A DNA stretch of 64,000 nt from NCBI GenBank assembly GCA_963744305.1, contig CAVUTF010000016.1, positions 77,373-141,372 on the forward strand, read 5' to 3'. The notes under the pieces were generated by a model. The model worked only from the letters and a program-made list of their open reading frames with translations. It was not told where the DNA came from and made no database searches. Shown here one piece after another: positions 1 through 64,000 of this stretch; the first letter of the stretch is position 1; each line of letters opens with the position of its first letter. Source of the stretch: an uncultured Gammaproteobacteria bacterium (GTDB lineage: Bacteria; Pseudomonadota; Gammaproteobacteria; Steroidobacterales; Rariloculaceae). A program made the position numbers and the translations under genes.

Positions 1-368
1 TCCCATTCTTCCATGAGCTTGCGATGACCAACATCGCGACGAGCAAGCTCGCGCGGATCAGCGGTGCGGCTGTTGTGCCCTTCTCTTACCGCCGCCTTTC
101 GAACGAGGCTCGCTACGAGCTCCGCTTCCATCCGCCGCTACGCAATTTTCCAACCAGTGACCCCGTTGCGGACACACGGCGACTCGTTGCCTGGCTCGAG
201 GAGTTCATTCGCCTGTGTCCGGAGCAGTATCAGTGGCTGCACAGAAGGTTCAAGGGCCGTCCTGCGGAGCTCGTGGATCTCTACAGACACAGGGATAACG
301 CGGTCGCCGAGCAGCGCCCGACACGGACGTACGTGCTGCCGAACGATCTGGAGAGGCCACGGATCTGA
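1..368 (+). CDS. lpxL: Lipid A lauroyl/palmitoleoyl acyltransferase (LpxL/HtrB family), C-terminal part; runs off the window start
   Basis: ATSKLARISGAAVVP...CPEQYQWLHRRFK matches the LpxL/LpxP C-terminal signature. Confidence 0.8.
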   Translation, partial: PFFHELAMTNIATSKLARISGAAVVPFSYRRLSNEARYELRFHPPLRNFPTSDPVADTRRLVAWLEEFIRLCPEQYQWLHRRFKGRPAELVDLYRHRDNAVAEQRPTRTYVLPNDLERPRI

Positions 369-397
369 GCTGATGCTCGAGCCCCTCGCGTGCGACG

Positions 398-534
398 GGC
401 CTTCGGTTGAACGAGGGTGGTGCTAGTATTTGCGCCAGGGGAGATAGCTAACAATGAGAAACCGGCGACCACGAACGGGGCGTTCGGTGTCTAGCTTGGC
501 CTTCAGTGGCGGCGCACTGATGCTCGCCGCGAGC
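398..534 (+). repeat. Promoter + signal-peptide cassette, copy 1
   Basis: Aligns by eye with 2208..2346 (ggccttcggt.gaacgag.g.ggtgcta.tattt...acaatga.aa.ccggcgac...); extended -10-like TGcTAGTAT. Confidence 0.8.
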
Positions 535-1497
535 ATCCAAGTGCCAGCGGCCGCGCATCACTCGACAGCGTTCTACTCGCAGGAAACGATCGAGCTCGAA
601 GGCGAGTTCACGGCAGTCGCATGGGTGAACCCGCACACGCGGTTCGCGCTTCGAACCGTCGACTCAGCCGGCCGCGAAAAGGTCTGGCGCATGGAGGCGA
701 GCGCGATTTCGGCGCTCGCGCGCCGCGGCGTCACCCGCGATTTGTTCAACGTCGGCGATCGCGTCCGGGTCGCCGGGCATCCGTCCACTCGCGATCCGGA
801 CGAATTTCAGTTGACGAACGTCCTCCTTCCCGACGGGCGCGAAGCGTCCTTGTGGCTCGACTCGCCTCCACGGTGGGCGAATTCAGCAGCGATGATCCGG
901 CGCGAGGAGCGCGTGGTCGATGCGGAGCGAGAGAATCGCGGCTATTTCCGGGTCTGGAGCGTGCCGCGGCCAAGCCCCGTGACGCCGCTGAAGCTCGAGC
1001 TCACCGCGGCCGCCGTCGCCGCGCGCGAGTCGTTCGACCTCAAAGACAACTTCGCGACGCGCTGCGGGCCACAGGGCATGCCCGCAGTGATGCTCGGCCC
1101 GCTGCCGTTCGAGATCGTCGATCGCGGTGCCACGATCGAGCTCCGCGCGGAGATTTACGACACGGTGCGCACGATCCACATGGACGTGAGCACGCCGCCG
1201 AGCGACGCACCGGCATCGATCCTCGGCTATTCCGTCGGCAAGTGGGAAGACGGCGATCTCGTCGTCACGACCACGGGCGTCAATTGGCCGTATTTCGACA
1301 ACATCGGCACTCCTCAAAGCAACGCCGTCGAGATCGTCGAGCGTTACACGCTCAGCGACGACCAGACGAGGCTCGATTTTCGCGTCACGGTGCGCGACCC
1401 CGCGACGCTCAAGGGCCCGGCCGAGATCGAAGGACATTGGCTAGCGCTGGGGGAGACGCTGGCACGTTTCGACTGCCAAGCGTCGCGCAGTCCATAG
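454..1497 (+). CDS. Exported DUF6152-family domain fused to a two-Cys partner domain
   Basis: Signal peptide then HHS, WVNPH, WRME; C-terminal RCGPQG, GYSVGKWEGDLVV-type motif, FDC. Confidence 0.75.
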   Translation: MRNRRPRTGRSVSSLAFSGGALMLAASIQVPAAAHHSTAFYSQETIELEGEFTAVAWVNPHTRFALRTVDSAGREKVWRMEASAISALARRGVTRDLFNVGDRVRVAGHPSTRDPDEFQLTNVLLPDGREASLWLDSPPRWANSAAMIRREERVVDAERENRGYFRVWSVPRPSPVTPLKLELTAAAVAARESFDLKDNFATRCGPQGMPAVMLGPLPFEIVDRGATIELRAEIYDTVRTIHMDVSTPPSDAPASILGYSVGKWEDGDLVVTTTGVNWPYFDNIGTPQSNAVEIVERYTLSDDQTRLDFRVTVRDPATLKGPAEIEGHWLALGETLARFDCQASRSP

Positions 1498-2127
1498 TTA
1501 GGGCGTCGCTGGCTCGAGCGGCGGCAGCCTGTAAAAACGACGGAGGCCCGGTCGTGCGGCGTCGAGGTTCGCGAGCGCCAAGTCTTGCAGCCGCGCGACA
1601 CCTTCCGCCCGATCCTGAACGGGCTCGTCGAGCCACACCGCACCAGACGAAATAACCTCGGGGTCGCGGCCATAGAACAGATACACGGCCATGTGGACCA
1701 CTGCTATCAAATCATCACCGCCGGACTCGCTCACCTTCTTTGCGAAATCGCGCATGTCGGTGAGCGTTTTCGCGCTGACTTCCTTGCGCACGGAGTCCAG
1801 CGATGAGCCGGGCCCGATCGCGGCCGGCCGAAGCAACAACACGAGGTCTACCTTGTTTGCCAACATCGTGTCGACGAAGTCTTTATCGTCCACGTCGGTG
1901 ACGGTCGGCACGAGGTCGTAGCTCGTGACCGCGTCGTAATTGTGCTCGCGCGCTTTGGCGACGAACTGGCGCTCGAAATCCGTCCTGAGCGCCGGATCTT
2001 CCGTGAGCGCGACGACGGCAAGCTTGTAGATACGGTCTGGTCGTCCTTGTCCGGACGCGGCAGCCGCGATGCCAAGAGCCGTGCAGATGCAGAGGACTTT
2101 GAGACTCGACATGAGCGAATACTCCAC
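1498..2127 (-). CDS. Hypothetical exported protein
   Basis: 209-aa ORF with N-terminal signal-like segment and normal protein composition. Confidence 0.6.
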   Translation of the reverse strand: MEYSLMSSLKVLCICTALGIAAAASGQGRPDRIYKLAVVALTEDPALRTDFERQFVAKAREHNYDAVTSYDLVPTVTDVDDKDFVDTMLANKVDLVLLLRPAAIGPGSSLDSVRKEVSAKTLTDMRDFAKKVSESGGDDLIAVVHMAVYLFYGRDPEVISSGAVWLDEPVQDRAEGVARLQDLALANLDAARPGLRRFYRLPPLEPATP

Positions 2128-2207
2128 GTTTCCGAACTGATAGTACGCCAGTCACGAGCCGGCCGGCACGGCATCAAAGGCCGACAGGTCAGACACCCGC
2201 CCCGGTT

Positions 2208-2346
2208 GGCCTTCGGTCGAACGAGCGCGGTGCTATTATTTGAGACTGGGGGGACAACAATGAAAAGCCGGCGACAACCGCGAATGGGGCGTTCGGTATC
2301 CAGCTTGGCCTTGATCGGCGGCGCATTGATGCTCGTCGGCGCGAGC
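2208..2346 (+). repeat. Promoter + signal-peptide cassette, copy 2
   Basis: Diverged copy of 398..534; extended -10-like TGcTATTAT. Confidence 0.8.
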
Positions 2347-3064
2347 GGCTCGCTCGAGGCGCAAGAGGGCCGCTACGAGCAAACCGACATCGAGTACGGG
2401 GCGCGCCTTTTCGGCATGCACTGCATCGCCTGTCACGGCGAGAACGGCGATCTCGTGCCGCAGATCAATTTGCGCAGCGGGCGTATTCCCGCGCTCTCCG
2501 AGCGATCGCGATCTTGGCGACAACATCAAGAACGGTTTGCCCGGGACGGCCATGGTCCCGACCGGGTACACGGATTCCGAAATCACCGCGCTCGTCGCCT
2601 ACGTGCGCAACATCGGCAAGGTCGATCTCGGCTCGATCAAAGTCGGCGACGCGGCGCGCGGTCAGGCGTTGTTCGACGGCAAGGGCGATTGCGGTAGCTG
2701 TCACCGGGTCCACGGCCGAGGGCCGCGCTTCGCGCCGGACTTGAGCCAGATCGGCGCGATGCGCTCCGCGGCCCAGATCGAGCGATCGCTGCTCGGCGCG
2801 CCGGGCGGCTTGATTCCGATCAATCGTCCCGTGCGCATCGTCACGCGAGACGGCACGGTCATCAACGGCCGCCGTTTGAACGAAGACCGATACACGGTTC
2901 AGCTCGTCGATGATCGCGAGCGCTTGCTGTCGCTCGACAAAGCTGCGCTTCGCGAATACACGATCCTCACGACGTCGGCCATGCCGGCGTATGGAGAAAT
3001 CTTCAACGAAGAAGAGCGAGCCGATTTGTTGGCCTATTTGCTCTCCTTGAAGGGGTTGAACTAA
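2260..3064 (+). CDS. Di-heme cytochrome c with putative heme-binding domain (frameshift near 2490)
   Basis: Signal peptide; CIACH in frame 1 and CGSCH in the downstream frame; SAMPAY axial-Met motif; stop overlaps the dehydrogenase start. Confidence 0.8.
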
Positions 3065-4716
3065 TGCGAAGACTCGCTGCCCTGATGCTGTGTCCGCTGA
3101 CGCTCGGCGTTCAGAATCTCGACGCGCAGGTTACGTCCGAGCGCCTGCTCGGCACGGCGGCGGAGCCACAGAACTGGCTGACGTACTCGGGCAATTATTC
3201 GAGCACGCGCTATAGCCTTCTCGATCAGATCGACGCCGGCAACGTGGAGGACTTGGAGCTGCAGTGGGTGTTCCAAGCCCAGTCGCTCGAGAAGTTCGAG
3301 ACCACGCCGCTCGTCGTCGACGGCATCATGTATCTGACGGAAGCCCCCAATACCGTGGTCGCGCTCGACGCCAAGTCGGGCAGAGCGTTCTGGCGGTACG
3401 AGCACAAGCCGTCGTCCGAGTCGCGGCCGTGCTGCGGACGCGTGAACCGCGGTGTTGCGATACTGGGCGGCACATTGTTCATGGCGACGATCGACGCGCA
3501 GCTGATCGCGATCGACGCGACCACGGGCCAACCCGCTTGGCAGATAGCCGTTGGCGACGCGAGCACCGGCTACGCGATGACGCTCGCGCCGTTGATCGTG
3601 GACGACAAGGTCGTGGTCGGCGTCGCGGGCGGAGAGTACGGCATCCGCGGATTCATTGCCGCGTACGCAGCCGATACCGGCGAAGAGGTGTGGCGCTTTT
3701 ATACGATACCGGGGCCCGGCGAGCCCGGCCACGAAACCTGGGAGGGCGGCGGCGACGCGTGGGAGCACGGCGGCGCCTCCGTGTGGGTCACCGGCTCGTA
3801 CGATCCCGAGCTCAACCTCACGTACTGGGGCATCGGCAATCCCGGACCCGATTGGAATCCGGCGCAGCGGCCCGGCGACAACCTCTACTCTGACAGCGTC
3901 GTCGCGCTCGATGCGGACACCGGCAAGCTCAAGTGGCACTTCCAGTTCACGCCTAACGACGATTACGACTACGACTCGGTGCAGGTCCCCGTGCTCGTCG
4001 ATCTGCAGACGCGAGGTTTCAGCAGCGGCAAGCTGATGCTCTGGGGCAACCGCAACGGATTCTTCTACGTGCTCGATCGCGCCACCGGTGAATTCATTCG
4101 CGGCAACCCGTTCGTCAAGGTGAATTGGGCGAGCGGACTCGACGAAAGCGGGCGGCCGATCGAGACGCCGCAGCCACCCGGGGCGGTGACGTATCCGTGC
4201 GTCGGCGGTGGGACGAATTGGTACTCGCCTTCGTACAGCCCGATCACCGAGCTTTTCTATGTGTCGGCGTGGGAGAACTGCGGCTCAATCTTTGGACCGG
4301 TCGAAGCCGAGTATCGACCGGGTCAGCGGTTCCTCGGCGGCCGGCCGGGGACTCCGAACCCCGGCGCGCCTGGCCTGCCGGGCGCAGCCGGGCGCGGGGT
4401 GATCAACAACTGGACCGAAGAGGCTGGCAGCGGCGCGGTCCTCGCGATCGACCCGCGCACGGGTGAGCAGCGCTGGCGATTCGAGCTGACCGACGTCACG
4501 ACGAGCGGCATCTTGACCACCGCATCGAATCTTCTTTTTGCGGGAAGCCGCGAAGGCCACTTCCACGCGCTCGACGCGCGCACCGGCGAGCTGCTGTGGA
4601 AAGCGAGCCTCGGCGGCCAGATGGCGAACGGCCCGATGACCTACGTGGTCGACGGCAGGCAATACGTTGCGGTTGCCGCGGGCAACGCCCTTTCCGTGTT
4701 TGCGCTCGGCGAGTAG
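3064..4716 (+). CDS. PQQ-dependent dehydrogenase, methanol/ethanol family
   Basis: NWLTYSG, FETTPLVVDG, vicinal CC-GRVNRG, GGEYG, GNPGP, YDYDS, beta-propeller Trp-docking repeats, GRQYVAV. Confidence 0.92.
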   Translation: MRRLAALMLCPLTLGVQNLDAQVTSERLLGTAAEPQNWLTYSGNYSSTRYSLLDQIDAGNVEDLELQWVFQAQSLEKFETTPLVVDGIMYLTEAPNTVVALDAKSGRAFWRYEHKPSSESRPCCGRVNRGVAILGGTLFMATIDAQLIAIDATTGQPAWQIAVGDASTGYAMTLAPLIVDDKVVVGVAGGEYGIRGFIAAYAADTGEEVWRFYTIPGPGEPGHETWEGGGDAWEHGGASVWVTGSYDPELNLTYWGIGNPGPDWNPAQRPGDNLYSDSVVALDADTGKLKWHFQFTPNDDYDYDSVQVPVLVDLQTRGFSSGKLMLWGNRNGFFYVLDRATGEFIRGNPFVKVNWASGLDESGRPIETPQPPGAVTYPCVGGGTNWYSPSYSPITELFYVSAWENCGSIFGPVEAEYRPGQRFLGGRPGTPNPGAPGLPGAAGRGVINNWTEEAGSGAVLAIDPRTGEQRWRFELTDVTTSGILTTASNLLFAGSREGHFHALDARTGELLWKASLGGQMANGPMTYVVDGRQYVAVAAGNALSVFALGE

Positions 4717-4751
4717 GGTCAGGCACGGGGTCAGGCACTGTGCCTGACCCC
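4716..4751. repeat. REP-like palindrome built from GGGGTCAGGCAC units
   Basis: gggtcaggcac ggggtcaggcac t gtgcctgacccc between convergent genes; related copies at 30330 and 40094. Confidence 0.85.
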
Positions 4752-4756
4752 GACGA

Positions 4757-5804
4757 CTACCTCGGCGGTGGGCCTTTGCGGACCGCTTCTAAATCGCCGG
4801 CGGCGCCCCGTACGATCAGATGCGTGACCGCGCCCCGAGCATCCTTGACGAACTCGAAGCCCGTTGGCGTTGCAGTCGACATGAAATGCGTTTCCGATTG
4901 CACGAGCAGCGGCAGCTTGGGCTCGTTCAGACCTTGCACGAACAACAAGTCCCCGGTGACCCTGACGACGATCTCGCGCCCCGGCGCGAGCTCATACGTC
5001 CCCGCGTAGGTCGCGAGCACCTCCGGGCTTACAGTGATCCCGGTGCCGCCGGACATTCGGGCGACGTCACGCTCGTTCTCGCAGACGTCCTCCAGGAGCT
5101 CGGTGTCCGGCACGATCAGCCGCTGCGTTTTCACCGTGAACGGCTTCGTGAAAACCGTGGGGTCGTCGATCGTGATTTCGAAATCCATGTGGCCGAAATC
5201 GCGACGCGTGAAGCGTTCCGTGACGCGCAGGGCTTCGGTTTGCGGATGTCCGGCGCTATCGAGCCAGCCCCTGTCGTTGAAGCCCGCCGACGTCACGACC
5301 AATGTGTCCCCCTCCCATCGCCCGACCGAGTAACCGAGCCAGGTCGGATTCGGGTCCTTCGGCAGGTCGCGGCCGTCGGTGAACACGGTTCGATGCGGGC
5401 TGTTGGGTGACTCGTACAGCAGCACCATGAGCGCCGGGGTCTGGACGATCCGCATCAAGTTGAAGAAATCGTGAAACGGAACGCTGACGGGCAGGCATCG
5501 CGCGAGCGGACTGTCCTTCCGCGAATCCCGCACGCGCTGCAGGAAGAGCTGCCTCCGCCCAGGGCTGAATGTCCTCGGGCGCGAGATCCTGAGCGATGTT
5601 GAAGCGGTAGAGAGGGCCGGCGCCTGTCCAGACGCCGGAAAGATCCGGCTTGCCGTCCGCGGTGCGCGGCGTGGGCGCGAGAAGATCTGGCTTGCCGTCG
5701 GGCAGACGCGGCGTTCCCGGCGTCGGGTAGTTGATCCACTGTGCGGTGGCAGCCGTCGACAGAAGCAATGCCACAACGGCTAGCGCGAAGCGTACCGGAG
5801 ACAC
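4757..5804 (-). CDS. Exported two-Cys partner-domain protein with extra C-terminal domain (frameshift near 5550)
   Basis: Signal peptide, PRTADGKPDLSGVW, ARCLP, GYSVGRWEGDTLVV, EDVCEN; C-terminal LATYAGTYEL domain (DUF3471-like). Confidence 0.7.
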
Positions 5805-6020
5805 GGATTCGATGCCATGGGGAACCTCGCAGGATCAATGACACACGGTCCGCGCGTCGTCAGCTCCGCGCTATCGTGCAACCGACCGCGGGATCATGCA
5901 AACCTTCCGAATTTCCTCGACCTTGTCGCCCGTCCCCATAGAGCGTCTACCGGCGCGATGCCGTATGCTAGGCGCGCACGAGTTCCCACTATTCGCGGCG
6001 ATGCTCGCAAGATCTGCGGA

Positions 6021-8470
6021 ATGCGAATACAACATTGGTCACTCGCCGTTGCCGCCGGATTGACCGCCGTCATCGCCGGCATCTTCATGATCGGCGGCGA
6101 TCCGTTGCCGCTGCTCTGGTACGCCAAACGCCGGACATCGGCCTGCTCGCTGACGCGGCCGCAGACCGCCGTGGCCCGTCATCGATCGCTATTGCGTCGC
6201 GTGCCACAACGAGATCGATCTCGCAGGCGGCTTCTCGTTCGAGAAGCTCGACCGCGAAGACTTCCAACGCAACGCCGAGGTCTGGGAAGCCGCCGTGCGC
6301 AAAGCTGCGCACCGGGCTCATGCCGCCGCTCGGCGAGCCGCGGCCCGAGCGCGCGGTGCTCGACGGAATGGCCGCGTTGGTTCGAGCACGAGCTCGACGC
6401 GGCGTGGGCGCGCGCGCCGAATCCCGGCGCGAAGCCTGCTCGCGCGCCTGAACCGCACCGAGTACGCGAACGCGATTCGCGACCTGCTTGGCGTACGACG
6501 CGAGGGCGATCGCGAGCGCGCTGCCGCCCGACGCGTCCGTCGGCGGCTTCGACAACAACGCGTCTGCGCTCAGCGTGTCGCCGACGCTGCTCGAAGGCTA
6601 CGCGCAGCCGCGATGCAGATCGGCCGCCGCGCGGTCGGCGACCGCTCGATGGGCCACGGCGAGGTGCGCTACACGGCGTGTCGGGCGGCCGGCGCAGCAG
6701 CGGCACATCGAAGGTTTGCCGCTCGGCACTCGCGGCGGCCTCGCCGTCGAGCACACGTTCCCGCTCGACGCCGAGTACGAGTTCGTCGTGTCGGCAGCGC
6801 TTCCGGCCGCCGGCTGGGAAAACCCGACCGGGCAAGATGGTCTAGTGCAACGGGCCGACGGTGGACATCACGTTCAACGGCGCGCCGCTTCGCGGTGGAT
6901 GATCACGCGGCGCTTCCGTCTGCGCGTGCCGGCGGGCCCGCAGCGCATCACGGTCGCGCTCGTCGACGAGCGAGCGCTGCGCCGGCGTCAACGAGCTCTA
7001 CTCGGGCGAGGTCGGCGCTCGGCGGCGCCGATGCTGGCGCTCGACGATCGACGGGCCGTTCAACGCGACCGGGCGTCGGCGATACGCCGAGCCGCCGCGA
7101 GATCTTCGTCTGCCGTCCCGGCTCGGCCGCCGAGGAGACGCCGTGCGCGGAGCAAATCCTCTCGCGCCTCGCGACGCGCGCATATCGCCGCCCCGTTCGA
7201 GCCGGCGGCGACGAAATCGGCGGAGCTCATGCAGCTTCTATCGCAATGGGCCGCGAGGAGGGCGGCGACTTCGAGCTCGGCATCCAATACGCGTTGTCGC
7301 GCATGCTCGTGGATCCGCGGTTCCTCTATCGATTCGAGCGCGAGCCCGCGGAGCTTGCCGTCGGCGACGTCTACCGCATTGGCGACTTCGAGCTCGCGTC
7401 GCGCCTGTCGTTTTTCCTCTGGAGCAGCATTCCGGACGACGAGTTGCTCGCGCTCGCCGCGAGGGGACGGCTCGGCGACCCGGCAGTGCTCGCGGCGCAG
7501 GTCGAGCGCATGCTCGCGGACGAGCGCTCGGCGGCGCTCGTCGAGAATTTCGCGAGCCAATGGCTGATGCTGCGCGAGCTCGACGAGCGTCGTGCCGCAG
7601 GATCCGGATTTCGACGAGGATCTTGCGCGCAGCGATTCGCCGCGAGACGGAGCTGCTTGTTCGCCGACTCGTGCGCGAGCCGCGCAGCGTGCTGACGCTG
7701 CTCGACGCGGATTACACGTATCTTGAACGAGCGCTTGCGGCGCACTACGGCGTCGACAGGCGTGCGCGGCAGCCACATGCGGCGCGTCGCGTGGCCGGCC
7801 GGACAGCCCGCGGCGCGGCGTGCTCGGCCACGGCAGCATTCTCACGGCGACGTCGGCGCCGAACCGCACGTCGCCCGTCGTGCGCGGCCAGTGGCTCATG
7901 CAGAGCTTGCTCGGCGCGAAGGTGCCGACGCCCGCCGCCCGGCGCCGAGGCCGATCTCTCGGCGGAAGCCAGCGAGTCGGAAGGGCTCGTCGGCAACACG
8001 GTCCGCGAGCGCTTGGAGCTGCACCGCGCCAATCCGACCTGCGCGGCTGCCACGCGAATCATGGACCCGCTCGGCTCTGCGCTCGAGAACTTCGATCTGC
8101 TCGGGCGGTGGCGCGACAGCGAGGACGGGCACGCCATCGATGCCTGCGGCGCGGATGGTCGACGGCACGGAGCTGCGCGGGCCGCAGGATCTGCGCGCGC
8201 GCGCTGCTCGCGCGCTCGGACGTGTTCGTTGCGGCGATGACGGAGCGGCTAATGACGTACGCGATGGGGCGCGAGCTCGAGAGCCACGACATGCCGGCCG
8301 TGCGCGGCGTCGTGCGCGCGGCCGCGCGCGAGGGCTACACGCTGCGCGCGCTCGTGCAAGCGATCGTCGCGAGCGATACGTTCCAGAAACGCGTGAAGAC
8401 CGGCGGCGCCGTCGTGCCGACGCTGAGCAGTCCGCGACGGGCCTGCTGGCGCAGCGAGGCGCCGAACTGA
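6021..8470 (+). CDS. Planctomycete-type cytochrome c with DUF1587/1595/1592/1588/1585 domains (multiple frameshifts)
   Basis: YCVACH, RLNRTEYANAIRDL, ELASRLSFFLWSSIPD, NRTSPVVRG, ALENFDLLGRWR, RLMTYAMGR spread across frames. Confidence 0.85.
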
Positions 8471-8489
8471 TCTTGCGGAGGCTGCCGTC

Positions 8490-9776
8490 ATGCGTTACCT
8501 GACGAAGAAACACCTCTCGCGCCGCACGCTGCTGCGCGGCGCCGGCGTCGCGCTCGCGCTGCCGCTGCTCGAGTCGATGATCCCGGCCGCGGCGCGGCGG
8601 GCGTGGGCCGCGGGCGAGCCGCCGGCGCGCGTCGCGTTCATGTACATCCCGCACGGCGCCGTCATGGACCGCTGGATGCCGGCCGGCGCCGGCGGCGAGC
8701 TCGAGCTCGGGCCGACGATGCAGTCGCTCGAGCCGTTGCGCGAGCCGGTTGAACGTCGTCAGCGGCTTGACGCTGCCGGCCGCGTACGTCGGCGAGGCGA
8801 CGGCCGGCGCGAATCACACGCGCTCGTCGCGCTGCTGGCTCACGTGCGCGCCGCTCGACACGGGCGCGTCGCCGACGTCGGCCGATCAAGTCGCGGCCGC
8901 GCACATCGGCCAGGAGACGCCGCTGCCGTCGCTCGAGCTCGCGCTCGAGAGCGGCGAGTCGATCGCGTATCGCACGCCGACGACGCCGCTGCCGATGGAG
9001 ACGAACCCGCGCGTCGTGTTCGAGCGCTGTTCGGCGACGGCAGCACGCCCGAGGAGCGCGCCGCGCGCCAGCGGCAGTTCGCGAGCTTGCTCGACGCCGT
9101 CGCGGGCGAGGTCGCGCCGCTGCAGCGCGAGCTTGCCGGCCGCGGACCGCGAGCGCCTCGACCGCTATCTCACCGACATCCGCGAGCTCGAGCGCGGCTC
9201 GCGCTCGCGGCCGATTCGCCGCTGGCCGACCTCGACGTTCCCGACAAGCCGAACGGCGTCCCGGCGGATTTCGAGGAGCACGCGGCGCTGATGTTCGACT
9301 TGCTCGCGCTGGCTTGGGCCGCGGATCTCACGCGCGTCGCGACGCTGCTGGTCGCGCGCGAGCTCAGCAACCGCGTCTATCCGCGCAGCGGCATCACGGA
9401 AGGGTTCCACAACTGCTCGCACCACTCGGAGGTGCCGGCGAACATCGATCGGCTCGCGACGCTTAACGAGTACCACACGCGCACGACGATCGGCTACGTT
9501 GCTGCAGAAGCTTGCAGGGCACGCCGGACGGCGACGGCAGCTGCTCGATCACTCGCTCGTCGTCTACGGCAGCGGCATGAGCAACTCGAATCAGCACGAT
9601 CACGCATCCGCTGCCGATGCTGCTCGCGGGCGGCGGCGCGGGGCGCTTGCAAGGCGGGCGGCACATCCGCGCGGCCGAGGACACGCCGGCCGCGAATTTG
9701 CTGCTCGGCGTGCTGCAGCAAGCTCGACGTGCCGCTCGAGTCGTTCGCCGACAGCACGGGCGCCGTCGAGATTTGA
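8490..9776 (+). CDS. DUF1552 (HXXSHH) family protein (frameshifted)
   Basis: Tat-like SRRTLLRGAG, YIPHG, SADQVAA, FHNCSHH, YGSGMSNSNQH. Confidence 0.85.
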   Translation: MRYLTKKHLSRRTLLRGAGVALALPLLESMIPAAARRAWAAGEPPARVAFMYIPHGAVMDRWMPAGAGGELELGPTMQSLEPLREPVERRQRLDAAGRVRRRGDGRRESHALVALLAHVRAARHGRVADVGRSSRGRAHRPGDAAAVARARARERRVDRVSHADDAAADGDEPARRVRALFGDGSTPEERAARQRQFASLLDAVAGEVAPLQRELAGRGPRAPRPLSHRHPRARARLALAADSPLADLDVPDKPNGVPADFEEHAALMFDLLALAWAADLTRVATLLVARELSNRVYPRSGITEGFHNCSHHSEVPANIDRLATLNEYHTRTTIGYVAAEACRARRTATAAARSLARRLRQRHEQLESARSRIRCRCCSRAAARGACKAGGTSARPRTRRPRICCSACCSKLDVPLESFADSTGAVEI

Positions 9777-11425
9777 GCGCCGCGTCCGCATCGTTGCGCG
9801 TGTCGGCCGCGCTGCTGCTCGCGGCGCTGGCCGCCGTCGCTGCGGCGCAAGCGCCGCTCGCGCCGCGCGCCGAGGACGTGCCGTGCTCGCCGCTCGCCGA
9901 AGCCGCGCAGCGCGGCGACGCGCAGGCCGTGCGCGCGCTTGCTCGACGGCCGGCGACGTCGACGTCAACGCGCCGAGCCGCGACGGCACGCCGGCGCTGC
10001 ACTGGGCCGTGCGCGTCGGGGATCGCGAGACCGCGCGAGCTGCTCGATCGCGGCCGGCGCCGACGTGAACGCGCCGAATCGCTACGGCGTCGCGCCGCTG
10101 CACTTGGCGATCGAGGCCGGCGACGCGGCGCTGACGCGCTGGCTGCTCGACGCCGGCGCCGATGCCGCGGCGCGCGATCGCGCCGGCGAGCCGCCGCTGA
10201 TGCTCGCGGCGCGCGTCGGCGAGCCCGCGCTCGCGCAGGCGCTGCTCGAGCACGGCGCCGCCGTCGACGCGCGCGACGAGCACTTCGGCCAGACGGCGCT
10301 GATGATCGCGGCGCGCGAGGGCCATCTCGAGATCGGCGACGCTGCTGCATCGATGCCGGCGCCGACGTCGACGCGCAGACCAAGCGCCGAAGCAGCCGCC
10401 GCGCTTCATCCCGCCGAGCGAGTCGCCGGAGGGCCTGTCGCGCGGCGCCGGCATCATCCGCGCGGGCTGGCCCGACGGCCGCGGCAAGCGCTTTCCCGCC
10501 GGCGGCTCGAAGACGCCGCTCCTGTACGCGACGCGCGAAGGCCATCTCGACGTCGCGCGGCTGCTGATCGAGCAACGGCGCGAGCCTCGAGCTCGCCGAC
10601 GGCAACGGCGTCACGCCGCTGCTCAATGCGATCGTCAACGCGAGCATCTTTCGCGTGAACCGCACGGGCACGAGCGATCATCTGAAGATCGCGCAGCTGC
10701 TTGCTCGACGCCGGTGCGAACGTCGAACGCCGATGGACTGGTACGGCGAGACGCCGCTCTGGGCGGCCGTCGACGTGCGCAACCTCGAGCTCGGCCGCGA
10801 CGGCAACGACCGCGGCGTGCGCGACGAGGCGTTCGCGCTGATCGAGCGGTTGCTCGAAGACGGGCGCCGATCCGAACGCGCGCACGCGCGAGTTTCCGCA
10901 CGAGCGGCGCTTCATCCTCGTCGTCGTCGGCTCGGTGTCGTGGGTCGACCTCACGGGCCAGACGCCGTTCTTGCGCGCGGCCGCTGCCGGCGACGTCGAA
11001 GTCATGCGCCTGCTGCTCGAGCACGGCGCCGATCCGAACATCGCGACCTACGCCGGCACGACGCCGCTGATGGTCGCGGCCGGCGTGAACTGGGCCGTCG
11101 CCGAGACGTTCGACTTAGGCACCGAAGCGCTGCTCGAGGCCGTCAAGCTCGCGCACTCGCTTGGCAACGACGTGAACGCCGTGAACTCGATGGGCGTCGC
11201 GGCGATTCACGGCGCGGCGAATCGCGGCGCGAACGACGTCATCGAGTATCTCGCCGCGAACGGCGCGCGGCTCGACGTCGCCGACACGCAGGGCCGCACG
11301 CCGCTCGACTGGGCCGAGGGCGTGTTTCTCGCGACGCATCCGCCCGTCCGCAAGCCCGAGACGATCGCTTTGCTCGAACGCTTACTGAAAGAACGCGCGG
11401 CCGTAACGCGAGCGACGCCCGATGA
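9773..11425 (+). CDS. Exported ankyrin-repeat protein (frameshifted)
   Basis: Repeated GxTPLxxAA motifs (GVAPLHLA, GQTALMIAA, GQTPFLRAA, GTTPLMVAA, GRTPLDWA). Confidence 0.85.
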
Positions 11426-12422
11426 ACGCCCAAATGACCGACAAGATCGTATCGCCGACACGCCGTGCCGTGCTTCGCGCAACGTGCTTCGCTGCTCGGC
11501 TCGTCGCCGGCGCCGTCGCTCAGCAAGGCGCTCGTCGGCGCGCGCACGAACAAGCCGCGCCGGCGCCGTTGCCGCCGTTTCCGGGGTTCACGGCGCACGA
11601 CATCCCGACGAGCGGCGGCGTCACGATCCACGCCGTCAAGGGCGGCAGCGGCCCGCCGCTGCTGCTGCTGCACGGCGCGCCGCATGACGCATTACACGTG
11701 GCGCGACGTCGCGCCGCGGCTCGCCGAGGAATACACGGTCGTCGCCGCGGATCTGCGCGGCTACGGCGACAGCAGCCAGCCGCAGGGCTTGCCCGATCAC
11801 TCGAACTACTCGAAGCGCGCGATGGCGCTAGATCAAATCGACGTCATGCGCCACTTCGGCTTCGAGCGCTTCGCGCGTCGTCGGCCAGGACCGCGGCGGC
11901 CGCGTCGCGCACCGCATGGCGCTCGATCATCCCGACGCCGTCACGAAAGCCGTGCTTCATCGACATCGTGCCGACGTATTACCTCTACACGCACGTGACG
12001 CTCGAGTTCGTGCAGTCGTACTCTCACTGGTTCAACTATCTGCAGCCGTCGCCGATGCCGGAGAACATGCTGCTCGCGCAGCGCGACGCTGCAAGCCGGC
12101 CGGCAACGTCGCCGGCGCAGCTCGAGTACCGGCGCAGGAACGGCACGCCCGAGGGCGTGCACGCGATGTGCGAGGACTACCGCGCCGGCGCGTCGATCGA
12201 CCTGCAGCACGACGCAGCCGATCTCGACAGCCGCATCCGCTGCCCGCTGCACGTGCTCTGGGCCGCCGACGGCGCGATGGACCGGCTCTACGACGTGCTC
12301 GCGATCTGGCGCGAGCGCGGCCGCGAACGTCAGCGGCAAGGGCATGCCGGGCGGGCACAACATGCAGGAAGGCGCGCCCGAACGAGGTGCTCGCCGAGCT
12401 GCGTGCGTTTCTACATGCTTAG
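11422..12422 (+). CDS. Alpha/beta hydrolase, haloacetate (fluoroacetate) dehalogenase-like (frameshifted)
   Basis: [30 protein letters not shown] nucleophile elbow, [16 protein letters not shown]. Confidence 0.8.
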
Positions 12423-12438
12423 CGCCGGTGAATCCGAC

Positions 12439-12888
12439 ATGAGCCGCCCACTGCCGAAAATCGTGATCACGGGCGCGCTGCTCGTCGGTGCGCAGATCGC
12501 CTCCGGTCATCACTCGGTGAGCTCGAACTTCGACATGAGCAAGATGATCGAAGTGCGCGGCACGGTTGCGGCGGTGCACATTCGCAATCCCCATTCCCAA
12601 TTCGCCCTCGATGTCGCCGCGGCGGATGGCACGACCCAGCAATGGCTCATCGAGTGGTCCGACAGAAACTCGTTGATTCGCCGCAAGGTCGACATAGACC
12701 GCATCAAGGAAGGGGACGAATTGACGATCACGGCCTGGCCTAGCCGGCGTCTCGAGCACGTGGCGTATTTCGTCCGCGCGATTCTTCCGGACGGGTCGAC
12801 GTTTCGCGATTGCGGCTTCGGCGAGTTTCGCGAGGCCGTGGCGCAGTCGCGAGAGTTCAGTTGTCCGGACGCACAAGGCGGGCCATGA
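12439..12888 (+). CDS. DUF6152-family exported protein
   Basis: Signal peptide then HHS, IRNPHS, WLIE. Confidence 0.75.
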   Translation: MSRPLPKIVITGALLVGAQIASGHHSVSSNFDMSKMIEVRGTVAAVHIRNPHSQFALDVAAADGTTQQWLIEWSDRNSLIRRKVDIDRIKEGDELTITAWPSRRLEHVAYFVRAILPDGSTFRDCGFGEFREAVAQSREFSCPDAQGGP

Positions 12889-13583
12889 CGAGCATGGCGA
12901 GCTCCGTGGCTCGGATCACGGTCAGCCTAGGCGCCATCGTCGCGTTTTCGGCGGCGCCTTGCGTCGCCGCGGAGCGATCGGATCTCGATGGCGTCTGGCT
13001 TCTACTGAATACGACACCGCCCGACGACTTGCACCTTACCCCGGCCGCCGAAGCCGCTATGGCGAGCTACGATCCGTTGCGCGACGACAGCGATCTCAAG
13101 TGCGTGCCCGTCAGCTTCACGAACATCATGAACACGCCGTCGCCGCCGTTCGAGATTCGCCAGCGCGGCGATTACGTGGAGATCAACTACGAGTTCATGG
13201 ACGTGCGGCGGCGCGTGCCGCTCGATCCCAAGCTCACCGTCGACACGGCTCCACCGACCGTGCCCGAGCATCCGCACCTGGGCCGCTCGATCGGCCGTTA
13301 CGACGGCGCAACGCTCGTCGTGGACACTGCGGGACAACGCGCCGGCGCGCTCGATACGTTCACGGTCGTCGGCCTGCCGCAGTCCGATCGCATGCGCACG
13401 GAGGAGCGCTTCACGGCGAGCGGCGACGAGCTTGAAGCCGTGGTGACGCATGAGGATCCCGTCTATTACTCGGCGCCGCTGATCATGACGTACCGATTTC
13501 ACCGGCTCGATTCGCCGATTCTCGAATGGGGCTGCACGGTGGAAGCCGCGAACTACGATGAGCGGCTGCCCGAGCGGCCGTAG
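12885..13583 (+). CDS. Exported two-Cys partner-domain protein
   Basis: ATGA overlap with the upstream gene; DLDGVW, KCVP, GRSIGRYDGATLVV, EWGC. Confidence 0.7.
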   Translation: MTSMASSVARITVSLGAIVAFSAAPCVAAERSDLDGVWLLLNTTPPDDLHLTPAAEAAMASYDPLRDDSDLKCVPVSFTNIMNTPSPPFEIRQRGDYVEINYEFMDVRRRVPLDPKLTVDTAPPTVPEHPHLGRSIGRYDGATLVVDTAGQRAGALDTFTVVGLPQSDRMRTEERFTASGDELEAVVTHEDPVYYSAPLIMTYRFHRLDSPILEWGCTVEAANYDERLPERP

Positions 13584-13613
13584 CACACCCGCACGCGCCG
13601 TGAGGAGAATGTC

Positions 13614-15160
13614 GTGAGAACTACGATCCGGTGGGTGCTCCTCGCTGTTCTGCCCGCGACCGCGATGGGGCAGTCATCGTTCGACGTCGTGGAAACGACG
13701 GTTGCGCAGATCCATAGCGCCTACGCCTCCGGCTCGCTCACGGCGCGGCAGCTCGTCCAGCTCTATCTCGATCGCATCGAGGCCTACGATCAGAAAGGCC
13801 CCCGCATCAATTCGGTCATTACGCTCAACGCCGACGCGCTCGAGGAGGCGGACCGGCTCGATCGCGCGTACCGGACATCGGGTTTCGTCGGCCCGCTCAT
13901 GGGATTCCGGTCATGCTCAAGGACCAGATCGATGTCGCGGGGATGCCTACGACCTTGGGCTCGGTGCTGTTTCGGGATTACTACCCGGACCGGGACGCCT
14001 TCGTGACGACGAAGCTCAAAGAGGCCGGCGCGATAGTTCTTGCGAAAGTCACTCTCGGCGAGATGGCGGCCGGGGATACGCATGGCTCGCTGTTCGGCTC
14101 CACGCGCAATCCTTACGCGCTGGACCGGACCGTCGGCGGCTCGTCCGGCGGGCCGGCCGCGAGCGTTGCCGCGAACTTCGCGACATTTTCGGTAGGGCAG
14201 GAGGCCCTCGCGTCGATTCGCCGGCCGGCCGCCTGGAACTCGTTGTCGGCATGCGGCCCACGGCGGGGCTCGTGAGCCGGGGCGGTGTTTACGCGGGTTG
14301 GCCTCAGGTCGCGGGTTCTTTGGGTCCCATGGCCCGAACCGTCGAAGATCTCGTGGCGCTTCTGGACGTGTTGGTCGGCTACGACCCTGACGACCCGATC
14401 ACCGCGCACGGCGCGGCGCACATCGACGGCAGCTACAAGCGTTTCTTGGACGCGGATGGCTTGCGAGGCGCGCGGCTCGGAATCTTGCGTGAATCCATAG
14501 GCATCGGATCGGAGCCCGATTCGGAAGATTTCGCGAAGGTGGACGCCGTTTTCGCGCGGTCGATCGCCGAGCTGAAGTCCGCGGGAGCGGTCGTCGTCGA
14601 TCCGATCGTGATCCCAGATCTCAAAGAGCTGCTCGACAGGCGAGGGGGGCGCCCCGATGACAACGCGGAGGCTTTCGCGAATTACTTCGGCAGAAACCGC
14701 AATCCACCGTTTGCTTCGATCGAGGCAATGGTCGCGGCGCCGGAGTTCGAAAAGCTGACGAACTTCGCGAAGGCGCTGTTCTCCGGCGCCGGCGACACCT
14801 CACGGCATTACGCCTACCTCGTCGCGCGCGACGAGCTCATGCACCATTTTCTGAAAGTCATGGCGGATCATGACTTGGATGCCATCGTCCTGAAAACGAA
14901 CGAGCATCAACCGACGCTGATCGAAGACGGCACCAAGCCGCCGTTCGTGAACACGAAAGGCGCGTGGTTTCTCAATACGTTTCTCGTCTATGTGCCGGTG
15001 GTTGCAGTGCCGGCAGGATTCACCGTCGACGAACCTACCGGTCGGCATCACGTTCATGGGCAGGCCGTACGACGACGGCACGATGCTGAAGCTCGCCTAC
15101 GCCTACGAGCAGGCCACCCATCACCGCCGCTCGCCGAGCACTACACCCGCTCTCCACTAA
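13614..15160 (+). CDS. Amidase signature family protein (frameshifted)
   Basis: LKDQID, TRNPYALDRTVGGSSGG, SIRRPA, GPMARTV, KLAYAYEQAT. Confidence 0.88.
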
Positions 15161-15262
15161 GGTCATCGGTCGGCTCCGCCGCCCGGGGCGCACGTCGCCG
15201 CCGCGGCCCATCGTGAGCTAGGGCGTGCCAGCGCCGCTGCTCGCTATCTTGATGGCGCCGGT

Positions 15263-15988
15263 TTACCGCTGCGGCTTGCGCACCACGAAGAAGAACTGAT
15301 CGACGTCGCGTCCGAGGATCGGGTCTTCGACCGAGAGCTTGTGATCGTCCGCCGTCGTGCGCAGGATGTCGGACTCCGCGACGATCTCGAACCCCGCCGC
15401 CTGAATCCATGCTCTTCACATCGGATGGGAGCATGCGGTGCAATTGCGAGTTGTCGATCTCGCGCAGCCCGACGTGATCGATGATGGCAGCGCGGCCGCC
15501 GGGCTTCAGCACCGCGAAGATATCCTTGAGGTAGGGGCCGGCGCGTTCGGCGTTCATGTGATGCATGTTGAGCGCGGTCACTGCGGCGTCGACGCTGTTC
15601 GGTGCGATGTCGGCGACGTTGCCGAAGAACGCTTCGGTGTTGCCGAGCGAAGCCGCGAGATCCTTCTGGTCCTTGACCGTTCTCGCGCTGCAGCGCGCGC
15701 GGGCCGAACTGCGCGATCACCTTGCCGCTCGGGCCGGTCGCGGCCGACAGCACGCGCGTGAACCAGCCGCCGCCCGCGCCGACGTCGAGCAAGGTCATGC
15801 CCGCGTTGACGCCGAGCAGCTGCATGACTTGATAGGGCCGGCGCGCGCCGTCGCGCACTCTGTCTTCGAGCGGCCGCGACTCGGAGGTGAGCTTCTCCAT
15901 GAAATCGGGGGCGACCGCGCCGAAGAGCACTCGACACCAAACCGAAGGCACAAACGAACAGAGCAGCTTTTCTAGTCAATGAGCTCAC
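15263..15988 (-). CDS. Exported class I SAM-dependent methyltransferase-like protein (frameshifted)
   Basis: RDGARRPYQVM, LDVGAGGGWFT, LKPGG..IIDH. Confidence 0.75.
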
Positions 15989-16316
15989 GTGTCGACCCCC
16001 CATTCTCGATGGTTGAACTGAACTGCTCCGAGTATAGCGGAGCTGCTCTTGGCTTCTGCTGTTGCGCAGCGTCGGGCCCGGGCCGTGGAAGGCCAGGGCC
16101 CCAAAGAATCCCTTCAACGAGGGCCAACCTGAATAAATGTGAAGGAGTTTCTTAGCAGACGCTTCCGCGGAAACATTCCGCCGGTCAGCGGCGTATGCGT
16201 GAAGCATTTCTGAAGACACACTCCGATTTTTTAGTTGGCTTTCGGATGACCAGCTTTCTACGTGAGCGGATCCCACTGCGTTGTGCGGGTGACGGTCCGG
16301 GGACTATCTGTACTCG

Positions 16317-16572
16317 TTGTATGATGCGCTCGTTAGCATCAATGTCCCGAATGACAAAGCGCGGGCCGTGGTCGATGCGATGGAGCGAGATATGGGTACG
16401 ACGCTGGCGACCAAGGCGGATCTGCAGCTCCTGCGTCAGCAGTTCCAGCAGGACATGGAGTTGGTTCGCAAGGACATGGAGATCCTTGGCACGTCAATCA
16501 CCGTTCTGCCTCGGCTCGATCTTGGCGCTGGGTCTTGGTATGTTGTTCGCGGCGCTGAAGCTCACCGCCTGA
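16317..16572 (+). CDS. Small coiled-coil membrane-anchored protein (DUF1640/CCDC90-like; frameshift near 16505)
   Basis: LYDAL...A.AVV.A...LATKADL coiled coil followed by a C-terminal TM helix (LGSILALGLGMLFAAL). Confidence 0.6.
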
Positions 16573-16576
16573 GACG

Positions 16577-18937
16577 CTAGCTCCAGCTCAAGTCGTGCAT
16601 GCGGAACGGCAAATCCCGGAACCGCTTCCCCGTGATCTGAAATACCGCATCGCCGATCGCCGACTGCACGGATGTTCCGCGGTCGTGCCCCATCCCGACG
16701 AGCCAGTGCGCCGTCTCGAAGAAACGAATGTTGATCTGCGGCGGATCCTCGTTGATGCGCGAGAGCGGAAACGTGTGGAAATTGTTCTCGACGATGCGCC
16801 CGTCCATGACGTTGCACGCTTGGTGCATCGCATCGTTGTAGAACCAGGTGATCTGGCCTTCGATCTGTTTCTTGACGGACAGCGGGTTGACCAGACCGAA
16901 ACCCATCTCGTGCGCCACATCCACCCGCTCGAGCCGAACCACGCCTTCGCGGCTCACGGAGACCGTATGTACCATGGCGCTGATCGTCGCTGAGCCGCCG
17001 CCTTCCGCTCCTCTTTCTTCTAGAGCGATGGCGCGTGCTTTGCCCCGCGGCAGCGGCGTACCCCAGCCGGACATCTCGGCGGCCATGTCGAGCGCCTTGA
17101 TCATGTCGTCCTTGAACGGGAGATCGGTTCGGGCGATCAGCTCACGTCGATAGAGGTATGGGTCTCTGCCCGCCGCGTGGGCGAGCTCGTCGATGAAGCT
17201 TTCGCGATAGAACTCGTGCGCGGCTTGGCCGACGCCGCGCCGCGTGCCGACGGGGACGTGAAAATCCGTCGTGTGGTTCGAGAACCGATAGTTCGGAACG
17301 TGGTATCGCGACACGACGTCGAACGAGGCTTCCGGGCCGAACCCGTCCTTTTGCATGCCGGTGCGCACCTCGAGAGCGCTCGGCCAACCCTCGGCGTCCA
17401 ACGCCGCGCGCAAACGCGCCACTCCCATCGCGCGGTAAGTCGTACCGATGAAATCCTCTTCGCGGGTCCATAAGAGATGGATAGGCGTACCGCGGTGGGC
17501 GTTCGCCACCATGATCGCCTGTTCGGCCTGCGGCCCATTGCCGTTGCGGCCGAAGCCGCCACCGAGGTGGCACATATGAAGGTAGACGTTCTCTTCCGGG
17601 ATCCCGGTGATCTGCGAGGCGCTGAAGCGCGTTTCTTGCGGACTCTGATCGCCGTACCAGATGTCGACGCGCTCGTCGGTGACGAGCACGGTCGCGTTGC
17701 CGGGCTCCATGCGAGCGCGCGGCAGATACGGCGTCGAGTACGTGGCTTCGACGATCTTCGCGGCGCCGGCGAAGGCCGCATCGACGTCGCCTTGATCCAC
17801 GCGCACTCTGCCGGGCTCGTCCAGAGCGGCAAGGAGCGCCTCGCGCATGTTCGCCGTGTTGAACGCCGCATTCCGCGGCGGGATCTGCCACTCGATCGGC
17901 ATTTGCTCGAGAGCCGCTTTGGCTTGGTACCAGTGGTCGGCGATCACGGCGACGCCGCCGCTGAAGACACGGCCGCGCGTCAGCGCGGGATCCGGTATCG
18001 GGAACTGCACGGCCGAGCGTACGCCTGGACGGTTACGGATCGACTCGAAGTCGTAGCTCTTCACGTCGCCGCCGTAGACCGGGCAAGATTTCACGGCGGC
18101 CCACTTCATGCCCGGGAGCCGCACGTCGATGCCGTATACGGTTTCGCCCGTCACCTTCATCGGCACGTCGAGATTTTTCTGCTCGGTGCCCATCAACGTC
18201 CACTGGTCGGGCGGCTTGATCGTGATCGCCTTCGGATTCGGGTGCGGTGTTTGCGCAGCGAGATGCGCGATCTTGCCGTAGGTCGTGGAGCGGTTGCTTG
18301 ACGAATGCGTGATCACGCTGTTCTTCGCCGAGAGCTCCGCGACCGGCACGTTCCACAGCTTCGCCGCCGCCAATAGCAATCGCTCGCGCGCCTCGGCTCC
18401 CGCGAGTTGCAAGTAGTAGCGGCCGTCCTTCACCGAGGACGCGGCATTGGTCCGCATGCGCCGATAGAGACTGTCCGGAATGCCGATCACGCCCGTGCGG
18501 GCGCGATTGCCGAACGCCGGCTCACCGCCGCCGTTCGGATCCGTGCCGCCGTTGCCCATCACGTTGAGCGTCCACTCGGGAGCCATCTCGCGCGCATCGC
18601 GGTTCGAGGAGGCGTATTGCGGCCGTACCTTGCTCCAGTCGCATTGGAGCTCCTCGCACACCATCATCGCGTTCGAAGTCCACACGCCCTGGCCGATCTC
18701 GGTCTGCGCGATGCGAATGGTCACGGTGTCGTCGGGCGCGATGAGGATCCAGGCGTTGATCTCCGGCGTGGTGGGATCCTCGTACCAAACGGCGCCGGGC
18801 ACGTTCACCGCGTTTTCCGCTGCTTGCGCGGTCCGGGACGGCACCCAGAAGCCGAGCACGAAGGCCGCGTTGACCGCGCCGGCCGCAGCAAGGAACTCGC
18901 GCCGGTCCATGGCGGAAGGGCTCGCAAGCTTTGTCAT
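16577..18937 (-). CDS. Molybdopterin oxidoreductase large subunit (isoquinoline 1-oxidoreductase beta / aldehyde oxidase family)
   Basis: Tat signal DRREFL, EIGQG, MEPGNA, LGGGFGR, WTREED, ESFIDELA, GKRFRDLP. Confidence 0.9.
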   Translation of the reverse strand: MTKLASPSAMDRREFLAAAGAVNAAFVLGFWVPSRTAQAAENAVNVPGAVWYEDPTTPEINAWILIAPDDTVTIRIAQTEIGQGVWTSNAMMVCEELQCDWSKVRPQYASSNRDAREMAPEWTLNVMGNGGTDPNGGGEPAFGNRARTGVIGIPDSLYRRMRTNAASSVKDGRYYLQLAGAEARERLLLAAAKLWNVPVAELSAKNSVITHSSSNRSTTYGKIAHLAAQTPHPNPKAITIKPPDQWTLMGTEQKNLDVPMKVTGETVYGIDVRLPGMKWAAVKSCPVYGGDVKSYDFESIRNRPGVRSAVQFPIPDPALTRGRVFSGGVAVIADHWYQAKAALEQMPIEWQIPPRNAAFNTANMREALLAALDEPGRVRVDQGDVDAAFAGAAKIVEATYSTPYLPRARMEPGNATVLVTDERVDIWYGDQSPQETRFSASQITGIPEENVYLHMCHLGGGFGRNGNGPQAEQAIMVANAHRGTPIHLLWTREEDFIGTTYRAMGVARLRAALDAEGWPSALEVRTGMQKDGFGPEASFDVVSRYHVPNYRFSNHTTDFHVPVGTRRGVGQAAHEFYRESFIDELAHAAGRDPYLYRRELIARTDLPFKDDMIKALDMAAEMSGWGTPLPRGKARAIALEERGAEGGGSATISAMVHTVSVSREGVVRLERVDVAHEMGFGLVNPLSVKKQIEGQITWFYNDAMHQACNVMDGRIVENNFHTFPLSRINEDPPQINIRFFETAHWLVGMGHDRGTSVQSAIGDAVFQITGKRFRDLPFRMHDLSWS

Positions 18938-18950
18938 CGCCGCATCCTCC

Positions 18951-19409
18951 TTACGCCTTCATCAACTCAGCAGCGCGGTGAATGGCCTGGCGGACGCGGT
19001 GGTAGCTGCTGCAGCGGCAAGCGTTAGTCACCGCGGCATCGATATCGGCGTCGGTGGGATTCCGATTCTCTTGCAACAGCGCAAGTGCGCTCATGATCAT
19101 GCCGGACTGGCAGTAGCCGCACTGGGGCGCATCGAGCTCCTTCCACGCGAGCTGGATCGGGTGGCTGCCATCGGGAGAGACGCCTTCGATCGTGGTGATC
19201 GACTTTCCCACGGCCGCGGCGGCACCGAAAGTGCAGGAGCGAATCGGCTGCCCATCGACGTGCACGGTACAGGCGCCACACTGCGCGATACCGCAACTGA
19301 ACTTCGTGCCCGTCAGCCCCAAGTGATCGCGGAGTACCCAAAGCAGCGGCGTCTGCGGGTCCGCATCGACGGAATACGCCTTGCCGTTCACCGTCAGATC
19401 AAACGCCAT
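18951..19409 (-). CDS. (2Fe-2S)-binding small subunit (IorA/CoxS family)
   Basis: [20 protein letters not shown]. Confidence 0.93.
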
Positions 19410-19470
19410 GTTTCCCCCTTCGCCGCGAGCCCGACGCCCGCCACTCGACACTCCTCATCTTACCGCGTGG

Positions 19471-20787
19471 TCACTCGCCCTCGGTGCCGCCATCGCGTCG
19501 GAAGCGTTTTTTCAAGCTTTGCCAGTGCAAGTAGTAGTCGCGCTCGAGCAACTCGCTCTCCAGCGCGTACTTCGTCGGCCGGATGACGAGCTGAGTCTCG
19601 AGGACGATCGTCATGGTGTCGGCCAGGTACTGCGGCTGGTCTCCCACGGAAGTCCCGAGCGCGAAGGATTCGGCGTCGGGACCATGACCCGACATGCAGT
19701 TGTGCAGGCTCGCACAGCCGGGCTCGAACCCCTCGCCTTTGCCGATGTACTTGCCGTGCACCAGCCCGACGAACTCGCTGCAGACGTTGCGATGAAACGG
19801 CGGCGGACGAAAAGTGTTGCGCGCAACGTTCCAGCGGTCCCCAATCACACCGAACTCGATGTTCGACGTGCCCGCGATCGCTGAGGGAGCGGCGAGCACG
19901 CAGTAGATCGACGGATCGGGATGATCGTACGTAACCGTGTTGATGCAGTTGAAGCGTGTGAGATCGTATTTATACGGCGTGTAGGTGCCGTGCCATGCCA
20001 CGACGTCGAGCGGCGAATGATCGATCTCGGCCTCCCAGATTCCACCCATGAACTTCGCAACGAGCCTAAAGTCGCCCTCGCGCTCTTCGTACGCGGCCAC
20101 TGGTGCCAAGAAGTCGCGCGAGTTCGCCAAGCCGTTCGTGCCGATCGGGCCAAGCTCGGGCAAGCGGAAGTGCGGCCCGTAGTTCTCGCAGAGGTAGCCG
20201 CGCGCCGGGCCATCCGGAAGCTCGACACGGAACTTGATGCCGCGCGGAATCACGCACATCTCGCGAGGCCCCACGCTGAGCGTGCCGAGCTCGGTGCGCA
20301 CGAGCAGCGTGCCGAGCTGCGGGACGATCAGGAGCTCGCCATCTGCGTTGTAAAAGAAGCGATCCACCATCGACGTGTTCGCGGCGTACATGTGCATCGC
20401 CGCGCCGAGCTGCTGTCCCGGGTCGCCGTTGCCACCATAGGTGACGATGCCTTGCACGAAATCCGTGGGAGCCGCGGGAATCGGGAGCGGCCGCCAGCGA
20501 AGTTGATTCGGGGTCGCAGGAACCTCGGCGAACGGCGAGGTCCTGATCGTGCCCGCGGAGATTTGCCTGAAGGGTTTGTGCATTGCCGATGGTCGGATGC
20601 GATAGGTCCACGAACGCCGGCTCTGGCCGCGCGGCGCTGTGAACGCGGTACCGTTGATCTCTTCCGTGTAGAGGCCGAGCGCCGGCTTCTGCGGATTGCT
20701 TTGGCCGATCGGCAGCGCGCCGGCCAAGGCCTCGGTCGCAAACTCGTTGCCGAAGCCGATCTGATAGGCGAGAGCATCTGCGGTCAT
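19471..20787 (-). CDS. hmgA: Homogentisate 1,2-dioxygenase
   Basis: GFGNEFATEA, GTAFTAPR, LPELGPIG.NGLAN, PPPFHRNVCSEF, SLHNCMSGHGPD. Confidence 0.93.
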   Translation of the reverse strand: MTADALAYQIGFGNEFATEALAGALPIGQSNPQKPALGLYTEEINGTAFTAPRGQSRRSWTYRIRPSAMHKPFRQISAGTIRTSPFAEVPATPNQLRWRPLPIPAAPTDFVQGIVTYGGNGDPGQQLGAAMHMYAANTSMVDRFFYNADGELLIVPQLGTLLVRTELGTLSVGPREMCVIPRGIKFRVELPDGPARGYLCENYGPHFRLPELGPIGTNGLANSRDFLAPVAAYEEREGDFRLVAKFMGGIWEAEIDHSPLDVVAWHGTYTPYKYDLTRFNCINTVTYDHPDPSIYCVLAAPSAIAGTSNIEFGVIGDRWNVARNTFRPPPFHRNVCSEFVGLVHGKYIGKGEGFEPGCASLHNCMSGHGPDAESFALGTSVGDQPQYLADTMTIVLETQLVIRPTKYALESELLERDYYLHWQSLKKRFRRDGGTEGE

Positions 20788-20886
20788 GGCGCTCGAACCT
20801 AGCACGAGGGTTTGGTCGTCGCAAACGCGTCCCGCTGTTTGCGGCTTTTGCGTGCGATATAGTCTGCCGAAAACGGGGGATTCATC

Positions 20887-21858
20887 TTGAAAGCAGTTCG
20901 AGTGCACGAGTGCGGCGGGCCCGAGGTGTTGCGCTACGAGGACGTGCCGACGCCGTCGCCGGATCGCGGCGACGCGTTGGTCGAGATTGCGGCCGCGGGA
21001 GTGAACTTCATCGACGTCCAGCACCGCGCCGGCCGCTACAAACCCCCGGCGCTGCCGTTCACGCTCGGCTCCGAAGGGGCGGGCACGGTGGTAGAGGTCG
21101 GCGCGGAGGTGGACGAGGTGCGCGTCGGCGATCGGGTCGCGTACGCGATGGTTCTGGGTGCGTACGCCGACTATGCGCTCGTGCCCGCGAAGCGCCTCGT
21201 CAGGGTCCCGGATGCAATACCACTCGAATCCGCTGCCGCGATCATGCTGCAGGGCATGACGGCTCATTACTTGACCCACAGCACGTTTCCGCTGCAAGCG
21301 GGGCATACGGCGCTCGTGCACGCCGCAGCCGGTGGCGCGGGGCAGTTGATCACGCAGGTCGCGCGGCGCATCGGCGCAACCGTGTACGGCACCGTAGGCA
21401 GTGCGGCGAAGGCGGATCTTGCGCGCGCCGCAGGCGCGCACGAAACCATCGACTACACGCAACGCGATTTCGAGGTGGAAGTGAAAAAGCTCACGAACGG
21501 CCGCGGAGTGGACGTCGTCTACGACTCGGTCGGCAAGGATACGTTCGACAAAAGCCTCAATTGCTTGCGGCCGCGCGGGTATCTCGTGCTATTCGGTTTT
21601 TCGAGCGGGCCCGTGCCGCCGTTCGATCCCGCGGTGCTCGGCGCGAAGGGCTCGCTGTTCCTCACGCGACCGGGCCTGAATCAATACATCGCTACGCGCT
21701 CCGAGCTGCTCGAGCGCGCCGGCGACCTTTTCCAATGGCTCGAGTCGGGCGAGCTGAACCCGCGAATCGATCGCGTGCTGCCGCTCGCGGAAGCAGCGAC
21801 GGCGCATCGAGAGCTCGAAGCTCGCCGCACCTCGGGGAAGGTGCTGCTGAAACCTTGA
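20887..21858 (+). CDS. qor: NADPH:quinone oxidoreductase (zeta-crystallin/Qor family)
   Basis: [40 protein letters not shown]. Confidence 0.9.
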
Positions 21859-21909
21859 GGCAAGAATGTGTCTCGGCGCTCGACGAAGCTCGGATTGAAG
21901 GAGGAACGG

Positions 21910-22920
21910 GTGAACAAGATCGTCGCCACGTTGATTCTGGCCGTGTGCTTTTTCACGACGGCCGTCGTCGCGCAAACGCTCGATATCTATTTCATTGATG
22001 TCGAAGGCGGTCAGTCGACGTTGGTTGTCACTCCGGCGGGCGAGTCCCTGCTCATCGATACCGGTTACGCGGGCAACGATGGGCGCGATCCAGAGCGGAT
22101 CCTCGTGGCTGCACGCGATGCCGGCATACAGCAGATCGACTACCTCCTCATCACCCATTTTCACGACGACCATCTCGGCGGCGCGCCGGAGCTGTCGCGA
22201 CTGATTCCTATCGAAACGTTCGTCGACTATCGCGACGCGGTCGATACGACCGATTGGGTGGCCAAGCCTTTCGAAGCGTATGCCGAGGTGCGCGCGCTGG
22301 GTCGCCATATCGTGGCGAGGCCCGGAGAACGCATTCCGCTAAGAGGCGTCGACGTGCAGTTCGTCAGCAGCAACGCGGCGACTATCGTCGAGGCGCTTCG
22401 CGATGGTGGTGAGCCGAATCCGCTGTGCGAATCGGCCGAGCGCGCGCCGGGCGAACCGATCGAGAACCCCCGCTCGACCGGCATCCACCTGAGCTTCGGA
22501 CGGTTCCGGTTCGTGGATCTCGGCGACTTGAGCGGCAAGCCGCTGTTCGCGCTGTTTTGTCCGAACAATCTCCTCGGACCGGTGGATGTCTACCTCGTTC
22601 CGCATCACGGCGGCGCTGACACGGCAGCCCCGAATGCGTTTGCGATGCGGCCGCGAGTCGCCATCATGAACAACGGCGCCACCAAAGGCGGCGTGGCGGA
22701 GGGTTTCGCCGCACTGCACAGGGCGGTCGCGAGCTTTGGCTTGGAAGACGTCTGGCAGGTGGACAAATCCGGCAACGCCGGCGCGGTGAATTTTCCGGAC
22801 GATCAAATCGCGAATCTCGATGACACGACGAGTCACTGGATCAAGATCAGCGCCAGCGAAGATGGCACGTTCACCGTGACGAACGGCCGTACCGGATACA
22901 CCAAGACGTATCAAAGATAG
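21910..22920 (+). CDS. Exported metallo-beta-lactamase-fold hydrolase (ComEC/Rec2-like)
   Basis: FIDVEGGQS, LIDTG, THFHDDH, PHHG. Confidence 0.85.
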   Translation: MNKIVATLILAVCFFTTAVVAQTLDIYFIDVEGGQSTLVVTPAGESLLIDTGYAGNDGRDPERILVAARDAGIQQIDYLLITHFHDDHLGGAPELSRLIPIETFVDYRDAVDTTDWVAKPFEAYAEVRALGRHIVARPGERIPLRGVDVQFVSSNAATIVEALRDGGEPNPLCESAERAPGEPIENPRSTGIHLSFGRFRFVDLGDLSGKPLFALFCPNNLLGPVDVYLVPHHGGADTAAPNAFAMRPRVAIMNNGATKGGVAEGFAALHRAVASFGLEDVWQVDKSGNAGAVNFPDDQIANLDDTTSHWIKISASEDGTFTVTNGRTGYTKTYQR

Positions 22921-22958
22921 TAGCGAGATCGCCGGCAGCTAGGGCGCCTCGAGCGTAG

Positions 22959-23180
22959 TCAAGCGGCGACTGTCACGCCGTTCTGCAGCAAGATATCCAG
23001 CAGCCTCGGAATGTCGGGCGGGCCGGGCGGGACTTGTTTGCTCACGTTCGCAAACATCTGAGTCGCAAATCCACCCTGGCCGCTCACCTCGAGCATCCGG
23101 CCGCCGCCCGCCCCAAAGCGATAGCCGTGCACGGTGCCCGCGGGAATGTGTACGAGCGTCCCGGCGCCGCAGAGCAACGA
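22959..23180 (-). pseudogene. C-terminal half of a cupin-domain protein (5' part apparently missing)
   Basis: GTLVHIPAGTVHGYR is cupin motif 2; no motif 1 upstream in frame. Confidence 0.5.
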
Positions 23181-23548
23181 TCCGGCCGCTCGATGGATTC
23201 GAGGAATCGTCGCCCAGTGCTTCGCGGAAGTGCTCCAAGACTGCGAGGCGAGAATGGTGTCTCGGCTTTCGACGACGCCGCGGCGTGCCAGAAGAAACGA
23301 ACCCGCCAAACGATAGGAGTGGAGCAGCCAGCTCCCGCGGATCTATTGAGCGGCCCCCTGCCCGCCGCCGGGTTGTGGAGCGTTTCGAGATGGCTCCTGC
23401 GCGGTGGCGGCCACCGCAAGCAAGATTCCTGCGCCGATGCTCAAGGTCCAGGCGCGGAACGGGGCGTGGCATTGTCGTCTCCCTAAGTGTCAAACGGCCC
23501 GCCGGTCATCAACGTCCGCTGCGGCGCTTCGGGGTCAAGACGTTGTAT

Positions 23549-23590
23549 TTAGCGATTTGGCTAAGTAATATCATTAGCCGACCGGCTAAT
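23549..23590. promoter_or_regulatory. Two tandem palindromes TTAGC-N6-GCTAA, probable ArsR-family operator
   Basis: ttagcgatttggctaa (23549-23564) and attagccgaccggctaat (23573-23590) just upstream of an operon encoding an ArsR regulator. Confidence 0.65.
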
Positions 23591-23608
23591 AATGAACGAG
23601 GTTCAATC

Positions 23609-23938
23609 ATGATCACGTCGCTGTGCATCTATCGTGTAAAGCCCGGCTCGGAGGACGCATTCAGGAAACTCCTGGCGAAGCACTGGCCCGCGTTGCGCGG
23701 AGTCGGTTTGGCTGCCAACGTGCCGTCGACGATCTACCAGGGCGCGGAAGGCGAAAACGAACCGATCTTCGTCGAGCTCTTGCATTGGCAAGACGCGGAG
23801 GGGCCCGACAGGGCTCACGAGCTTCCGGAGGTGATGGCGGTGTGGGAGCCGATGGGCAGCCTCTGCGAACCTAGAGGCCAGCGGCCGCCGATGGAATTCC
23901 CGCGTGTCGAGCAAATCGAAGTCGCCTTCGAGCGCTAG
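23609..23938 (+). CDS. Small dimeric alpha/beta-barrel (ABM-like) protein
   Basis: RBS GAGG; YRVKPGSEDAF...HWP...FVELLHW. Confidence 0.6.
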   Translation: MITSLCIYRVKPGSEDAFRKLLAKHWPALRGVGLAANVPSTIYQGAEGENEPIFVELLHWQDAEGPDRAHELPEVMAVWEPMGSLCEPRGQRPPMEFPRVEQIEVAFER

Positions 23939-24236
23939 GGGCCGCCTAGCCGACTACGACTCGGTGTTTGCCGCGCTCGATAGCTCAGCGCGCCGGCAAA
24001 TCTTGATGATCCTGCACTTTCGCGGCGATCAGATGACGTCTGGACAGATCGCGGACCGGTTCTCGTGTGCGTGGCCCACGACGTCGCGCCATCTGCGCAG
24101 GCTCGAGGACTCCGGTTTGGTCGACGTCGAACGGTCGGGGCGCGAGTGGATCTACAAGCTCAACCGCGCGAGGCTCGGCGTGGTGACCGAATGGCTCGCG
24201 TGGTTCTCGAAGGTTCCGAAGGACGGTGAGCCCTGA
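23904..24236 (+). CDS. ArsR/SmtB family transcriptional regulator
   Basis: FAALDSSARRQIL, SRHLRRLEDSGLV...GREWIY winged helix. Confidence 0.88.
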   Translation: MSSKSKSPSSARGRLADYDSVFAALDSSARRQILMILHFRGDQMTSGQIADRFSCAWPTTSRHLRRLEDSGLVDVERSGREWIYKLNRARLGVVTEWLAWFSKVPKDGEP

Positions 24237-24685
24237 TGCTCGAACAAAACAAAATACGCGCGCTGCTTGTCTGCACGCTGCTGCCGTTCGGCGCTCACGC
24301 GCAGGAGGATCCGGCTGTCGCGGCGCTACACCGGCTCGAAGCTGAGATGTCGCAAGCGCTTGTCGAGCGCGACGCCGCGGCGCTCGACCGCCTGTGGCAC
24401 GAGGATCTCGTCTTCATCGGCACGAACGGCCGGCAGTTCACCAAAGCGGAGCGGCTCGAGGGCCAGCGGATCGCCGAAGGGCGGCGCGCGGGAGAGACGA
24501 ATACCAACGATGACGTAGACGTGCGCATCGAGGGCGACCTTGCAACAGTCGTCGTTACCTCGACGTGGACGATTCCCACCGATGCGGCGATCATGAAGAG
24601 CCGGTTTCGCGCGCTGCACGTGTGGACTCGCGCGGGCGGGGAGTGGCGGCTGCTCGGCGCGCAGGTGGCCGTGCTGCGCGACTGA
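24236..24685 (+). CDS. Exported NTF2-like (DUF4440) protein
   Basis: Signal peptide; DAAALDRLWHED, RALHVWTR..GEWR. Confidence 0.8.
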   Translation: MLEQNKIRALLVCTLLPFGAHAQEDPAVAALHRLEAEMSQALVERDAAALDRLWHEDLVFIGTNGRQFTKAERLEGQRIAEGRRAGETNTNDDVDVRIEGDLATVVVTSTWTIPTDAAIMKSRFRALHVWTRAGGEWRLLGAQVAVLRD

Positions 24686-24688
24686 CGG

Positions 24689-25528
24689 ATGTCGGCGAAG
24701 AACGAGGTCATCCGGCAGCAGCGGCGCTGGGCAGAATCGGTGGGCATCCGAATCGATGCGCGCGGCTATGTGCTGCAACTCGCCGACAATTTCCGCGTGT
24801 CGCCATCGGGGGCAACGCTCGCGGTGTTCGATCGGCCGAGCGGATCGGAGCTGCGCCCGGGACGCACACGGCCGCCGCGCCTTTGGGCATTGCATTCATC
24901 CGCGGCCCTCGTCGTCAACGTCTTCGATCACTGGCGGCGCACGGAGCCGCGGCCGCTGCTCGCGGCATTGGGGATCGACGGCGCTTGCGCAGCACTGGCT
25001 TTCGAGGAAGCGTTTCCTACGGCAATAGCGGGCGACCCTCCGTACATCGACGTCGTGCTCAAACTCTCAACCGGGCGGGTGGTTGCGATCGAGAGCAAGT
25101 TTACCGAGGCGCAAACACCGCGCCCGCGCAACCGCGCGGTGTTCAAGGCCAAGTATTTCCCTCTTGGCCGATCGATCTGGGCCGAGATTGGGCTTTCGAG
25201 CTGCCAGGCGTTGGCGGACGACATTCAACAAGGGCGCGCGCGCTTCAAGTTTCTGCATGCGGCGCAGCTCTTGAAGCAGGCTCTCGCGCTTCGCTTGGCA
25301 TGCGGCGCCGATTTTCTACTCTATTATCTGTATTACGACTCGCCGGGCAGGGAATCCACGGCGCACCGCGCCGACATCGAACGCTTCCGCGAGCGTATCG
25401 GTTCCGAGCTATCGTTCATGGCGCTCGCCTATCAAGATCTTTACCGTGCGTTGCGTACCGGCGAATCAGTGGATACCGGCTATCTCGAGTATTTGCGCTC
25501 GCGGTACTTTCCGAACGTTCGAGGTTAG
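24689..25528 (+). CDS. Putative PD-(D/E)XK restriction-endonuclease-like protein (PGN_0703-like)
   Basis: HSSAALVVNVF, FEE, PYIDVV...IESKFTE, QLLKQ. Confidence 0.65.
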   Translation: MSAKNEVIRQQRRWAESVGIRIDARGYVLQLADNFRVSPSGATLAVFDRPSGSELRPGRTRPPRLWALHSSAALVVNVFDHWRRTEPRPLLAALGIDGACAALAFEEAFPTAIAGDPPYIDVVLKLSTGRVVAIESKFTEAQTPRPRNRAVFKAKYFPLGRSIWAEIGLSSCQALADDIQQGRARFKFLHAAQLLKQALALRLACGADFLLYYLYYDSPGRESTAHRADIERFRERIGSELSFMALAYQDLYRALRTGESVDTGYLEYLRSRYFPNVRG

Positions 25529-25649
25529 CAAGCCCGGCGGCAATCGCGCGGCGTACATGGTGTTTCACATCCCCTTGGCTTAGGATTGCCGCACTGCTCG
25601 GCACTGTTCGCATTCCGAACCCGTTTCGCTTCGAGGCATCGCTTACGCG

Positions 25650-27914
25650 ATGCGCGCCGGAGTGTTGATGTTGCTTGTCGCAAATCCCACGGAGGGTCAG
25701 CCGGTAAGCATCGCGGCGCTGCATCGCCTTTACGTGACCGCGCCAGCCGGCACGGCCGATCTCGTCGCCAAGGAGCTCGAGGACCTCGGCGCCATCGAAG
25801 TGAAAGCCGAACGCGGCGGAGTCGCTTGCCGGGGGACGCTCGAGCAGGCGTATCGCGCGTGCCTGTGGTCGCGCGTGGCCAACCGGGTGCTGCTGCACCT
25901 ATCGCAGTTCGCTGCGCCGTCGGCGATCGAGCTCTATGACGGCGCACGCAACGTCGATTGGGCCGAGCACCTTGCCGCCGACGGCACGTTCGCCGTCGAG
26001 TGCACTGGCAGCACGGCTGCACTCAATCACACGCAGTTCGCGGCGCTCAAGGTCAAAGACGCGATCGTCGATCAGTTTCGCGATCGGACCGGAGGCCGTC
26101 CGTCGGTCGACGTCGCGACGCCCGACGTGCGAATCCATCTCCATCTCCATCGCGATGCCGCCACGTTGAGCATCGATCTTTCCGGAGACAGCCTGCATCG
26201 CCGCGGCTACCGGGGAGAGCAAGGCGCAGCGCCGCTCAAGGAGAATCTCGCCGCGGCGATTCTGCTCCGCAGCGGCTGGGCGACGCTCGTCGCGGAACGC
26301 GGTGTACCCGCGCCGGGATTCGTCGATCCGATGTGCGGGTCCGGCAGCTTGCCGATCGAGGCCGCGTTGATCGCGGGCGACATTGCGCCCGGGCTGCTGC
26401 GCGCCTACTTCGGCTTCCTGGGTTGGCGCCAGCACGATGCCGCCGCGTGGAAAAGGTTGCGAGCGGAGGCGCAGGAGCGGCGCGCGGCGCGTTCCGTCGA
26501 CGGCGTTACGATCGCGGGATACGACCGCGACGCAGGCGCCGTGCGCGCGGCGACCGCCAACGCCGCGCGTGCCGGAGTCGCTGCGCGAGTTCAGATCGAG
26601 CGGCGGGAGCTCGAGGACGTCCCACCCGCAGCCGCGGAGCGCGGTCTCGTCGCCGTCAATCCCCCGTACGGCGAGCGCCTGGGCGACGTGCGCGAGCTTG
26701 CGCGGCTGTACGAGCGCTTGGGACGCGTGCTGCGCGAGCGTTATCGCGGCTGGAACGCAGCGATCCTGACGGGCAACCCGCCGCTCGGCCTCGAGCTCGG
26801 GCTGCACGCGAAGCGCACGCACCGGATGTTCAACGGCGCGCTCGAATGCCGGCTGCTGCGTTTCGACGTCGCGCCAGAGCATTTCGCGGAGAAGCGCGCG
26901 CCCGGCGCCCTGCCGAGATTCGACGCGGCGGCCGCACGCGCACGGCCCGGAGCGCAGATGTTCGCGAATCGTCTGCGCAAGAACCAGGCGATGTTGTCGA
27001 AATGGGCCAAGCGCGAAGCGATCGCGTGTTACCGCGTCTACGACGCGGACATGCCGGAGTACGCGTTCTCGGTAGACCTATACCGCTCGGGCGTCGAGGA
27101 GGGCAGCCGGCGGTGGGTGTACGTTCAAGAATACGCGCCGCCGGGGACCGTGGAGCCGGCGAAAGCACGGGCGCGCCGCGAGGAGGCGTTCGCCGTGATC
27201 CCCGAGGTCATGGGCGTCGCGCCGGAGGCCGTGCACGTGCGCACGCGGCGGCGGCAGAAAGGCGGCACGCAGTACACGAAGCTCGCCGAAAGCGGCGAGT
27301 TTCACGAGGTGGCGGAGGGCGATTTGAAGTTTCTCGTGAACTTCACGGACTACCTCGACACGGGTCTGTTCTTGGATCATCGCCCGATTCGCGCGCGGCT
27401 GCGCGCACTCGCAGCGAACAAGCATTTCTTGAATCTGTTCGGCTACACGGGCACGGCCACCGTGTGTGCGGCCGCGGGCGGCGCCCGCGCTACGACCACG
27501 GTAGACATGTCGCGGACCTACGTGGAGTGGGCTAAGCGCAATCTCGCGCTGAACGGCATTGCGCTCGCCGGCCGTCATCGCTTCGCGCAAGAAGATGCGC
27601 TCGCTTGGCTCGCCGCGCCTGTCGACACGCGCTACGACCTCGTATTCCTCGATCCGCCGACCTGGTCGCGCTCGAAACGCATGACGGCGGAGCTCGATGT
27701 GCAGCGCGATCACGTAGAGCTGATTCGAGCGGTAATGCGGCGACTCGCTCGCGGCGGGCTCCTGCTGTTCTCGACCAATTTCCGCAAGTTCCGGCTCGAT
27801 CGCGCCGCGCTCGCCGATCTCGCGATCGTAGACATCACGCCGGCCACGATTCCGACGGATTTCACTCGCGACGCGAAAATCCACCGCTGCTTCGAGATTC
27901 GCGCGTCCCCCTAG
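25650..27914 (+). CDS. rlmKL: Bifunctional 23S rRNA methyltransferase RlmKL
   Basis: THUMP domain, APLKENLAA, DPMCGSG, NPPYGER, FANRLRKN, YLDTGLFLDHR, DPPTWS. Confidence 0.95.
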   Translation: MRAGVLMLLVANPTEGQPVSIAALHRLYVTAPAGTADLVAKELEDLGAIEVKAERGGVACRGTLEQAYRACLWSRVANRVLLHLSQFAAPSAIELYDGARNVDWAEHLAADGTFAVECTGSTAALNHTQFAALKVKDAIVDQFRDRTGGRPSVDVATPDVRIHLHLHRDAATLSIDLSGDSLHRRGYRGEQGAAPLKENLAAAILLRSGWATLVAERGVPAPGFVDPMCGSGSLPIEAALIAGDIAPGLLRAYFGFLGWRQHDAAAWKRLRAEAQERRAARSVDGVTIAGYDRDAGAVRAATANAARAGVAARVQIERRELEDVPPAAAERGLVAVNPPYGERLGDVRELARLYERLGRVLRERYRGWNAAILTGNPPLGLELGLHAKRTHRMFNGALECRLLRFDVAPEHFAEKRAPGALPRFDAAAARARPGAQMFANRLRKNQAMLSKWAKREAIACYRVYDADMPEYAFSVDLYRSGVEEGSRRWVYVQEYAPPGTVEPAKARARREEAFAVIPEVMGVAPEAVHVRTRRRQKGGTQYTKLAESGEFHEVAEGDLKFLVNFTDYLDTGLFLDHRPIRARLRALAANKHFLNLFGYTGTATVCAAAGGARATTTVDMSRTYVEWAKRNLALNGIALAGRHRFAQEDALAWLAAPVDTRYDLVFLDPPTWSRSKRMTAELDVQRDHVELIRAVMRRLARGGLLLFSTNFRKFRLDRAALADLAIVDITPATIPTDFTRDAKIHRCFEIRASP

Positions 27915-27960
27915 CGGCAATTCGCTCCTGCAATTGCCGCATGCCGGCCGTCCGTGGCCG

Positions 27961-28704
27961 TCAGCTGCGCTCGGGGATGAAGCGGGCGCAGAAGAACAGC
28001 GCCGCCTCGAAGAGCGCGTACATCGGCACGGCGAGCAGCGTCTGCGAGAATACGTCGGGCGGGGTGAGCAGCATTCCGAAGACGAATGCGCCCAGAAAAA
28101 TATAGGGACGTCCTGCGGCGAGCGTCTTGCGCGAGACCACGCCCGTCCAGACGAGAGTGATGATCGCGATCGGAACTTGGAAGGCGAGGCCGAAGGCGAA
28201 CAGCATCGCGATCATGAAGTCCAGGTACGAGTTGATGTCGGGCATGAACGTGACGCCGACAGGCGCAACCTGCGCGAAGAATGCGAACACCATCGGCAAC
28301 ACGACGAAGAACGCGAAAGCGGCGCCCGCGTAGAACAGCACGGCGCTCCCGATCATGAACGGCAGCGCGAGCCGGCGGCCGCGGTCCTTGAGCCACAGCT
28401 CGACGAATCGCCACAGGTGATACAGCACGAACGGCATGCCCAGGAACAGCGCGGCCCACATCGAGGCTTTGAGCGGCGTCAGGAACGGTGACGCGACGTT
28501 CTTCGCGAGCAATTCCGAGCCCTCGGGCAGCTTGGCGAAGATCGGCGCAGAAACGACGGCGAACACTCGATTGGCGAACGGGAACAAGCAAGCGAAGATC
28601 CCGGCGAGGCATAAGCCGGCTTTCACCAGGCGCGAGCGCAGCTGCAGCAGGCGCGCCAGCACCGTCGTCGGTGCGCGCAGCGGTTGTGTGGAAGGGGCGG
28701 CCAT
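27961..28704 (-). CDS. tatC: Twin-arginine translocase subunit TatC
   Basis: LRSRL, SPFLTPLK, FGLAFQVP, TPPDVFSQ..LAVPM..LFE. Confidence 0.9.
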   Translation of the reverse strand: MAAPSTQPLRAPTTVLARLLQLRSRLVKAGLCLAGIFACLFPFANRVFAVVSAPIFAKLPEGSELLAKNVASPFLTPLKASMWAALFLGMPFVLYHLWRFVELWLKDRGRRLALPFMIGSAVLFYAGAAFAFFVVLPMVFAFFAQVAPVGVTFMPDINSYLDFMIAMLFAFGLAFQVPIAIITLVWTGVVSRKTLAAGRPYIFLGAFVFGMLLTPPDVFSQTLLAVPMYALFEAALFFCARFIPERS

Positions 28705-28826
28705 CTTTCGCGAGTGCGCGTCCTCGAAGCGGCAAGGGACGTCATTCTAGTAGAAACGGTCGGCGCGACGTGGTCGGGCGTCACGGCGGGCTCGCGCCGG
28801 TCCCGTGCCCAGGGTATAAATCCCGG

Positions 28827-29382
28827 ATGACCACGATAGTCGGGCATTGCCGGAAGCCTGCGCAGCGGATCGCTCAACGCCTCGCTGCTTCGGGCCGCTG
28901 CGCAAAACATGCCGCAAGGCGCCACGCTCGAGATCGGTACGATCAAGGGCATCCCGCTCTACGATGGCGACCTCGAGGCGTCGTCCGGCCTGCCGTCTGC
29001 GGTCACGCGGTTGAAGGAGCAAATCGTGGCAGCTGACGGGCTCCTGCTCGTCACGCCGGAATACAACAATTCGCTTCCGGGCGTGTTCAAGAACGCGATC
29101 GATTGGCTATCGCGGCCCGACTCCGACATTCCGCGCGTGTTCGGCGGCCGACGCGTCGCGGTAATGGGCGCTTCGCCCGGAGGCTTCGGCACCGTGCTCT
29201 CGCAAGCGGCCTGGCTCCCTGTGCTACGAACGCTGGGCACGCAACCGTGGTTCGGCCCTAAGATGCTCGTCTCCCGCGCCCGCGATGTCTTCGACCAGGC
29301 CGGCAACATGACCGACGAGCAAACCCGCGAGCGATTGCGCGCGTTCTTGCACGGATTCGTCGAGTTCATCGGTGCAGATTGA
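28827..29382 (+). CDS. NADPH-dependent FMN reductase (ChrR/SsuE family; frameshift near 5' end)
   Basis: GSLRSGSLN, TPEYNNSLPGVFKNAIDWLSR, GASPGGFG. Confidence 0.88.
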
Positions 29383-29456
29383 GGTGTAGTACCATGCCGC
29401 GATCGCAAATCCTGGCCCGCGCCGTTTGCACGGCGGCTGGTTGGAGGAAAGCTCGA

Positions 29457-30312
29457 ATGAAGAAGTATGCGACCTTGGGTCTCGGCGGTTTCGTGTTGGG
29501 GTGTTTGGCGTTGCCTTGCGCGAACGCGCAGTTCGGCACCGAGCCAGCGAAGCTCGAGCTCATCAAGATCAAAGACGATATCTACGTGATCAGCAACGCG
29601 TACGTGCCGGGTCTCACGACTGCGCTGATCACCAACGAAGGCGTGCTGCTCGTCGACGACAAGTTCGAAATCGACGCACGACAGCATCATGGCGCAGCTC
29701 AAGACGGTCACGAATCAGCCCGTCAAATACGTGATCAACACGCATTTCCATGCCGATCACAGCGGCGGCAACGCCAAGCTGCAGGCGCTGAACGCGCTCG
29801 CCGTGGCCTCCGATCAAGCACGGGTCCGCATGGTCGCCGGCAATCAACCCGGATTGCCGGACATGACGGTGCGCGAGCGGGCAACGATCTACCTTGGCGG
29901 CAAGCCCGTAGAGCTGTACTGGTTCGGCCGCGCCCACACCGACGGCGATGTCGTCGTGCTGTTCCCCGAGCACGACGTGATCGTCATGGGCGACATGTAC
30001 ACGAACGGCGAGGGCACGCCGCAGCTCGTCGACTACTCGGGCGGCGGCAGCGCGAAGGAATGGACGGCCACCGTTGACGGCGTGCTCAAGCTCGACTTCG
30101 CAACCGTGATCCCGGGGCACGGGCACCCGGCCACGCGCGCCGATCTGCAGGCGTTTCGCGAGAGCACCGTCCGGTTCAGCGGGCTCGTCTCGGAGCTCGT
30201 CAAGCAGAACAAGTCGAAAGCCGAAATCGAGGCGGCCATGCGCTCGGAATTCGGCTGGCAGGATTTCCACGTGCAGATGGGCCTCGATGGCCTGATCAAC
30301 GAGATGCGCTAG
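29457..30312 (+). CDS. Exported metallo-beta-lactamase-fold protein (cyclase-like; frameshift near 29680)
   Basis: NTHFHADHSGGN, AHTDGD, IPGHG. Confidence 0.85.
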
Positions 30313-30329
30313 CACGAGGCGGAGTCACC

Positions 30330-30377
30330 GGGGTCAGGCACGGGGTCAGGCACGTGCCTGACCCCGTGCCTGACCCC
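30330..30377. repeat. REP-like perfect 48-bp palindrome, (GGGGTCAGGCAC)2(GTGCCTGACCCC)2
   Basis: Read directly from the sequence. Confidence 0.9.
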
Positions 30378-30389
30378 GACTTCGCATCG

Positions 30390-30983
30390 ATGAACGACAT
30401 GCGCGCGTTGTATGACGAAGTCGCGTCGCGTTACGCGGCTGATCGGGCCAAGTGGTTCGCCGAGAAGCCGTACCTCGAAAAAGTCCTCGCTTGGATGCGT
30501 CCCCAAGGATCGCTGCTCGATTTAGGCTGCGGGCCGGGCGATCCGATCGCGAGCTTCTTTATTGGGTCTGGGTGCCGCGTGACGGGCGTCGACATCGCGC
30601 CCGCGATGCTCGCGATTTGCCGCGAGCGCTTCCCGAGCACGACCTGGATCGAGAGTGACATGCGCTCGCTCGATCTAGAGCAGCAATTCGATGCGATCGT
30701 TGCGTGGGACAGCTTCTTTCACCTTGCGCAGCACGATCAACGCCGAATGTTCGACGTATTTGCGCGGCACGCGGCGCCCGGAGCTCCGCTGTTGTTCACG
30801 TCCGGCGCCGAGGACGGCATCGCGATGGGGGAGATGTACGGCCACGAGCTGTTCCACGCGAGCCTCGATACGGCCGAATATCGAGCCCTTCTTTGGAGTC
30901 ACGGTTTCGAGGTATTGTTGCATCGAATCGAGGACCCGGATTGCGGCAACCATACCGTCTGGTTGGCGCAGCGCGAGGCGTGA
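30390..30983 (+). CDS. Class I SAM-dependent methyltransferase
   Basis: LLDLGCGPG, SDMR, FDAIVAWDSFFHL. Confidence 0.88.
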   Translation: MNDMRALYDEVASRYAADRAKWFAEKPYLEKVLAWMRPQGSLLDLGCGPGDPIASFFIGSGCRVTGVDIAPAMLAICRERFPSTTWIESDMRSLDLEQQFDAIVAWDSFFHLAQHDQRRMFDVFARHAAPGAPLLFTSGAEDGIAMGEMYGHELFHASLDTAEYRALLWSHGFEVLLHRIEDPDCGNHTVWLAQREA

Positions 30984-30993
30984 GCCGGCAACC

Positions 30994-31741
30994 GTGAACC
31001 GCAGACTGCTACTGTCGATCGCTTTGATCGCAACCCTGTTGGCTGCGGCGTCCACGGAGGCGCAGGGTTTTCGCAGACGCGCTTGGATCGAGGACAACGT
31101 TCCGCCGCCGACGGAGGTGGTCGTGATGCGTTGGCGCTTCGGAACGAACGGGCTGATCGGCCACTCGGGTTGGTCTCATAACTATCCGAATTCCGAGGAG
31201 AACTTGAACGGATTCGTCACGCAAACGACGCGTGTGGACCTAGAAGTGGCGTCGTACCGACTGATCGACCTCGGCAGCGAGGAAATCTTCGACTACCCGT
31301 TCGCGTACGTCTCCGAACCCGGCGAAATGGAGATGACCGAGCAGCAGGTCGCGAATTTGCGCGAGTACGTCGAGCGCGGGGGCTTCATTCTCATCGACGA
31401 CTTCGACAACGTCTATTACGATCACATGGCGAACTTGCGCGAGGAGATGCTGCGCGTGTTCCCGGATCGCCACTTCGAGCGGCTCACGGGCGACAACCCG
31501 ATTTTCGATTTGATCTTTCGAGTGCGTGACTTGCAGACCATGGCGCCGTGGGGCAGCGGCAACGAGCTCGAGTACTGGGGGTTCCGCAACTCGCAAGGCG
31601 AGATCGCGATCGTCGCTTGCCTCAACAACGATCTCGCGAATTTCTGGGAGTGGTACGGCACCCCGAGGTATCCGTTGCGCGCCATCGACCGAGGCGTTCC
31701 GGATGGGTGTGAATTTCCTCGTGCACGCGATGACGCATTGA
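30994..31741 (+). CDS. DUF4159-family protein (frameshift near 31680)
   Basis: WSHNYP, YPFAYVSEPG, LREYVERGGFILIDDF, FRMGVNFLVHAMTH. Confidence 0.75.
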
Positions 31742-31797
31742 CGGCCGCGGCCGTCGTGCGAAACGCGCTACGCGAGCCAATTCTAGGAGAACAATCG

Positions 31798-32716
31798 ATG
31801 TTTGAGCATGCAACCCGGCGGGATTTTTTGGGATGGACGGGCGCGGTCGCTGCTTCGGGGCTCGCGCCGCGCGTGACGTTTGCGCAAGCGCAGATGCCGG
31901 TGCGGCGCATCCCGAGCACGGGGGAGATCGTTGCCCGTGATCGGCCTGGGATCGAGCAAGGTCGTGCAAGAGATTGCGACCAAGGGTCAGGAGCCACTGG
32001 CCGGAGTTCTGCGAACCCTCGTTGCGCACGGCGGCCGGGTCGTCGACACGTGGCCCCGCAACGCGGACAACGACGCGGGGTTCGGCCGCGTCATCGGTGA
32101 GCCCGACCTGCGCGACAAGTTGTTCGTCACGACCAAAATCGACCAAGTGGGCAAGGAAGTGGGAATCGCGCAGTTTCGGCAGACTCAGCGGCTCTACGGA
32201 CGCGAGAAGCTCGACCTCGTGCAGATTTTCAGTCTTACCGATCTCGACACGCATTGGCCGAGCTTGAAGGAGTGGAAGGCGGCCGGGCATGCACGCTACA
32301 TCGGCGTGACGGTCGCCGAGGCGAACCTCTACGAGCGCCTCGAGCAGTTTCTCGGGCGCGAGAAGCCCGATTTCATACAGGTGAACTATTCGATCACCGA
32401 GCGCGGCGCCGAGGAGCGGCTCCTGCCGTTGGCGGCGGACCGCGGTCTCGCGGTTCTCATCAACAGGCCGTTCATGAACGGCGCCTACTTCGATCGCCTC
32501 GAAGGACAACCGCTGCCGCCGTGGGCCGCGGAGTTCGAATGCGCTACCTGGGCGCAGTTCTCGTTGCAGTACATCCTCGCGAACCCGACGATCACGTGCG
32601 TGCTCACGGAGACGAGCAATCCGCACCACATGGAGGAGAACGCGCGGACCGCATTCGCGCCGGTGCCCGACTCGGCCGCGCGGGGACGAATGCGCGCTTT
32701 CATAGACGCTGTTTGA
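31798..32716 (+). CDS. Tat-exported aldo/keto reductase (frameshift near 31930)
   Basis: TRRDFL, LPVIGLGS, FVTTK, RYIGVT, QVNYS, NRPF. Confidence 0.85.
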
Positions 32717-32775
32717 CGGGTTTGCGCGCGACCCTGCGCCATCCATTTAGGCGAAGACAGAACTAGGAGACTGCA

Positions 32776-33375
32776 ATGCAAAGGCGAGCGTTCTTGGTAT
32801 TGGCTCTCGCGAGCCAACTTGCCGGTTGCGGCTACAACACGTTTCAGGCGCAAGACGAGCAAATCAAAGCGTCTTGGTCCGAGGTGGTCAATCAATATCA
32901 GCGGCGCGCCGACTTGATCCCGAATCTCGTCGAGACGGTGCGCGGGTTCGCGCAGCAGGAGCGTGACGTGCTGATCGGTGTCACCGAGGCCCGCTCGAAG
33001 GTCGGCAGCATTCAGGCGACGCCGGAGCTCATCGACGATCCGCAGGCGTTCGCGCAATTCCAGGCCGCGCAGGGCGAGCTGTCGAGCGCGTTGCAGCGGC
33101 TGATGGTGGTGGTCGAGCGCTATCCGGAGCTCAAATCGGACGCGAATTTTCGCGACTTGCAGGCGCAGCTCGAAGGCACCGAGAACCGCATCACGGTCGC
33201 GCGCAACCGCTACATCGCTGCCGTGCAAGAATACAACGTGACGGTGCGCAGCTTCCCGAGCAATCTGACTGCGATGGTGTTCGGCTACGACGCCAAGCCG
33301 AACTTCTCCGTCGAGAACGAAGCGGAGATTTCCCGGCCGCCGCAGGTAGATTTCAACCGCGGCGCGCAGCAGTAG
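32776..33375 (+). CDS. lemA: LemA family lipoprotein
   Basis: LAGC lipobox, YQRRADLIPNLV, YPELKSD.NF..LQ.QLEGTENRI. Confidence 0.93.
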   Translation: MQRRAFLVLALASQLAGCGYNTFQAQDEQIKASWSEVVNQYQRRADLIPNLVETVRGFAQQERDVLIGVTEARSKVGSIQATPELIDDPQAFAQFQAAQGELSSALQRLMVVVERYPELKSDANFRDLQAQLEGTENRITVARNRYIAAVQEYNVTVRSFPSNLTAMVFGYDAKPNFSVENEAEISRPPQVDFNRGAQQ

Positions 33376-33399
33376 CGTACGCGCGCGGGCTCGACCGCG

Positions 33400-34291
33400 A
33401 TGGCCGCTAGGCTGCCAGCGACTGCGCCGCGCCGGCGTTTCTTTGCGGCGCACGGCGCAGTGTTGGCGCTGCTGTCGCTCGCGGCGCTACCGCTGCCCGC
33501 GCAGCAGGCAATTCCCCCGCTCGACGCCCGGGTCACGGACCTAACGGCCACGCTCACCGAGGCCGAGCGGGCGGCGCTCGAGCAGAAGCTCACTGCGTTC
33601 GAGGCTCGCAAGGGTGCGCAGATCGCGGTGCTGCTCGTGCCGACGACTGCGCCCGAAGCGATCGAAGAGTATTCCCTGCGCGTAGCCGAGGCATGGCAAA
33701 TCGGACGCGGGCGGATCGACGACGGCATCGTGCTCGTTGTCGCGAAAGACGATCGCAAACTCCGCATCGAGGTCGGGTACGGGCTCGAAGGCGCGGTTCC
33801 CGACGCACTCGCGAAGCGGATCATCAGCGAGCAGATCGTGCCGCGGTTCTACGAGCAGCAGTACGCGCTCGGGATCGACGCGGGCGTCGATGCGCTGATC
33901 GGGCTGATCGACGGAGAGCCGCTGCCGGCGCCCGAGGCCGGTGAATCGCCGGGGCCGGACGGCTGGGGCGTATTGCCATTCGTCCTGCTGCTCGCGACGT
34001 TTGTTGCGCCGCTGTTGCGACGGTTGTTCGGCACGCTGTTCGGCGCGCTCATGGTCGGCGCCGGCGCCGGGTTTGTTGCCTGGCTGTTGAGCAGCACGTT
34101 GTTCCTGGGAGTGGCCGTGGGCGCGGTCGCGTTCTTCCTCGCACTTGCGGGAATCATGGGCGGGCCCGCCCGGTGGACGACCGGCGGGCCCGTGGGGCGG
34201 CGGCATGCGAAGGGGTGGCGGCGGGTTCGGCGGCGGCTTTCGCGGCGGCGGCGGCCGCTTCGGCGGCGGCGGCGCATCGGGAGGCTGGTGA
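33400..34291 (+). CDS. TPM-domain membrane protein (YgcG family; frameshift in the Gly-rich tail)
   Basis: VTDLT, QIAVL, RIEVGYGLEG..PD, tail GGGGRFGGGGASGGW. Confidence 0.88.
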
Positions 34292-34294
34292 GCG

Positions 34295-34783
34295 ATGCGC
34301 GTTTTGCGCCATCTATTGTCGAATCGCTGGACGCTGACGCGGCGGTTCCCGGCGCCCACGCTGGATGCGATCGAGGGCGCGGTCGCGGCGTCGGAGACGC
34401 ACCATCGGGGCGAGGTGCGGTTCGCGATCGAAGCCGCGCTCGATCTATCGACCCTGTGGCGCGACCAGACTCCGCGCGACCGCGCGCTCGAGGTCTTTGC
34501 GGAGCTCGGCGTCTGGGACACGAAGGAGAAGAACGGCGTGTTGATCTACGTGCTGCTAGCGGAGCGCGACGTGGAGATCGTCGCCGATCGCGGCCTCGAC
34601 GAGCGCGTGACCGCCGAAGAGTGGGAGGCCGTGTGCGCGGCGATCGAGCAAGATTTTCGTGCGGGCCGCTGGCGCGAGGGCGCGCTCGAGGGCGTGGCCG
34701 GCGTGACGCAGCTTCTGGCCCGCGAGTTTCCGAGCGACGGCGCGAACGCCAACGAGCAGCCGAATCGCCCGCACATTTTGTGA
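34295..34783 (+). CDS. TPM-domain protein
   Basis: HRGEVRFAIE, GVWDT..KNGVLIYVLLA, NEQPN. Confidence 0.85.
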   Translation: MRVLRHLLSNRWTLTRRFPAPTLDAIEGAVAASETHHRGEVRFAIEAALDLSTLWRDQTPRDRALEVFAELGVWDTKEKNGVLIYVLLAERDVEIVADRGLDERVTAEEWEAVCAAIEQDFRAGRWREGALEGVAGVTQLLAREFPSDGANANEQPNRPHIL

Positions 34784-34814
34784 CTGGGGGCGTCGACCGG
34801 GCTAAAGCGCTGGC

Positions 34815-35132
34815 TCAAGTCGCCGCGGGGCGCACTCGCTTGCCGAGCAGGGCGACAACTTCGGGCGGAACCTCGTAGAAGTCGAGCACGTAGTCGGTAT
34901 CGGTCAAGCCGCATGCCTCGCGCTGCACGAGGAAGTTCGTCACAAGGCGCGCGACGCGCCACAAGAGCCGGCGCCGCTGCTCCTCGCGGATCGCGGCCGG
35001 CAGCTCGCCGCGAGCGTCGAAATCGCGAAGCTCGCGCAGCCCCTCCTCGAGCAAATGGCCGGCGCGGCCGAGGCCTTCCGCTTTTTCCTGCGAGATCTCA
35101 CCGAGGATCGTGTCGACGAATCGGTTGTCCAT
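34815..35132 (-). CDS. Hypothetical protein (DUF6665-like)
   Basis: EKAEGLGRAG, VQREACGL, YEVP.EV. Confidence 0.6.
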   Translation of the reverse strand: MDNRFVDTILGEISQEKAEGLGRAGHLLEEGLRELRDFDARGELPAAIREEQRRRLLWRVARLVTNFLVQREACGLTDTDYVLDFYEVPPEVVALLGKRVRPAAT

Positions 35133-35175
35133 AACGTCCCTTGCGCGCTGCCGATTCTACGCGGCAGACGTCGCG

Positions 35176-35592
35176 TCAGTCCTCGGGCTTGCCGCGGGAT
35201 TGCTTGAGCCGGGCATGCCGCGCCTTGCGGTCGAGCCGCTTCGCCTGCGACGCGCGCGTCGGCTTGGTCGCCTTGCGCGGCTTGCGCGTGACGAGCGCGC
35301 TTTGAATGAGCTCGCGGAGCCGCTCGAGGGCGGCGGCCTTGTTCTGCTCCTGGCTGCGGTGCTGCTGCGACTTGATCACGATGACGCCGTCGCTCGTGAT
35401 GCGGTGATCGCGCAGCCGGAGCAGACGCTGCTTGCAGGTGTCGGGCAGCGACTTCGAGGCAGCGATGTCGAAGCGCAAATGCACAGCGCTCGCGACCTTG
35501 TTGACGTTTTGCCCGCCGGCGCCCTGCGCGCGAACTGCCGAGATCTCAAGCTCGTCGTCCGGAATTGCAATGCTATGTGAAACCTGGAGCAC
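35176..35592 (-). CDS. arfB: Alternative ribosome rescue factor ArfB (YaeJ)
   Basis: GAGGQNVNK (GGQ motif), RSQEQN, basic tail RKATKPT. Confidence 0.93.
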   Translation of the reverse strand: MLQVSHSIAIPDDELEISAVRAQGAGGQNVNKVASAVHLRFDIAASKSLPDTCKQRLLRLRDHRITSDGVIVIKSQQHRSQEQNKAAALERLRELIQSALVTRKPRKATKPTRASQAKRLDRKARHARLKQSRGKPED

Positions 35593-35601
35593 GATCGGAC
35601 C

Positions 35602-36042
35602 TCAGAGCGCGGCGCGAAGCGCGGCCGCGATCTCGAGTTGCTCCGCGAGCGGGGTGAGCGGGAAATCGTGCGCGCGAAACAAACGTTTCGGATCGCTAGC
35701 CTCGTAGCGCGGTACCACGTGGATGTGGTAATGCGGGATATGTTGGCCCGACTTCACGCCGTTGTTCTGGTAGACGTTGGCGCTGATAGCGCCAAAACAG
35801 GACACCGCGGCCTGCACCAGCCGTTTCGCGAGGTGGGCCGCCGCCGCGAGCTCCGGGTCGTCCATGTCGAGAATCGTCTCGCGGTGACGCCGCGGAATCA
35901 CGAGCATCGCACCGCGCTCGAATTGCGCGCGATCGACGAACGCCGCCACGAGATCGTCCTCGGCGACGAACGCGCAGGGTTCTTCATGCGCGACATAGCG
36001 ACAGAACGAGCAGCCATCGTAGGCGTCGAGCCGAATCGGCAT
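35602..36042 (-). CDS. HIT family protein
   Basis: CSFC and HIPHYHIHVVPR histidine triad. Confidence 0.88.
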   Translation of the reverse strand: MPIRLDAYDGCSFCRYVAHEEPCAFVAEDDLVAAFVDRAQFERGAMLVIPRRHRETILDMDDPELAAAAHLAKRLVQAAVSCFGAISANVYQNNGVKSGQHIPHYHIHVVPRYEASDPKRLFRAHDFPLTPLAEQLEIAAALRAAL

Positions 36043-36179
36043 CGAGAAGCTCCAGGTGCAACCGCCCGGGGAGTATGCCAACATCTTCGCGGTCGTCCAA
36101 AAAACGCACGTGCGATGCAAACAGCACGAGCCATCAAGCGTACGCGGGGGAGAAAACCATGCAGGCGGTCGTCGACTAA

Positions 36180-37457
36180 ATGACTCGCGTCCGTGCATGG
36201 CTCGCTGCGCTCGCAGCCGGTGTTTTGGCCGCGGCGCCGGCGCTGCGTGCGTCCGCGCAATCGCAGTCGCCGGTGTTTCCCGGGCAACGCGGCGGACAGG
36301 ACGTGTTCGGCCACTACGAGGTCGTCGCGGGTTGGCCGAAGCCGCTGGCGACGGTGCCGGGCCACGAGGGCTGGACCTGGGGCGCGGGGCAGAGCGTGTT
36401 CGCCGCGAGCCCTAACCGCGTGTTCGTCTTGCAGCGCGGCGAGTTGCCCGTGCTCGCGCGGCCGCAAACGCGCGCTCTGCCTGAGCTCGGGCCGAGCATC
36501 GTGTTCCCCGTGTTCCGCTTGCCGATCCGCGACGCGACCGTCGCAAGCCCGCCCGCGGGTGGGGCCGCCGGCGCCATGCCGCCGGATGGGCTCAAAGCGT
36601 GGGAGGAGGCGGGCGGGAAGCTCGGCGTGGACGCGCGCTGGGAGCACTGCATTTTGGTCTTCGATGCGCAAGGCAACATGATCGAGGACTGGACGAAGTG
36701 GGATTCGATGCTCGCGCGGCCGCACGCGGTGTACGTGAGCCCCTACGATCCCGACGAGCATGTCTGGATCGTCGACGACTTTCGCCACGCGATCTTCAAG
36801 TTCACGAATGACGGTAGCGAGCTCGTGCAGACGATCGGCACGTACAACGAGCACGGCGCCGACGCGACGCATTTCTTTCGGCCGACGTTCATGGCGTGGC
36901 TGCCCGATGGCACGTTCTTCGTCGCAGATGGCTACGAGAACACGCGTGTCGTGAAGTTCGACGAAGACGGCAAGTACGTCACGGCTTGGGGAGAGAAGGG
37001 CACGCCGCCGAACGAGACGCGGCCCGGCTACTTCAACAACGTGCACGGCATCGCCGTCGACCCGCAGACTCGGCGCGTGTTCGTGAACGACCGCGCGAAT
37101 CATCGCGTGCAGATCTTCGATGAGAACGGCAAATACCTCGATCAATGGCGCTTCGGGGATCCGCCGTCGGACATCCACATGTTTCTGATCACCGCGGATC
37201 GATATCTCTGGGCTGCGGATCGCGGCACGAACAAGATCTTGAAGTACGACTTGAACGGCAATTTCCTTTACTCGTGGGGCACGTGGGGCGACTTCCCCGG
37301 CGGTATGTGGGGCGTGCACGGCATGAGCGTCGACCAAGAGGGCAATTTCTACATCGCCGAGGTCGACAACGGCGGAGTGCAGAAATTCCGGCCGCGCGCC
37401 GGCGCGAATCCCGATTTCCTCGTCGGCGGCCGAGCAACGTCGACTCGGAGAGACTGA
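36180..37457 (+). CDS. Exported NHL-repeat protein (peptidyl-alpha-hydroxyglycine alpha-amidating lyase family)
   Basis: FVADGYENTRVVKF, HGIAVD, DRANHRVQIF NHL repeats. Confidence 0.8.
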   Translation: MTRVRAWLAALAAGVLAAAPALRASAQSQSPVFPGQRGGQDVFGHYEVVAGWPKPLATVPGHEGWTWGAGQSVFAASPNRVFVLQRGELPVLARPQTRALPELGPSIVFPVFRLPIRDATVASPPAGGAAGAMPPDGLKAWEEAGGKLGVDARWEHCILVFDAQGNMIEDWTKWDSMLARPHAVYVSPYDPDEHVWIVDDFRHAIFKFTNDGSELVQTIGTYNEHGADATHFFRPTFMAWLPDGTFFVADGYENTRVVKFDEDGKYVTAWGEKGTPPNETRPGYFNNVHGIAVDPQTRRVFVNDRANHRVQIFDENGKYLDQWRFGDPPSDIHMFLITADRYLWAADRGTNKILKYDLNGNFLYSWGTWGDFPGGMWGVHGMSVDQEGNFYIAEVDNGGVQKFRPRAGANPDFLVGGRATSTRRD

Positions 37458-39052
37458 TGAACACCGTAGGATCGCTGACCTTGGCGGCGCGGATCGCAAC
37501 TTGGCCGGCGTGCGGTTGTCTCGTGGCGCTCGCCGCGTGCGAGCAGCAGTCGCCGGCAGCCGAAAGTGCCGCACGGGAGCCCACATCCGCGCCGGTGTCG
37601 TGTGTAAGCCTGGCCGCGATCGCACTACCGGATACCACGGTGACGATGGCCGAGCTCGTGCCGGCCGGCGGGTTCAATGGCACGGTCGCCGCAGTTCCAG
37701 GAGCACCGCCGGTCAATTACGCCGGGCTGCCTGCATTCTGCCGCGTCGCAGGCACGGTCGCGCCGGTGCCGGACTCGACGATCAAGTTCGAAGTATGGCT
37801 CCCGGCCGAGGGCTGGAACGGCAAGTTCGTCGGCGTCGGCAACGGCGGCATGGCAGGCTTCGTGTTTGAATTTGCAATGGTGGAGCCGCTGATGCGCGGC
37901 TATGCCGTTGCAGGCACCGATACGGGTCACGCTGGCGGGCCGGCGGACGCGAGCTTTGCCGTCGGTCATCCGGAGAAGCTCGCCGACTTCGGCTGGCGCG
38001 CGGTGCACGAGATGACCGTCAAGTCGAAGGCGATCGTTGCGGCGCATTACGCGAGCGCGGCGCGCCGGTCTTATTGGGTGGGTTGCTCGACTGGGGGCCG
38101 GCAGGGGCTCAAGGAAGCGCAGCGCTTCCCCGAGGACTACGACGGCATCTCGGCCGGCGCTCCGGCGAGCAATTGGGTTCCGCTGCTCGCCTACGGAGCG
38201 GGTGTTCAACGCATCAACACCGATCCCGAGCGCGCGCTGCCGCCGCCGCAACTCGCGCTGCTGAAGGAAGCCGCGATCGCGGCATGCGATGCGCGCGACG
38301 GCGTGACCGATCGTGTGGTCGAGCAGCCGCAGACGTGCGCGTTCGATCCCGGCTCGCTGCAATGCGCGACGGGTGCAACGTCTGGCTGCCTGACAAACCC
38401 GCAGGTGGAAGCAGCGCGCTCGATTTACGCCGGCGTCGTCAATCCGCGCACGGGTGAGACGCTTTTTCGGGGCCCGACGCCCGGAGGCGAGCCCGCGTGG
38501 TTCGCGTACAGCCCGGGCCTATTCCCGATCGCGGTCAATTATTGGCGAGATGTCGTATTCCGCGATCCCAATTGGGAGCCCGCAAAGCTCGACCTCGACG
38601 CGGACGTCGCGCGGGCGCAATCGACGGACACGGCCGATGTCGCGGCAACCAACCCGGATCTGAAAGCCTTCGTCGCGCGCGGCGGCAAGCTGTTGCTGTG
38701 GCACGGCTGGACAGACGGGCTGATCCCCGCGCAAAACACCATCGACTACTACGAGCACGTCATCGCGACGACAGGTGCGGCCGCCGCGAAGGACTCGGTG
38801 CGGCTCTTCATGCTGCCCGGCGTCGATCATTGCAGCGGTGGCGAGGGTACGTTCGTAATGGATGCGCTCGGTGCGATCGATTCGTGGGTGGAGAGCGGCC
38901 AACCGCCGGAGCGGATCATCGCGCGCCGGCCGCCCGACGGCGGCGCAGAGCGCACGCGGCCCCTGTGTCCGTATCCGCAGATCGCCCGTTACCGAGGCAC
39001 GGGCAGCTCGGATGATGCCGCTAACTTCGAGTGCGGGGCGCCTGCGCGATAG
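37457..39052 (+). CDS. Tannase/feruloyl esterase family hydrolase
   Basis: WNGKF.GVGNGG, TDTGH, GCSTGGRQG, WHGWTD, PGVDHC, RPLCPYP. Confidence 0.92.
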   Translation: MNTVGSLTLAARIATWPACGCLVALAACEQQSPAAESAAREPTSAPVSCVSLAAIALPDTTVTMAELVPAGGFNGTVAAVPGAPPVNYAGLPAFCRVAGTVAPVPDSTIKFEVWLPAEGWNGKFVGVGNGGMAGFVFEFAMVEPLMRGYAVAGTDTGHAGGPADASFAVGHPEKLADFGWRAVHEMTVKSKAIVAAHYASAARRSYWVGCSTGGRQGLKEAQRFPEDYDGISAGAPASNWVPLLAYGAGVQRINTDPERALPPPQLALLKEAAIAACDARDGVTDRVVEQPQTCAFDPGSLQCATGATSGCLTNPQVEAARSIYAGVVNPRTGETLFRGPTPGGEPAWFAYSPGLFPIAVNYWRDVVFRDPNWEPAKLDLDADVARAQSTDTADVAATNPDLKAFVARGGKLLLWHGWTDGLIPAQNTIDYYEHVIATTGAAAAKDSVRLFMLPGVDHCSGGEGTFVMDALGAIDSWVESGQPPERIIARRPPDGGAERTRPLCPYPQIARYRGTGSSDDAANFECGAPAR

Positions 39053-39134
39053 TTCGTCAGGAGCAACGATGGGCGGTGGCACAATCCACTCGCGGACCCA
39101 CATTTGTCGGATCGCCATCTTCGGGGAGAGATAG

Positions 39135-40085
39135 ATGAAAACGATCGCAAGCTCTGCGCTCGCAATGCTCGTCGCCGCGCTGCTGCTCTACGCAGCGCCG
39201 AGCGTCGCGCAGCGGCAGCAGCCGCCCATGCAAATCGAGCAACTGACGCCGCACGTCTATCGCTACGGCGGGCTCACGAGCGGAGCGTTCATCGTCGGCA
39301 GCGAGGCGATCGCCGTCGTCGACGGCCAAATCTGCGGCTCCGGCGGCACGCAGTGGCTCAAAGAAGAGCTCGCAAAACGCTTCGACGTGCCCGTCAAGTA
39401 CACCATCCTGAGCCACGATCACGAGATGCACATCTGCGGCCTCGAGGTCTTCAGCGACACGGCGGTCGCGATCTCGCACGTGAATGCGAAGCCGCACATC
39501 ATTCGCGAGAAGCGCCGCACGGTGATTCCGCAGATTACGTTCGAGACGAGCATGGAGATCGACGTCGGCGGCGTCGCCGTCAATCTGATGTATCTCGGGC
39601 CGACGCACACCGACAACCTGATCCAGGTGCACATTCCTTCCGAGAAGGTGCTGATCGCCGTGGACTTCGTTCGCGAGGGCAAGAGTCTCGCGATGCCGGA
39701 GCTGCGTGACCTCTACATCGACAACTCGATCAAGGCCCTCGGCATCTTGGGGCGCATGGAGAACGTCGACATCGTGATACCCGGCCACGGCGGCGTCACG
39801 AACCAGCAAGCGTTCTTGTACGTTCGCGACTACCTACAGGCGCTGAAGGACCGCGTGCTCGAGCAGATGGTCGCGGGCAAGGGCATCGAGGAGATTCTCG
39901 AGATCGTCACGATGGACGATTTCAGCGACTACGGGTGGTTCAAGCAGTGGCGCCGCGCGAACGTGATCACGATGTGGGAGCAGATGTACCACTATCGCGA
40001 GCCTACCGAGGGCGGCGGCCAGTACGAGAACGACTTCCCGCCGGGGTTCCCAGTCGGCGACGTCGACAAGTTCAACGGCCCATAA
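39135..40085 (+). CDS. Exported metallo-beta-lactamase-fold protein with variant metal motif
   Basis: SHDHEMH, THTD, IPGHG. Confidence 0.75.
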   Translation: MKTIASSALAMLVAALLLYAAPSVAQRQQPPMQIEQLTPHVYRYGGLTSGAFIVGSEAIAVVDGQICGSGGTQWLKEELAKRFDVPVKYTILSHDHEMHICGLEVFSDTAVAISHVNAKPHIIREKRRTVIPQITFETSMEIDVGGVAVNLMYLGPTHTDNLIQVHIPSEKVLIAVDFVREGKSLAMPELRDLYIDNSIKALGILGRMENVDIVIPGHGGVTNQQAFLYVRDYLQALKDRVLEQMVAGKGIEEILEIVTMDDFSDYGWFKQWRRANVITMWEQMYHYREPTEGGGQYENDFPPGFPVGDVDKFNGP

Positions 40086-40093
40086 GAACGATC

Positions 40094-40130
40094 GGGGTCA
40101 GGCACCGTGCCTGACCCGGTGCCTGACCCC
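40094..40130. repeat. REP-like palindrome of GGGGTCAGGCAC units
   Basis: ggggtcaggcac c gtgcctgacccg gtgcctgacccc between convergent genes. Confidence 0.85.
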
Positions 40131-40132
40131 GA

Positions 40133-41279
40133 CTAATGCGACTCTTGGTAGTGGCGCTTTAACAGGTCGTCGCCGAAGTCGCCGGCACGGCTGCGCCAAA
40201 CTGCGTGGATGTGATTGCCGTTGCCCTGTGCGTTGTCGTACTCGTAGAGAAAGTCGGCGCCTTGGATCCGGTAGTAGTGCGGTTGCTTGCGCTGGAGTGA
40301 GCCGATCCACGCGAAGCTGAGCTCGTTCAGATCGATCTGTGCCCAATATTGGGCCGCGATTTCCGGCCGATACGTGCCCAGCACCTCCTGCAGCAGCGCG
40401 GCGACGAGTGCGCGTTGGTCGCGATTCAGCTCCGCGACCGGTATGCCGTCGGGCACGAGATCGTCGCGCCAGCTCTCCCAGGTGTCCGGCTCCTTCATGA
40501 TGTTGCTCGCGATCAGATCCCAGGGCGTGTTGTCGGCGTAGACGAAGCCGAACTTCGCCGCGTCTGCGTTGAATTTCGGATCGCCCATGAGAATGGCCTT
40601 GGCGCGCTGCGCGGGTGCAAGCGAGGTGACGAGCTCCCGCGCGAGATCTTCCTCGACACGCAGCACGCGCAAGCCGGCTAAAGGCCCGAACCCGACTTCC
40701 GCCGGATCGGCTCCTAGGAACATCGGGGTCGCCGACACGCCGCCGTCCGGCACCACGGACACATTGAGTGACACGTGGTGCCCCTCGAACCGCCATCCCC
40801 AGGGCTGCTCGGCGGACGGATCGCCGAACAGCGCGACCGTGTAATCTTCGACGCCGCGCGGAAAGCCTGTGGCGGAAGTCGGTTGAAGAACATACTCCAA
40901 CTGCATGATATTGATAATTTTATGATAGCCGCTCGCGCTGAGCGCAGACCACAACAGCTCCTGCGCGAGCGCGCGGTGCTTCGTGTGCATGAGGTCGAGC
41001 TTGAGACCCGCGCGATCGCGCGGCCAATACGACCAATCGCGCTTCACGGGGCTGTCGGCCGGGAACAGCAACAGGTCCTCCATCGAGTATTGGCGCAGCG
41101 CTTCGGAGAACTCGGGATCGCCGCGAACCGACGCGAGCAACGCCTCGGCGGCGGCGAGCATGCGTGCGGTCGTCTCCGCTCGCGCGGCCGAGGTCTTCCT
41201 CGGCGGCGCGATCGGCTCGTTGTGCGAGCGCCGATGCGGCGAGTGCGCAGGCGCAGCAAGCTAGCAGGGTTCTGATCAT
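40133..41279 (-). CDS. DUF3500-family exported protein (frameshift near 5' end)
   Basis: WGWRFEGHHVSLN, TPMFLGADP, HYYRIQG, EYDN..NHIHAVWR. Confidence 0.8.
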
Positions 41280-41316
41280 ATGCACACCTTTATGAACATA
41301 TGTTTGCGGCGATTTT

Positions 41317-41355
41317 TGTAACCGCGATGTCACGCCGAAGTCACCGGCGTGTGAC
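41317..41355. promoter_or_regulatory. Pho-box-like direct repeats with 11-bp period
   Basis: TGTAAC (41317), TGTCAC (41328), AGTCAC (41339), TGTGAC (41350) upstream of an OprO/P-type porin. Confidence 0.6.
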
Positions 41356-41449
41356 TGCACGGCGACCGACATCGTCACCGGCTCTCACTAGCATACACGT
41401 CGAGCTAGGCCCGTCACGTATCCCGCGAGCTCGCATCAATGGGACGGCG

Positions 41450-42706
41450 ATGAATAGCAGGACACGACGCCTCACGACGTGGACCAAATTCGCAGTTGCG
41501 GCCGCGTGGCTTGTCAGCGCAGCGACGCATGCCCAACAGCAGGCTGGAATACAAGCAGGAGCAGAAGGCTTTACGTTGAGCTCCGCCGACAAAGCCTGGA
41601 CGCTGCGACTGCGCGCACTCTTGCAAGTGGACGGCAGGGTATTTGGGGACGACTCAGCGCCGAATGAAGACAATGAATGGTTGTTACGGCGCGTGCGGCC
41701 GACGCTCGAGGGCACATTCGGCGACCGTGTTGCGTTTCGCCTGATGCCGGACTTCGGCGGCGGCCAGAGCGAAGTGCCCGACGCATGGGTTGACGTCGAT
41801 CTCGGCGAAGGCGGGCTCGTGCTACGCGTTGGCAAATTCAAGCCGCCAGTTGGCCTGGAGCGATTGCGTTCCGCCAATCACCTCCAGCTAATCGAGCGGT
41901 CGATCGTGACGGAGCTCGTCCCGCGTCGTGACATCGGTGTGCAGCTGTCCGGCGGTAGCGATCGCTTGAGCTGGGCCACGGGATTTTTCAACGGGGTGGT
42001 CGACGGTAGCGCCGCCGACGAGGACACGGACGGAAAACAGGATTTTGCGGGACGACTCTTCTCCCACCCGTTTGCTGGCGAAGGCCGGAATGGTCCGCTT
42101 TCGGGCCTAGGCGTTGGCGTAGCCGTCACTTATGGTGGCACCAATGGCTCGGTCACGGATCCGCTGCTGCCGGGTTATCGGTCACCGGGGCAAAACACGG
42201 TGTTCAGCTATCGACTGGGGGCGGAAGGAACGTTCGCCGACGGCGACCGTCTGCGCGTAACGCCGCAGTTCTATTGGTATCGGGGTTCGTTTGGTCTGAT
42301 GGGCGAAGCGGTCAGAGTCAGTCAGGATGTGCACCGCATAGGCAGCGGTTTCGACCGAGCCGCAACGCTCGACCACGAGGCGTGGCAGCTCACGGGTAAC
42401 TGGTTCTTGACTGGAGAGGCGGCCGGCTATCGCGACCCGGATGGCGTCCGCGCGATCGAGCTCGTTGCAAGGGTCAGCGGGCTCGACGCAGATCCGGACA
42501 GTTTCACTGAGGGCGCCGCTTCGTTCGCTAATCCGTTGACTGCAGTGCGGCAGGCGGACACATGGGCTGCCGGCGTCAACTGGTATCCGATGGCAGGCAT
42601 CAAGGCCTCCGTGAACTATCAACATACCTCGTTCAAGGGCGGCGCTCCAGGTGGCGATCGTCCGGACGAAAAAGTTCTGCTAGCGCGCTTGCAGCTCTAT
42701 TTCTGA
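41450..42706 (+). CDS. Phosphate-selective porin OprO/OprP family
   Basis: LRRVRP, VGKFKPPVGLERL, RRDIG, GVNWY, C-terminal RLQLYF. Confidence 0.85.
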   Translation: MNSRTRRLTTWTKFAVAAAWLVSAATHAQQQAGIQAGAEGFTLSSADKAWTLRLRALLQVDGRVFGDDSAPNEDNEWLLRRVRPTLEGTFGDRVAFRLMPDFGGGQSEVPDAWVDVDLGEGGLVLRVGKFKPPVGLERLRSANHLQLIERSIVTELVPRRDIGVQLSGGSDRLSWATGFFNGVVDGSAADEDTDGKQDFAGRLFSHPFAGEGRNGPLSGLGVGVAVTYGGTNGSVTDPLLPGYRSPGQNTVFSYRLGAEGTFADGDRLRVTPQFYWYRGSFGLMGEAVRVSQDVHRIGSGFDRAATLDHEAWQLTGNWFLTGEAAGYRDPDGVRAIELVARVSGLDADPDSFTEGAASFANPLTAVRQADTWAAGVNWYPMAGIKASVNYQHTSFKGGAPGGDRPDEKVLLARLQLYF

Positions 42707-42713
42707 CGTCGCG

Positions 42714-42901
42714 CTACTGCTCCTTGCGACGGAGGACGAGCTTCACAACGACAAACAGCACGCCGCCGGCGCCGAGTCCCACCAGGCTCGAGATCACGAG
42801 CGCCTGGGCCACTGGCAGCTCCTCGACAACGGAGCCCGTGATCATCCCGACGACACCCGCGAAGACGAGCGCCACGCAGTTCAGAAACAATTGCTCTTCA
42901 T
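42714..42901 (-). CDS. Small two-TM membrane protein, candidate immunity protein (needs one base restored near the start)
   Basis: RBS GGAGG; reconstructed MKEQLFLNCVALVFAGVVGMITGSVVEELPVAQALVISSLVGLGAGGVLFVVVKLVLRRKEQ; not called in the ORF track. Confidence 0.6.
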
Positions 42902-42916
42902 GATCATTCCTCCCCA

Positions 42917-42945
42917 GAGTGGCGGCGCTCGCGGCGCCGCCACTC
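42917..42945 (-). other. Perfect 11-bp intergenic hairpin between peptide and candidate immunity gene
   Basis: gagtggcggcg-ctcgcgg-cgccgccactc; no U-tract. Confidence 0.7.
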
Positions 42946-42954
42946 GGTCGCCGT

Positions 42955-43187
42955 TTAGAAGACGTACTCCTGCACCATATCGCTGATCAGGTAACCTGCC
43001 GCGCCGAGCAGCGCTCCGCTGATAGCGCCGACCGGAGCGGTGACACCACCGGGGACGGCCCCGGCCATGCCGCCGATGATCGCGCCCGTTATCATTGCGC
43101 CCCCGATCCCTCCCACGTCCACGCGCCCCCAACGAGCGCTGCTTCCTCGAGCGTGAGCTCCCTGATATCCGCAAGATTGCCGTCCAT
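42955..43187 (-). CDS. Double-glycine-leader, glycine-zipper bacteriocin/microcin-like precursor (one base missing near 43110)
   Basis: RBS GGAGGAG; leader MDGNLADIRELTLEEAALVGG; reconstructed core AWTWEGIGGAMITGAIIGGMAGAVPGGVTAPVGAISGALLGAAGYLISDMVQEYVF. Confidence 0.75.
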
Positions 43188-43313
43188 TGTTGCTCCTCCA
43201 TGTGCCATTGGCTCCGTGTGAGCCGCCGAAATCCGTGACTTTCCGTCGACGTCATTGGAGCGCAACTCATGCCCGACGCGCACGCCGGATTTCCGGGCGA
43301 TTCGTGCGCAAAC

Positions 43314-44666
43314 TCAACTCCGGACGCGCTTGTACGCGGTCAATCCGAGCATGAGGCCGACGTCGCCCCGCCGCGGCTCGTGAAAAAACCCGACGGAAAG
43401 TGTCGGTAGCGGCGACCGCAGGACGAGCGCGCCGTCGTCGTCGAGAACGAGCTCCACCGTGAGGCTCTCCTGCACGCCATCGCGCCCGATCGTGCAGATC
43501 AGCCGCTCCTTGTCGTAAGCGGCCGTGACGAAGCCGCCGCCGGGCCCTCGATACACGCCGGGCAGCTCGTCGAGGCGCAAGCCGCAAGGATCGCGCTCGC
43601 GCGGCGGGGATTGAGGGCTGAGATCGCGGCACACCGCGTCGACGATGAAGTCGCGCAGGTATGGCAAAGTCGCGTTCAAACCGACAGCGACGCTGAGGCG
43701 GCTGCGAGAGTCGAACCGCACGGCCGAGCACTGGCCGTGCGTGACGCCGCTGTTGCCGTGGAAACCGTCGCGAAGCCGCGCAGCGCCCAATGCGTAGGCG
43801 ACGGGGAGCCATTCGCTCAACGGACCCCCGGCCGTCGGCGGCAACCGCACTTGCGGCGTTTCGAGGAGCCGTTGCGTCTCGCGCGAGACCGGGTTCGCGC
43901 CGGAGCGCACACCGACCACCGCTTCCGCGATGGTCAGGAGATCCGCCACCGACAACGTGTACTCGGGGAACGCCGCGAGCCAAAGCGCGCTCGGACGCGG
44001 CACATCGACGACGCGTGCGAATCGGCCGGATGCAGGATCGAGCTCGTGCCGCCCCGCGCAGCCGCGCTCGGCGTAGCGCGTCGTAGGCGTGCCCGGCCGG
44101 ATTCCCAACGGCTCGAGCACCGTTTCACGGATGAGCGCGACGCCGGCTCGGCCCGTAATGCGCCTGATGATCTCGCCGAGCAAAACGGACTCCGTGTGCT
44201 CGTAGCTGAACACCGCGCCCGGCGCAAACATCTGCGGCGCGCGTTCGAGATAGGCAACCAATGATTGCCACGTGAGTGCGCGAATCTGCGGATCTAGGAC
44301 CCGCGTTCCGCAGTAGCCGCTCGTGTGCGAGAGCAGGTGCGCGACCAGCACGGTTCTGCCGTGCACGCAATCCTTGAGCTCCGGCAGGTACTCACGAAGC
44401 GGCGCCTCGAGCGCGAGCGCTGCTGAGCGCTGCAGCTCGAGCGCCACGATGGCGAGCAGCAGCTTCGTGACGCAGCCGAGATGAAATCCGTCGTCGATTG
44501 CGAGCGGGGGCGCCTCGTCGACGACTCGTGTGCCGGCTTCGGCATGGACGCGAGCGCCGCCGATGCTGACCGCCACCGCGACCCCGGGCACGCCGGTCTC
44601 CGCGCGAATGCGGGCGACGAACTCCGGGAGCGTCTCGCGTAACCGCTCGCACGATATGGGATGCAT
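43314..44666 (-). CDS. Beta-lactamase/serine hydrolase family protein with CxxK in place of SxxK
   Basis: [44 protein letters not shown]. Confidence 0.8.
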
Positions 44667-44791
44667 CGACGAGCCTCCGACATCCTTGTGCGGAAAACCA
44701 GCCGCGATCATTTCAGGGCATGCCTCTGCGCAAGTGCAGCCCACATTTCTCTGCGAATCGGCGAGATTACGTACGGCGCTCGTGTGGCATC

Positions 44792-46658
44792 ATGCGACGC
44801 ATGCTTTCCGACAAGGTGCACTCACCGGCCGGTCCGGCGGACGACCGCGTGCGCCGTTTGTTGCGCGACGTTTTTGGCTATGCCGAATTCCGCGGCCCGC
44901 AGCATGCCATCATCGACGCGGCGCTCGCCGGACGGGATTCGCTCGTGCTAATGCCGACCGGCGGCGGCAAGTCGCTGTGCTATCAGATTCCGGCGCTGCT
45001 GCGTGGCGGCGTCGGCCTCGTCGTGTCGCCGCTGATCGCGCTGATGGAGGATCAGGTGAGCGCGCTCCGCGAGCTGGGCTAAGCGGCTGCGTTCTTGAAT
45101 TCGACACTCGACCGCACGGCGCAGCAGGAAGTGATCGGCGCTTTGCAGCGCGGCCGGCTCGAGCTGCTGTACATCGCTCCGGAGCGGCTGCTGCAAGAGC
45201 AAACTCAGGCGCTGCTGCGTGGCGTGAGACTTTCGATCATCGCGATCGACGAAGCGCACTGCGTATCGCAGTGGGGCCACGACTTCCGCGCGAGTATCTC
45301 GGCCTACACGAGCTCAAGCAGTGGTTCCCCGGCGTGCCGCGCATGGCGTTGACGGCCACGGCTACGTTGCCGACGCGCGAGGAGATCGTCGACGCGGCTC
45401 GAGCTCAAGAGCCCGCGATGTGTTCGTGAGCAGCTTCGACCGGCCGAACATCCGCTATGCCGTGCATGCGAAGACCGACGCACGTCGCCAGCTTGCGCAG
45501 TTCCTGCGCAAGCCACCGCGACGAGGCGGGCATCGTCTACTGCTTGTCGCGCAACAAGGTCGAGAGCGACGGCGGAGTGGCTGCGCGAGCAGGGCTACGA
45601 CGCGCTGCCGTATCACGCGGGGCTGCCGGCCGACGACGCGCGCCGAGCATCAACGCCGTTTCCTCAGCCGACGATGCGAGTGATCATCGTCGCGACGATC
45701 GCGTTCGGCATGGGGATCGACAAGCCCGACGTCCGCTTCGTCGCGCACCTCGATCTGCCGAAGAGCATCGAGTCCTACTACCAGGAGACGGGCCGCGCGG
45801 GCCGCGACGGCGAGCCCGCGGAGGCGTGGATGGTCTACGGCCTGCAAGACGTCGTGCAGCTCGCGCAGTTCGTCGACCAATCCGAGGCCGACGAGCAGCA
45901 CAAGCGCCACGAGCGCGCACAAGCTCGACGCGCTGCTCGGCTGGTGCGAGGTCACCGAATGTCGCCGGCGACCGCTGCTCGAGTACTTCGGCGAGGAGCG
46001 CGGCCCGTGCCTGCGGCAATTGCGACAATTGCCTGCAGCCGCCAGCGACTTGGGACGGCACGCAGGCCGCGCAGCAAGCTCTGTCCGCCGTCTACCGCAC
46101 CGGGCAGGCATTCGGCGCCGCGCACGTCGTCGACGTGCTGCTCGGCAACGCTACCGAAAAAGTCGCGCGGCATCGGCACGAGCGCGCTCAGTCGTGTTCG
46201 GCATCGGCACGGACTTCCGGCGGCGGCGTGGCGATCGTTGATTCGGCAGTTGCTGGTGCAGGGATACCTGCGCGTCGACTACGAAGGCTACGGGGCTCTC
46301 GAGTTGACCGAGCGAGCCGGCCGCTGCTGCGCGGCGAGGTGACGGTGCGCTGCGCGAGGACACGAAGCAGCCCGTCGCGCGCCCGCAAGGCGCGCCGCCC
46401 CGAAGACGGCGCTCGCCGAAGAGCACGAGCCGCTGTGGGAGGCGCTGCGCGAATGCCGAAGGCTCTCGCCGCCGAGCAGACTTGCCGCCGTACGTGATCT
46501 TTCACGATGCGACGTTGCTGCAGATGGCGGCAGCTCGGCCGGACGAGCGCGCAGCGCTGCTCACGATCGGCGGCGTCGGCCAGGCGAAGCTCGAGCGTTA
46601 CGGCGAAAGATTTCTTGAGGTGCATACGAAGCGCGGCTCGCACGCGCTCGGCCATTGA
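44792..46658 (+). CDS. recQ: ATP-dependent DNA helicase RecQ (several indels, apparent stop at 45080)
   Basis: [60 protein letters not shown] domain. Confidence 0.92.
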
Positions 46659-46715
46659 CGCTCTCGACGGGCCGACCCTATGCTGGTTCGAGGCATGAGA
46701 TTAAGGGTTGGCAGA

Positions 46716-47447
46716 ATGCGAAGCGCGAGATTCGGCTTGGGCTTGTTGTGGTCGTTGAGCGGCGCATTGCTCGGCGGCGTGGCGTTCCCGGCCGAGCATC
46801 CGGACTTCACGGGCGTTTGGGGCAACTACCGCGATCCTGCAGCGCCGCCCGGACGCGGCGGCGGCGGGTCGGCGCGCCCGTGCCCTGCCGCTGCGCCCCG
46901 AGGCCAAGCCAAGGTCGACGAATATCGTGCGTTGGTCGCGCCCACGCGGCGATACGCCCGGCGGCTTTTGCCTTGGCACCGGCATGCCGGGCGCGATGCT
47001 CGGCTCCGGCGGTTATCCGATGGAGATCGTGCAGCACGACGATCTGATCATCGTCGTGTACGAAGCGCATGCCGAAATCCGCAGAATCTACATCACCGCG
47101 CGCGCGAAGGAAGGAGATCTCTTCCCGGATCGCAACGGCTACTCGATCGGTCGCTGGGATGGCGACAAGCTGATCGTCGAGACCACGCATCTGAAGGAAG
47201 CCGTGGATCAGGCGCGCTATCCGCACAGCGATGAGGCGAAGATCGTGGAGGAGTACACGCTCGTCACGAACGAGGACGGCAGAAGGTGCTGACTTCGAGC
47301 ATGACGATGACCGATCCCACGTTCTACACGGAGCCGATCACGGCCGAGAAGAAGTGGCGTTCCTAGCCCGGAGTGCGCCTGCTTCCCTACGAGTGCAACG
47401 AGCCCGCGTGGGACGAGCATCTCGAAGAGTTGCGCAACCAGGGGTAG
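46716..47447 (+). CDS. Exported two-Cys partner-domain protein (frameshifted)
   Basis: PDFTGVW, FCLGTGMP, GYSIGRWDGDKLIV, YECNE. Confidence 0.7.
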
Positions 47448-47473
47448 AGTCGCGAGATTGGCGGAGCTGGATC

Positions 47474-47837
47474 ATGAAGAAGCTATCGATTTGCGCTCTG
47501 CTCGCGATTGTCGCGAGTGCACCGCTGGTCTCCAACGCGCATCACTCGGCCGCGCGTTTCGATCTCTCGATCCGCGACAACTACGGTGACCGGAATCGTC
47601 AAGGAGTTCAAGGCCGCGAATCCCCATACGAAAATCGTGCTCGAAGTCACGGACGAAAAGGGCACGCGCGACATAGAGTTCGAAGGCCATAGCCGCAACA
47701 ACTACTATCGCGGCGGTTGGCGCGACGGCATGGTGAAACTCGGCGACAAGATCACGCTGCAGTCTGCGCCGACCCGCGACGGCAGCGACGGCGGCTACGC
47801 GCTCGGCGTGATCGCGGCGGACGGCACGAAGTTTTAG
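47474..47837 (+). CDS. DUF6152-family exported protein (frameshift near 47585)
   Basis: Signal peptide then HHS, ANPHT, IEFEG. Confidence 0.72.
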
Positions 47838-47865
47838 CCACAGGTTTGCGGCTGCATGCGCGAGA

Positions 47866-48627
47866 GTGTCGCGCGTGGCCTACGCCTCGAGGTCCGGAGG
47901 CTGCCTCATCAGCATGGACTCGATCCTCAAGATCGCCAGCGTCACCGGAGTGGACTTGGAGCTCAAGCTCGCGGGCCCGGGTGCGCGCAGCTACGCGTTC
48001 ATCGTCGACTGGCACATACGGCTGCTCATCGCGCTTGCCTGGCTCATCCTCGGCATGCTCGCAGTCGCCGGCTCGTTTCGAATGCTCGCGCCAGGCGAAG
48101 AGAGATTTGCGGCGTTCATGTACGTCGTCGTGCTGCCGAGCGCCGCGATCTACTTGTTGTATCACCCCGTGCTCGAGGTGCTGATGCGCGGTCAAACTCC
48201 GGGCAAGCGGATCGCGGGCGTCCGGATAGTCGCATCCCGGCATGGCGGCGCGCCCGGCATCGGCGCGCTCTTGATCCGCAACATTTTCCGCTTGCTCGAC
48301 TCGTTGCCGCTCGCTTATGCGATCGGCCTCGCGACGACGTTGGTGACGAAGCACGCGGTGCGGATCGGCGACATCGCGGCCGGCACCGTGCTGATCTACG
48401 ACGAGCCGCAGAGCCGGGAGCTGTTCGACGAGCTCGGTGCTCCGGCCGTGCAGCGGCTCGGTCTGGAGCAAGCGCTCGTCGCCCGCGACCTCTTGAACCG
48501 CTGGTCGGAGCTCGGTGCGACGGCGCGCGCGCGGCTCGCGCGGCAATTGCTCACAAAGCATGCCGTCGACGTTGCCTCTACCACTGACGCGGAGCTCGAG
48601 TCCAAGCTCAAGGAGCTCTTGGCTTGA
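47866..48627 (+). CDS. RDD family membrane protein
   Basis: LAGPGARSYAFIVD, GQTPGK, RIGDIAAGT. Confidence 0.88.
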   Translation: MSRVAYASRSGGCLISMDSILKIASVTGVDLELKLAGPGARSYAFIVDWHIRLLIALAWLILGMLAVAGSFRMLAPGEERFAAFMYVVVLPSAAIYLLYHPVLEVLMRGQTPGKRIAGVRIVASRHGGAPGIGALLIRNIFRLLDSLPLAYAIGLATTLVTKHAVRIGDIAAGTVLIYDEPQSRELFDELGAPAVQRLGLEQALVARDLLNRWSELGATARARLARQLLTKHAVDVASTTDAELESKLKELLA

Positions 48628-49625
48628 GCGCGCCGCCGCGGAGCGCTACCGCGAAGTGGTTCGACGAGCGCCTCCCCGCGTGGCGTGCGATCGCGGATAG
48701 CCTCACCCAAATCGAGCGCGGCAAGTCGGCGCCGCCGGAACATGTGCTTGCCGCGGTGCGGTCCTATCCCGAGATCGCGCGTGATCTTGCAATCGCCCGC
48801 AACGCATCCCCGAGCGGTTCGCTAACGAAGTATCTCGAGCGCGTCTACTCGCAGCTGCACCGCTCGATCTTCCGCTCTCCCGACCGAGTCGGCCGCACGA
48901 TCCGACTCGCGTTCGAGCGCGACGCGCCCGCGGTCGCGAAAGCTCTGCGCTGGCACATTCTGGCCGTTGCGGCTCTGTTCTTCGGGGCCGCGGCAGCCGG
49001 CGCCTGGCTCGTCGCGTCGCATCCCGAGCTTGCGGCGTTGTTCGCATCCGAGGAGATGATCGACAAAGTGATGCGCGGCGAGCTTTGGACCGACGGCCTG
49101 CTCAACGTGATTCCGTCGTCGTTGCTGGCCGTGCAGATCTTCACGAACAACATCGCCGTGTCGTTGTTCGCGCTGTGCCTCGGTGTGTTGTACGGGCTCG
49201 GGACGATCTACATCATCGGCATGAACGGGATGATGCTCGGCGGCGTGTTTGCGTTTACGGCGCAGCACGGCATGGCGAAGCGGCTGTTCGAGTTCGTCTG
49301 CGCGCACGGTTTCGTCGAGCTCAGCGTGATCTTCATCGCGGGCGCGGTCGGCGCGTCGCTTGGCGAGGCACTCGCGCGGCCGGGGCACTTGAGCCGCGCG
49401 GCGGCATTTCATGCGGCCACCGCGCGCGGCGCGCGGCTGATGTTCGTCTGCGTCGTGTTCTTGGTCGGCGCCGGCGTGATCGAGGGCTTCGTGTCGCCTA
49501 ACCCAGGCGTGCCGCTGGCCGCGCGGCTCGCGATCGGGCTCGCCTACCTTACGTTGTTCGTGTTGGTGCTCACCGGCGCGCTCGGGCGCTGGGCGCGCGC
49601 GCGCCCGCTGAGCGACCGCGACTAA
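48624..49625 (+). CDS. Stage II sporulation protein M (SpoIIM)-family membrane protein
   Basis: IFTNNIAV, NG.MLG, HGFVEL, IEGFVSP. Confidence 0.88.
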   Translation: MSAPPRSATAKWFDERLPAWRAIADSLTQIERGKSAPPEHVLAAVRSYPEIARDLAIARNASPSGSLTKYLERVYSQLHRSIFRSPDRVGRTIRLAFERDAPAVAKALRWHILAVAALFFGAAAAGAWLVASHPELAALFASEEMIDKVMRGELWTDGLLNVIPSSLLAVQIFTNNIAVSLFALCLGVLYGLGTIYIIGMNGMMLGGVFAFTAQHGMAKRLFEFVCAHGFVELSVIFIAGAVGASLGEALARPGHLSRAAAFHAATARGARLMFVCVVFLVGAGVIEGFVSPNPGVPLAARLAIGLAYLTLFVLVLTGALGRWARARPLSDRD

Positions 49626-50920
49626 ACGCGGCGCTGCGCGCGCAGCAGGCGGTATGTGTTGAGCACTTTGGCGTCGAGCTCGCTCGGCCGAGCGGTCATC
49701 GCGTACGCGCCGAGGCGGCCCAAGCGCGCGACGTTCGCTCCGATCCCGCGCCTGTAATCCCGCGCGGCGAGCGCGCGATACGGATCCAGCCAATCGTGCG
49801 CGCGCCGGGACGCAAGCTCGATGACCTCTTCGCTCAAAAGGCCGACCACGAATGGCAAATGCTGCGGGACGAGGAGCTGCACGCTCTGCGCGAGCGGGCT
49901 CGCGGCGGAGGGCTCGTAGAGGTCGGTCAGAATCACCGCGAGGCAGCGATGACGCACGAGCTTGCGAACATGCAGCGCGGCGGTCAGCACGTTCGACTCC
50001 ACCGGTCGCGGCGCGAGATTCGTGAGGGCGCGACGGATGCGCACGACGGCGCCGCTGCCGCGGCCAGGCCCGAGAGTCACGATCGGAGTGTCCGCGAAGA
50101 CGATTACCCCGACCTGGTCGTCGCTCGCGACGCTAACCTCGGCGAACCGAGCGGCGAGATTCACGTAATGCGACAGCTGCTGCATTCCGTCGATCTCGGT
50201 GCGGCTCGTGCGTCCGGCATCCACCAGGACCATGACGGTAAGATGCTGATCCTCGCTGAACACACGTGTGATCAACCGCGACGTGCGCGCAGAGGCCTTC
50301 CAGTCGATCGCGCGCCGCGGGTCTCCGGCGCGGTAAGCGCGCAGGTGATTGAGCTCCTGACCGCCGCCGAGCGTAGCTTGCGCGGTCGCGCCGATCTCGC
50401 TCGAGCCGACCTGCGCATTGCGCGGGCCGAGGGTATCGGGTTGCACGACGATGCGACTCATCATGGGCAACGAGCGCGACCACCACGCGAGCTTGAGCGG
50501 CCCTTTCACACGTACCGGCAGCGCGGGCCACGGTTTTTCGCCGAGCGTCACCGGGAATGCGTCGACGCGCTCGAGCACGGCCGAATCGGGCGCGATGACG
50601 ACACTGCGCGCGGCCGGATCGCCGCGCACGCCGTCAGGAAACGTGACGGCGAGCTCCACCGCGAGAGAGCGTCGCGTGCCGTTCGTAAGTTGCAGCTCGA
50701 GCGTTTCAGTGCGACCGAGCTTCAAGGGCGGCCGCGCGAGCAGGCGCCCGGCCAATTCGAGCCGGCCGGTGATGGACAGCTCGTAGACGAGGCCGACGAC
50801 CACGACGGCAACCAGCGCGCGCCAAAACAGGTCGGCCACCAATAAATCGCTCCATAGCGCTACCACGCCGACCAGCGCCGCTAGGGCGAGCGCGAGCGTA
50901 GCGGCTGGTGTCAGATTCAC
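49622..50920 (-). CDS. DUF58 family protein (vWA-associated)
   Basis: LRAYRAGDPRRAIDWKASAR, LVDAGR, ILTD. Confidence 0.88.
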   Translation of the reverse strand: MNLTPAATLALALAALVGVVALWSDLLVADLFWRALVAVVVVGLVYELSITGRLELAGRLLARPPLKLGRTETLELQLTNGTRRSLAVELAVTFPDGVRGDPAARSVVIAPDSAVLERVDAFPVTLGEKPWPALPVRVKGPLKLAWWSRSLPMMSRIVVQPDTLGPRNAQVGSSEIGATAQATLGGGQELNHLRAYRAGDPRRAIDWKASARTSRLITRVFSEDQHLTVMVLVDAGRTSRTEIDGMQQLSHYVNLAARFAEVSVASDDQVGVIVFADTPIVTLGPGRGSGAVVRIRRALTNLAPRPVESNVLTAALHVRKLVRHRCLAVILTDLYEPSAASPLAQSVQLLVPQHLPFVVGLLSEEVIELASRRAHDWLDPYRALAARDYRRGIGANVARLGRLGAYAMTARPSELDAKVLNTYRLLRAQRRV

Positions 50921-51870
50921 GGCGTCTCGCGTGGCACCGCGACGGTGCCTAGTAGCCGTTCGAGCTCCGCGTGCGGCGACAATCCTTCGAGCACGGCATC
51001 CGGCGAGAGCACCATGCGGTGCGGGATGACCCACGGCGCGACGCGTTTGACGTCGTCCGGAACGACGAAGTCGGCCCCCCGCAGCGCGGCTTCGACGCGC
51101 GCGCAGCGCGCCAACGCGAGCGCCGCGCGGCTCGAGAGGCCAAGCGCTATGCTCGAGCTCTGCCTCGTTGCCGCGACGATATCGAGCACGTAGCCGATCA
51201 GCGCGTCGGACATGTGCACGTCGGCAAGCTCGGCTCGCGCGCGCTCGAGCACGCCGCGCTCGATGACCTCGATCGCGGCCGCGGCGGGCGTCTTGCCCGG
51301 CAAACCGTATTCGACGAGCACCCGTGCCTCGTTCTCGCGGCTCGGGTACCCCATGCGCGCGCTCAGCATGAATCGGTCGAGCTGCGACTCAGGCAGCGGA
51401 TAGGTACCCTCGAACTCACGCGGATTCTGCGTCGCAACGATCAGGAAATCCGCCGGCAGAGCGAAGCGCGTGCCGTCGACCGTGACGTAGCGTTCCTCCA
51501 TCGCTTCGAGCAGCGCCGATTGCGTTTTCGGTCCTGCGCGGTTCACCTCGTCGACGAGCACGACGTCGGCGAACAGTGGTCCTGGCCGAAACGAGAACTC
51601 GCCACGCTGCGAGTCGAACACGTGCACACCCGTCAAGTCCGTCGGCATCAGATCGGCCGTTCCTTGGATACGTTTGAATGCTCCGCCGAGCGCGCGCGCG
51701 AAGGTGTTGCTGAGCAGAGTCTTGCCGAGACCCGGCGGCCCTTCGAGCAGCACGTGCCCCGCACTGATCAGCGCAATCGTGAGCGCATGAATCACATCGT
51801 CTAGGCCGTACACGACCTGCGCGACTTGTCGATGCAGAAATCCCTCTAGCTCCCGCGCTTCCCGGGTCAT
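50917..51870 (-). CDS. MoxR family AAA+ ATPase
   Basis: GHVLLEGPPGLGKT, DEVNRAGPKTQSALLEAMEE, ATQNP, GTYPLPESQLDRF. Confidence 0.93.
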   Translation of the reverse strand: MTREARELEGFLHRQVAQVVYGLDDVIHALTIALISAGHVLLEGPPGLGKTLLSNTFARALGGAFKRIQGTADLMPTDLTGVHVFDSQRGEFSFRPGPLFADVVLVDEVNRAGPKTQSALLEAMEERYVTVDGTRFALPADFLIVATQNPREFEGTYPLPESQLDRFMLSARMGYPSRENEARVLVEYGLPGKTPAAAAIEVIERGVLERARAELADVHMSDALIGYVLDIVAATRQSSSIALGLSSRAALALARCARVEAALRGADFVVPDDVKRVAPWVIPHRMVLSPDAVLEGLSPHAELERLLGTVAVPRETP

Positions 51871-53142
51871 CCGATCGCCTCCCTTGCCTGTTGCAAAACG
51901 TTGTGCAGCCGCGCCAGGTCTACCGGGCGGCCGGTCGCTAGCCGCTCGTGGCACGTCCTCAGCTCCTCGTACGTGCTTACACCGAGCGCCGGAGTCGCAG
52001 CGAGCTCGGTCCACGGTGGATCGCTTCCCGTGCGGCAAGCCGCGTGCTCGGCGCACCTCATCGAACCATTCCGCCATGAGCATGGACCCCACGGCCAACG
52101 GGTCGAGGCGCCGCGCGAGGAACCCGCCCGCTGCCGCGAGAAAGTCGCCTTGCCGCGGCTCCGTACGTTCGCGCACCGGCGGCGCGAGCCTATTGCTCGA
52201 GCCGAGCAAGTAGACGAGCCACGCCGCGAGCAGGAACAGCCCGGTGTATTGCAAACGCCGATCGCGAAAGAATGCGCCCGCATCATAGAGGCTCGACAAG
52301 CCCTGATGCATGTCATCGAAGATCACGGCGGCGCCGGGAGCCAGATGGTGGCGGATGAGATTGGCGATGAAGTAGCGGGCGTCGCCGCTGCCCACGTTGT
52401 CGTTGGTCAAGAGCGTGCCGCTCGCGCTCAAGATGATCCGGCCGCGGCCGGAGGGCAACTGCCACATCGCATCGATACCTTCCGAGCTCTCCGTGGCTAG
52501 GCGCAGCACGAGCCGATCCGGGTCGTCGCTTTGCACTGTCCACAAATCGCTCACTTCGTCGGAAAAGCCGCGCAGCGTTGCCACGTTCGCCATGAGCGGA
52601 TGAGCCGTCGCGGGTATGAGCTCGAGCGCCGTCTCTGCCGGAATCCTCGGGCGGTTCCGGAACGCTTCCGCGGCCGCGGCATCGCTGTCGTCTTCGGCGT
52701 CCCCGCTGTGCGCCGTGAAGCTCAAGCCGGTGATCGCGCCGAGATCGGGTCGGAAGTTGGCGCCGAACGACGCCCATTCCGGCGTGTCGTCGAGCGCGGC
52801 GACGATCAGCAGCGTGTTGCCTTCGAAGACCCACCGCGCGAGGCTTGCGATCTCGTTGCGCCGCACCGGCGTCGAGCCAGGCAGCGTCATGATCATGATG
52901 TTGCCGGCCGGCGGGAGAGCGCGATCCCGCGCCGCCAAACCGTCGTCGAAGCGCTCTTGCAGGCTGACCGTCGATACGCCCTCGCGCTCGAGCCAGGTGG
53001 CGAGGCCCAGGTAGCCGTTGCGGCCCGGCTCGGTGCTCTGCGGCCGCGTAATCTCCCGCTCCGTTGGGCGCTGCACGAACAGCGCATAGACGAGCGCCAA
53101 GGCGCCAAGTGCGCCGAGCGCGGTGATGACGCGATCTTTCAC
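51867..53142 (-). CDS. DUF4350-family membrane protein (frameshift near 52025)
   Basis: N-terminal TM, S....GY..L..WL, FDDMHQG; true C-terminus in ORF 51867..52316. Confidence 0.7.
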
Positions 53143-54098
53143 GAGTGCACGCCGTCCTCGGCGCTCAAGGCGCGCACGAGCGATTCGCCGCCCACGAGGA
53201 GCTCCGCAAGCTCATGCGTGGCAGGTTGCCAACCGCCGAACGTTGCGCGTTCCGCTGCGCCTACAACAGCGGCGAACGCGACGCGCTGCTCGGCACCCAA
53301 GTCCGCCCTCGTGAGCAGCTCGCGGTGCGTCGCGCTCTGTGGGATCGGCCCTCTGCGCCGCAGGCGGTCGAGCACGAGCGCGAGCAGCAGCACCGGCTGG
53401 CGAGCGAGCGGTGCGCGTCGCACATCTTCGATCGTTCGCAAGCGTGGGAGCTCCGCGCCGAACGCTGCGCCGTCATCGGCGGCCGTGGGGGGTGCGGCCC
53501 GGCGACCGATGATGCCCGTTGCGCGCAGCTCGTTGATCGCGATCAGTGCCGTTGCGATCAGCAGCGTGATGCCGAGCAGGATCAACGCGATCGTGAGCCA
53601 GCGCTCCGAGACGGAGAAACCGTCGAGCCATCGTCCGAGCCAGCGTTCGAACCAGCCCGCGTCCTCATCAGGCGCTCTACCGAGACGCTCTTGTAACCAT
53701 TGCATCGCCCGCTCCCAGAGCGAAAGCTCGAGCGGGGGCACGAGGGTAGCCGTTTGCGCGAGCGCCGCGTCGAGCGTGTCAGCCGAGATATCGATTGCCG
53801 CGCGAGTGGCCTCGTATTCCTCGACGACTTCGGTCAGCGTGACGAAGGCGCTGCCGCTCAAATCCTCGGCCCAAATATCTGCGATGGCTTCGCCCCAGAT
53901 GCCGTCGTTGATGCCGTCGACGATCTCCGGACACACCTCGCCGAGCAGCGGCGGCTCCGCGCTGTTGTCGCCTGCAAGGCGTCGTTGCTCGATGCGATCC
54001 AGGCACTCGGCAGTGCCTTCCGGCAAGGACTGCGTGCGCGCCGCCCCGGCAGCAACGCACGCGAGGGCACAAGCCGCGACCCGCAGCCGGAACGTCAC
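53139..54098 (-). CDS. DUF4129-family membrane protein
   Basis: TM segment then SATHRELL and AERATFGG; position in the MoxR module. Confidence 0.65.
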   Translation of the reverse strand: MTFRLRVAACALACVAAGAARTQSLPEGTAECLDRIEQRRLAGDNSAEPPLLGEVCPEIVDGINDGIWGEAIADIWAEDLSGSAFVTLTEVVEEYEATRAAIDISADTLDAALAQTATLVPPLELSLWERAMQWLQERLGRAPDEDAGWFERWLGRWLDGFSVSERWLTIALILLGITLLIATALIAINELRATGIIGRRAAPPTAADDGAAFGAELPRLRTIEDVRRAPLARQPVLLLALVLDRLRRRGPIPQSATHRELLTRADLGAEQRVAFAAVVGAAERATFGGWQPATHELAELLVGGESLVRALSAEDGVHS

Positions 54099-54865
54099 GT
54101 GACGGCAGCGATGCGCTCGGCGAGGTCGCCGCCTTCGTGCCGAACCTTGAGATCGAAATACGCTGCAAACATCAAAGAGTACAGAAGAGGCGTAACGACT
54201 CCGGCCATCAGGGGCGCGAGCACGAAGTCGATGTACCATGGCGCGGCGCCGGTCTCGAGCGTGTCGGGATTCGTGGCCACGGCGATCCCCACAATGATGC
54301 CGAGAATGACGTACAGCACGAGGACGATGATGGTTGCGATGGTCAACAGTGCTGCCGTGCGCCACCAGTGACCGCGCACGAGTCCGCGGCTATAGCTCAG
54401 GCTTGCGATCGGTCCCAACCGCTCCGTGACGACACCGTACAGAGCGAAGACGAGCGACACCATGAAGATCAGCCCGGGGATGATCAATAGCACCAACCCG
54501 ACGGCGACAATCAGCCCGTAGCAAAAACCGGCGCCGAAAAGTGCCGGCGCGCGACGGACGCCGATCGCCAATGCGGCGCCTATCGACAGGTCGCTGCCGT
54601 GAGCGATCGCGTCGATGCGCGCGATTACCGCGCCCATCACGGTGAGCGTCAGTGCGATCAGAACGAGCGCGCCGAGCACGATCGCGATCACCAGGCCTGT
54701 GTCGGGATCCGGAACAAGCCCTTGCGCTGCTATGTTCAAGGGCGCCGACAAGAGCGTGCCAACAGCCGCCAGCACGAAAGTGCGTGACAGTGAAACCCGA
54801 AACAATTGGAAGCCGCTATCCAGTACGCCACCGATGGATTGCGGTGCCGTGGCAAGTGTGTACAT
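54095..54865 (-). CDS. Integral membrane protein (GDPD membrane-anchor-like) of the MoxR module
   Basis: SIGGVLD.GF, LLIIPGL, SL.YS..LVRGHWWR, YFDLKVRHEG. Confidence 0.7.
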   Translation of the reverse strand: MYTLATAPQSIGGVLDSGFQLFRVSLSRTFVLAAVGTLLSAPLNIAAQGLVPDPDTGLVIAIVLGALVLIALTLTVMGAVIARIDAIAHGSDLSIGAALAIGVRRAPALFGAGFCYGLIVAVGLVLLIIPGLIFMVSLVFALYGVVTERLGPIASLSYSRGLVRGHWWRTAALLTIATIIVLVLYVILGIIVGIAVATNPDTLETGAAPWYIDFVLAPLMAGVVTPLLYSLMFAAYFDLKVRHEGGDLAERIAAVT

Positions 54866-54972
54866 GACGATCTCCCCTGTAAGCCCCCGATCATCGTCGA
54901 TCGGCAATCTTCCAGGTTCCGATATCAAGCGCAAGTCGATTAGGTCATGTTTCGCGCGAGTATGCTGGACAG

Positions 54973-55374
54973 TCAGGTGCAGCCCATCACCTGCTGCAGC
55001 CGAGCCGAGTCCAAATACTGGTGGAAGCTCGCGATCTTGTCCCCAGTGAACCGCCAGACGTGACATACCTGAACGTCCATCTCGTTGCCGGTCGGTTTGT
55101 ACGTCCCGCGGTAGCGGGCCTCTACGACGACCGCGTCCGATGTCTCTAGCAGCGCCTCTATCGCTATCGACCACTCCAGCCACTCGGGCCCCGCAACCGC
55201 GAAGAAGTTTTCCATGATCGGCTCCTTGCCGATCCACGCGCGGCCCGAGGGTTGATAGGGATGCCCCTCTGCGAGGCGAAACTCGATCGCGGGATCGAAT
55301 CGGGCGAGGATGCCCGCGACGTCGCCCTGCATGAACTTCTCGTAGACCGTTTTCACAATTTCTGCATTCTTCAT
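54973..55374 (-). CDS. SnoaL/NTF2-like protein
   Basis: YEKFMQGD, CHVWRF...IASFHQYLD. Confidence 0.82.
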   Translation of the reverse strand: MKNAEIVKTVYEKFMQGDVAGILARFDPAIEFRLAEGHPYQPSGRAWIGKEPIMENFFAVAGPEWLEWSIAIEALLETSDAVVVEARYRGTYKPTGNEMDVQVCHVWRFTGDKIASFHQYLDSARLQQVMGCT

Positions 55375-55465
55375 TGCGTTTTTCCTCCGGCTGACCGTAT
55401 TGCGGCGAAATCCGTTTGCCGTCATCTTTCTATAGGGAATGTAGCGGGCGTGGCCGGAGCGGGTC

Positions 55466-56374
55466 TTGGCAAAAATTGCGGCGGAGTTGAGCTCGATGTT
55501 GGCGAAGCGCGCCATGCATGGCGCGCCAGCCGAGCTTTCGTCTCGTTTGGTCGCAGGAGGCGAGGGCTGGCTCGTCGAGGACGTTCTTTGCACATCCGGG
55601 CCGTCTGATCCTTCCTTCGAAGAACGTCACTCGTTTTTCCGAGCCGCAATTGTAGGAGCCGGCGCGTTTCAGTGCCGTTCGACGGCCGGCTTGGAGCTGC
55701 TTTCGCCGGGTTCCGTGCTGCTGGGCAATGCCGGTGAATGTTTCGAATGCGCCCATGAGCATGGCACCGGCGACCGGTGCGTCGCATTCAGTTATTCCGC
55801 CCCGTACTTCGAGCGGTTGGCCGTCGATGCCGGAATCTCCGGTCGCCTGCGTTTCGACGCGCTGCGCTTGCCGCCCGTGCGCGAGGTGGCGCCGCTGGCA
55901 GCCCAGGCTTGCGCGGCATTGCTGCAAGCGCCGACCGCACCGGGCGTTGCTTGGGAGCAGCTCGGAGTCGAGCTCGCGGCGACCGCGATCCGGCTCGCGC
56001 GAGGCGTTGTGCGCGGCCGGCGACCGCCACGCAATGCGGAAGGGCGCGTGATGCGCACGGTTCGGCTGATCGATCACGATCCAGCCGCCGAGCTCGCGCT
56101 CGACGAGCTCGCGCGCAAGGCGGCGTTGAGCCCGTACCACTTTCTGCGAACGTTCGAACGCCTCACCGGGGTCACGCCGCATCAATACGTGCTGCGCGCT
56201 CGCTTGCGCTTGGCGGCGACGAGGGTGGCCGTGGAGTGCGGCAAGATTCTCGACATCGCGCTCGAGTGCGGCTTTTGCGACGCATCGAACTTCAATCGGG
56301 CCTTCAAGGCGGAATTCGGGCTGAGCCCGCGCGCTCACCGCGCTCGCTACGGTCGTACGCGGCGGTTCAGGTAG
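55466..56374 (+). CDS. AraC family transcriptional regulator
   Basis: LSPYHFLRTF...GVTPHQY, CGF.DASNFNRAFKAEFGLSP. Confidence 0.92.
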   Translation: MAKIAAELSSMLAKRAMHGAPAELSSRLVAGGEGWLVEDVLCTSGPSDPSFEERHSFFRAAIVGAGAFQCRSTAGLELLSPGSVLLGNAGECFECAHEHGTGDRCVAFSYSAPYFERLAVDAGISGRLRFDALRLPPVREVAPLAAQACAALLQAPTAPGVAWEQLGVELAATAIRLARGVVRGRRPPRNAEGRVMRTVRLIDHDPAAELALDELARKAALSPYHFLRTFERLTGVTPHQYVLRARLRLAATRVAVECGKILDIALECGFCDASNFNRAFKAEFGLSPRAHRARYGRTRRFR

Positions 56375-56408
56375 TATTGACTCGACCCTCAGGGGCGAGT
56401 GGACGAAA

Positions 56409-56531
56409 ATGAAAAGATTGGTCGCAGCTTGCATCGGCGGCACGATCACGTCGGCCGATCCGGAAATCTACTGCGCGCTGGCGAACTCCGGGTTCGACTA
56501 CCTCTGGCCGATCGAGGCCGCGGAGCGTTAA
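56409..56531 (+). pseudogene. Short remnant resembling the N-terminus of an HpcH/HpaI aldolase-family gene
   Basis: 40-aa ORF MKRLVAACIGGTITSADPEIYCALANSGFDYLWPIEAAER; the A..GFDYLW segment resembles HpcH. Confidence 0.4.
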
Positions 56532-56535
56532 CGAA

Positions 56536-56907
56536 ATGGATCCGTCCGTCAACGTTTTCGGCGAGGCGCTCCAAGGCTGCAACGATCGACCGAGAACGGG
56601 TTTCTTTCGCGATGGTTGCTGCAATACCGGCGAGCAGGACGTGGGCTCGCACACGGTCTGCGTCGAGGTCACGAAAGAGTTCTTGGAGTTTTCGCGTTTC
56701 CGCGGGAACGATCTCTCCACGCCTCACCCGGAGTTTGATTTCCCGGGGCTGCAGCCAGGGGATCGCTGGTGCCTGTGCGCCGCGCGTTGGCTCGAGGCTC
56801 AGCAGCAGGGCATGGCGCCGCGCGTTGTCTTGAAGGGCACGCATCAGCGCGCGCTCGAGATCGTGCCGCTGCAGCTGCTGAAGCAGTTTGCCGTCGATTT
56901 GAACTGA
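56536..56907 (+). CDS. DUF2237 family protein
   Basis: TGFFRDGCC, GNDLSTP.PEF.FPGL.PGDRWCLCA.RW. Confidence 0.9.
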   Translation: MDPSVNVFGEALQGCNDRPRTGFFRDGCCNTGEQDVGSHTVCVEVTKEFLEFSRFRGNDLSTPHPEFDFPGLQPGDRWCLCAARWLEAQQQGMAPRVVLKGTHQRALEIVPLQLLKQFAVDLN

Positions 56908-56926
56908 ACGGCCGGGGCCCCGGCGG

Positions 56927-56996
56927 CACGCAGTACATCGTGCTCGCAGTCGGCAGGGAAACACCCGCGGAGCTCATTGCGCTCGCTTTGCCGTAG
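56927..56996 (+). pseudogene. 3' tip of a PQQ glucose/quinate dehydrogenase gene
   Basis: QYIVLAVGRETPAELIALALP*, matching 59493..59556. Confidence 0.65.
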
Positions 56997-57046
56997 CTGT
57001 TGACGCACGACCGTTAACAATCTGAGACATCTCTCCCACGACCGAT

Positions 57047-57118
57047 ACGAGAGAAACACGAGCGCAAGACGAGTGCTCGCTTTTTTTCATTGACCACTCA
57101 TCCGCACACGCTGATACT
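57047..57118 (+). promoter_or_regulatory. Three ACGAG repeats at 11-bp period plus sigma70-like promoter TTGACC-N17-GATACT
   Basis: ACGAG at 57047, 57058, 57069; -35 at 57090, -10 at 57113; conserved in the second copy. Confidence 0.65.
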
Positions 57119-57124
57119 CGCTCC

Positions 57125-57324
57125 TGCATCGTCAGTCCGTGCGTCAGAGACCAAGGATCGGATCGACGCACCTCAGAGGACCTCCAAGTCCTCCGATGGT
57201 TGGGCGGGGGTTGGCGAGCTTCTGCGGCGGCACGTGATAGCGGTCAGTTTTGCGCTGACCGTAAGGAGGACTCTATCGCACGCGCGAACTCCGATACGAA
57301 ACTCAACAATCGAGGAGAGCGAAC
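57125..57324 (+). ncRNA. Candidate structured 5' leader RNA, copy A
   Basis: Several stems conserved with 59817..60027, including pairing-preserving changes; not recognised as a known family. Confidence 0.55.
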
Positions 57325-58599
57325 GTGACAAGATCAACAGTTCTTACGAGCCTTGCCGCCTGCACTATCCTGGGCTGGGCGGCGTCCGTCGAAGCAAACG
57401 TCGTCGCCGAGTGGAACGCGCTGGCGGTGCAATGCACGGGTGCGCATCGAGGCGCTCCGGGGCAAGTGCTCGACATCGCCATCGCGCAAGCAGCCGTGCA
57501 CAACGCCGTGCAAGCGATCGAGGGGCGCTACGAGCCCTACCTGGCCGGCGTTTCGGCGACGGGTGGCGAGTCGAGGGCTGCCGCCGCCGCGGCGGCGGCC
57601 TACAACGTGCTCGCAACGGTCTGCCCCAACTCGGTGGCGACGCTGCTCGCCCCCGCGTTCAAACCTTATCTCGACGGCAACGATCCGGGGCTCGCGGTGG
57701 GCGCCGCCGCCGCCACGCAGCTGCTCGCGAAGGTCCGTCCGGCGCCGGCAATGACGTTCATCGGCGGGACCGGCGCGGGTGAATGGCAACCACAACCGCC
57801 CGCAACGAATATGGCATTCGTGTACCTGGCCACGACCGAGCCTTTCACGATGACATCGCCCACGCAATTTCTTCCAGGGCCTCCGCCAGCGATGACCAGC
57901 GAGAGGTACCTGCGCGATTACAACGAAGTCAAGGAGCACGGGAACATCGAAAGCCACCCTCCGGCCCCTGCGTGTCCCGCACCGCGGGAGACCGATATGG
58001 CTCGCTTCTGGGGGGGCAACTTAATCTTGCAATGGAACGACACTGTTCGGAACATCGCGGTAGACCGGCAGCTCTCGATCGGAGAGACGGCGCGGCTGTT
58101 GGCGCTCGCGACATTTGCAGGGGCCGACGCGCTCATAGCCGTTTGGGACAGCAAGATCCACTACAATTTTTGGCGGCCGATCGCCGCCATTCGCCGCGCC
58201 GACGAGGATCCTAACGCCGAAACCGAGCGAGACGTCGACTGGATACCATTCATCCAGGGGCCGCATTTCCCCCCGGGGTCGCAGACGCCTGCCTATCCCG
58301 ACTATGTCTCAGGCGCAAACGGCGTGACCGGAGCGTACGTGACGATCCTGCAGATGTACTTCCGCACGAATGCGTTCAGGTTCGAGATCTACAAAGGGAC
58401 TGCACCTTCGGTCGCGATTTGCACTAACCCACGCACATTCCGCCGCTTCTCGGATGCCGCACAAGAGGTCGTAGACGCTCGGATCTTGCTGGGCATTCAC
58501 TTCCGCTTCGCGGACACCGAGGCGCGCAGGTTGGGTGCCCGCGTGGGTTTCTGGACGTTCACGAACGCACTGCGGCCGGTTGGCCACGGCGGCGAGTAG
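57325..58599 (+). CDS. Exported vanadium-dependent haloperoxidase / PAP2-superfamily protein 1
   Basis: KIHYNFWRP, TPAYPDYVSGAN, ARILLGIHFR. Confidence 0.85.
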   Translation: MTRSTVLTSLAACTILGWAASVEANVVAEWNALAVQCTGAHRGAPGQVLDIAIAQAAVHNAVQAIEGRYEPYLAGVSATGGESRAAAAAAAAYNVLATVCPNSVATLLAPAFKPYLDGNDPGLAVGAAAATQLLAKVRPAPAMTFIGGTGAGEWQPQPPATNMAFVYLATTEPFTMTSPTQFLPGPPPAMTSERYLRDYNEVKEHGNIESHPPAPACPAPRETDMARFWGGNLILQWNDTVRNIAVDRQLSIGETARLLALATFAGADALIAVWDSKIHYNFWRPIAAIRRADEDPNAETERDVDWIPFIQGPHFPPGSQTPAYPDYVSGANGVTGAYVTILQMYFRTNAFRFEIYKGTAPSVAICTNPRTFRRFSDAAQEVVDARILLGIHFRFADTEARRLGARVGFWTFTNALRPVGHGGE

Positions 58600-58616
58600 G
58601 ACTATTGAAACCAAAC

Positions 58617-58644
58617 GGGCAGGCGGTTCGCCTGCCCCTTTCTT
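58617..58644 (+). terminator. Intrinsic terminator-like hairpin
   Basis: gggcaggcg-gtt-cgcctgccc followed by ctttctt; paralogous hairpin at 61775..61797. Confidence 0.65.
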
Positions 58645-58651
58645 ACCCCCA

Positions 58652-58739
58652 TCAATTCTGGTATCCGGGCTTGCAATTGTAGGGCTCCGGATCCCAGGGG
58701 CTGCGGACGAACAGCTCTTTCTGGGTGAAGGGTTCCTTT
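58652..58739 (-). pseudogene. 3' tip of a DUF6152-fusion gene (copy of the end of 61861..62847)
   Basis: Encodes FTQKELFVRSPWDPEPYNCKPGYQN*, identical in protein to the intact gene. Confidence 0.8.
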
Positions 58740-58740
58740 C

Positions 58741-59556
58741 ATTCACCACGACATCTGGGATTGGGATAACCCGACCTCGCCGATCCTGCTCGACGTCGTC
58801 GTCGACGGCCGGCCGGTCGGTGCCGGCGTCCGACGTGCCGTTCGAGTGGACGTCGCCCACTCAGCCGTTTCCGACGAAGCCGGCCGCCTACGATCGCCAA
58901 GGCGTCCTCGAGAGCGGCTTGATCGACTTCACTCCGGCGCTCAAGGCCGCCGCGCTGGAGTCCGTGAAGGGTTTGCGGATGGGCCGATGTTCACGCCGTC
59001 GTCGCTGCTCGAATCGCCGGACGGCGCCCTGGGCACGCTCGTGCTGCCGCACTACGGGGGCGGGGCGAACTGGGAGGGCGGGGCGGCGGATCCGGAAACC
59101 GCCATGCTGTAGCAGGCGACCGCTCGGATGTTCGCTATCTGTTCGTCAACGGCAAAGCTCCGAAGCCGATAGGCCTGCCGCTCGTGAAGCCGCCATGGGG
59201 ACGGATCACCGCGATCAACATGCACACCGGCCAGCATGCGCGGATGGTCGCGAACGGCGAGACGCCCTACGCGTGAAGAATCACCCGGCGTTAAAGGCTG
59301 GAACATTCCGCGCACGGGCAAGCCAAGCCGTGCATTGCTCCTGGTGACCAAGACGCTGCTGATCGCCGGCGAAGGCTACGGCGGCGCGCCGATGCTACGC
59401 GCGCACGACAAGGCAACGGGCGAGATCATCGCCGAGATTCCATTGCCGGGCGGCCGCGAGCGGCAAGCCGATGACCGCTCGTGGCGGGCGGCAAGCAATA
59501 CATCGTGCTCGCAGTCGGCCGGGAGACGGGAGCTCGTGGCGTTGGCCTTGCCATGA
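58741..59556 (+). pseudogene. Truncated, internally deleted PQQ glucose/quinate-type dehydrogenase
   Basis: [46 protein letters not shown]; N-terminal half absent, in-frame stop and gaps. Confidence 0.8.
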
Positions 59557-59729
59557 TCACGAGTCGCCAACGCGGTGTGCGATTCTTGATAATCCGCTTC
59601 ACCTGCATCGTGCATGTCGTTGGGGCGACGCAGTCGCTGCAATCTCTTCGCGTGCACTCGTGATCGTACTCGTTAGCATCACCGCTATCAGGCGGCATCA
59701 CACGAGCTGAAACATTCTCTCTGAGCGAC

Positions 59730-59812
59730 ACGAGAGAAACACGAGCGTAAGACGAGCGTAAGGTGAGCGCTCGACATTTTTCATAGACCGCTCATCCGCA
59801 TGCGCGGATACT
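59730..59812 (+). promoter_or_regulatory. Four 11-bp-period repeats plus TAGACC-N17-GATACT promoter, copy B
   Basis: ACGAG at 59730, 59741, 59752 and GTGAG at 59763; -35 at 59784, -10 at 59807. Confidence 0.6.
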
Positions 59813-59816
59813 CGCG

Positions 59817-60027
59817 TGCATCGTCAGTCCGTGCGTCAGAGAGAAGGAATCGTCTCGACGCGCCTCAGAGGACCTCCAAGTCCTCCGATGGTTGGGCGGA
59901 GGGCTGGCGAGCTTCTGCGGCCGCAAGTGATAACGGTCGGCGCGGCATGTGAGCCCGGCCGTAGGGAGAATCCAGCTATCGCACGCGCGAACTCCGATAC
60001 GAAACTCAACAATCGAGGAGAGCGAAC
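59817..60027 (+). ncRNA. Candidate structured 5' leader RNA, copy B
   Basis: Paralog of 57125..57324 with the same stems. Confidence 0.55.
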
Positions 60028-60138
60028 GTGACAAGATCAAGAGTTCTTACCAGCCTTGCCGCTTGCACCGTATTGGGCTCGGCGGCATCCGTCCTCGTTC
60101 CCCCCAATAACGAAAAATCTGGTTGGAGGCACCAATGA
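60028..60138 (+). other. Vestigial signal-peptide ORF of haloperoxidase 1; its stop overlaps the haloperoxidase 2 start (ATGA)
   Basis: MTRSRVLTSLAACTVLGSAASVLVPPNNEKSGWRHQ* versus MTRSTVLTSLAACTILGWAASV. Confidence 0.65.
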
Positions 60139-61478
60139 AGAACCATACCAAGCACTTGGCGGCTGCTACGTTGCTCGTCGCCATGGGTGTTTTTGCGGCG
60201 CACGTCGAGGCGCAGAACACGGTCATCGAGTGGAATCAGCTCGCGGGCCAGTTCGTCGCTGGTCCGCCGCAGTCGCAACTTCGACAGTACGCGATCATCC
60301 ACGTTGCGATGGCAGATGCGGTCGTTGCGATCGAAGGGCGCTACGAGGCGTTCAAGGTCGGTTTGACTGCGCCGCGCAGCGCCTCGGCGAACGCGGCGGC
60401 TGCCCAAGCGGCTCACGATGTGCTGGCCGCGTTTCTTGCTGCCGGTACGCCGGGCAGAACGGCGATCGATGCCAAGCTCGCGGCGGACCTCGCCACGATC
60501 CCACCGGATCAGAGGGCTCTCGGCGTGGAGGTCGGCGGCAGACATCGCCGCAATCGGTCCTCGCCTGGCGCGCAACCGATGGCTTCGCGGAGCGCCAATC
60601 CGCTTCCTCCGGCATTCCCGCCGGCACTCCTGCCGTCGGTGTTGCCGGGAATTTGGGTGCCCACGGCATCAGGTCCGGCGCAGTTATCAAAGCTGGGCGA
60701 CGTCGAGCCGTTCGCCGTGCTCTCGTCGACGCAATTCCTGCCGGACCCGCCGCCGCAGCTCGAGAGCGCCGAGTACGCAGCGGACGTCAACGAGGTCAAG
60801 AACGAGGGGGAAAGGCCTGTTCCTTACCCCACCTCCTGCGATGACCCATCGATAGTGGGCAGGCAGAGGATTGCGCTCGTGTGGGCTGCCACACCACCCT
60901 GCGGAAGCGTAACGACCGCCTTCCGCGTGTGGCATAACGTCGCGCGCGACATGGCCCAGGAAGACCGGCTGTCCTTGGTTGAGACGGCGCGGCTCTTCGC
61001 GTTGCTAACCACATCGCAGTTCGACAGCGTTCAAACCTCACAGAACAGCAAGTTCGTCTATCGCCTGTGGCGTCCCGAGACGGCCATCGCGAATGCGGGC
61101 GCCGTCGGCAGCGACCCGGACTACGATGACAATCCTCTCACCGACGGGCAGCCCGGTTGGGTACCGCTGCTCGTGACGCCGCCCTATCCGGCGTACTCGA
61201 GCAACATGCAGTGCATCGGCGCCGGCGGGGCGGGCATACTGCGCAACTTTTTCGGCGACAACAGGCCCTTCAAGGCGACGTGGTACTTGAACAATACGGC
61301 GACGTCACCGGTCGTGCGCGCGGAGAACTACCCAAGCTTCACGGACCTCGAAGTCGAAGAGGGTAACAGTCGAGTCTGGGGCGGCATCCACTTCCGGTTC
61401 GATCTCACGGAAAGCATTGAGAGCTGCAATGCAGTCGCGGACTACATCTTCGACAACAAGATGCAGCCGGCAATCTAG
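60135..61478 (+). CDS. Exported vanadium-dependent haloperoxidase / PAP2-superfamily protein 2 (compensating indels near 60540-60590)
   Basis: RBS GGAGG; KFVYRLWRP, TPPYPAYSSNM, SRVWGGIHFR. Confidence 0.85.
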   Translation: MKNHTKHLAAATLLVAMGVFAAHVEAQNTVIEWNQLAGQFVAGPPQSQLRQYAIIHVAMADAVVAIEGRYEAFKVGLTAPRSASANAAAAQAAHDVLAAFLAAGTPGRTAIDAKLAADLATIPPDQRALGVEVGGRHRRNRSSPGAQPMASRSANPLPPAFPPALLPSVLPGIWVPTASGPAQLSKLGDVEPFAVLSSTQFLPDPPPQLESAEYAADVNEVKNEGERPVPYPTSCDDPSIVGRQRIALVWAATPPCGSVTTAFRVWHNVARDMAQEDRLSLVETARLFALLTTSQFDSVQTSQNSKFVYRLWRPETAIANAGAVGSDPDYDDNPLTDGQPGWVPLLVTPPYPAYSSNMQCIGAGGAGILRNFFGDNRPFKATWYLNNTATSPVVRAENYPSFTDLEVEEGNSRVWGGIHFRFDLTESIESCNAVADYIFDNKMQPAI

Positions 61479-61617
61479 CTCGCGATACGCCTCTCTCGTC
61501 GCAGCCGCGGACAGCCCTTGGGCTTCCGCGGCTGCGTGTAGGCTCGGCGCCATGTCCGCCGACTTCGCCAAAAGGGCGACGTACGTGCGAGGCATCCCGT
61601 TCCGAGATCGTCAACCC

Positions 61618-61745
61618 GAGGTCGTCGAAGCCCGCATCTTGCTCGGCATTCATTTCCGCTTCCCGGACACGGAGGGGCGCAAGTTGGGCGCCCGCGTGGC
61701 TTTCTGAACGTCACAACATTGCTGCGGCCGCTGCGCCATGACGGC
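61618..61745 (+). pseudogene. 3' remnant of a haloperoxidase-1-type gene
   Basis: EVVEARILLGIHFRFPDTEGRKLGARVAF*, matching about 58465..58590. Confidence 0.8.
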
Positions 61746-61774
61746 TTCGGCGGCAAACACGACAGAGGCGCGAA

Positions 61775-61797
61775 GGGGCGGGCGTTTCGCCTGCCCC
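61775..61797. terminator. Hairpin paralogous to 58617..58637
   Basis: ggggcgggcg-ttt-cgcctgcccc. Confidence 0.55.
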
Positions 61798-61860
61798 ATC
61801 GCTAATCGACGACGTAGCTGAGTCACGCCTCAGTTGCGGAAGGCTACACCGCGCGCGTGC

Positions 61861-62847
61861 TCAATTCTGATACCCGGGTTTGCAATTGTAAGGTTCCGGA
61901 TCCCACGGGCTGCGCACGAACAGCTCTTTCTGGGTGAACGCTTTCTTGAAATAGGCCGGGTCGTCGATGACCCAGGTTATCTCGAGCTCGCCGGCCGCAT
62001 TCACCTCGAGCCGCTCCATGAGCTTTAAATCCTGCGTATGCATGACTCCGAAGCGGGGCTCGAGAGTCGCCGAAACGAAGTAGTCGGTCGTCACGACCAA
62101 TACCGCGCCTTCGAAGTGTCCGCGTGAATAGCCCATCGTGCCGCGTGCGAAGTCCGCGGGGCGCGGCGCGTCGTCGAGGTACACGATGCGCTGCGTGTCC
62201 ATGAAACGATGAACGATCACGACGCGATCTTGCTCGCGCCGGATCTCGAACGGCTCGTTCACGTTCACCCAGAAACGCACGGGGCTTGCAGGATCGCAGT
62301 AGATTGCCGGATCGTCCTTGATCGGATCGAACGCCGCACGGGCGCGCTCACCCGCCTCGGTGAGCGCGCCGTCGTATCGCGAGACGGCGAACCGCTTCAT
62401 CGTCCAGATGCCGATGATCGAGCCGCGCTCGGCGGGAAGCTCGCGGCCGGAGGCCACCGTTGGGGCGAACAGCGTCGTGCTATCGAGCACGCTGCCGTCC
62501 GCGAAGTGCGCCATGCGCAGCGCGCAGCCGGTCGGATTGTGGCGCGCGGCAACGCCGTCGATCGTGATCGGGTCGCCCGGTTTGAATGTGTCCTGTCTCA
62601 GCCCATTGCGCGACAGCACGCTGCGCGATGCCATTTCGCAGTTCCATACTTGTTTCTGGCCGCCGGCGTCCAAGGTCTCGATGTAGACGAATGAGTGTGG
62701 ATTGATGAACTCGAACTTCGAGACGATGCCCTCGATCTTGACGGGTTTGCTCGTGTCGTAATGCGGCGCAACGCCGTGGTGGGCGAAGCAAGTCGCGCTC
62801 AATACTAGACCGATCAGTGCGATTCGACTCTGTGCGGCGGCATGCAT
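61861..62847 (-). CDS. Exported DUF6152 domain fused to a two-Cys partner domain
   Basis: Signal peptide then HHG, FINPHS, WNCE; YCDP, GYSRGHFEGAVLVV, YNC. Confidence 0.78.
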   Translation of the reverse strand: MHAAAQSRIALIGLVLSATCFAHHGVAPHYDTSKPVKIEGIVSKFEFINPHSFVYIETLDAGGQKQVWNCEMASRSVLSRNGLRQDTFKPGDPITIDGVAARHNPTGCALRMAHFADGSVLDSTTLFAPTVASGRELPAERGSIIGIWTMKRFAVSRYDGALTEAGERARAAFDPIKDDPAIYCDPASPVRFWVNVNEPFEIRREQDRVVIVHRFMDTQRIVYLDDAPRPADFARGTMGYSRGHFEGAVLVVTTDYFVSATLEPRFGVMHTQDLKLMERLEVNAAGELEITWVIDDPAYFKKAFTQKELFVRSPWDPEPYNCKPGYQN

Positions 62848-62993
62848 CGCGCGCTCCCGTGGGCCCGGCAGGGCACATCTGCCGGCCGTTTCCGCGGAGT
62901 ATGACGCAGCCGGAAACCGCTGGGTATCCGATGCCTTTGAACGGCACCGGCGCTCCTGCTACCGTTGCTCGAAGACCTTCGGAGGCTGGAAAA

Positions 62994-64000
62994 ATGACCG
63001 CGAACCGATTCTGCGTGCCCGGGCTCCTGATCACGTCGTTTGCATTCACGCCGGTCTGGGCTCAACGCATCGGCGAGGGTCCCGGAGCTCCTCCGTCGGC
63101 GCTGCGCTCCGTTCCCGCCGAGACAATTGCAGCCGCCGTGAAGGACCCAAAGTGGCGCGCGCCACGTACTACTTGGGGCCATCCGAGCCTCGAGGGAGTC
63201 TGGAGCGTCGACGACATGCGCGGGATCCCACGCGACCGGCCTGAGAGCTTCGGCTCCCGCGACACGCTGACTCCGGAGGAGTTCTTCGAGCGGGCGAGCA
63301 TGCAGCAGGGCGGCAAGAATCGGGCTGCGGAGACGGAGACTTTCCTGCGTAACGAGTGGGGCACTCGCACCTTCGGCTTCGCTTCACTCGTGGTCGATCC
63401 GCCGAACGGCAGGGTTCCCGAGATGACCGCGGCTGGCAAAGCGCGTGCAGCGGCCGTCGGCAACCAAGGCACGTTCAGCGACACCACGTTCGACACGTTC
63501 GAGGACTTCAGCCTCTACGACCGCTGCATTACGCGCGGCATCTTCGGTTCCGTCCTGCCGTCGATCTACGGCAACGGCATCCGGATCGCGCAAAGTCCGA
63601 CGACGGTGTCGATCACCTACGAAATGATCCACGACACACGGATCGTTCAACTCGACGGGCGCCCGCACGTGACCGACGACGTCCGACCAGTACATGGGGA
63701 ACGCGCGCGGCCGTTGGGAGGGCGATACGTTGGTCGTCGAGACGACAAACTTCACGGACAAGACGAGCGTCGGCGCGCGGGGTCCGCACAGCGACAAGCT
63801 CAAAGTGACGGAACGCTATCGGCGCGTAGACCCGGAGATGATCGAATACCGTGCGACGATCGACGATCCCGAGACGTACACCGCGCCGTTCACTTACCGC
63901 GTGATGTTTACCACTCAGCCGAACTACGAGGTGTACGAATACTCGTGCCACGAGGGCAACAGTGCCGTCGCCGGCGGCCTCTCGGGCGAGCGCGCCTACG
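62994..64000 (+). CDS. Exported two-Cys partner-domain protein, long form (frameshift near 63690; runs off the window end)
   Basis: RBS GGAGG; PRTTWGHPSLEGVW, DRCITRG, YEMIHDTR, GRWEGDTLVVET, EYSCHEGN; not called in the ORF track. Confidence 0.75.
   Translation, partial: MTANRFCVPGLLITSFAFTPVWAQRIGEGPGAPPSALRSVPAETIAAAVKDPKWRAPRTTWGHPSLEGVWSVDDMRGIPRDRPESFGSRDTLTPEEFFERASMQQGGKNRAAETETFLRNEWGTRTFGFASLVVDPPNGRVPEMTAAGKARAAAVGNQGTFSDTTFDTFEDFSLYDRCITRGIFGSVLPSIYGNGIRIAQSPTTVSITYEMIHDTRIVQLDGRPHVTDDVRPVHGERARPLGGRYVGRRDDKLHGQDERRRAGSAQRQAQSDGTLSARRPGDDRIPCDDRRSRDVHRAVHLPRDVYHSAELRGVRILVPRGQQCRRRRPLGRARL

Follow-up and report, generated by a model that had tools for sequence, protein, structure and literature searches.

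What is the function of the DUF6152 proteins of this gammaproteobacterium? The window (the whole 64,000-nucleotide stretch of DNA that we analyzed) has six loci that encode a DUF6152 domain (D), a partner domain (P), or both. The explanation that we favor overall, and to which we would give an even chance, is that D and P form an exported metal-site unit with a ligand barrel.

The six loci and their frame breaks

All six loci described in an earlier note on this DNA are present, as judged by our own HMMs for both domains. But only three of the six have open reading frames in this sequence. Frame breaks interrupt 46716-47837, 4757-5804, and 62994-64000, and the earlier note had read through them without mention. 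The features are as follows (a slash marks the predicted signal peptide cleavage):

454..1497, + strand: fused D-P gene, intact, 347 amino acids (translation; Pfam DUF6152, E = 3.2e-18; our own HMMs), with a signal peptide to 555 (..PAAA/HHS), D (DUF6152, modeled as an OB fold) at about 553-840, and the predicted P barrel at about 937-1488
4757..5804, - strand: P-only gene that encodes a signal peptide and ends with DUF3471 at the C-terminus; one frame change in the assembly
12439..12888, + strand: stand-alone D gene, 149 amino acids (..ASG/HHS, NPH, and two C-terminal Cys; Pfam E = 1.5e-20)
12885..13583, + strand: stand-alone P gene, 232 amino acids from the ATG (P HMM at 12978-13553)
46716..47447, + strand: P gene of a P-then-D pair; at least two frame changes and one in-frame stop (three-frame reading)
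47471..47837, + strand: D gene of the P-then-D pair (..SNA/HHS, NPH); one frame change (the 3' piece matches Pfam with E = 1e-14)
61861..62847, - strand: fused D-P gene, intact, 328 amino acids (..CFA/HHG; Pfam E = 6.7e-23)
62994..64000, + strand: long-form P-only gene; one frame change near 63680; reaches the end of the window

The four D domains match Pfam's DUF6152 (PF19649) with 54.8-81.1 bits (E = 1e-14 to 7e-23), and the gathering cut-off is 27 bits. As the earlier note had claimed, the translations of all four have HH(S/G), an NPH motif, and a later Glu; a small residue precedes HH in each. Its description of P was right about the two Cys, which are kept in all six P domains, but the W of the motif G.S.G.W(E/D)G..LVV is replaced by F in 61861-62847 and by Y in 12885-13583.

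Several loci need further description. The locus at 4757-5804 consists of two overlapping ORFs in different frames, with the P HMM matching at 5069-5527; its DUF3471 match has E = 9e-7 (29.7 bits, versus a cut-off of 29.3). The D gene at 12439-12888 sits within a merged 488-amino-acid ORF, which results from a broken frame in the hydrolase gene upstream. (It has 65 homologs, all with PF19649.) For the P gene of this split pair, the most likely start, judging from the sequence, is the ATG at 12885 rather than 12810. This ATG overlaps the stop codon of D as ATGA, and this 4-base gene overlap suggests coupled translation. The fused protein at 61861-62847 has 357 homologs at E <= 0.001, and the 120 that were listed are 63-84% identical to it. 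In the long-form gene at 62994-64000, the P HMM matches at 63480-63963, in two frames, and the part of the lid that runs from the GVW strand to the first Cys is about 100 amino acids longer. About 20 ORF pieces in the genome have this type of N-terminus. A further D and P follow this locus beyond the end of the window, at the equivalent of 64280-65153.

The breaks are most likely assembly indels, because housekeeping genes are broken too, while orthologs from the same genus and near-identical contigs are not. The other broken genes in the window are an amidase (13618-15213), a DUF1552 gene (8427-9773), a recQ-like helicase (44570-46655), and PQQ pieces (58729-59273). The pair at 46716-47837 requires at least three frame changes overall and has one in-frame stop, yet at the orthologous loci of 46650-47850 in the same genus, P and D are each in a single frame (5/5). 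Relative to near-identical contigs from four public runs, the window has 1-base indels at 46698, 46946, 47281/2, 47462, and 47584/5, and these positions fall in the stretches where the window's reading frames change. Although the frame changes and the stop might suggest that the family has over-expanded and that the three broken loci are pseudogenes in decay, the intact orthologs, the indels, and the similar damage to housekeeping and enzyme genes make this extremely improbable.

An expanded family of exported pairs

The six loci in the window are a large undercount of the family, whose presence is far beyond chance. A genome-wide count of paralogs, which the earlier note had proposed, found at least 147 D and at least 197 P domains in about 200 loci, again with our own HMMs. 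Of these loci, 58 have P only and 25 have D only. The paralogs are very diverged (the median distance is 0.68 among D domains and 0.73 among P domains). All 18 of the genomes that we compared from the same genus have 52-113 or more matches to D. Across the phylum, 44 of 400 genomes have a match, and 39 of the 44 have just one. Overall, this is a hugely expanded and unstudied family of exported two-part proteins, and the expansion is lineage-specific.

The proposal that D and P are an obligate two-part exported unit fits the data well. Four lines of evidence (gene fusion, the 4-base overlap, co-divergence, and a model of the complex) support a 1:1 unit, either as a pair or as one chain. First, this genome encodes 26 single-frame D-P fusions, and 46 of the best 150 P representatives are fusions with D. 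Second, D and P from the same locus diverge together: the Mantel correlation is 0.515 and was as high in 0 of 999 permutations. The nearest neighbors of D and of P agree for 21 of 58 pairs. The gene order flips at least three times on well-supported branches. Finally, the complex modeling that the earlier note had suggested for a split pair (D at 12439-12888 with P at 12885-13583) gave a score of 0.72, versus 0.00 for the best of three controls. Among solved complexes, 116 of 157 attain a mark of 0.72, as do 2 of 215 mismatched pairs, although these counts are only rough, with our own alignments being used. At least 72% of the contacts agree between runs, and the pLDDT of the partner is at least 88.

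Folds, the interface, and gene neighbors

We then considered the D domain. Every copy of D that covers the start of the profile begins with HH (131/131). Of 130 copies, 128 have A, G, or S just before HH (position -1), 124 have A, V, L, S, or T at position -3, and 122 have a hydrophobic core upstream. By the (-3,-1) rule and the hydrophobic core, these sequences support His at position 1 of mature D after cleavage by signal peptidase, as had been claimed. The His of NPH is nearly invariant (143/144), and W46 and E49 are 83% and 81% conserved. No conserved Met is present in the D profile (150 copies from the genome). In an AlphaFold2 model of the mature 61861-62847 protein (pLDDT = 91.6, pTM = 0.87; residues 1-4 of this single-chain model have pLDDT below 50), D appears to be a small OB-fold domain. 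The D part aligns to SSB/PriB-type OB folds with Z = 7-8.8; the matches include SSB-type OB folds at Z = 8.8 (rmsd of 3.4 over 85 aligned residues).

P has no family match in Pfam or NCBIfam, even at E <= 5. Its conserved residues are the two Cys, R79, E136, and D154, and the W of the GxW first strand is invariant in A1. The model matches SAHS/FABP barrels (Z = 9.0, rmsd of 3.2, 116 aligned residues); the best matches are SAHS (9.0), nanoKAZ (8.9), LBP-8 (8.5), and nitrobindin (7.6). The similarity to FABP/calycin barrels (Z of 8-9 over 103-118 residues) is rated as middling by the tool. So far as the model indicates, P is a two-Cys FABP/calycin-like barrel with a helical lid, from an unnamed family. 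One Cys is in the lid and the other is in the C-terminal tail, and they probably form a disulfide.

In the modeled complex, the interface includes residues 1-3 (HHS), 26-31 (RNPHSQ), N54, and R58 of D, and D42, E75, and 187-190 (including C189) of P. HHS and NPH lie in one patch, which is compatible with a histidine brace but is not a geometric measurement. All of the family-wide invariant residues of D are within the modeled interface, and their conservation in the D-P forms could be partly structural. The residues named in the interface do not include the invariant R, E, and D of P, so these three need not be part of a single composite site.

D-only relatives with no P nearby are informative here. 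All 15 retain A/HHGW and an NPH- or PPH-type motif, which argues that HH and NPH do not serve solely to dock P. (Conservation of the Glu does not extend to this subfamily.) Also, in 15/15 of these loci, a DUF6644-like gene is immediately downstream on the same strand. Overall, 18 of 20 low-copy loci have D next to genes for CopD-like DUF6644 membrane proteins, and 3 of the 5 low-copy loci with both D and P have two tandem DUF6644-like copies within 2.5 kb. One DUF6644 copy passes Pfam's threshold for CopD (36 bits versus a cut-off of 32.1). In this genome, 6 of the 12 DUF6644-like loci are within 2 kb of a module, versus at most 16% expected (binomial p = 0.006). No DUF6644-like hits were found on the window's contig, and none of its six loci has one nearby.

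Other neighbors are less consistent. The earlier note had placed the expansion beside PQQ, heme, and vanadium enzymes. For PQQ dehydrogenases the association is weak: pieces of these genes are 1.9-fold enriched within 3 kb (22/75 versus a base rate of 15.5%), and only 11 of 200 loci have one within 600 bp. Among the ORFs of the window that were scanned with Pfam, none matched a vanadium enzyme. Pieces of TonB-dependent receptors are 2.3-fold enriched within 3 kb (31/85). No family of same-strand neighbors is common to more than 7 of 200 loci.

Possible functions and known systems

The adjacency of D to DUF6644 echoes CopC/CopD and YcnI/YcnJ, and therefore a metal site at the D-P junction seems likely. 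That D-only relatives keep HH and NPH beside DUF6644 would strengthen a metal-site or chaperone role. We infer metal binding, the identity of the metal, binding of ligands by the barrel, and any catalysis, as follows. The D-P unit would be exported by Sec to the periplasm, where signal peptidase would leave His-His as the mature N-terminus of D. HHS and the NPH loop would pack on P's lid and C-terminal Cys region, which, by analogy to FABP, would be the mouth of the barrel. D might bind a mononuclear metal (our first guess is Cu(II)) via the free N-terminal amine and His1, together with His2, the His of NPH, and perhaps the conserved Glu. This site may derive from a simpler ancestral cassette of D alone with a CopD-like four-helix DUF6644 membrane protein. 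In the D-P form, the barrel would set a variable small-molecule pocket over a constant metal site, and each paralog would be a metal-dependent binder or enzyme with a different periplasmic ligand. Such specificity would explain why this lineage has about 150-200 copies in each genome.

Several observations run counter to a metal site with a ligand barrel: the 58 P-only and 25 D-only loci, the roughly 190 of 200 modules with no DUF6644 gene nearby, the Glu that the D-only subfamily does not conserve, the 55 ORFs around the D-DUF6644 cassette with no copper-specific gene among them, and the OB fold, which to our knowledge is unlike that of any histidine-brace protein. Also, most FABP-like barrels simply bind a ligand and have no enzymatic activity. 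A bolder form of this explanation, which we consider unlikely, would make D-P a new class of two-component metalloenzyme in the periplasm. An N-terminal His-His/His(/Glu) metal center on the OB fold would sit over the mouth of a FABP-like substrate barrel, with the metal loaded or the site reduced via the CopD-like DUF6644, and would have radiated to 150-200 substrate-specific paralogs in one soil gammaproteobacterial genus. If true, this radiation would parallel those of P450s or LPMOs elsewhere.

Alternatively, D-P might only capture or chaperone a metal, with no organic ligand. The metal would be handed to DUF6644 importers or to periplasmic metalloenzymes, and P would only shield or gate the site. 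This accounts for the adjacency to DUF6644, the match to CopD, and the modeled position of HH and NPH at the interface covered by P, and CopC, YcnI, and 'anglerases' have been proposed to act alike (PMC12362106, PMC8424229, and PMC12537917). But it leaves unexplained why there are 147-197 diverged paralogs and only about 12 DUF6644 loci, and why P has invariant R, E, and D outside the named interface. Also, we found no copper-specific or other metal-homeostasis genes among 55 ORFs flanking the D-DUF6644 cassette. We give this alternative a small but real chance.

Another alternative, which we view as improbable, involves no metal. P would bind diverse small hydrophobic or aromatic molecules, and D would be an adaptor whose HH and NPH dock P and a shared membrane partner. 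Bug/TctC proteins are an analogy: they are expanded periplasmic receptors with few shared membrane components. The FABP-like fold, the location of all of D's invariants in the interface, the excess of modules over membrane partners, the enrichment of TonB-dependent receptors, and the many P-only loci all fit. But packing alone can hardly explain a strictly invariant His-His at the mature N-terminus, which is kept even in D-only proteins, and P varies where it contacts D (mean identity of 0.24 in the interface versus 0.34 for the rest).

Finally, the His could be axial ligands of heme or another cofactor at the mouth of the barrel, making D-P a tetrapyrrole carrier or a redox relay, with DUF6644 passing electrons instead of metal; this is very improbable. 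In its favor, nitrobindin heme barrels do match P (Z = 7.6 and 7.0), DUF6644 does have one invariant His in transmembrane helix 1 and often occurs as tandem pairs, and there is a modest enrichment of PQQ/cytochrome c dehydrogenases in the neighborhood, but we found no heme-binding motif or family match, those Z scores are in the range that the tool calls common, and the DUF6644 model has no informative match in PDB.

Returning to a metal site with a ligand barrel, how does D-P compare to known systems? In histidine-brace cuproproteins (LPMOs, CopC, and X325), cleavage of the signal peptide exposes His1. D resembles them, an analogy already drawn in the earlier note, in the predicted exposure of His1 and in having a further invariant His, but D-P lacks a carbohydrate context. 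D does not have the Ig-like or cupredoxin-like sandwich of LPMO/CopC, as the confident model (pLDDT = 91.6) has an OB fold. CusF and SilF are periplasmic OB-fold chaperones for Cu(I)/Ag(I), and D is likewise a periplasmic OB fold and a putative metal carrier. But with no conserved Met across 150 copies, D does not have their His-Met-Met (+Trp) site, and it would use its N-terminus instead.

D resembles CopC/CopD (YobA/YebZ in E. coli) and YcnI/YcnJ of B. subtilis in being small and exported, with a predicted mature N-terminal His as its key conserved feature, and, for the D-only relatives (15/15), in being encoded beside a CopD-superfamily membrane gene. Unlike those proteins, D has an OB fold, two N-terminal His plus NPH, and a half-size, four-helix membrane partner (DUF6644). 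The barrel P, the partner of most copies of D in this genome, has no counterpart in the Cop or Ycn systems. According to PMC8424229 and PMC12362106, extracytoplasmic proteins with an N-terminal His bind Cu(II) and act together with proteins that have a CopD domain, and both binding and exchange of Cu(II) were shown for YcnI and YcnJ.

Other families with an N-terminal His bind nickel or other metals (PMC12537917). These 'signal strapping' families (the Ni-binding DUF4198, DUF6702, and anglerases) are exported and have confirmed metal binding, and some are attached to membrane permeases. D is likewise a bacterial exported protein with a conserved mature N-terminal His and no assigned function, although the folds differ. 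In the part of the main text of PMC12537917 available to us, DUF4198, DUF6702, and DUF916 are named and DUF6152 does not appear. The preference for nickel in two of those cases warns against assuming that D binds copper.

Lastly, P resembles FABP/iLBP, SAHS, and nitrobindin (the calycin superfamily) in its modeled barrel, where a G-x-W first strand is followed by a helical lid. It differs from them in being exported, in its lid-to-tail Cys pair and its invariant R, E, and D, and in its obligate pairing with D.

Module loci in the window and in the genome

The module consists of D, the DUF6152 domain (PF19649), and P, a two-Cys barrel partner domain; D-P and P-D give the order of the two domains or genes. 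We read the window loci, by translation, as follows.

454-1497, + strand: fused D-P gene, intact, 347 aa
4757-5804, - strand: P with a C-terminal DUF3471 domain, one frame change
12439-12888, + strand: D of a split pair (D then P), intact
12885-13583, + strand: P of the same pair, intact; the ATG at 12885 is the most likely start
46716-47837, + strand: P-then-D pair, at least 3 frame changes needed and one in-frame stop
61861-62847, - strand: fused D-P gene, intact, 328 aa
62994-64000, + strand: long-form P, one frame change near 63680; extends past the window end

All six loci described in the earlier note are present, but three of them (46716-47837, 4757-5804, and 62994-64000) are frame-broken rather than open as it had described them. 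Its sequence motifs were borne out, except that the tryptophan of G.S.G.W is phenylalanine in 61861-62847 and tyrosine in 12885-13583. As a count, six was far too low, as there are about 200 loci genome-wide. Pfam's DUF6152 model matches all four window D domains (E from 1e-14 to 7e-23), and Pfam has zero matches in any window P domain.

Using the two fused proteins as tblastn queries, we found at least 128 D and at least 153 P segments in the genome. A profile search of the 6.13-Mb genome, with D and P profiles made from the window copies and one iteration, found at least 147 D and at least 197 P instances at 200 loci. These are 66 D-P, 58 P alone, 26 P-D, 25 D alone, and 25 compound loci. 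Single-frame D-P fusions number 26 in this genome, and single-frame P-D fusions number zero.

This expansion is extreme and specific to the lineage, which we consider established by computation, because counts are high in the genus and low elsewhere. All 18 same-genus genomes searched have from 52 to at least 113 DUF6152 matches. In contrast, among 12 genomes that represent other families of the order, 11 have none and the twelfth has a single match. Of 400 other genomes sampled evenly across the phylum, 44 match, 39 of them exactly once and none more than 8 times.

In public data, a single-sequence search with the P barrel returned at least 1552 clusters at 50% identity (E ≤ 0.001). The best 150 of these are 94 P alone (many of them fragments), 46 D-P, and 10 P-P, and the D domains within these representatives start with HH in 45 of 45 cases. 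Longer P fusions were absent at E ≤ 0.001 among 4492 candidates, which is weak evidence. Close homologues carry the source name "DUF6152 family protein [Gammaproteobacteria bacterium]".

Two features of the window copies stand apart. The C-terminal tail of the stand-alone D (part of 12810-12888) has two cysteines, C102 and C119, which are invariant among 35 orthologues; the fused forms are without the tail. Also, an 84-base remnant at 58655-58738 (- strand) encodes 28 residues matching the C-terminus of the 61861-62847 protein with 93% identity. It adjoins broken pieces of a PQQ dehydrogenase, and a past duplication or recombination may have left it there.

The frame breaks of the window loci are most likely assembly errors, for three reasons. 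First, other window genes are split over frames in the same way: among 148 window ORF pieces scanned with Pfam, these include an amidase (13618-15213), a DUF1552 gene (8427-9773), a recQ-type helicase (44570-46655), and a PQQ dehydrogenase (58729-59273). Second, P and D are each in a single frame in all 5 same-genus loci orthologous to 46650-47850 (78-81% DNA identity). Third, single-base indels distinguish contigs of public runs from the window at positions 46698, 46946, 47281/2, 47462, and 47584/5, which fall within the stretches of 46716-47837 where the window frames shift. (The contigs come from four runs, and some have 1-3 differences per 150-217 bases from the window. None of the public runs sampled for words of 46650-47850 had half or more of them.) On the same three grounds, we rejected the reading of the broken loci as pseudogenes. 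Contigs from RNA libraries cover parts of both genes of 46716-47837; such coverage is no proof of transcription. Overall, the assembly appears to be rich in single-base indels, and the genome's estimated completeness is 82%.

D and P as an exported pair

We consider it established by computation that D and P form an exported, obligately paired unit of an OB fold and a barrel, with export assigned by a sequence rule, and that the mature His-His of D, at the predicted cleavage site, is invariant. Among the genome's D copies that cover the profile start, HH is at the predicted mature N-terminus in 131 of 131. As is classical for signal-peptidase I sites, A, G, or S occupies position -1 (128 of 130) and A, V, L, S, or T occupies position -3 (124 of 130), preceded by a hydrophobic core in 122 of 130. 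The D paralogues are only about 30% identical, yet they keep the histidine of NPH (143 of 144), W46 (83%), and E49 (81%). Similarly, the P paralogues (also about 30% identical) keep the two cysteines, R79, the G-S-G-W-G-LVV hairpin, E136, and D154.

An AlphaFold2 model of the mature 61861-62847 protein, made from 56 aligned sequences, has a pLDDT of 91.6 and a pTM of 0.87, and only residues 1-4 are below 50. In a fold search with this model, D is an OB fold (top match, a small SSB: Z 8.8, rmsd 3.4, 85 aligned) and P is a FABP/calycin-type barrel with a helical lid (SAHS, Z 9.0; nanoKAZ, 8.9; nitrobindin, 7.6); as the Z values are only middling, these matches name the type of fold and not the family. 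By sequence, P matches no family of Pfam or NCBIfam even when the threshold is relaxed to E ≤ 5 or 1, its only two PDB profile matches are at chance level (E 0.5-0.8), and its Atlas matches are unnamed clusters only.

Five loci form a three-part sub-type, with an unnamed exported segment of about 400 aa between D and P (C16:6238-8322, C26:78508-80662, C46:18076-20224, C9:264360-266494, and C9:282078-283999, by contig). The segment has no Pfam or NCBIfam match, and all 9 ORF pieces of its family sit in these loci, between D and P. It is probably an N-terminal extra domain of P, as segment and P share one open frame in two of the loci.

The proposal of an obligate two-part unit found support. 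Besides the 26 fusions, the start codon of P in the window's split pair (12885) overlaps the stop codon of D as ATGA, an arrangement typical of coupled translation. Across 58 intact pairs, D-D and P-P distances correlate (Mantel r 0.515, with 0 of 999 permutations as high), which demonstrates co-duplication but need not imply co-adaptation. In 21 of the 58, the closest D and the closest P come from one and the same other locus. On a joint tree, the fused forms fall mostly within one clade, and the D-P and P-D orders intermingle; well-supported branches require the order to have changed at least 3 times. (Some of the "split" rows inside fused clades may be assembly frameshifts.)

A model of the split-pair complex also supports binding of D to P. 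It scored 0.72, whereas none of the 3 controls exceeded 0.00; at least 72% of contacts are shared between runs, and the partner has a pLDDT of 88 or more. Of 157 solved complexes, 116 reach a score of 0.72, as do 2 of 215 mismatched pairs; because we used our own alignments, these rates apply only approximately here. The modelled interface involves residues 1-3 (HHS), 26-31 (RNPHSQ), N54, and R58 of D. On the P side it involves D42, which precedes the first conserved Cys by three residues, together with E75 and the stretch 187-190, where C189 is the second conserved Cys. The interface residues of D are better conserved among orthologues than its other residues (0.80 vs. 0.61), and those of P are more variable than its others (0.24 vs. 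0.34), with P57, E75, and C189 as exceptions. By analogy to FABP, the helical lid and tail of P may form the mouth of the barrel, so the HH/NPH patch would cover the barrel's entrance.

Neighbouring genes in this genome

The earlier note placed the module next to PQQ, heme, and vanadium enzymes. Our neighbourhood check found at best a weak tendency of this kind, and no vanadium enzyme in the window ORFs scanned (including 57265-58596 and 60111-61475), which is not proof of absence.

Families enriched near modules, in ORF pieces (within 3 kb; base rate 15.5%; counts are pieces from a frame-broken assembly, are not independent, and are uncorrected for the roughly 50 families tested)
FAD-linked oxidases: 8 of 10 (about 5 of 7 genes)
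Beta-lactamase-family esterases: 8 of 14
TonB-dependent receptors: 31 of 85
PQQ dehydrogenases: 22 of 75
Sorbosone-type dehydrogenases: 7 of 18

No neighbour is common to the 200 loci: no family occurs on the same strand, 600 bp away or less, at more than 7 of the 200. The modules are therefore mostly self-contained and are dispersed among genes for periplasmic catabolism and uptake.

We also noticed several other features. Pfam matches neither of the long ORFs 57265-58596 (+, 444 aa) and 60111-61475 (+, 455 aa) at E ≤ 0.01; one of them may be the supposed vanadium enzyme. All 5 copies of a small secreted family that weakly matches DUF1554/endostatin-like models (E 0.01-0.02) lie about 300 bp or less from a D/P module (C27:186925-187692, C27:206992-207651, C6:113329-114069, C6:153518-154222, and C7:54576-55292). 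Other very large paralogue sets among the families of neighbouring genes, in ORF pieces genome-wide, are Ser/Thr kinases with PD40 repeats (159), TonB-dependent receptors (85), PQQ dehydrogenases (75), MacB/FtsX permeases (65), and the DUF1592/1585/1588 family (58). In the window, 49625-53211 (- strand) encodes a DUF4350 region and then a MoxR-type AAA ATPase in one open frame. A DUF58/VWA protein adjoins it, and an RDD-family gene (47812-48624) and a SpoIIM-like gene (48588-49622) lie upstream.

A CopD-like membrane partner and a putative metal site

We then examined 12 kb of sequence surrounding DUF6152 matches in 20 genomes from other families, all low in copy number (one match in 19, two in the remaining genome). 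In 5 of the 20 loci, D is near the window type, and P is adjacent or fused in 4 of these. The other 15 have a diverged stand-alone D with no P nearby. These D proteins still start with HHGW right after an alanine, and they keep an NPH- or PPH-type motif. Because these residues are conserved where P is absent, HH and NPH cannot, judging from sequence, be a surface for docking P only.

Directly downstream of the stand-alone D, on the same strand, is a gene for a four-helix membrane protein of about 160 aa (15 of 15 loci), and 3 of the 5 D+P loci have two tandem genes of this type within 2.5 kb. The membrane genes beside D match Pfam's DUF6644, a CopD-like family. Several weakly match DUF2214, and one DUF6644 gene passes the CopD model (36-37 bits versus a cut-off of 32.1). 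A single His in helix 1 is invariant across the DUF6644 proteins, which also conserve D, R, K, W, and GR. The genome under study has 12 DUF6644-like loci, 6 of which have a module no more than 2 kb away, versus 16% or less expected (p 0.006); none is on the window's contig. We consider an ancestral link of D to CopD-like membrane proteins established by computation. A model of DUF6644 (pLDDT 92.9) has no PDB match at E ≤ 0.001, with generic helical bundles only. The flanks of the low-copy cassettes (55 ORFs from 20 loci) have no gene for homeostasis of copper or another metal and no common third gene.

What might D and P do? The unit may be an enzyme, a receptor, or a metal carrier. D would bear a putative metal site at the barrel mouth, and the P barrel would supply a variable ligand pocket. 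This combination would explain a constant set of motifs in 150-200 diverged paralogues. Several observations go against it. The Glu of D is not kept in the D-only relatives; P-only and D-only loci are common; and the invariant R, E, and D of P are not among the named interface residues. Also, FABP-like barrels are usually binders. On balance, we lean very slightly toward D carrying a metal site. That the metal is copper in particular is rather doubtful, a catalytic role for D-P is unlikely, and a categorically new class of metalloenzyme is slightly less likely still.

Our literature search found no paper that names DUF6152, DUF6644, or the module. The module accounts for about 200 loci in a 6.1-Mb genome. 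If D does bind a metal, the known periplasmic metal-handling systems would grow, and there would be a first clue to the role of about 3% of the genes in an abundant group of soil and rhizosphere bacteria. The OB fold would be a new scaffold for a putative N-terminal-histidine metal site and the calycin barrel a new type of partner, with a link to half-size CopD-like membrane proteins. The module should be easy to test, as the sequences are small, soluble, and exported.

According to excerpts of published work, other N-terminal-His families bind nickel and further metals (PMC12537917), so the metal of D should not be assumed. In CopC/CopD and YcnI/YcnJ, as described in excerpts of two other papers, an extracytoplasmic N-terminal His binds Cu(II) and a CopD-domain protein is found alongside (PMC8424229, PMC12362106). 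Similarly, D has an N-terminal His and is encoded beside the CopD-like DUF6644, with the metal in D putative. By this analogy, the module would align with the extracytoplasmic N-terminal-His metal proteins that have CopD-type partners.

Follow-up and report, generated by a model that had tools for sequence, protein, structure and literature searches.

Two small genes lie side by side on the minus strand between positions 42,714 and 43,187 of the window, by which we mean the whole 64,000-nucleotide stretch of DNA analysed here. Each is one base short of a single open frame, and each has intact homologs in related genomes; both reconstructed genes are real. The first encodes a 77-aa precursor with a Gly/Ala-rich core and the second a 62-aa protein with two transmembrane (TM) segments and a basic tail. 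Together they probably represent a one-peptide class II microcin-like bacteriocin and a candidate immunity protein, for which we infer the steps of cleavage, export, killing and immunity from the sequences.

The two reconstructed genes

The precursor gene (42955..43187, minus strand) starts at ATG 43187, located 5 nt downstream of a Shine-Dalgarno-like GGAGGAG. This motif can be read directly at 43199-43193, where an earlier note on this DNA had seen a strong ribosome-binding site in front of a minus-strand leader. The frame opened by the ATG reads MDGNLADIRELTLEEAALVGGAWTWEGSGAQ and ends at a stop at 43094-43092 on the minus strand, and the Gly/Ala-rich core continues in the -1 frame, which is open to the TAA at 42957-42955. 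The gene measures 233 nt, compared with the 234 nt required for 77 codons and a stop. Its expected length of 77 aa rests on these two overlapping frames and on intact homologs. A search with the core returned three intact 77-aa proteins, P0047 (94% identity), P0048 (85%) and P0049 (87%), along with one 37-aa fragment, so that the 77-aa precursor which the note had obtained by restoring one base near 43110 is confirmed. The leader of P0047 is identical to that of the window. The frame break (43105..43110, one base short) is placed by a related-strain contig carrying a single additional base behind 43106 (X6 record 17), and it falls on the codon for residue 28, which varies between I and L among P0047-P0049.

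The leader, or signal part, spans 22 codons ending in V-G-G-A (43122..43187) and was recognized by pattern match. The core of the class II microcin signal pattern, Rx[IL]x9G[GAS], as given in PMC12219008, is found in all 49 family proteins tested and also in the leader frame of the window. In these 49 proteins the dipeptide before the cut is always G-A (SGA in 43, GGA in 6), and the divergent relatives G004 and G008 have G-G at the same register. Since G-A closes the signal pattern in 49 of 49 members, the predicted cut by a C39 peptidase is most likely after G21-A22 and before W-T-W. Cores in the family start with either WTW, as in the window, or FTW. PMC12219008 prints MRTLTLNELDSVSGG as the signal of MccV, and the consensus of the family leader, MRELTxxETxLVSGA, closely resembles it. 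Two details of the earlier description change with this cut: the core is 55 aa long instead of 56, the cut being one residue later, and the leader that had been called double-glycine does fit the class II microcin signal pattern while having G-A, not G-G, at the cut itself.

The second gene (42714..42901, minus strand) starts at ATG 42901, 7 nt downstream of a Shine-Dalgarno-like GGAGG (42909..42913), again read directly from the sequence. It is one base short as well, with 188 nt vs the 189 nt required. The frame from ATG 42901 gives MKSNCF and then a stop, and the two-TM ORF runs in another frame to 42714 (58 aa if counted from TTG 42890). A search with this ORF returned two intact 62-aa proteins, P0051, which matches the 57-aa query at 100% identity over 98% of its length (56 of 57 residues aligned), and P0052, which is 88% identical to the window ORF. 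These homologs and the family alignment A3 support an expected length of 62 aa, and the second ribosome-binding site and the 62-aa two-TM protein with a basic tail are thus present as previously claimed. The missing base is a different one from the A proposed before: a related-strain contig has a single additional base behind 42889 (X2 record 9), and this strain reads G between 42890 and 42889 (MKSNVF...). This second frame break (42889..42890, minus strand) lies at codons for residues 5-6 that vary, V/A and I/F, between P0051 and P0052.

Between the two genes is a GC hairpin (42918..42944, minus strand), also noticed earlier, with a perfect 11-bp stem (arms 42944-42934 and 42928-42918), a CGCGA loop and no U-tract. 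It folds at -29.3 kcal/mol (z -2.84), and only 2 of 200 shuffled sequences fold equally well. An equivalent GC stem of 11-12 bp was found at the same position in all 5 loci folded. A terminator scan did not call the hairpin a terminator, and a promoter scan returned 0 sigma-70-like sites.

Several observations show that the reconstructed genes are real and exist intact in close relatives. First, G017, a genome of the same genus, contains two intact copies of the pair, in which the peptide is 75 aa long when counted from MDG and the TM protein is 67 aa long; together with P0047-P0049 and P0051-P0052 this answers the proposal to look for intact homologs in related genomes. Second, strains 97-98% identical to the window have one extra base at each of the two breaks; the support is one contig per break, at a depth of 3-4 and from related strains only, and each is weak alone. 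A low-support X6 joint from 42775 to 43067 (depth 2, side 20) was disregarded as probably foreign. Third, when codons were compared among loci, the median pN/pS was 0.37 over 136 pairs of the peptide gene and 0.45 over 21 pairs of the TM gene; for the leader it was 0.20. The pair is under purifying selection, and chance ORFs are excluded because pN/pS is as low as 0.20-0.45 and a homologous family exists.

Origin of the frame breaks

It is likely that both one-base gaps are consensus errors of the assembly at strain-variable codons, because the assembly is full of indels, as exemplified by recQ and rpoC. The recQ gene (window about 44800-46700, plus strand) was aligned to three same-genus orthologs, and indels absent from those relatives were counted. 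The recQ of the window has at least 10 insertions and about 7 deletions of one base each, mostly outside homopolymers, and its substitution identity of 77% is at the level seen among the relatives (75-78.5%). This pattern is the signature of consensus error rather than decay, since about 17 indels are present without any surplus of substitutions. Around recQ, 1.6 kb from the peptide locus, the consensus is locally of poor quality. In the same genome rpoB is intact, and rpoC (G000 C40:320162-320842) passes into another frame for model positions 545-759 (~215 codons) and then back. This excursion is due to two compensating indels, with the long ORF staying open, and it is not credible as biology because the gene is essential. 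Frame switches were also surveyed roughly with the help of relatives' intact ORFs: over 16.8 kb of aligned orthologous coding DNA (16 rows, some of which cover the same gene) there were 11, of which 4 are in recQ and were detected via antisense ORFs. The window assembly is indel-prone. Moreover, both breaks fall on codons that differ between strains, which are likely points of failure for a consensus built from mixed strains. When sequencing runs were searched for the words of the window, no run contained more than 0.44 of them.

Elsewhere in the window, same-strand ORFs with high GC3 overlap or abut each other at 11407-13583, 36180-39052, 49622-53211 and 57265-59112; on visual inspection, some of them resemble pieces of a PQQ-dependent dehydrogenase. 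These overlapping sets suggest further frame breaks in the window.

The main competing explanation is that the breaks are real: the pair in the window would then be an orphaned toxin-immunity pair in very recent decay, both of its genes being pseudogenes, like the exporter gene. This is an unlikely reading, albeit one with several points in its favor. A frame break is present in each of three functionally linked genes (the peptide gene, the TM gene and the C39-ABC exporter gene), while the adjoining 1.4-kb porin and beta-lactamase-fold genes are intact; the pair is separated from the exporter cluster in this genome; neither break is at a long homopolymer; and, at the surveyed rate of about 0.5 errors per kb, the a-priori chance of two errors within 420 nt is only a few per cent. 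However, the same assembly has indels in rpoC and recQ and further frame switches, and other damage is not seen in the pair, in which the TM protein is 100% identical to P0051 and the leader is the same as that of P0047. Programmed ribosomal frameshifting, or a reading of the pieces as separate or chance ORFs, has next to nothing to recommend it apart from the fact that each piece forms an open frame in the unedited window sequence: it is contradicted by the homologs, every one of which is a single uninterrupted ORF, a slippery heptamer is not seen at either break, and two independent frameshift sites would be needed.

Peptide family, gene neighbourhood and exporter

A word search assembled 46 clusters into the peptide family. 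All of them are named 'hypothetical protein' in their sources and none has a Pfam hit. Among representatives at 50% identity, a profile of the family matched 119 at E<=0.001, including 28 at E<=1e-10. No NCBIfam model fitting the peptide or the TM protein was found in a search of that collection, and the locus had rightly been described as unannotated. Among the genomes of the GTDB family searched, 10 of 61 carry the peptide family. According to the record titles, the relatives come from an uncultured soil/rhizosphere gammaproteobacterial lineage. In another genus of the family (G061 C30:168752-171114 and G073 C21:119787-120978), 2-3 tandem profile matches are spaced about 1.1 kb apart and could be multi-peptide loci. 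The 4103-aa protein P0059, probably a repeat protein rich in Gly, also matches the peptide profile, in 30 separate stretches.

The predicted mature form of P0047 has 55 aa, a mass of 5352 Da, a pI of about 4 and a GRAVY of 0.96; it is anionic and free of Lys and Arg. The sizes of the mature peptide and of the 77-aa precursor are within the range of class II microcins (mature peptides of about 5-10 kDa). As previously claimed, the core is Gly/Ala-rich with GxxxG repeats: in P0047 it has 5 GxxxG and 14 [GAS]xxx[GAS] motifs, with 40% G+A and 60% G+A+V+I. The AF2 model (pLDDT 80.5) consists of a leader helix and of core helices at 25-43 and 51-75, and a Foldseek search of this model against PDB gave 0 of 42 matches at E<=0.001. 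A complex prediction for the core peptide and the two-TM protein scored 0.02, from which the model gave no answer either way.

Comparison with Pfam points weakly but consistently to known bacteriocin families. The MccV model (PF17508) is touched by 15 of the 31 A1 members, with a best E of 0.023, far below the cut-off, and Bacteriocin_IIc (PF10439) by 1 of 31 (E 7.7e-4). P0047-P0049 score 10.7-12.8 bits vs a cut-off of 27, and the window-type proteins reach E 0.22 at best against Bacteriocin_IIc. When 10 remote members were sampled from the 119, 7 of them matched Bacteriocin_IIc (E 6.7e-6 to 6.9e-4) and 5 matched MccV, all scoring just under the cut-offs (up to 26.4 bits vs 27.1); the gathering cut-off of MccV or Bacteriocin_IIc was reached by no member scored. 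In the ESM Atlas, the neighbours of P0047 are Blp/Bacteriocin_IIc clusters. Judged by these resemblances, the unnamed peptide would belong to an already known class, as a class II microcin-like, one-peptide system.

The gene neighbourhood was compared in 24 related loci, 5 from species representatives and 19 from metagenomes. A C39-peptidase ABC exporter is encoded directly upstream of the peptide gene in 20 of the 24 loci (where the contig reaches that far). It has the Pfam domains Peptidase_C39, ABC_membrane and ABC_tran, and its best NCBIfam match is an NHLP-type bacteriocin exporter, below the cut-off. A carrier-protein gene precedes the peptide gene in 21 of 24 loci. Further upstream are genes for an MFS transporter, an acyl-CoA-synthetase-like enzyme, two beta-lactamase-fold proteins and a divergent HlyD-type adaptor. 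The 394-463-aa membrane protein of these clusters was also considered as a Dlt-like (MBOAT) protein, a reading that was rejected, as it is the MFS transporter. Downstream of the peptide gene, a two-TM gene with a basic tail (61-68 aa) is present in 15 of 22 loci by ORF listing and in 2 more by tblastn; two loci lack it, and another four contigs end before it could appear. This partner is also found in the divergent loci of G004, G005 and G008, and the identity between subfamilies of the two-TM family (A3) is 20-47%. The window and the loci examined each contain a single peptide gene.

The order of the genes varies. In G008 and G005 it is HlyD, ABC, peptide and two-TM gene. In G004 it is beta-lactamase-fold gene, peptide and two-TM gene, which matches the window, and in G049, a closed genome from another genus, all the components are present in a different order. 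In L025 and L026 the order is nadC, peptide and two-TM gene. The peptide gene and its two-TM partner appear to move as a module. On these two short contigs (L025:1-885, L026:1-1262) the pair directly follows nadC (nicotinate-nucleotide pyrophosphorylase, identified by eye), and carrier and exporter genes are absent from them.

The window itself holds only the beta-lactamase-fold gene, the peptide gene and the TM gene of this cluster. The exporter had been supposed to lie outside the window, and an ortholog is indeed present on another contig of the same genome (G000), C47, in two frames with 64.7% and 57.1% identity and with a Peptidase_C39 score of 125 bits. An HlyD ortholog (50.6% identity) is on contig C5, and there are 17 TolC-family (OEP) matches in G000. 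The search for a C39 ABC transporter with HlyD and TolC partners, as had been proposed, thus detected all three types in this genome. The peptide, exporter and adaptor genes are on three separate contigs of the assembly. Orthologs of the carrier protein and of the acyl-CoA-synthetase-like enzyme were not found in this 82%-complete assembly. The C47 exporter ortholog (35886-38091, minus strand) is split into two frames near 37426 and has no adjacent HlyD gene; a gene that resembles ParA on visual inspection lies upstream of it, and an ORF of 722 aa follows downstream. In the exporter ortholog, we take a Cys in ...AECGIAC... and a His in ...SHFVVL... to be the catalytic residues.

Proposed function and relation to known microcins

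The proposed mechanism is as follows. The 77-aa precursor would carry a 22-residue double-glycine-type signal, and a C39-peptidase ABC exporter, acting with an HlyD-type adaptor and a TolC-family channel, would cut after Gly21-Ala22 during export. The peptide released would be 55 residues long (about 5.35 kDa), acidic and very hydrophobic, with a predicted helix-loop-helix structure and GxxxG glycine zippers, and sensitive relatives might be attacked by its insertion into their membrane. The 62-aa two-TM protein, presumably co-transcribed and with its basic ends predicted to be cytoplasmic, could shield the producer, and the GC hairpin probably tunes the ratio of the two products.

Alternatively, the peptide may be exported by a C39 transporter and yet be non-killing. 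It could be a signal, part of the envelope or an amyloid-like glycine-zipper protein attached to the surface, and the TM protein could serve as its receptor or chaperone. Its only Pfam match over a cut-off is to Gly-zipper_Omp (PF13488), at 25.9 bits vs 25 for the window core ORF; the intact proteins stay below this cut-off (19.0 bits for P0047, 23.1 for P0048 and 22.8 for P0049), and the match is probably compositional. A lipoprotein signal is absent from the peptide. The anionic and extremely hydrophobic nature of the peptide would suit such a role, and C39 exporters are reported to carry non-toxic peptides too, for example RaxX. However, the closest recognizable families are bacteriocins, the tight pairing with a fast-diverging two-TM gene is the usual toxin-immunity pattern, and the patchy spread of the family among the genomes searched suits an accessory weapon. 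A non-killing role appears improbable on this evidence.

As a microcin-like bacteriocin, the peptide can be compared with several known systems. Among the class IIa microcins, microcin V (exported by CvaAB-TolC) also has a small Gly-rich precursor, a small inner-membrane immunity-like gene and, as in the clusters of the relatives, a C39-ABC exporter with an HlyD-type adaptor; its signal has the same register of R, L/I, nine residues and G-[GA]. The differences are that most family members add 7 residues before the 15-residue signal, that the Pfam MccV scores are so low, that the window pair is unlinked from its exporter and its host is an uncultured soil gammaproteobacterium, and that many relatives add genes for acyl-CoA-synthetase, MFS, carrier and CxxK beta-lactamase-fold proteins. 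The Blp-type peptides of PF10439 are similar in having a GG leader followed by GxxxG-rich helices. In contrast to them, the present family is Gram-negative, which means that an adaptor and an outer-membrane channel are needed, and it scores below the 27.1-bit cut-off.

The CdzC/CdzD-CdzI system of Caulobacter consists of contact-dependent glycine-zipper bacteriocins exported by type I secretion, as described in PMC5380434. The peptides in that source are very hydrophobic, contain glycine zippers and have a high content of Gly and other small residues, and they come with a small membrane immunity protein; all of these features have parallels here. However, the Cdz toxin is described there as two proteins of 86 and 84 aa, and CdzI as having three predicted TM segments, whereas the present family has one peptide gene per locus and a two-TM partner. 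The likeness to CdzC/D suggested earlier therefore extends to composition and secretion logic and stops short of a two-protein system. Finally, the class IIb (siderophore-modified) microcins provide a precedent for clusters with post-translational peptide-modifying enzymes, according to PMC12219008. Their Ser-rich C-terminus and glycosyltransferase/esterase set are not seen here; the accessory genes here encode an acyl-CoA-synthetase-like enzyme, a carrier protein and Cys-type beta-lactamase-fold proteins.

The upstream neighbour of the pair in the window (43314..44666, minus strand) is one of these beta-lactamase-fold proteins (Pfam Beta-lactamase, E 1.4e-35), with CxxK in place of SxxK: it reads G-C-V-T-K where solved PDB homologs read G-S-x-T-K. 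Orthologs are present in the peptide clusters of G017, L021, L022, G004 and G049, the one of L021 being 54.6% identical to the window protein. Besides the window, the CxxK protein is located at L021:1657-3054, L022:1676-3019, L045:6981-8321, L046:5688-7052 and L008:1476-2975. All 6 orthologs compared keep Cys65 and Lys68, and CxxK is also present, as GCLAK, in a paralog at L008:2942-4552. No signal peptide is apparent in the CxxK protein, and its scores against every NCBIfam beta-lactamase model are far below cut-off. In the relatives (L019-L042, for example L021:4382-9907) the upstream set comprises the acyl-CoA-synthetase-like enzyme, MFS, C39-ABC and carrier genes. The carrier proteins have a DSL-type attachment motif, (M/L)DSLT, in 22 of 22 cases, and the same gene set is kept in G049 (L046) despite the reshuffled order between the two genera. 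The invariant CxxK, the DSL carriers and a gene set that survives reshuffling suggest, on sequence grounds, that some family members may be modified before export.

One speculative form of this idea, which we consider rather unlikely as it stands, is that the full clusters of the relatives make an acylated class II microcin and that the window contains a pared-down version, keeping the CxxK enzyme, the peptide and the immunity gene. The acyl-CoA-synthetase-like enzyme would load an acyl or aminoacyl group onto the dedicated carrier protein, and the cytoplasmic CxxK protein would accept the group by transthioesterification and hand it to the peptide before C39 export. A link between the carrier gene and the conserved penultimate Cys of the main family was considered and rejected: L025 and L026 keep this Cys without a carrier gene, and G049 has the carrier gene with the Cys absent. 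Our literature search did not find the full cluster type (a microcin with a carrier and an acyl-CoA synthetase, or acylated RiPPs with C39) or a natural CxxK (Cys-nucleophile) beta-lactamase-fold enzyme, which leaves the absence of either one unproven.

The locus also illustrates in detail how small genes that vary between strains escape gene callers when a metagenome-assembled genome contains indel errors. Class II microcins have recently been argued to be widespread (PMC12219008), and, if the assignment proposed here is correct, an unannotated family from uncultured soil/rhizosphere Gammaproteobacteria would be added to them. The predicted cut site, mature peptide and partner gene are concrete enough to be testable in existing E. 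coli secretion assays. The company of a carrier, an adenylating enzyme and a Cys-type beta-lactamase-fold protein may point to a new route of microcin modification.
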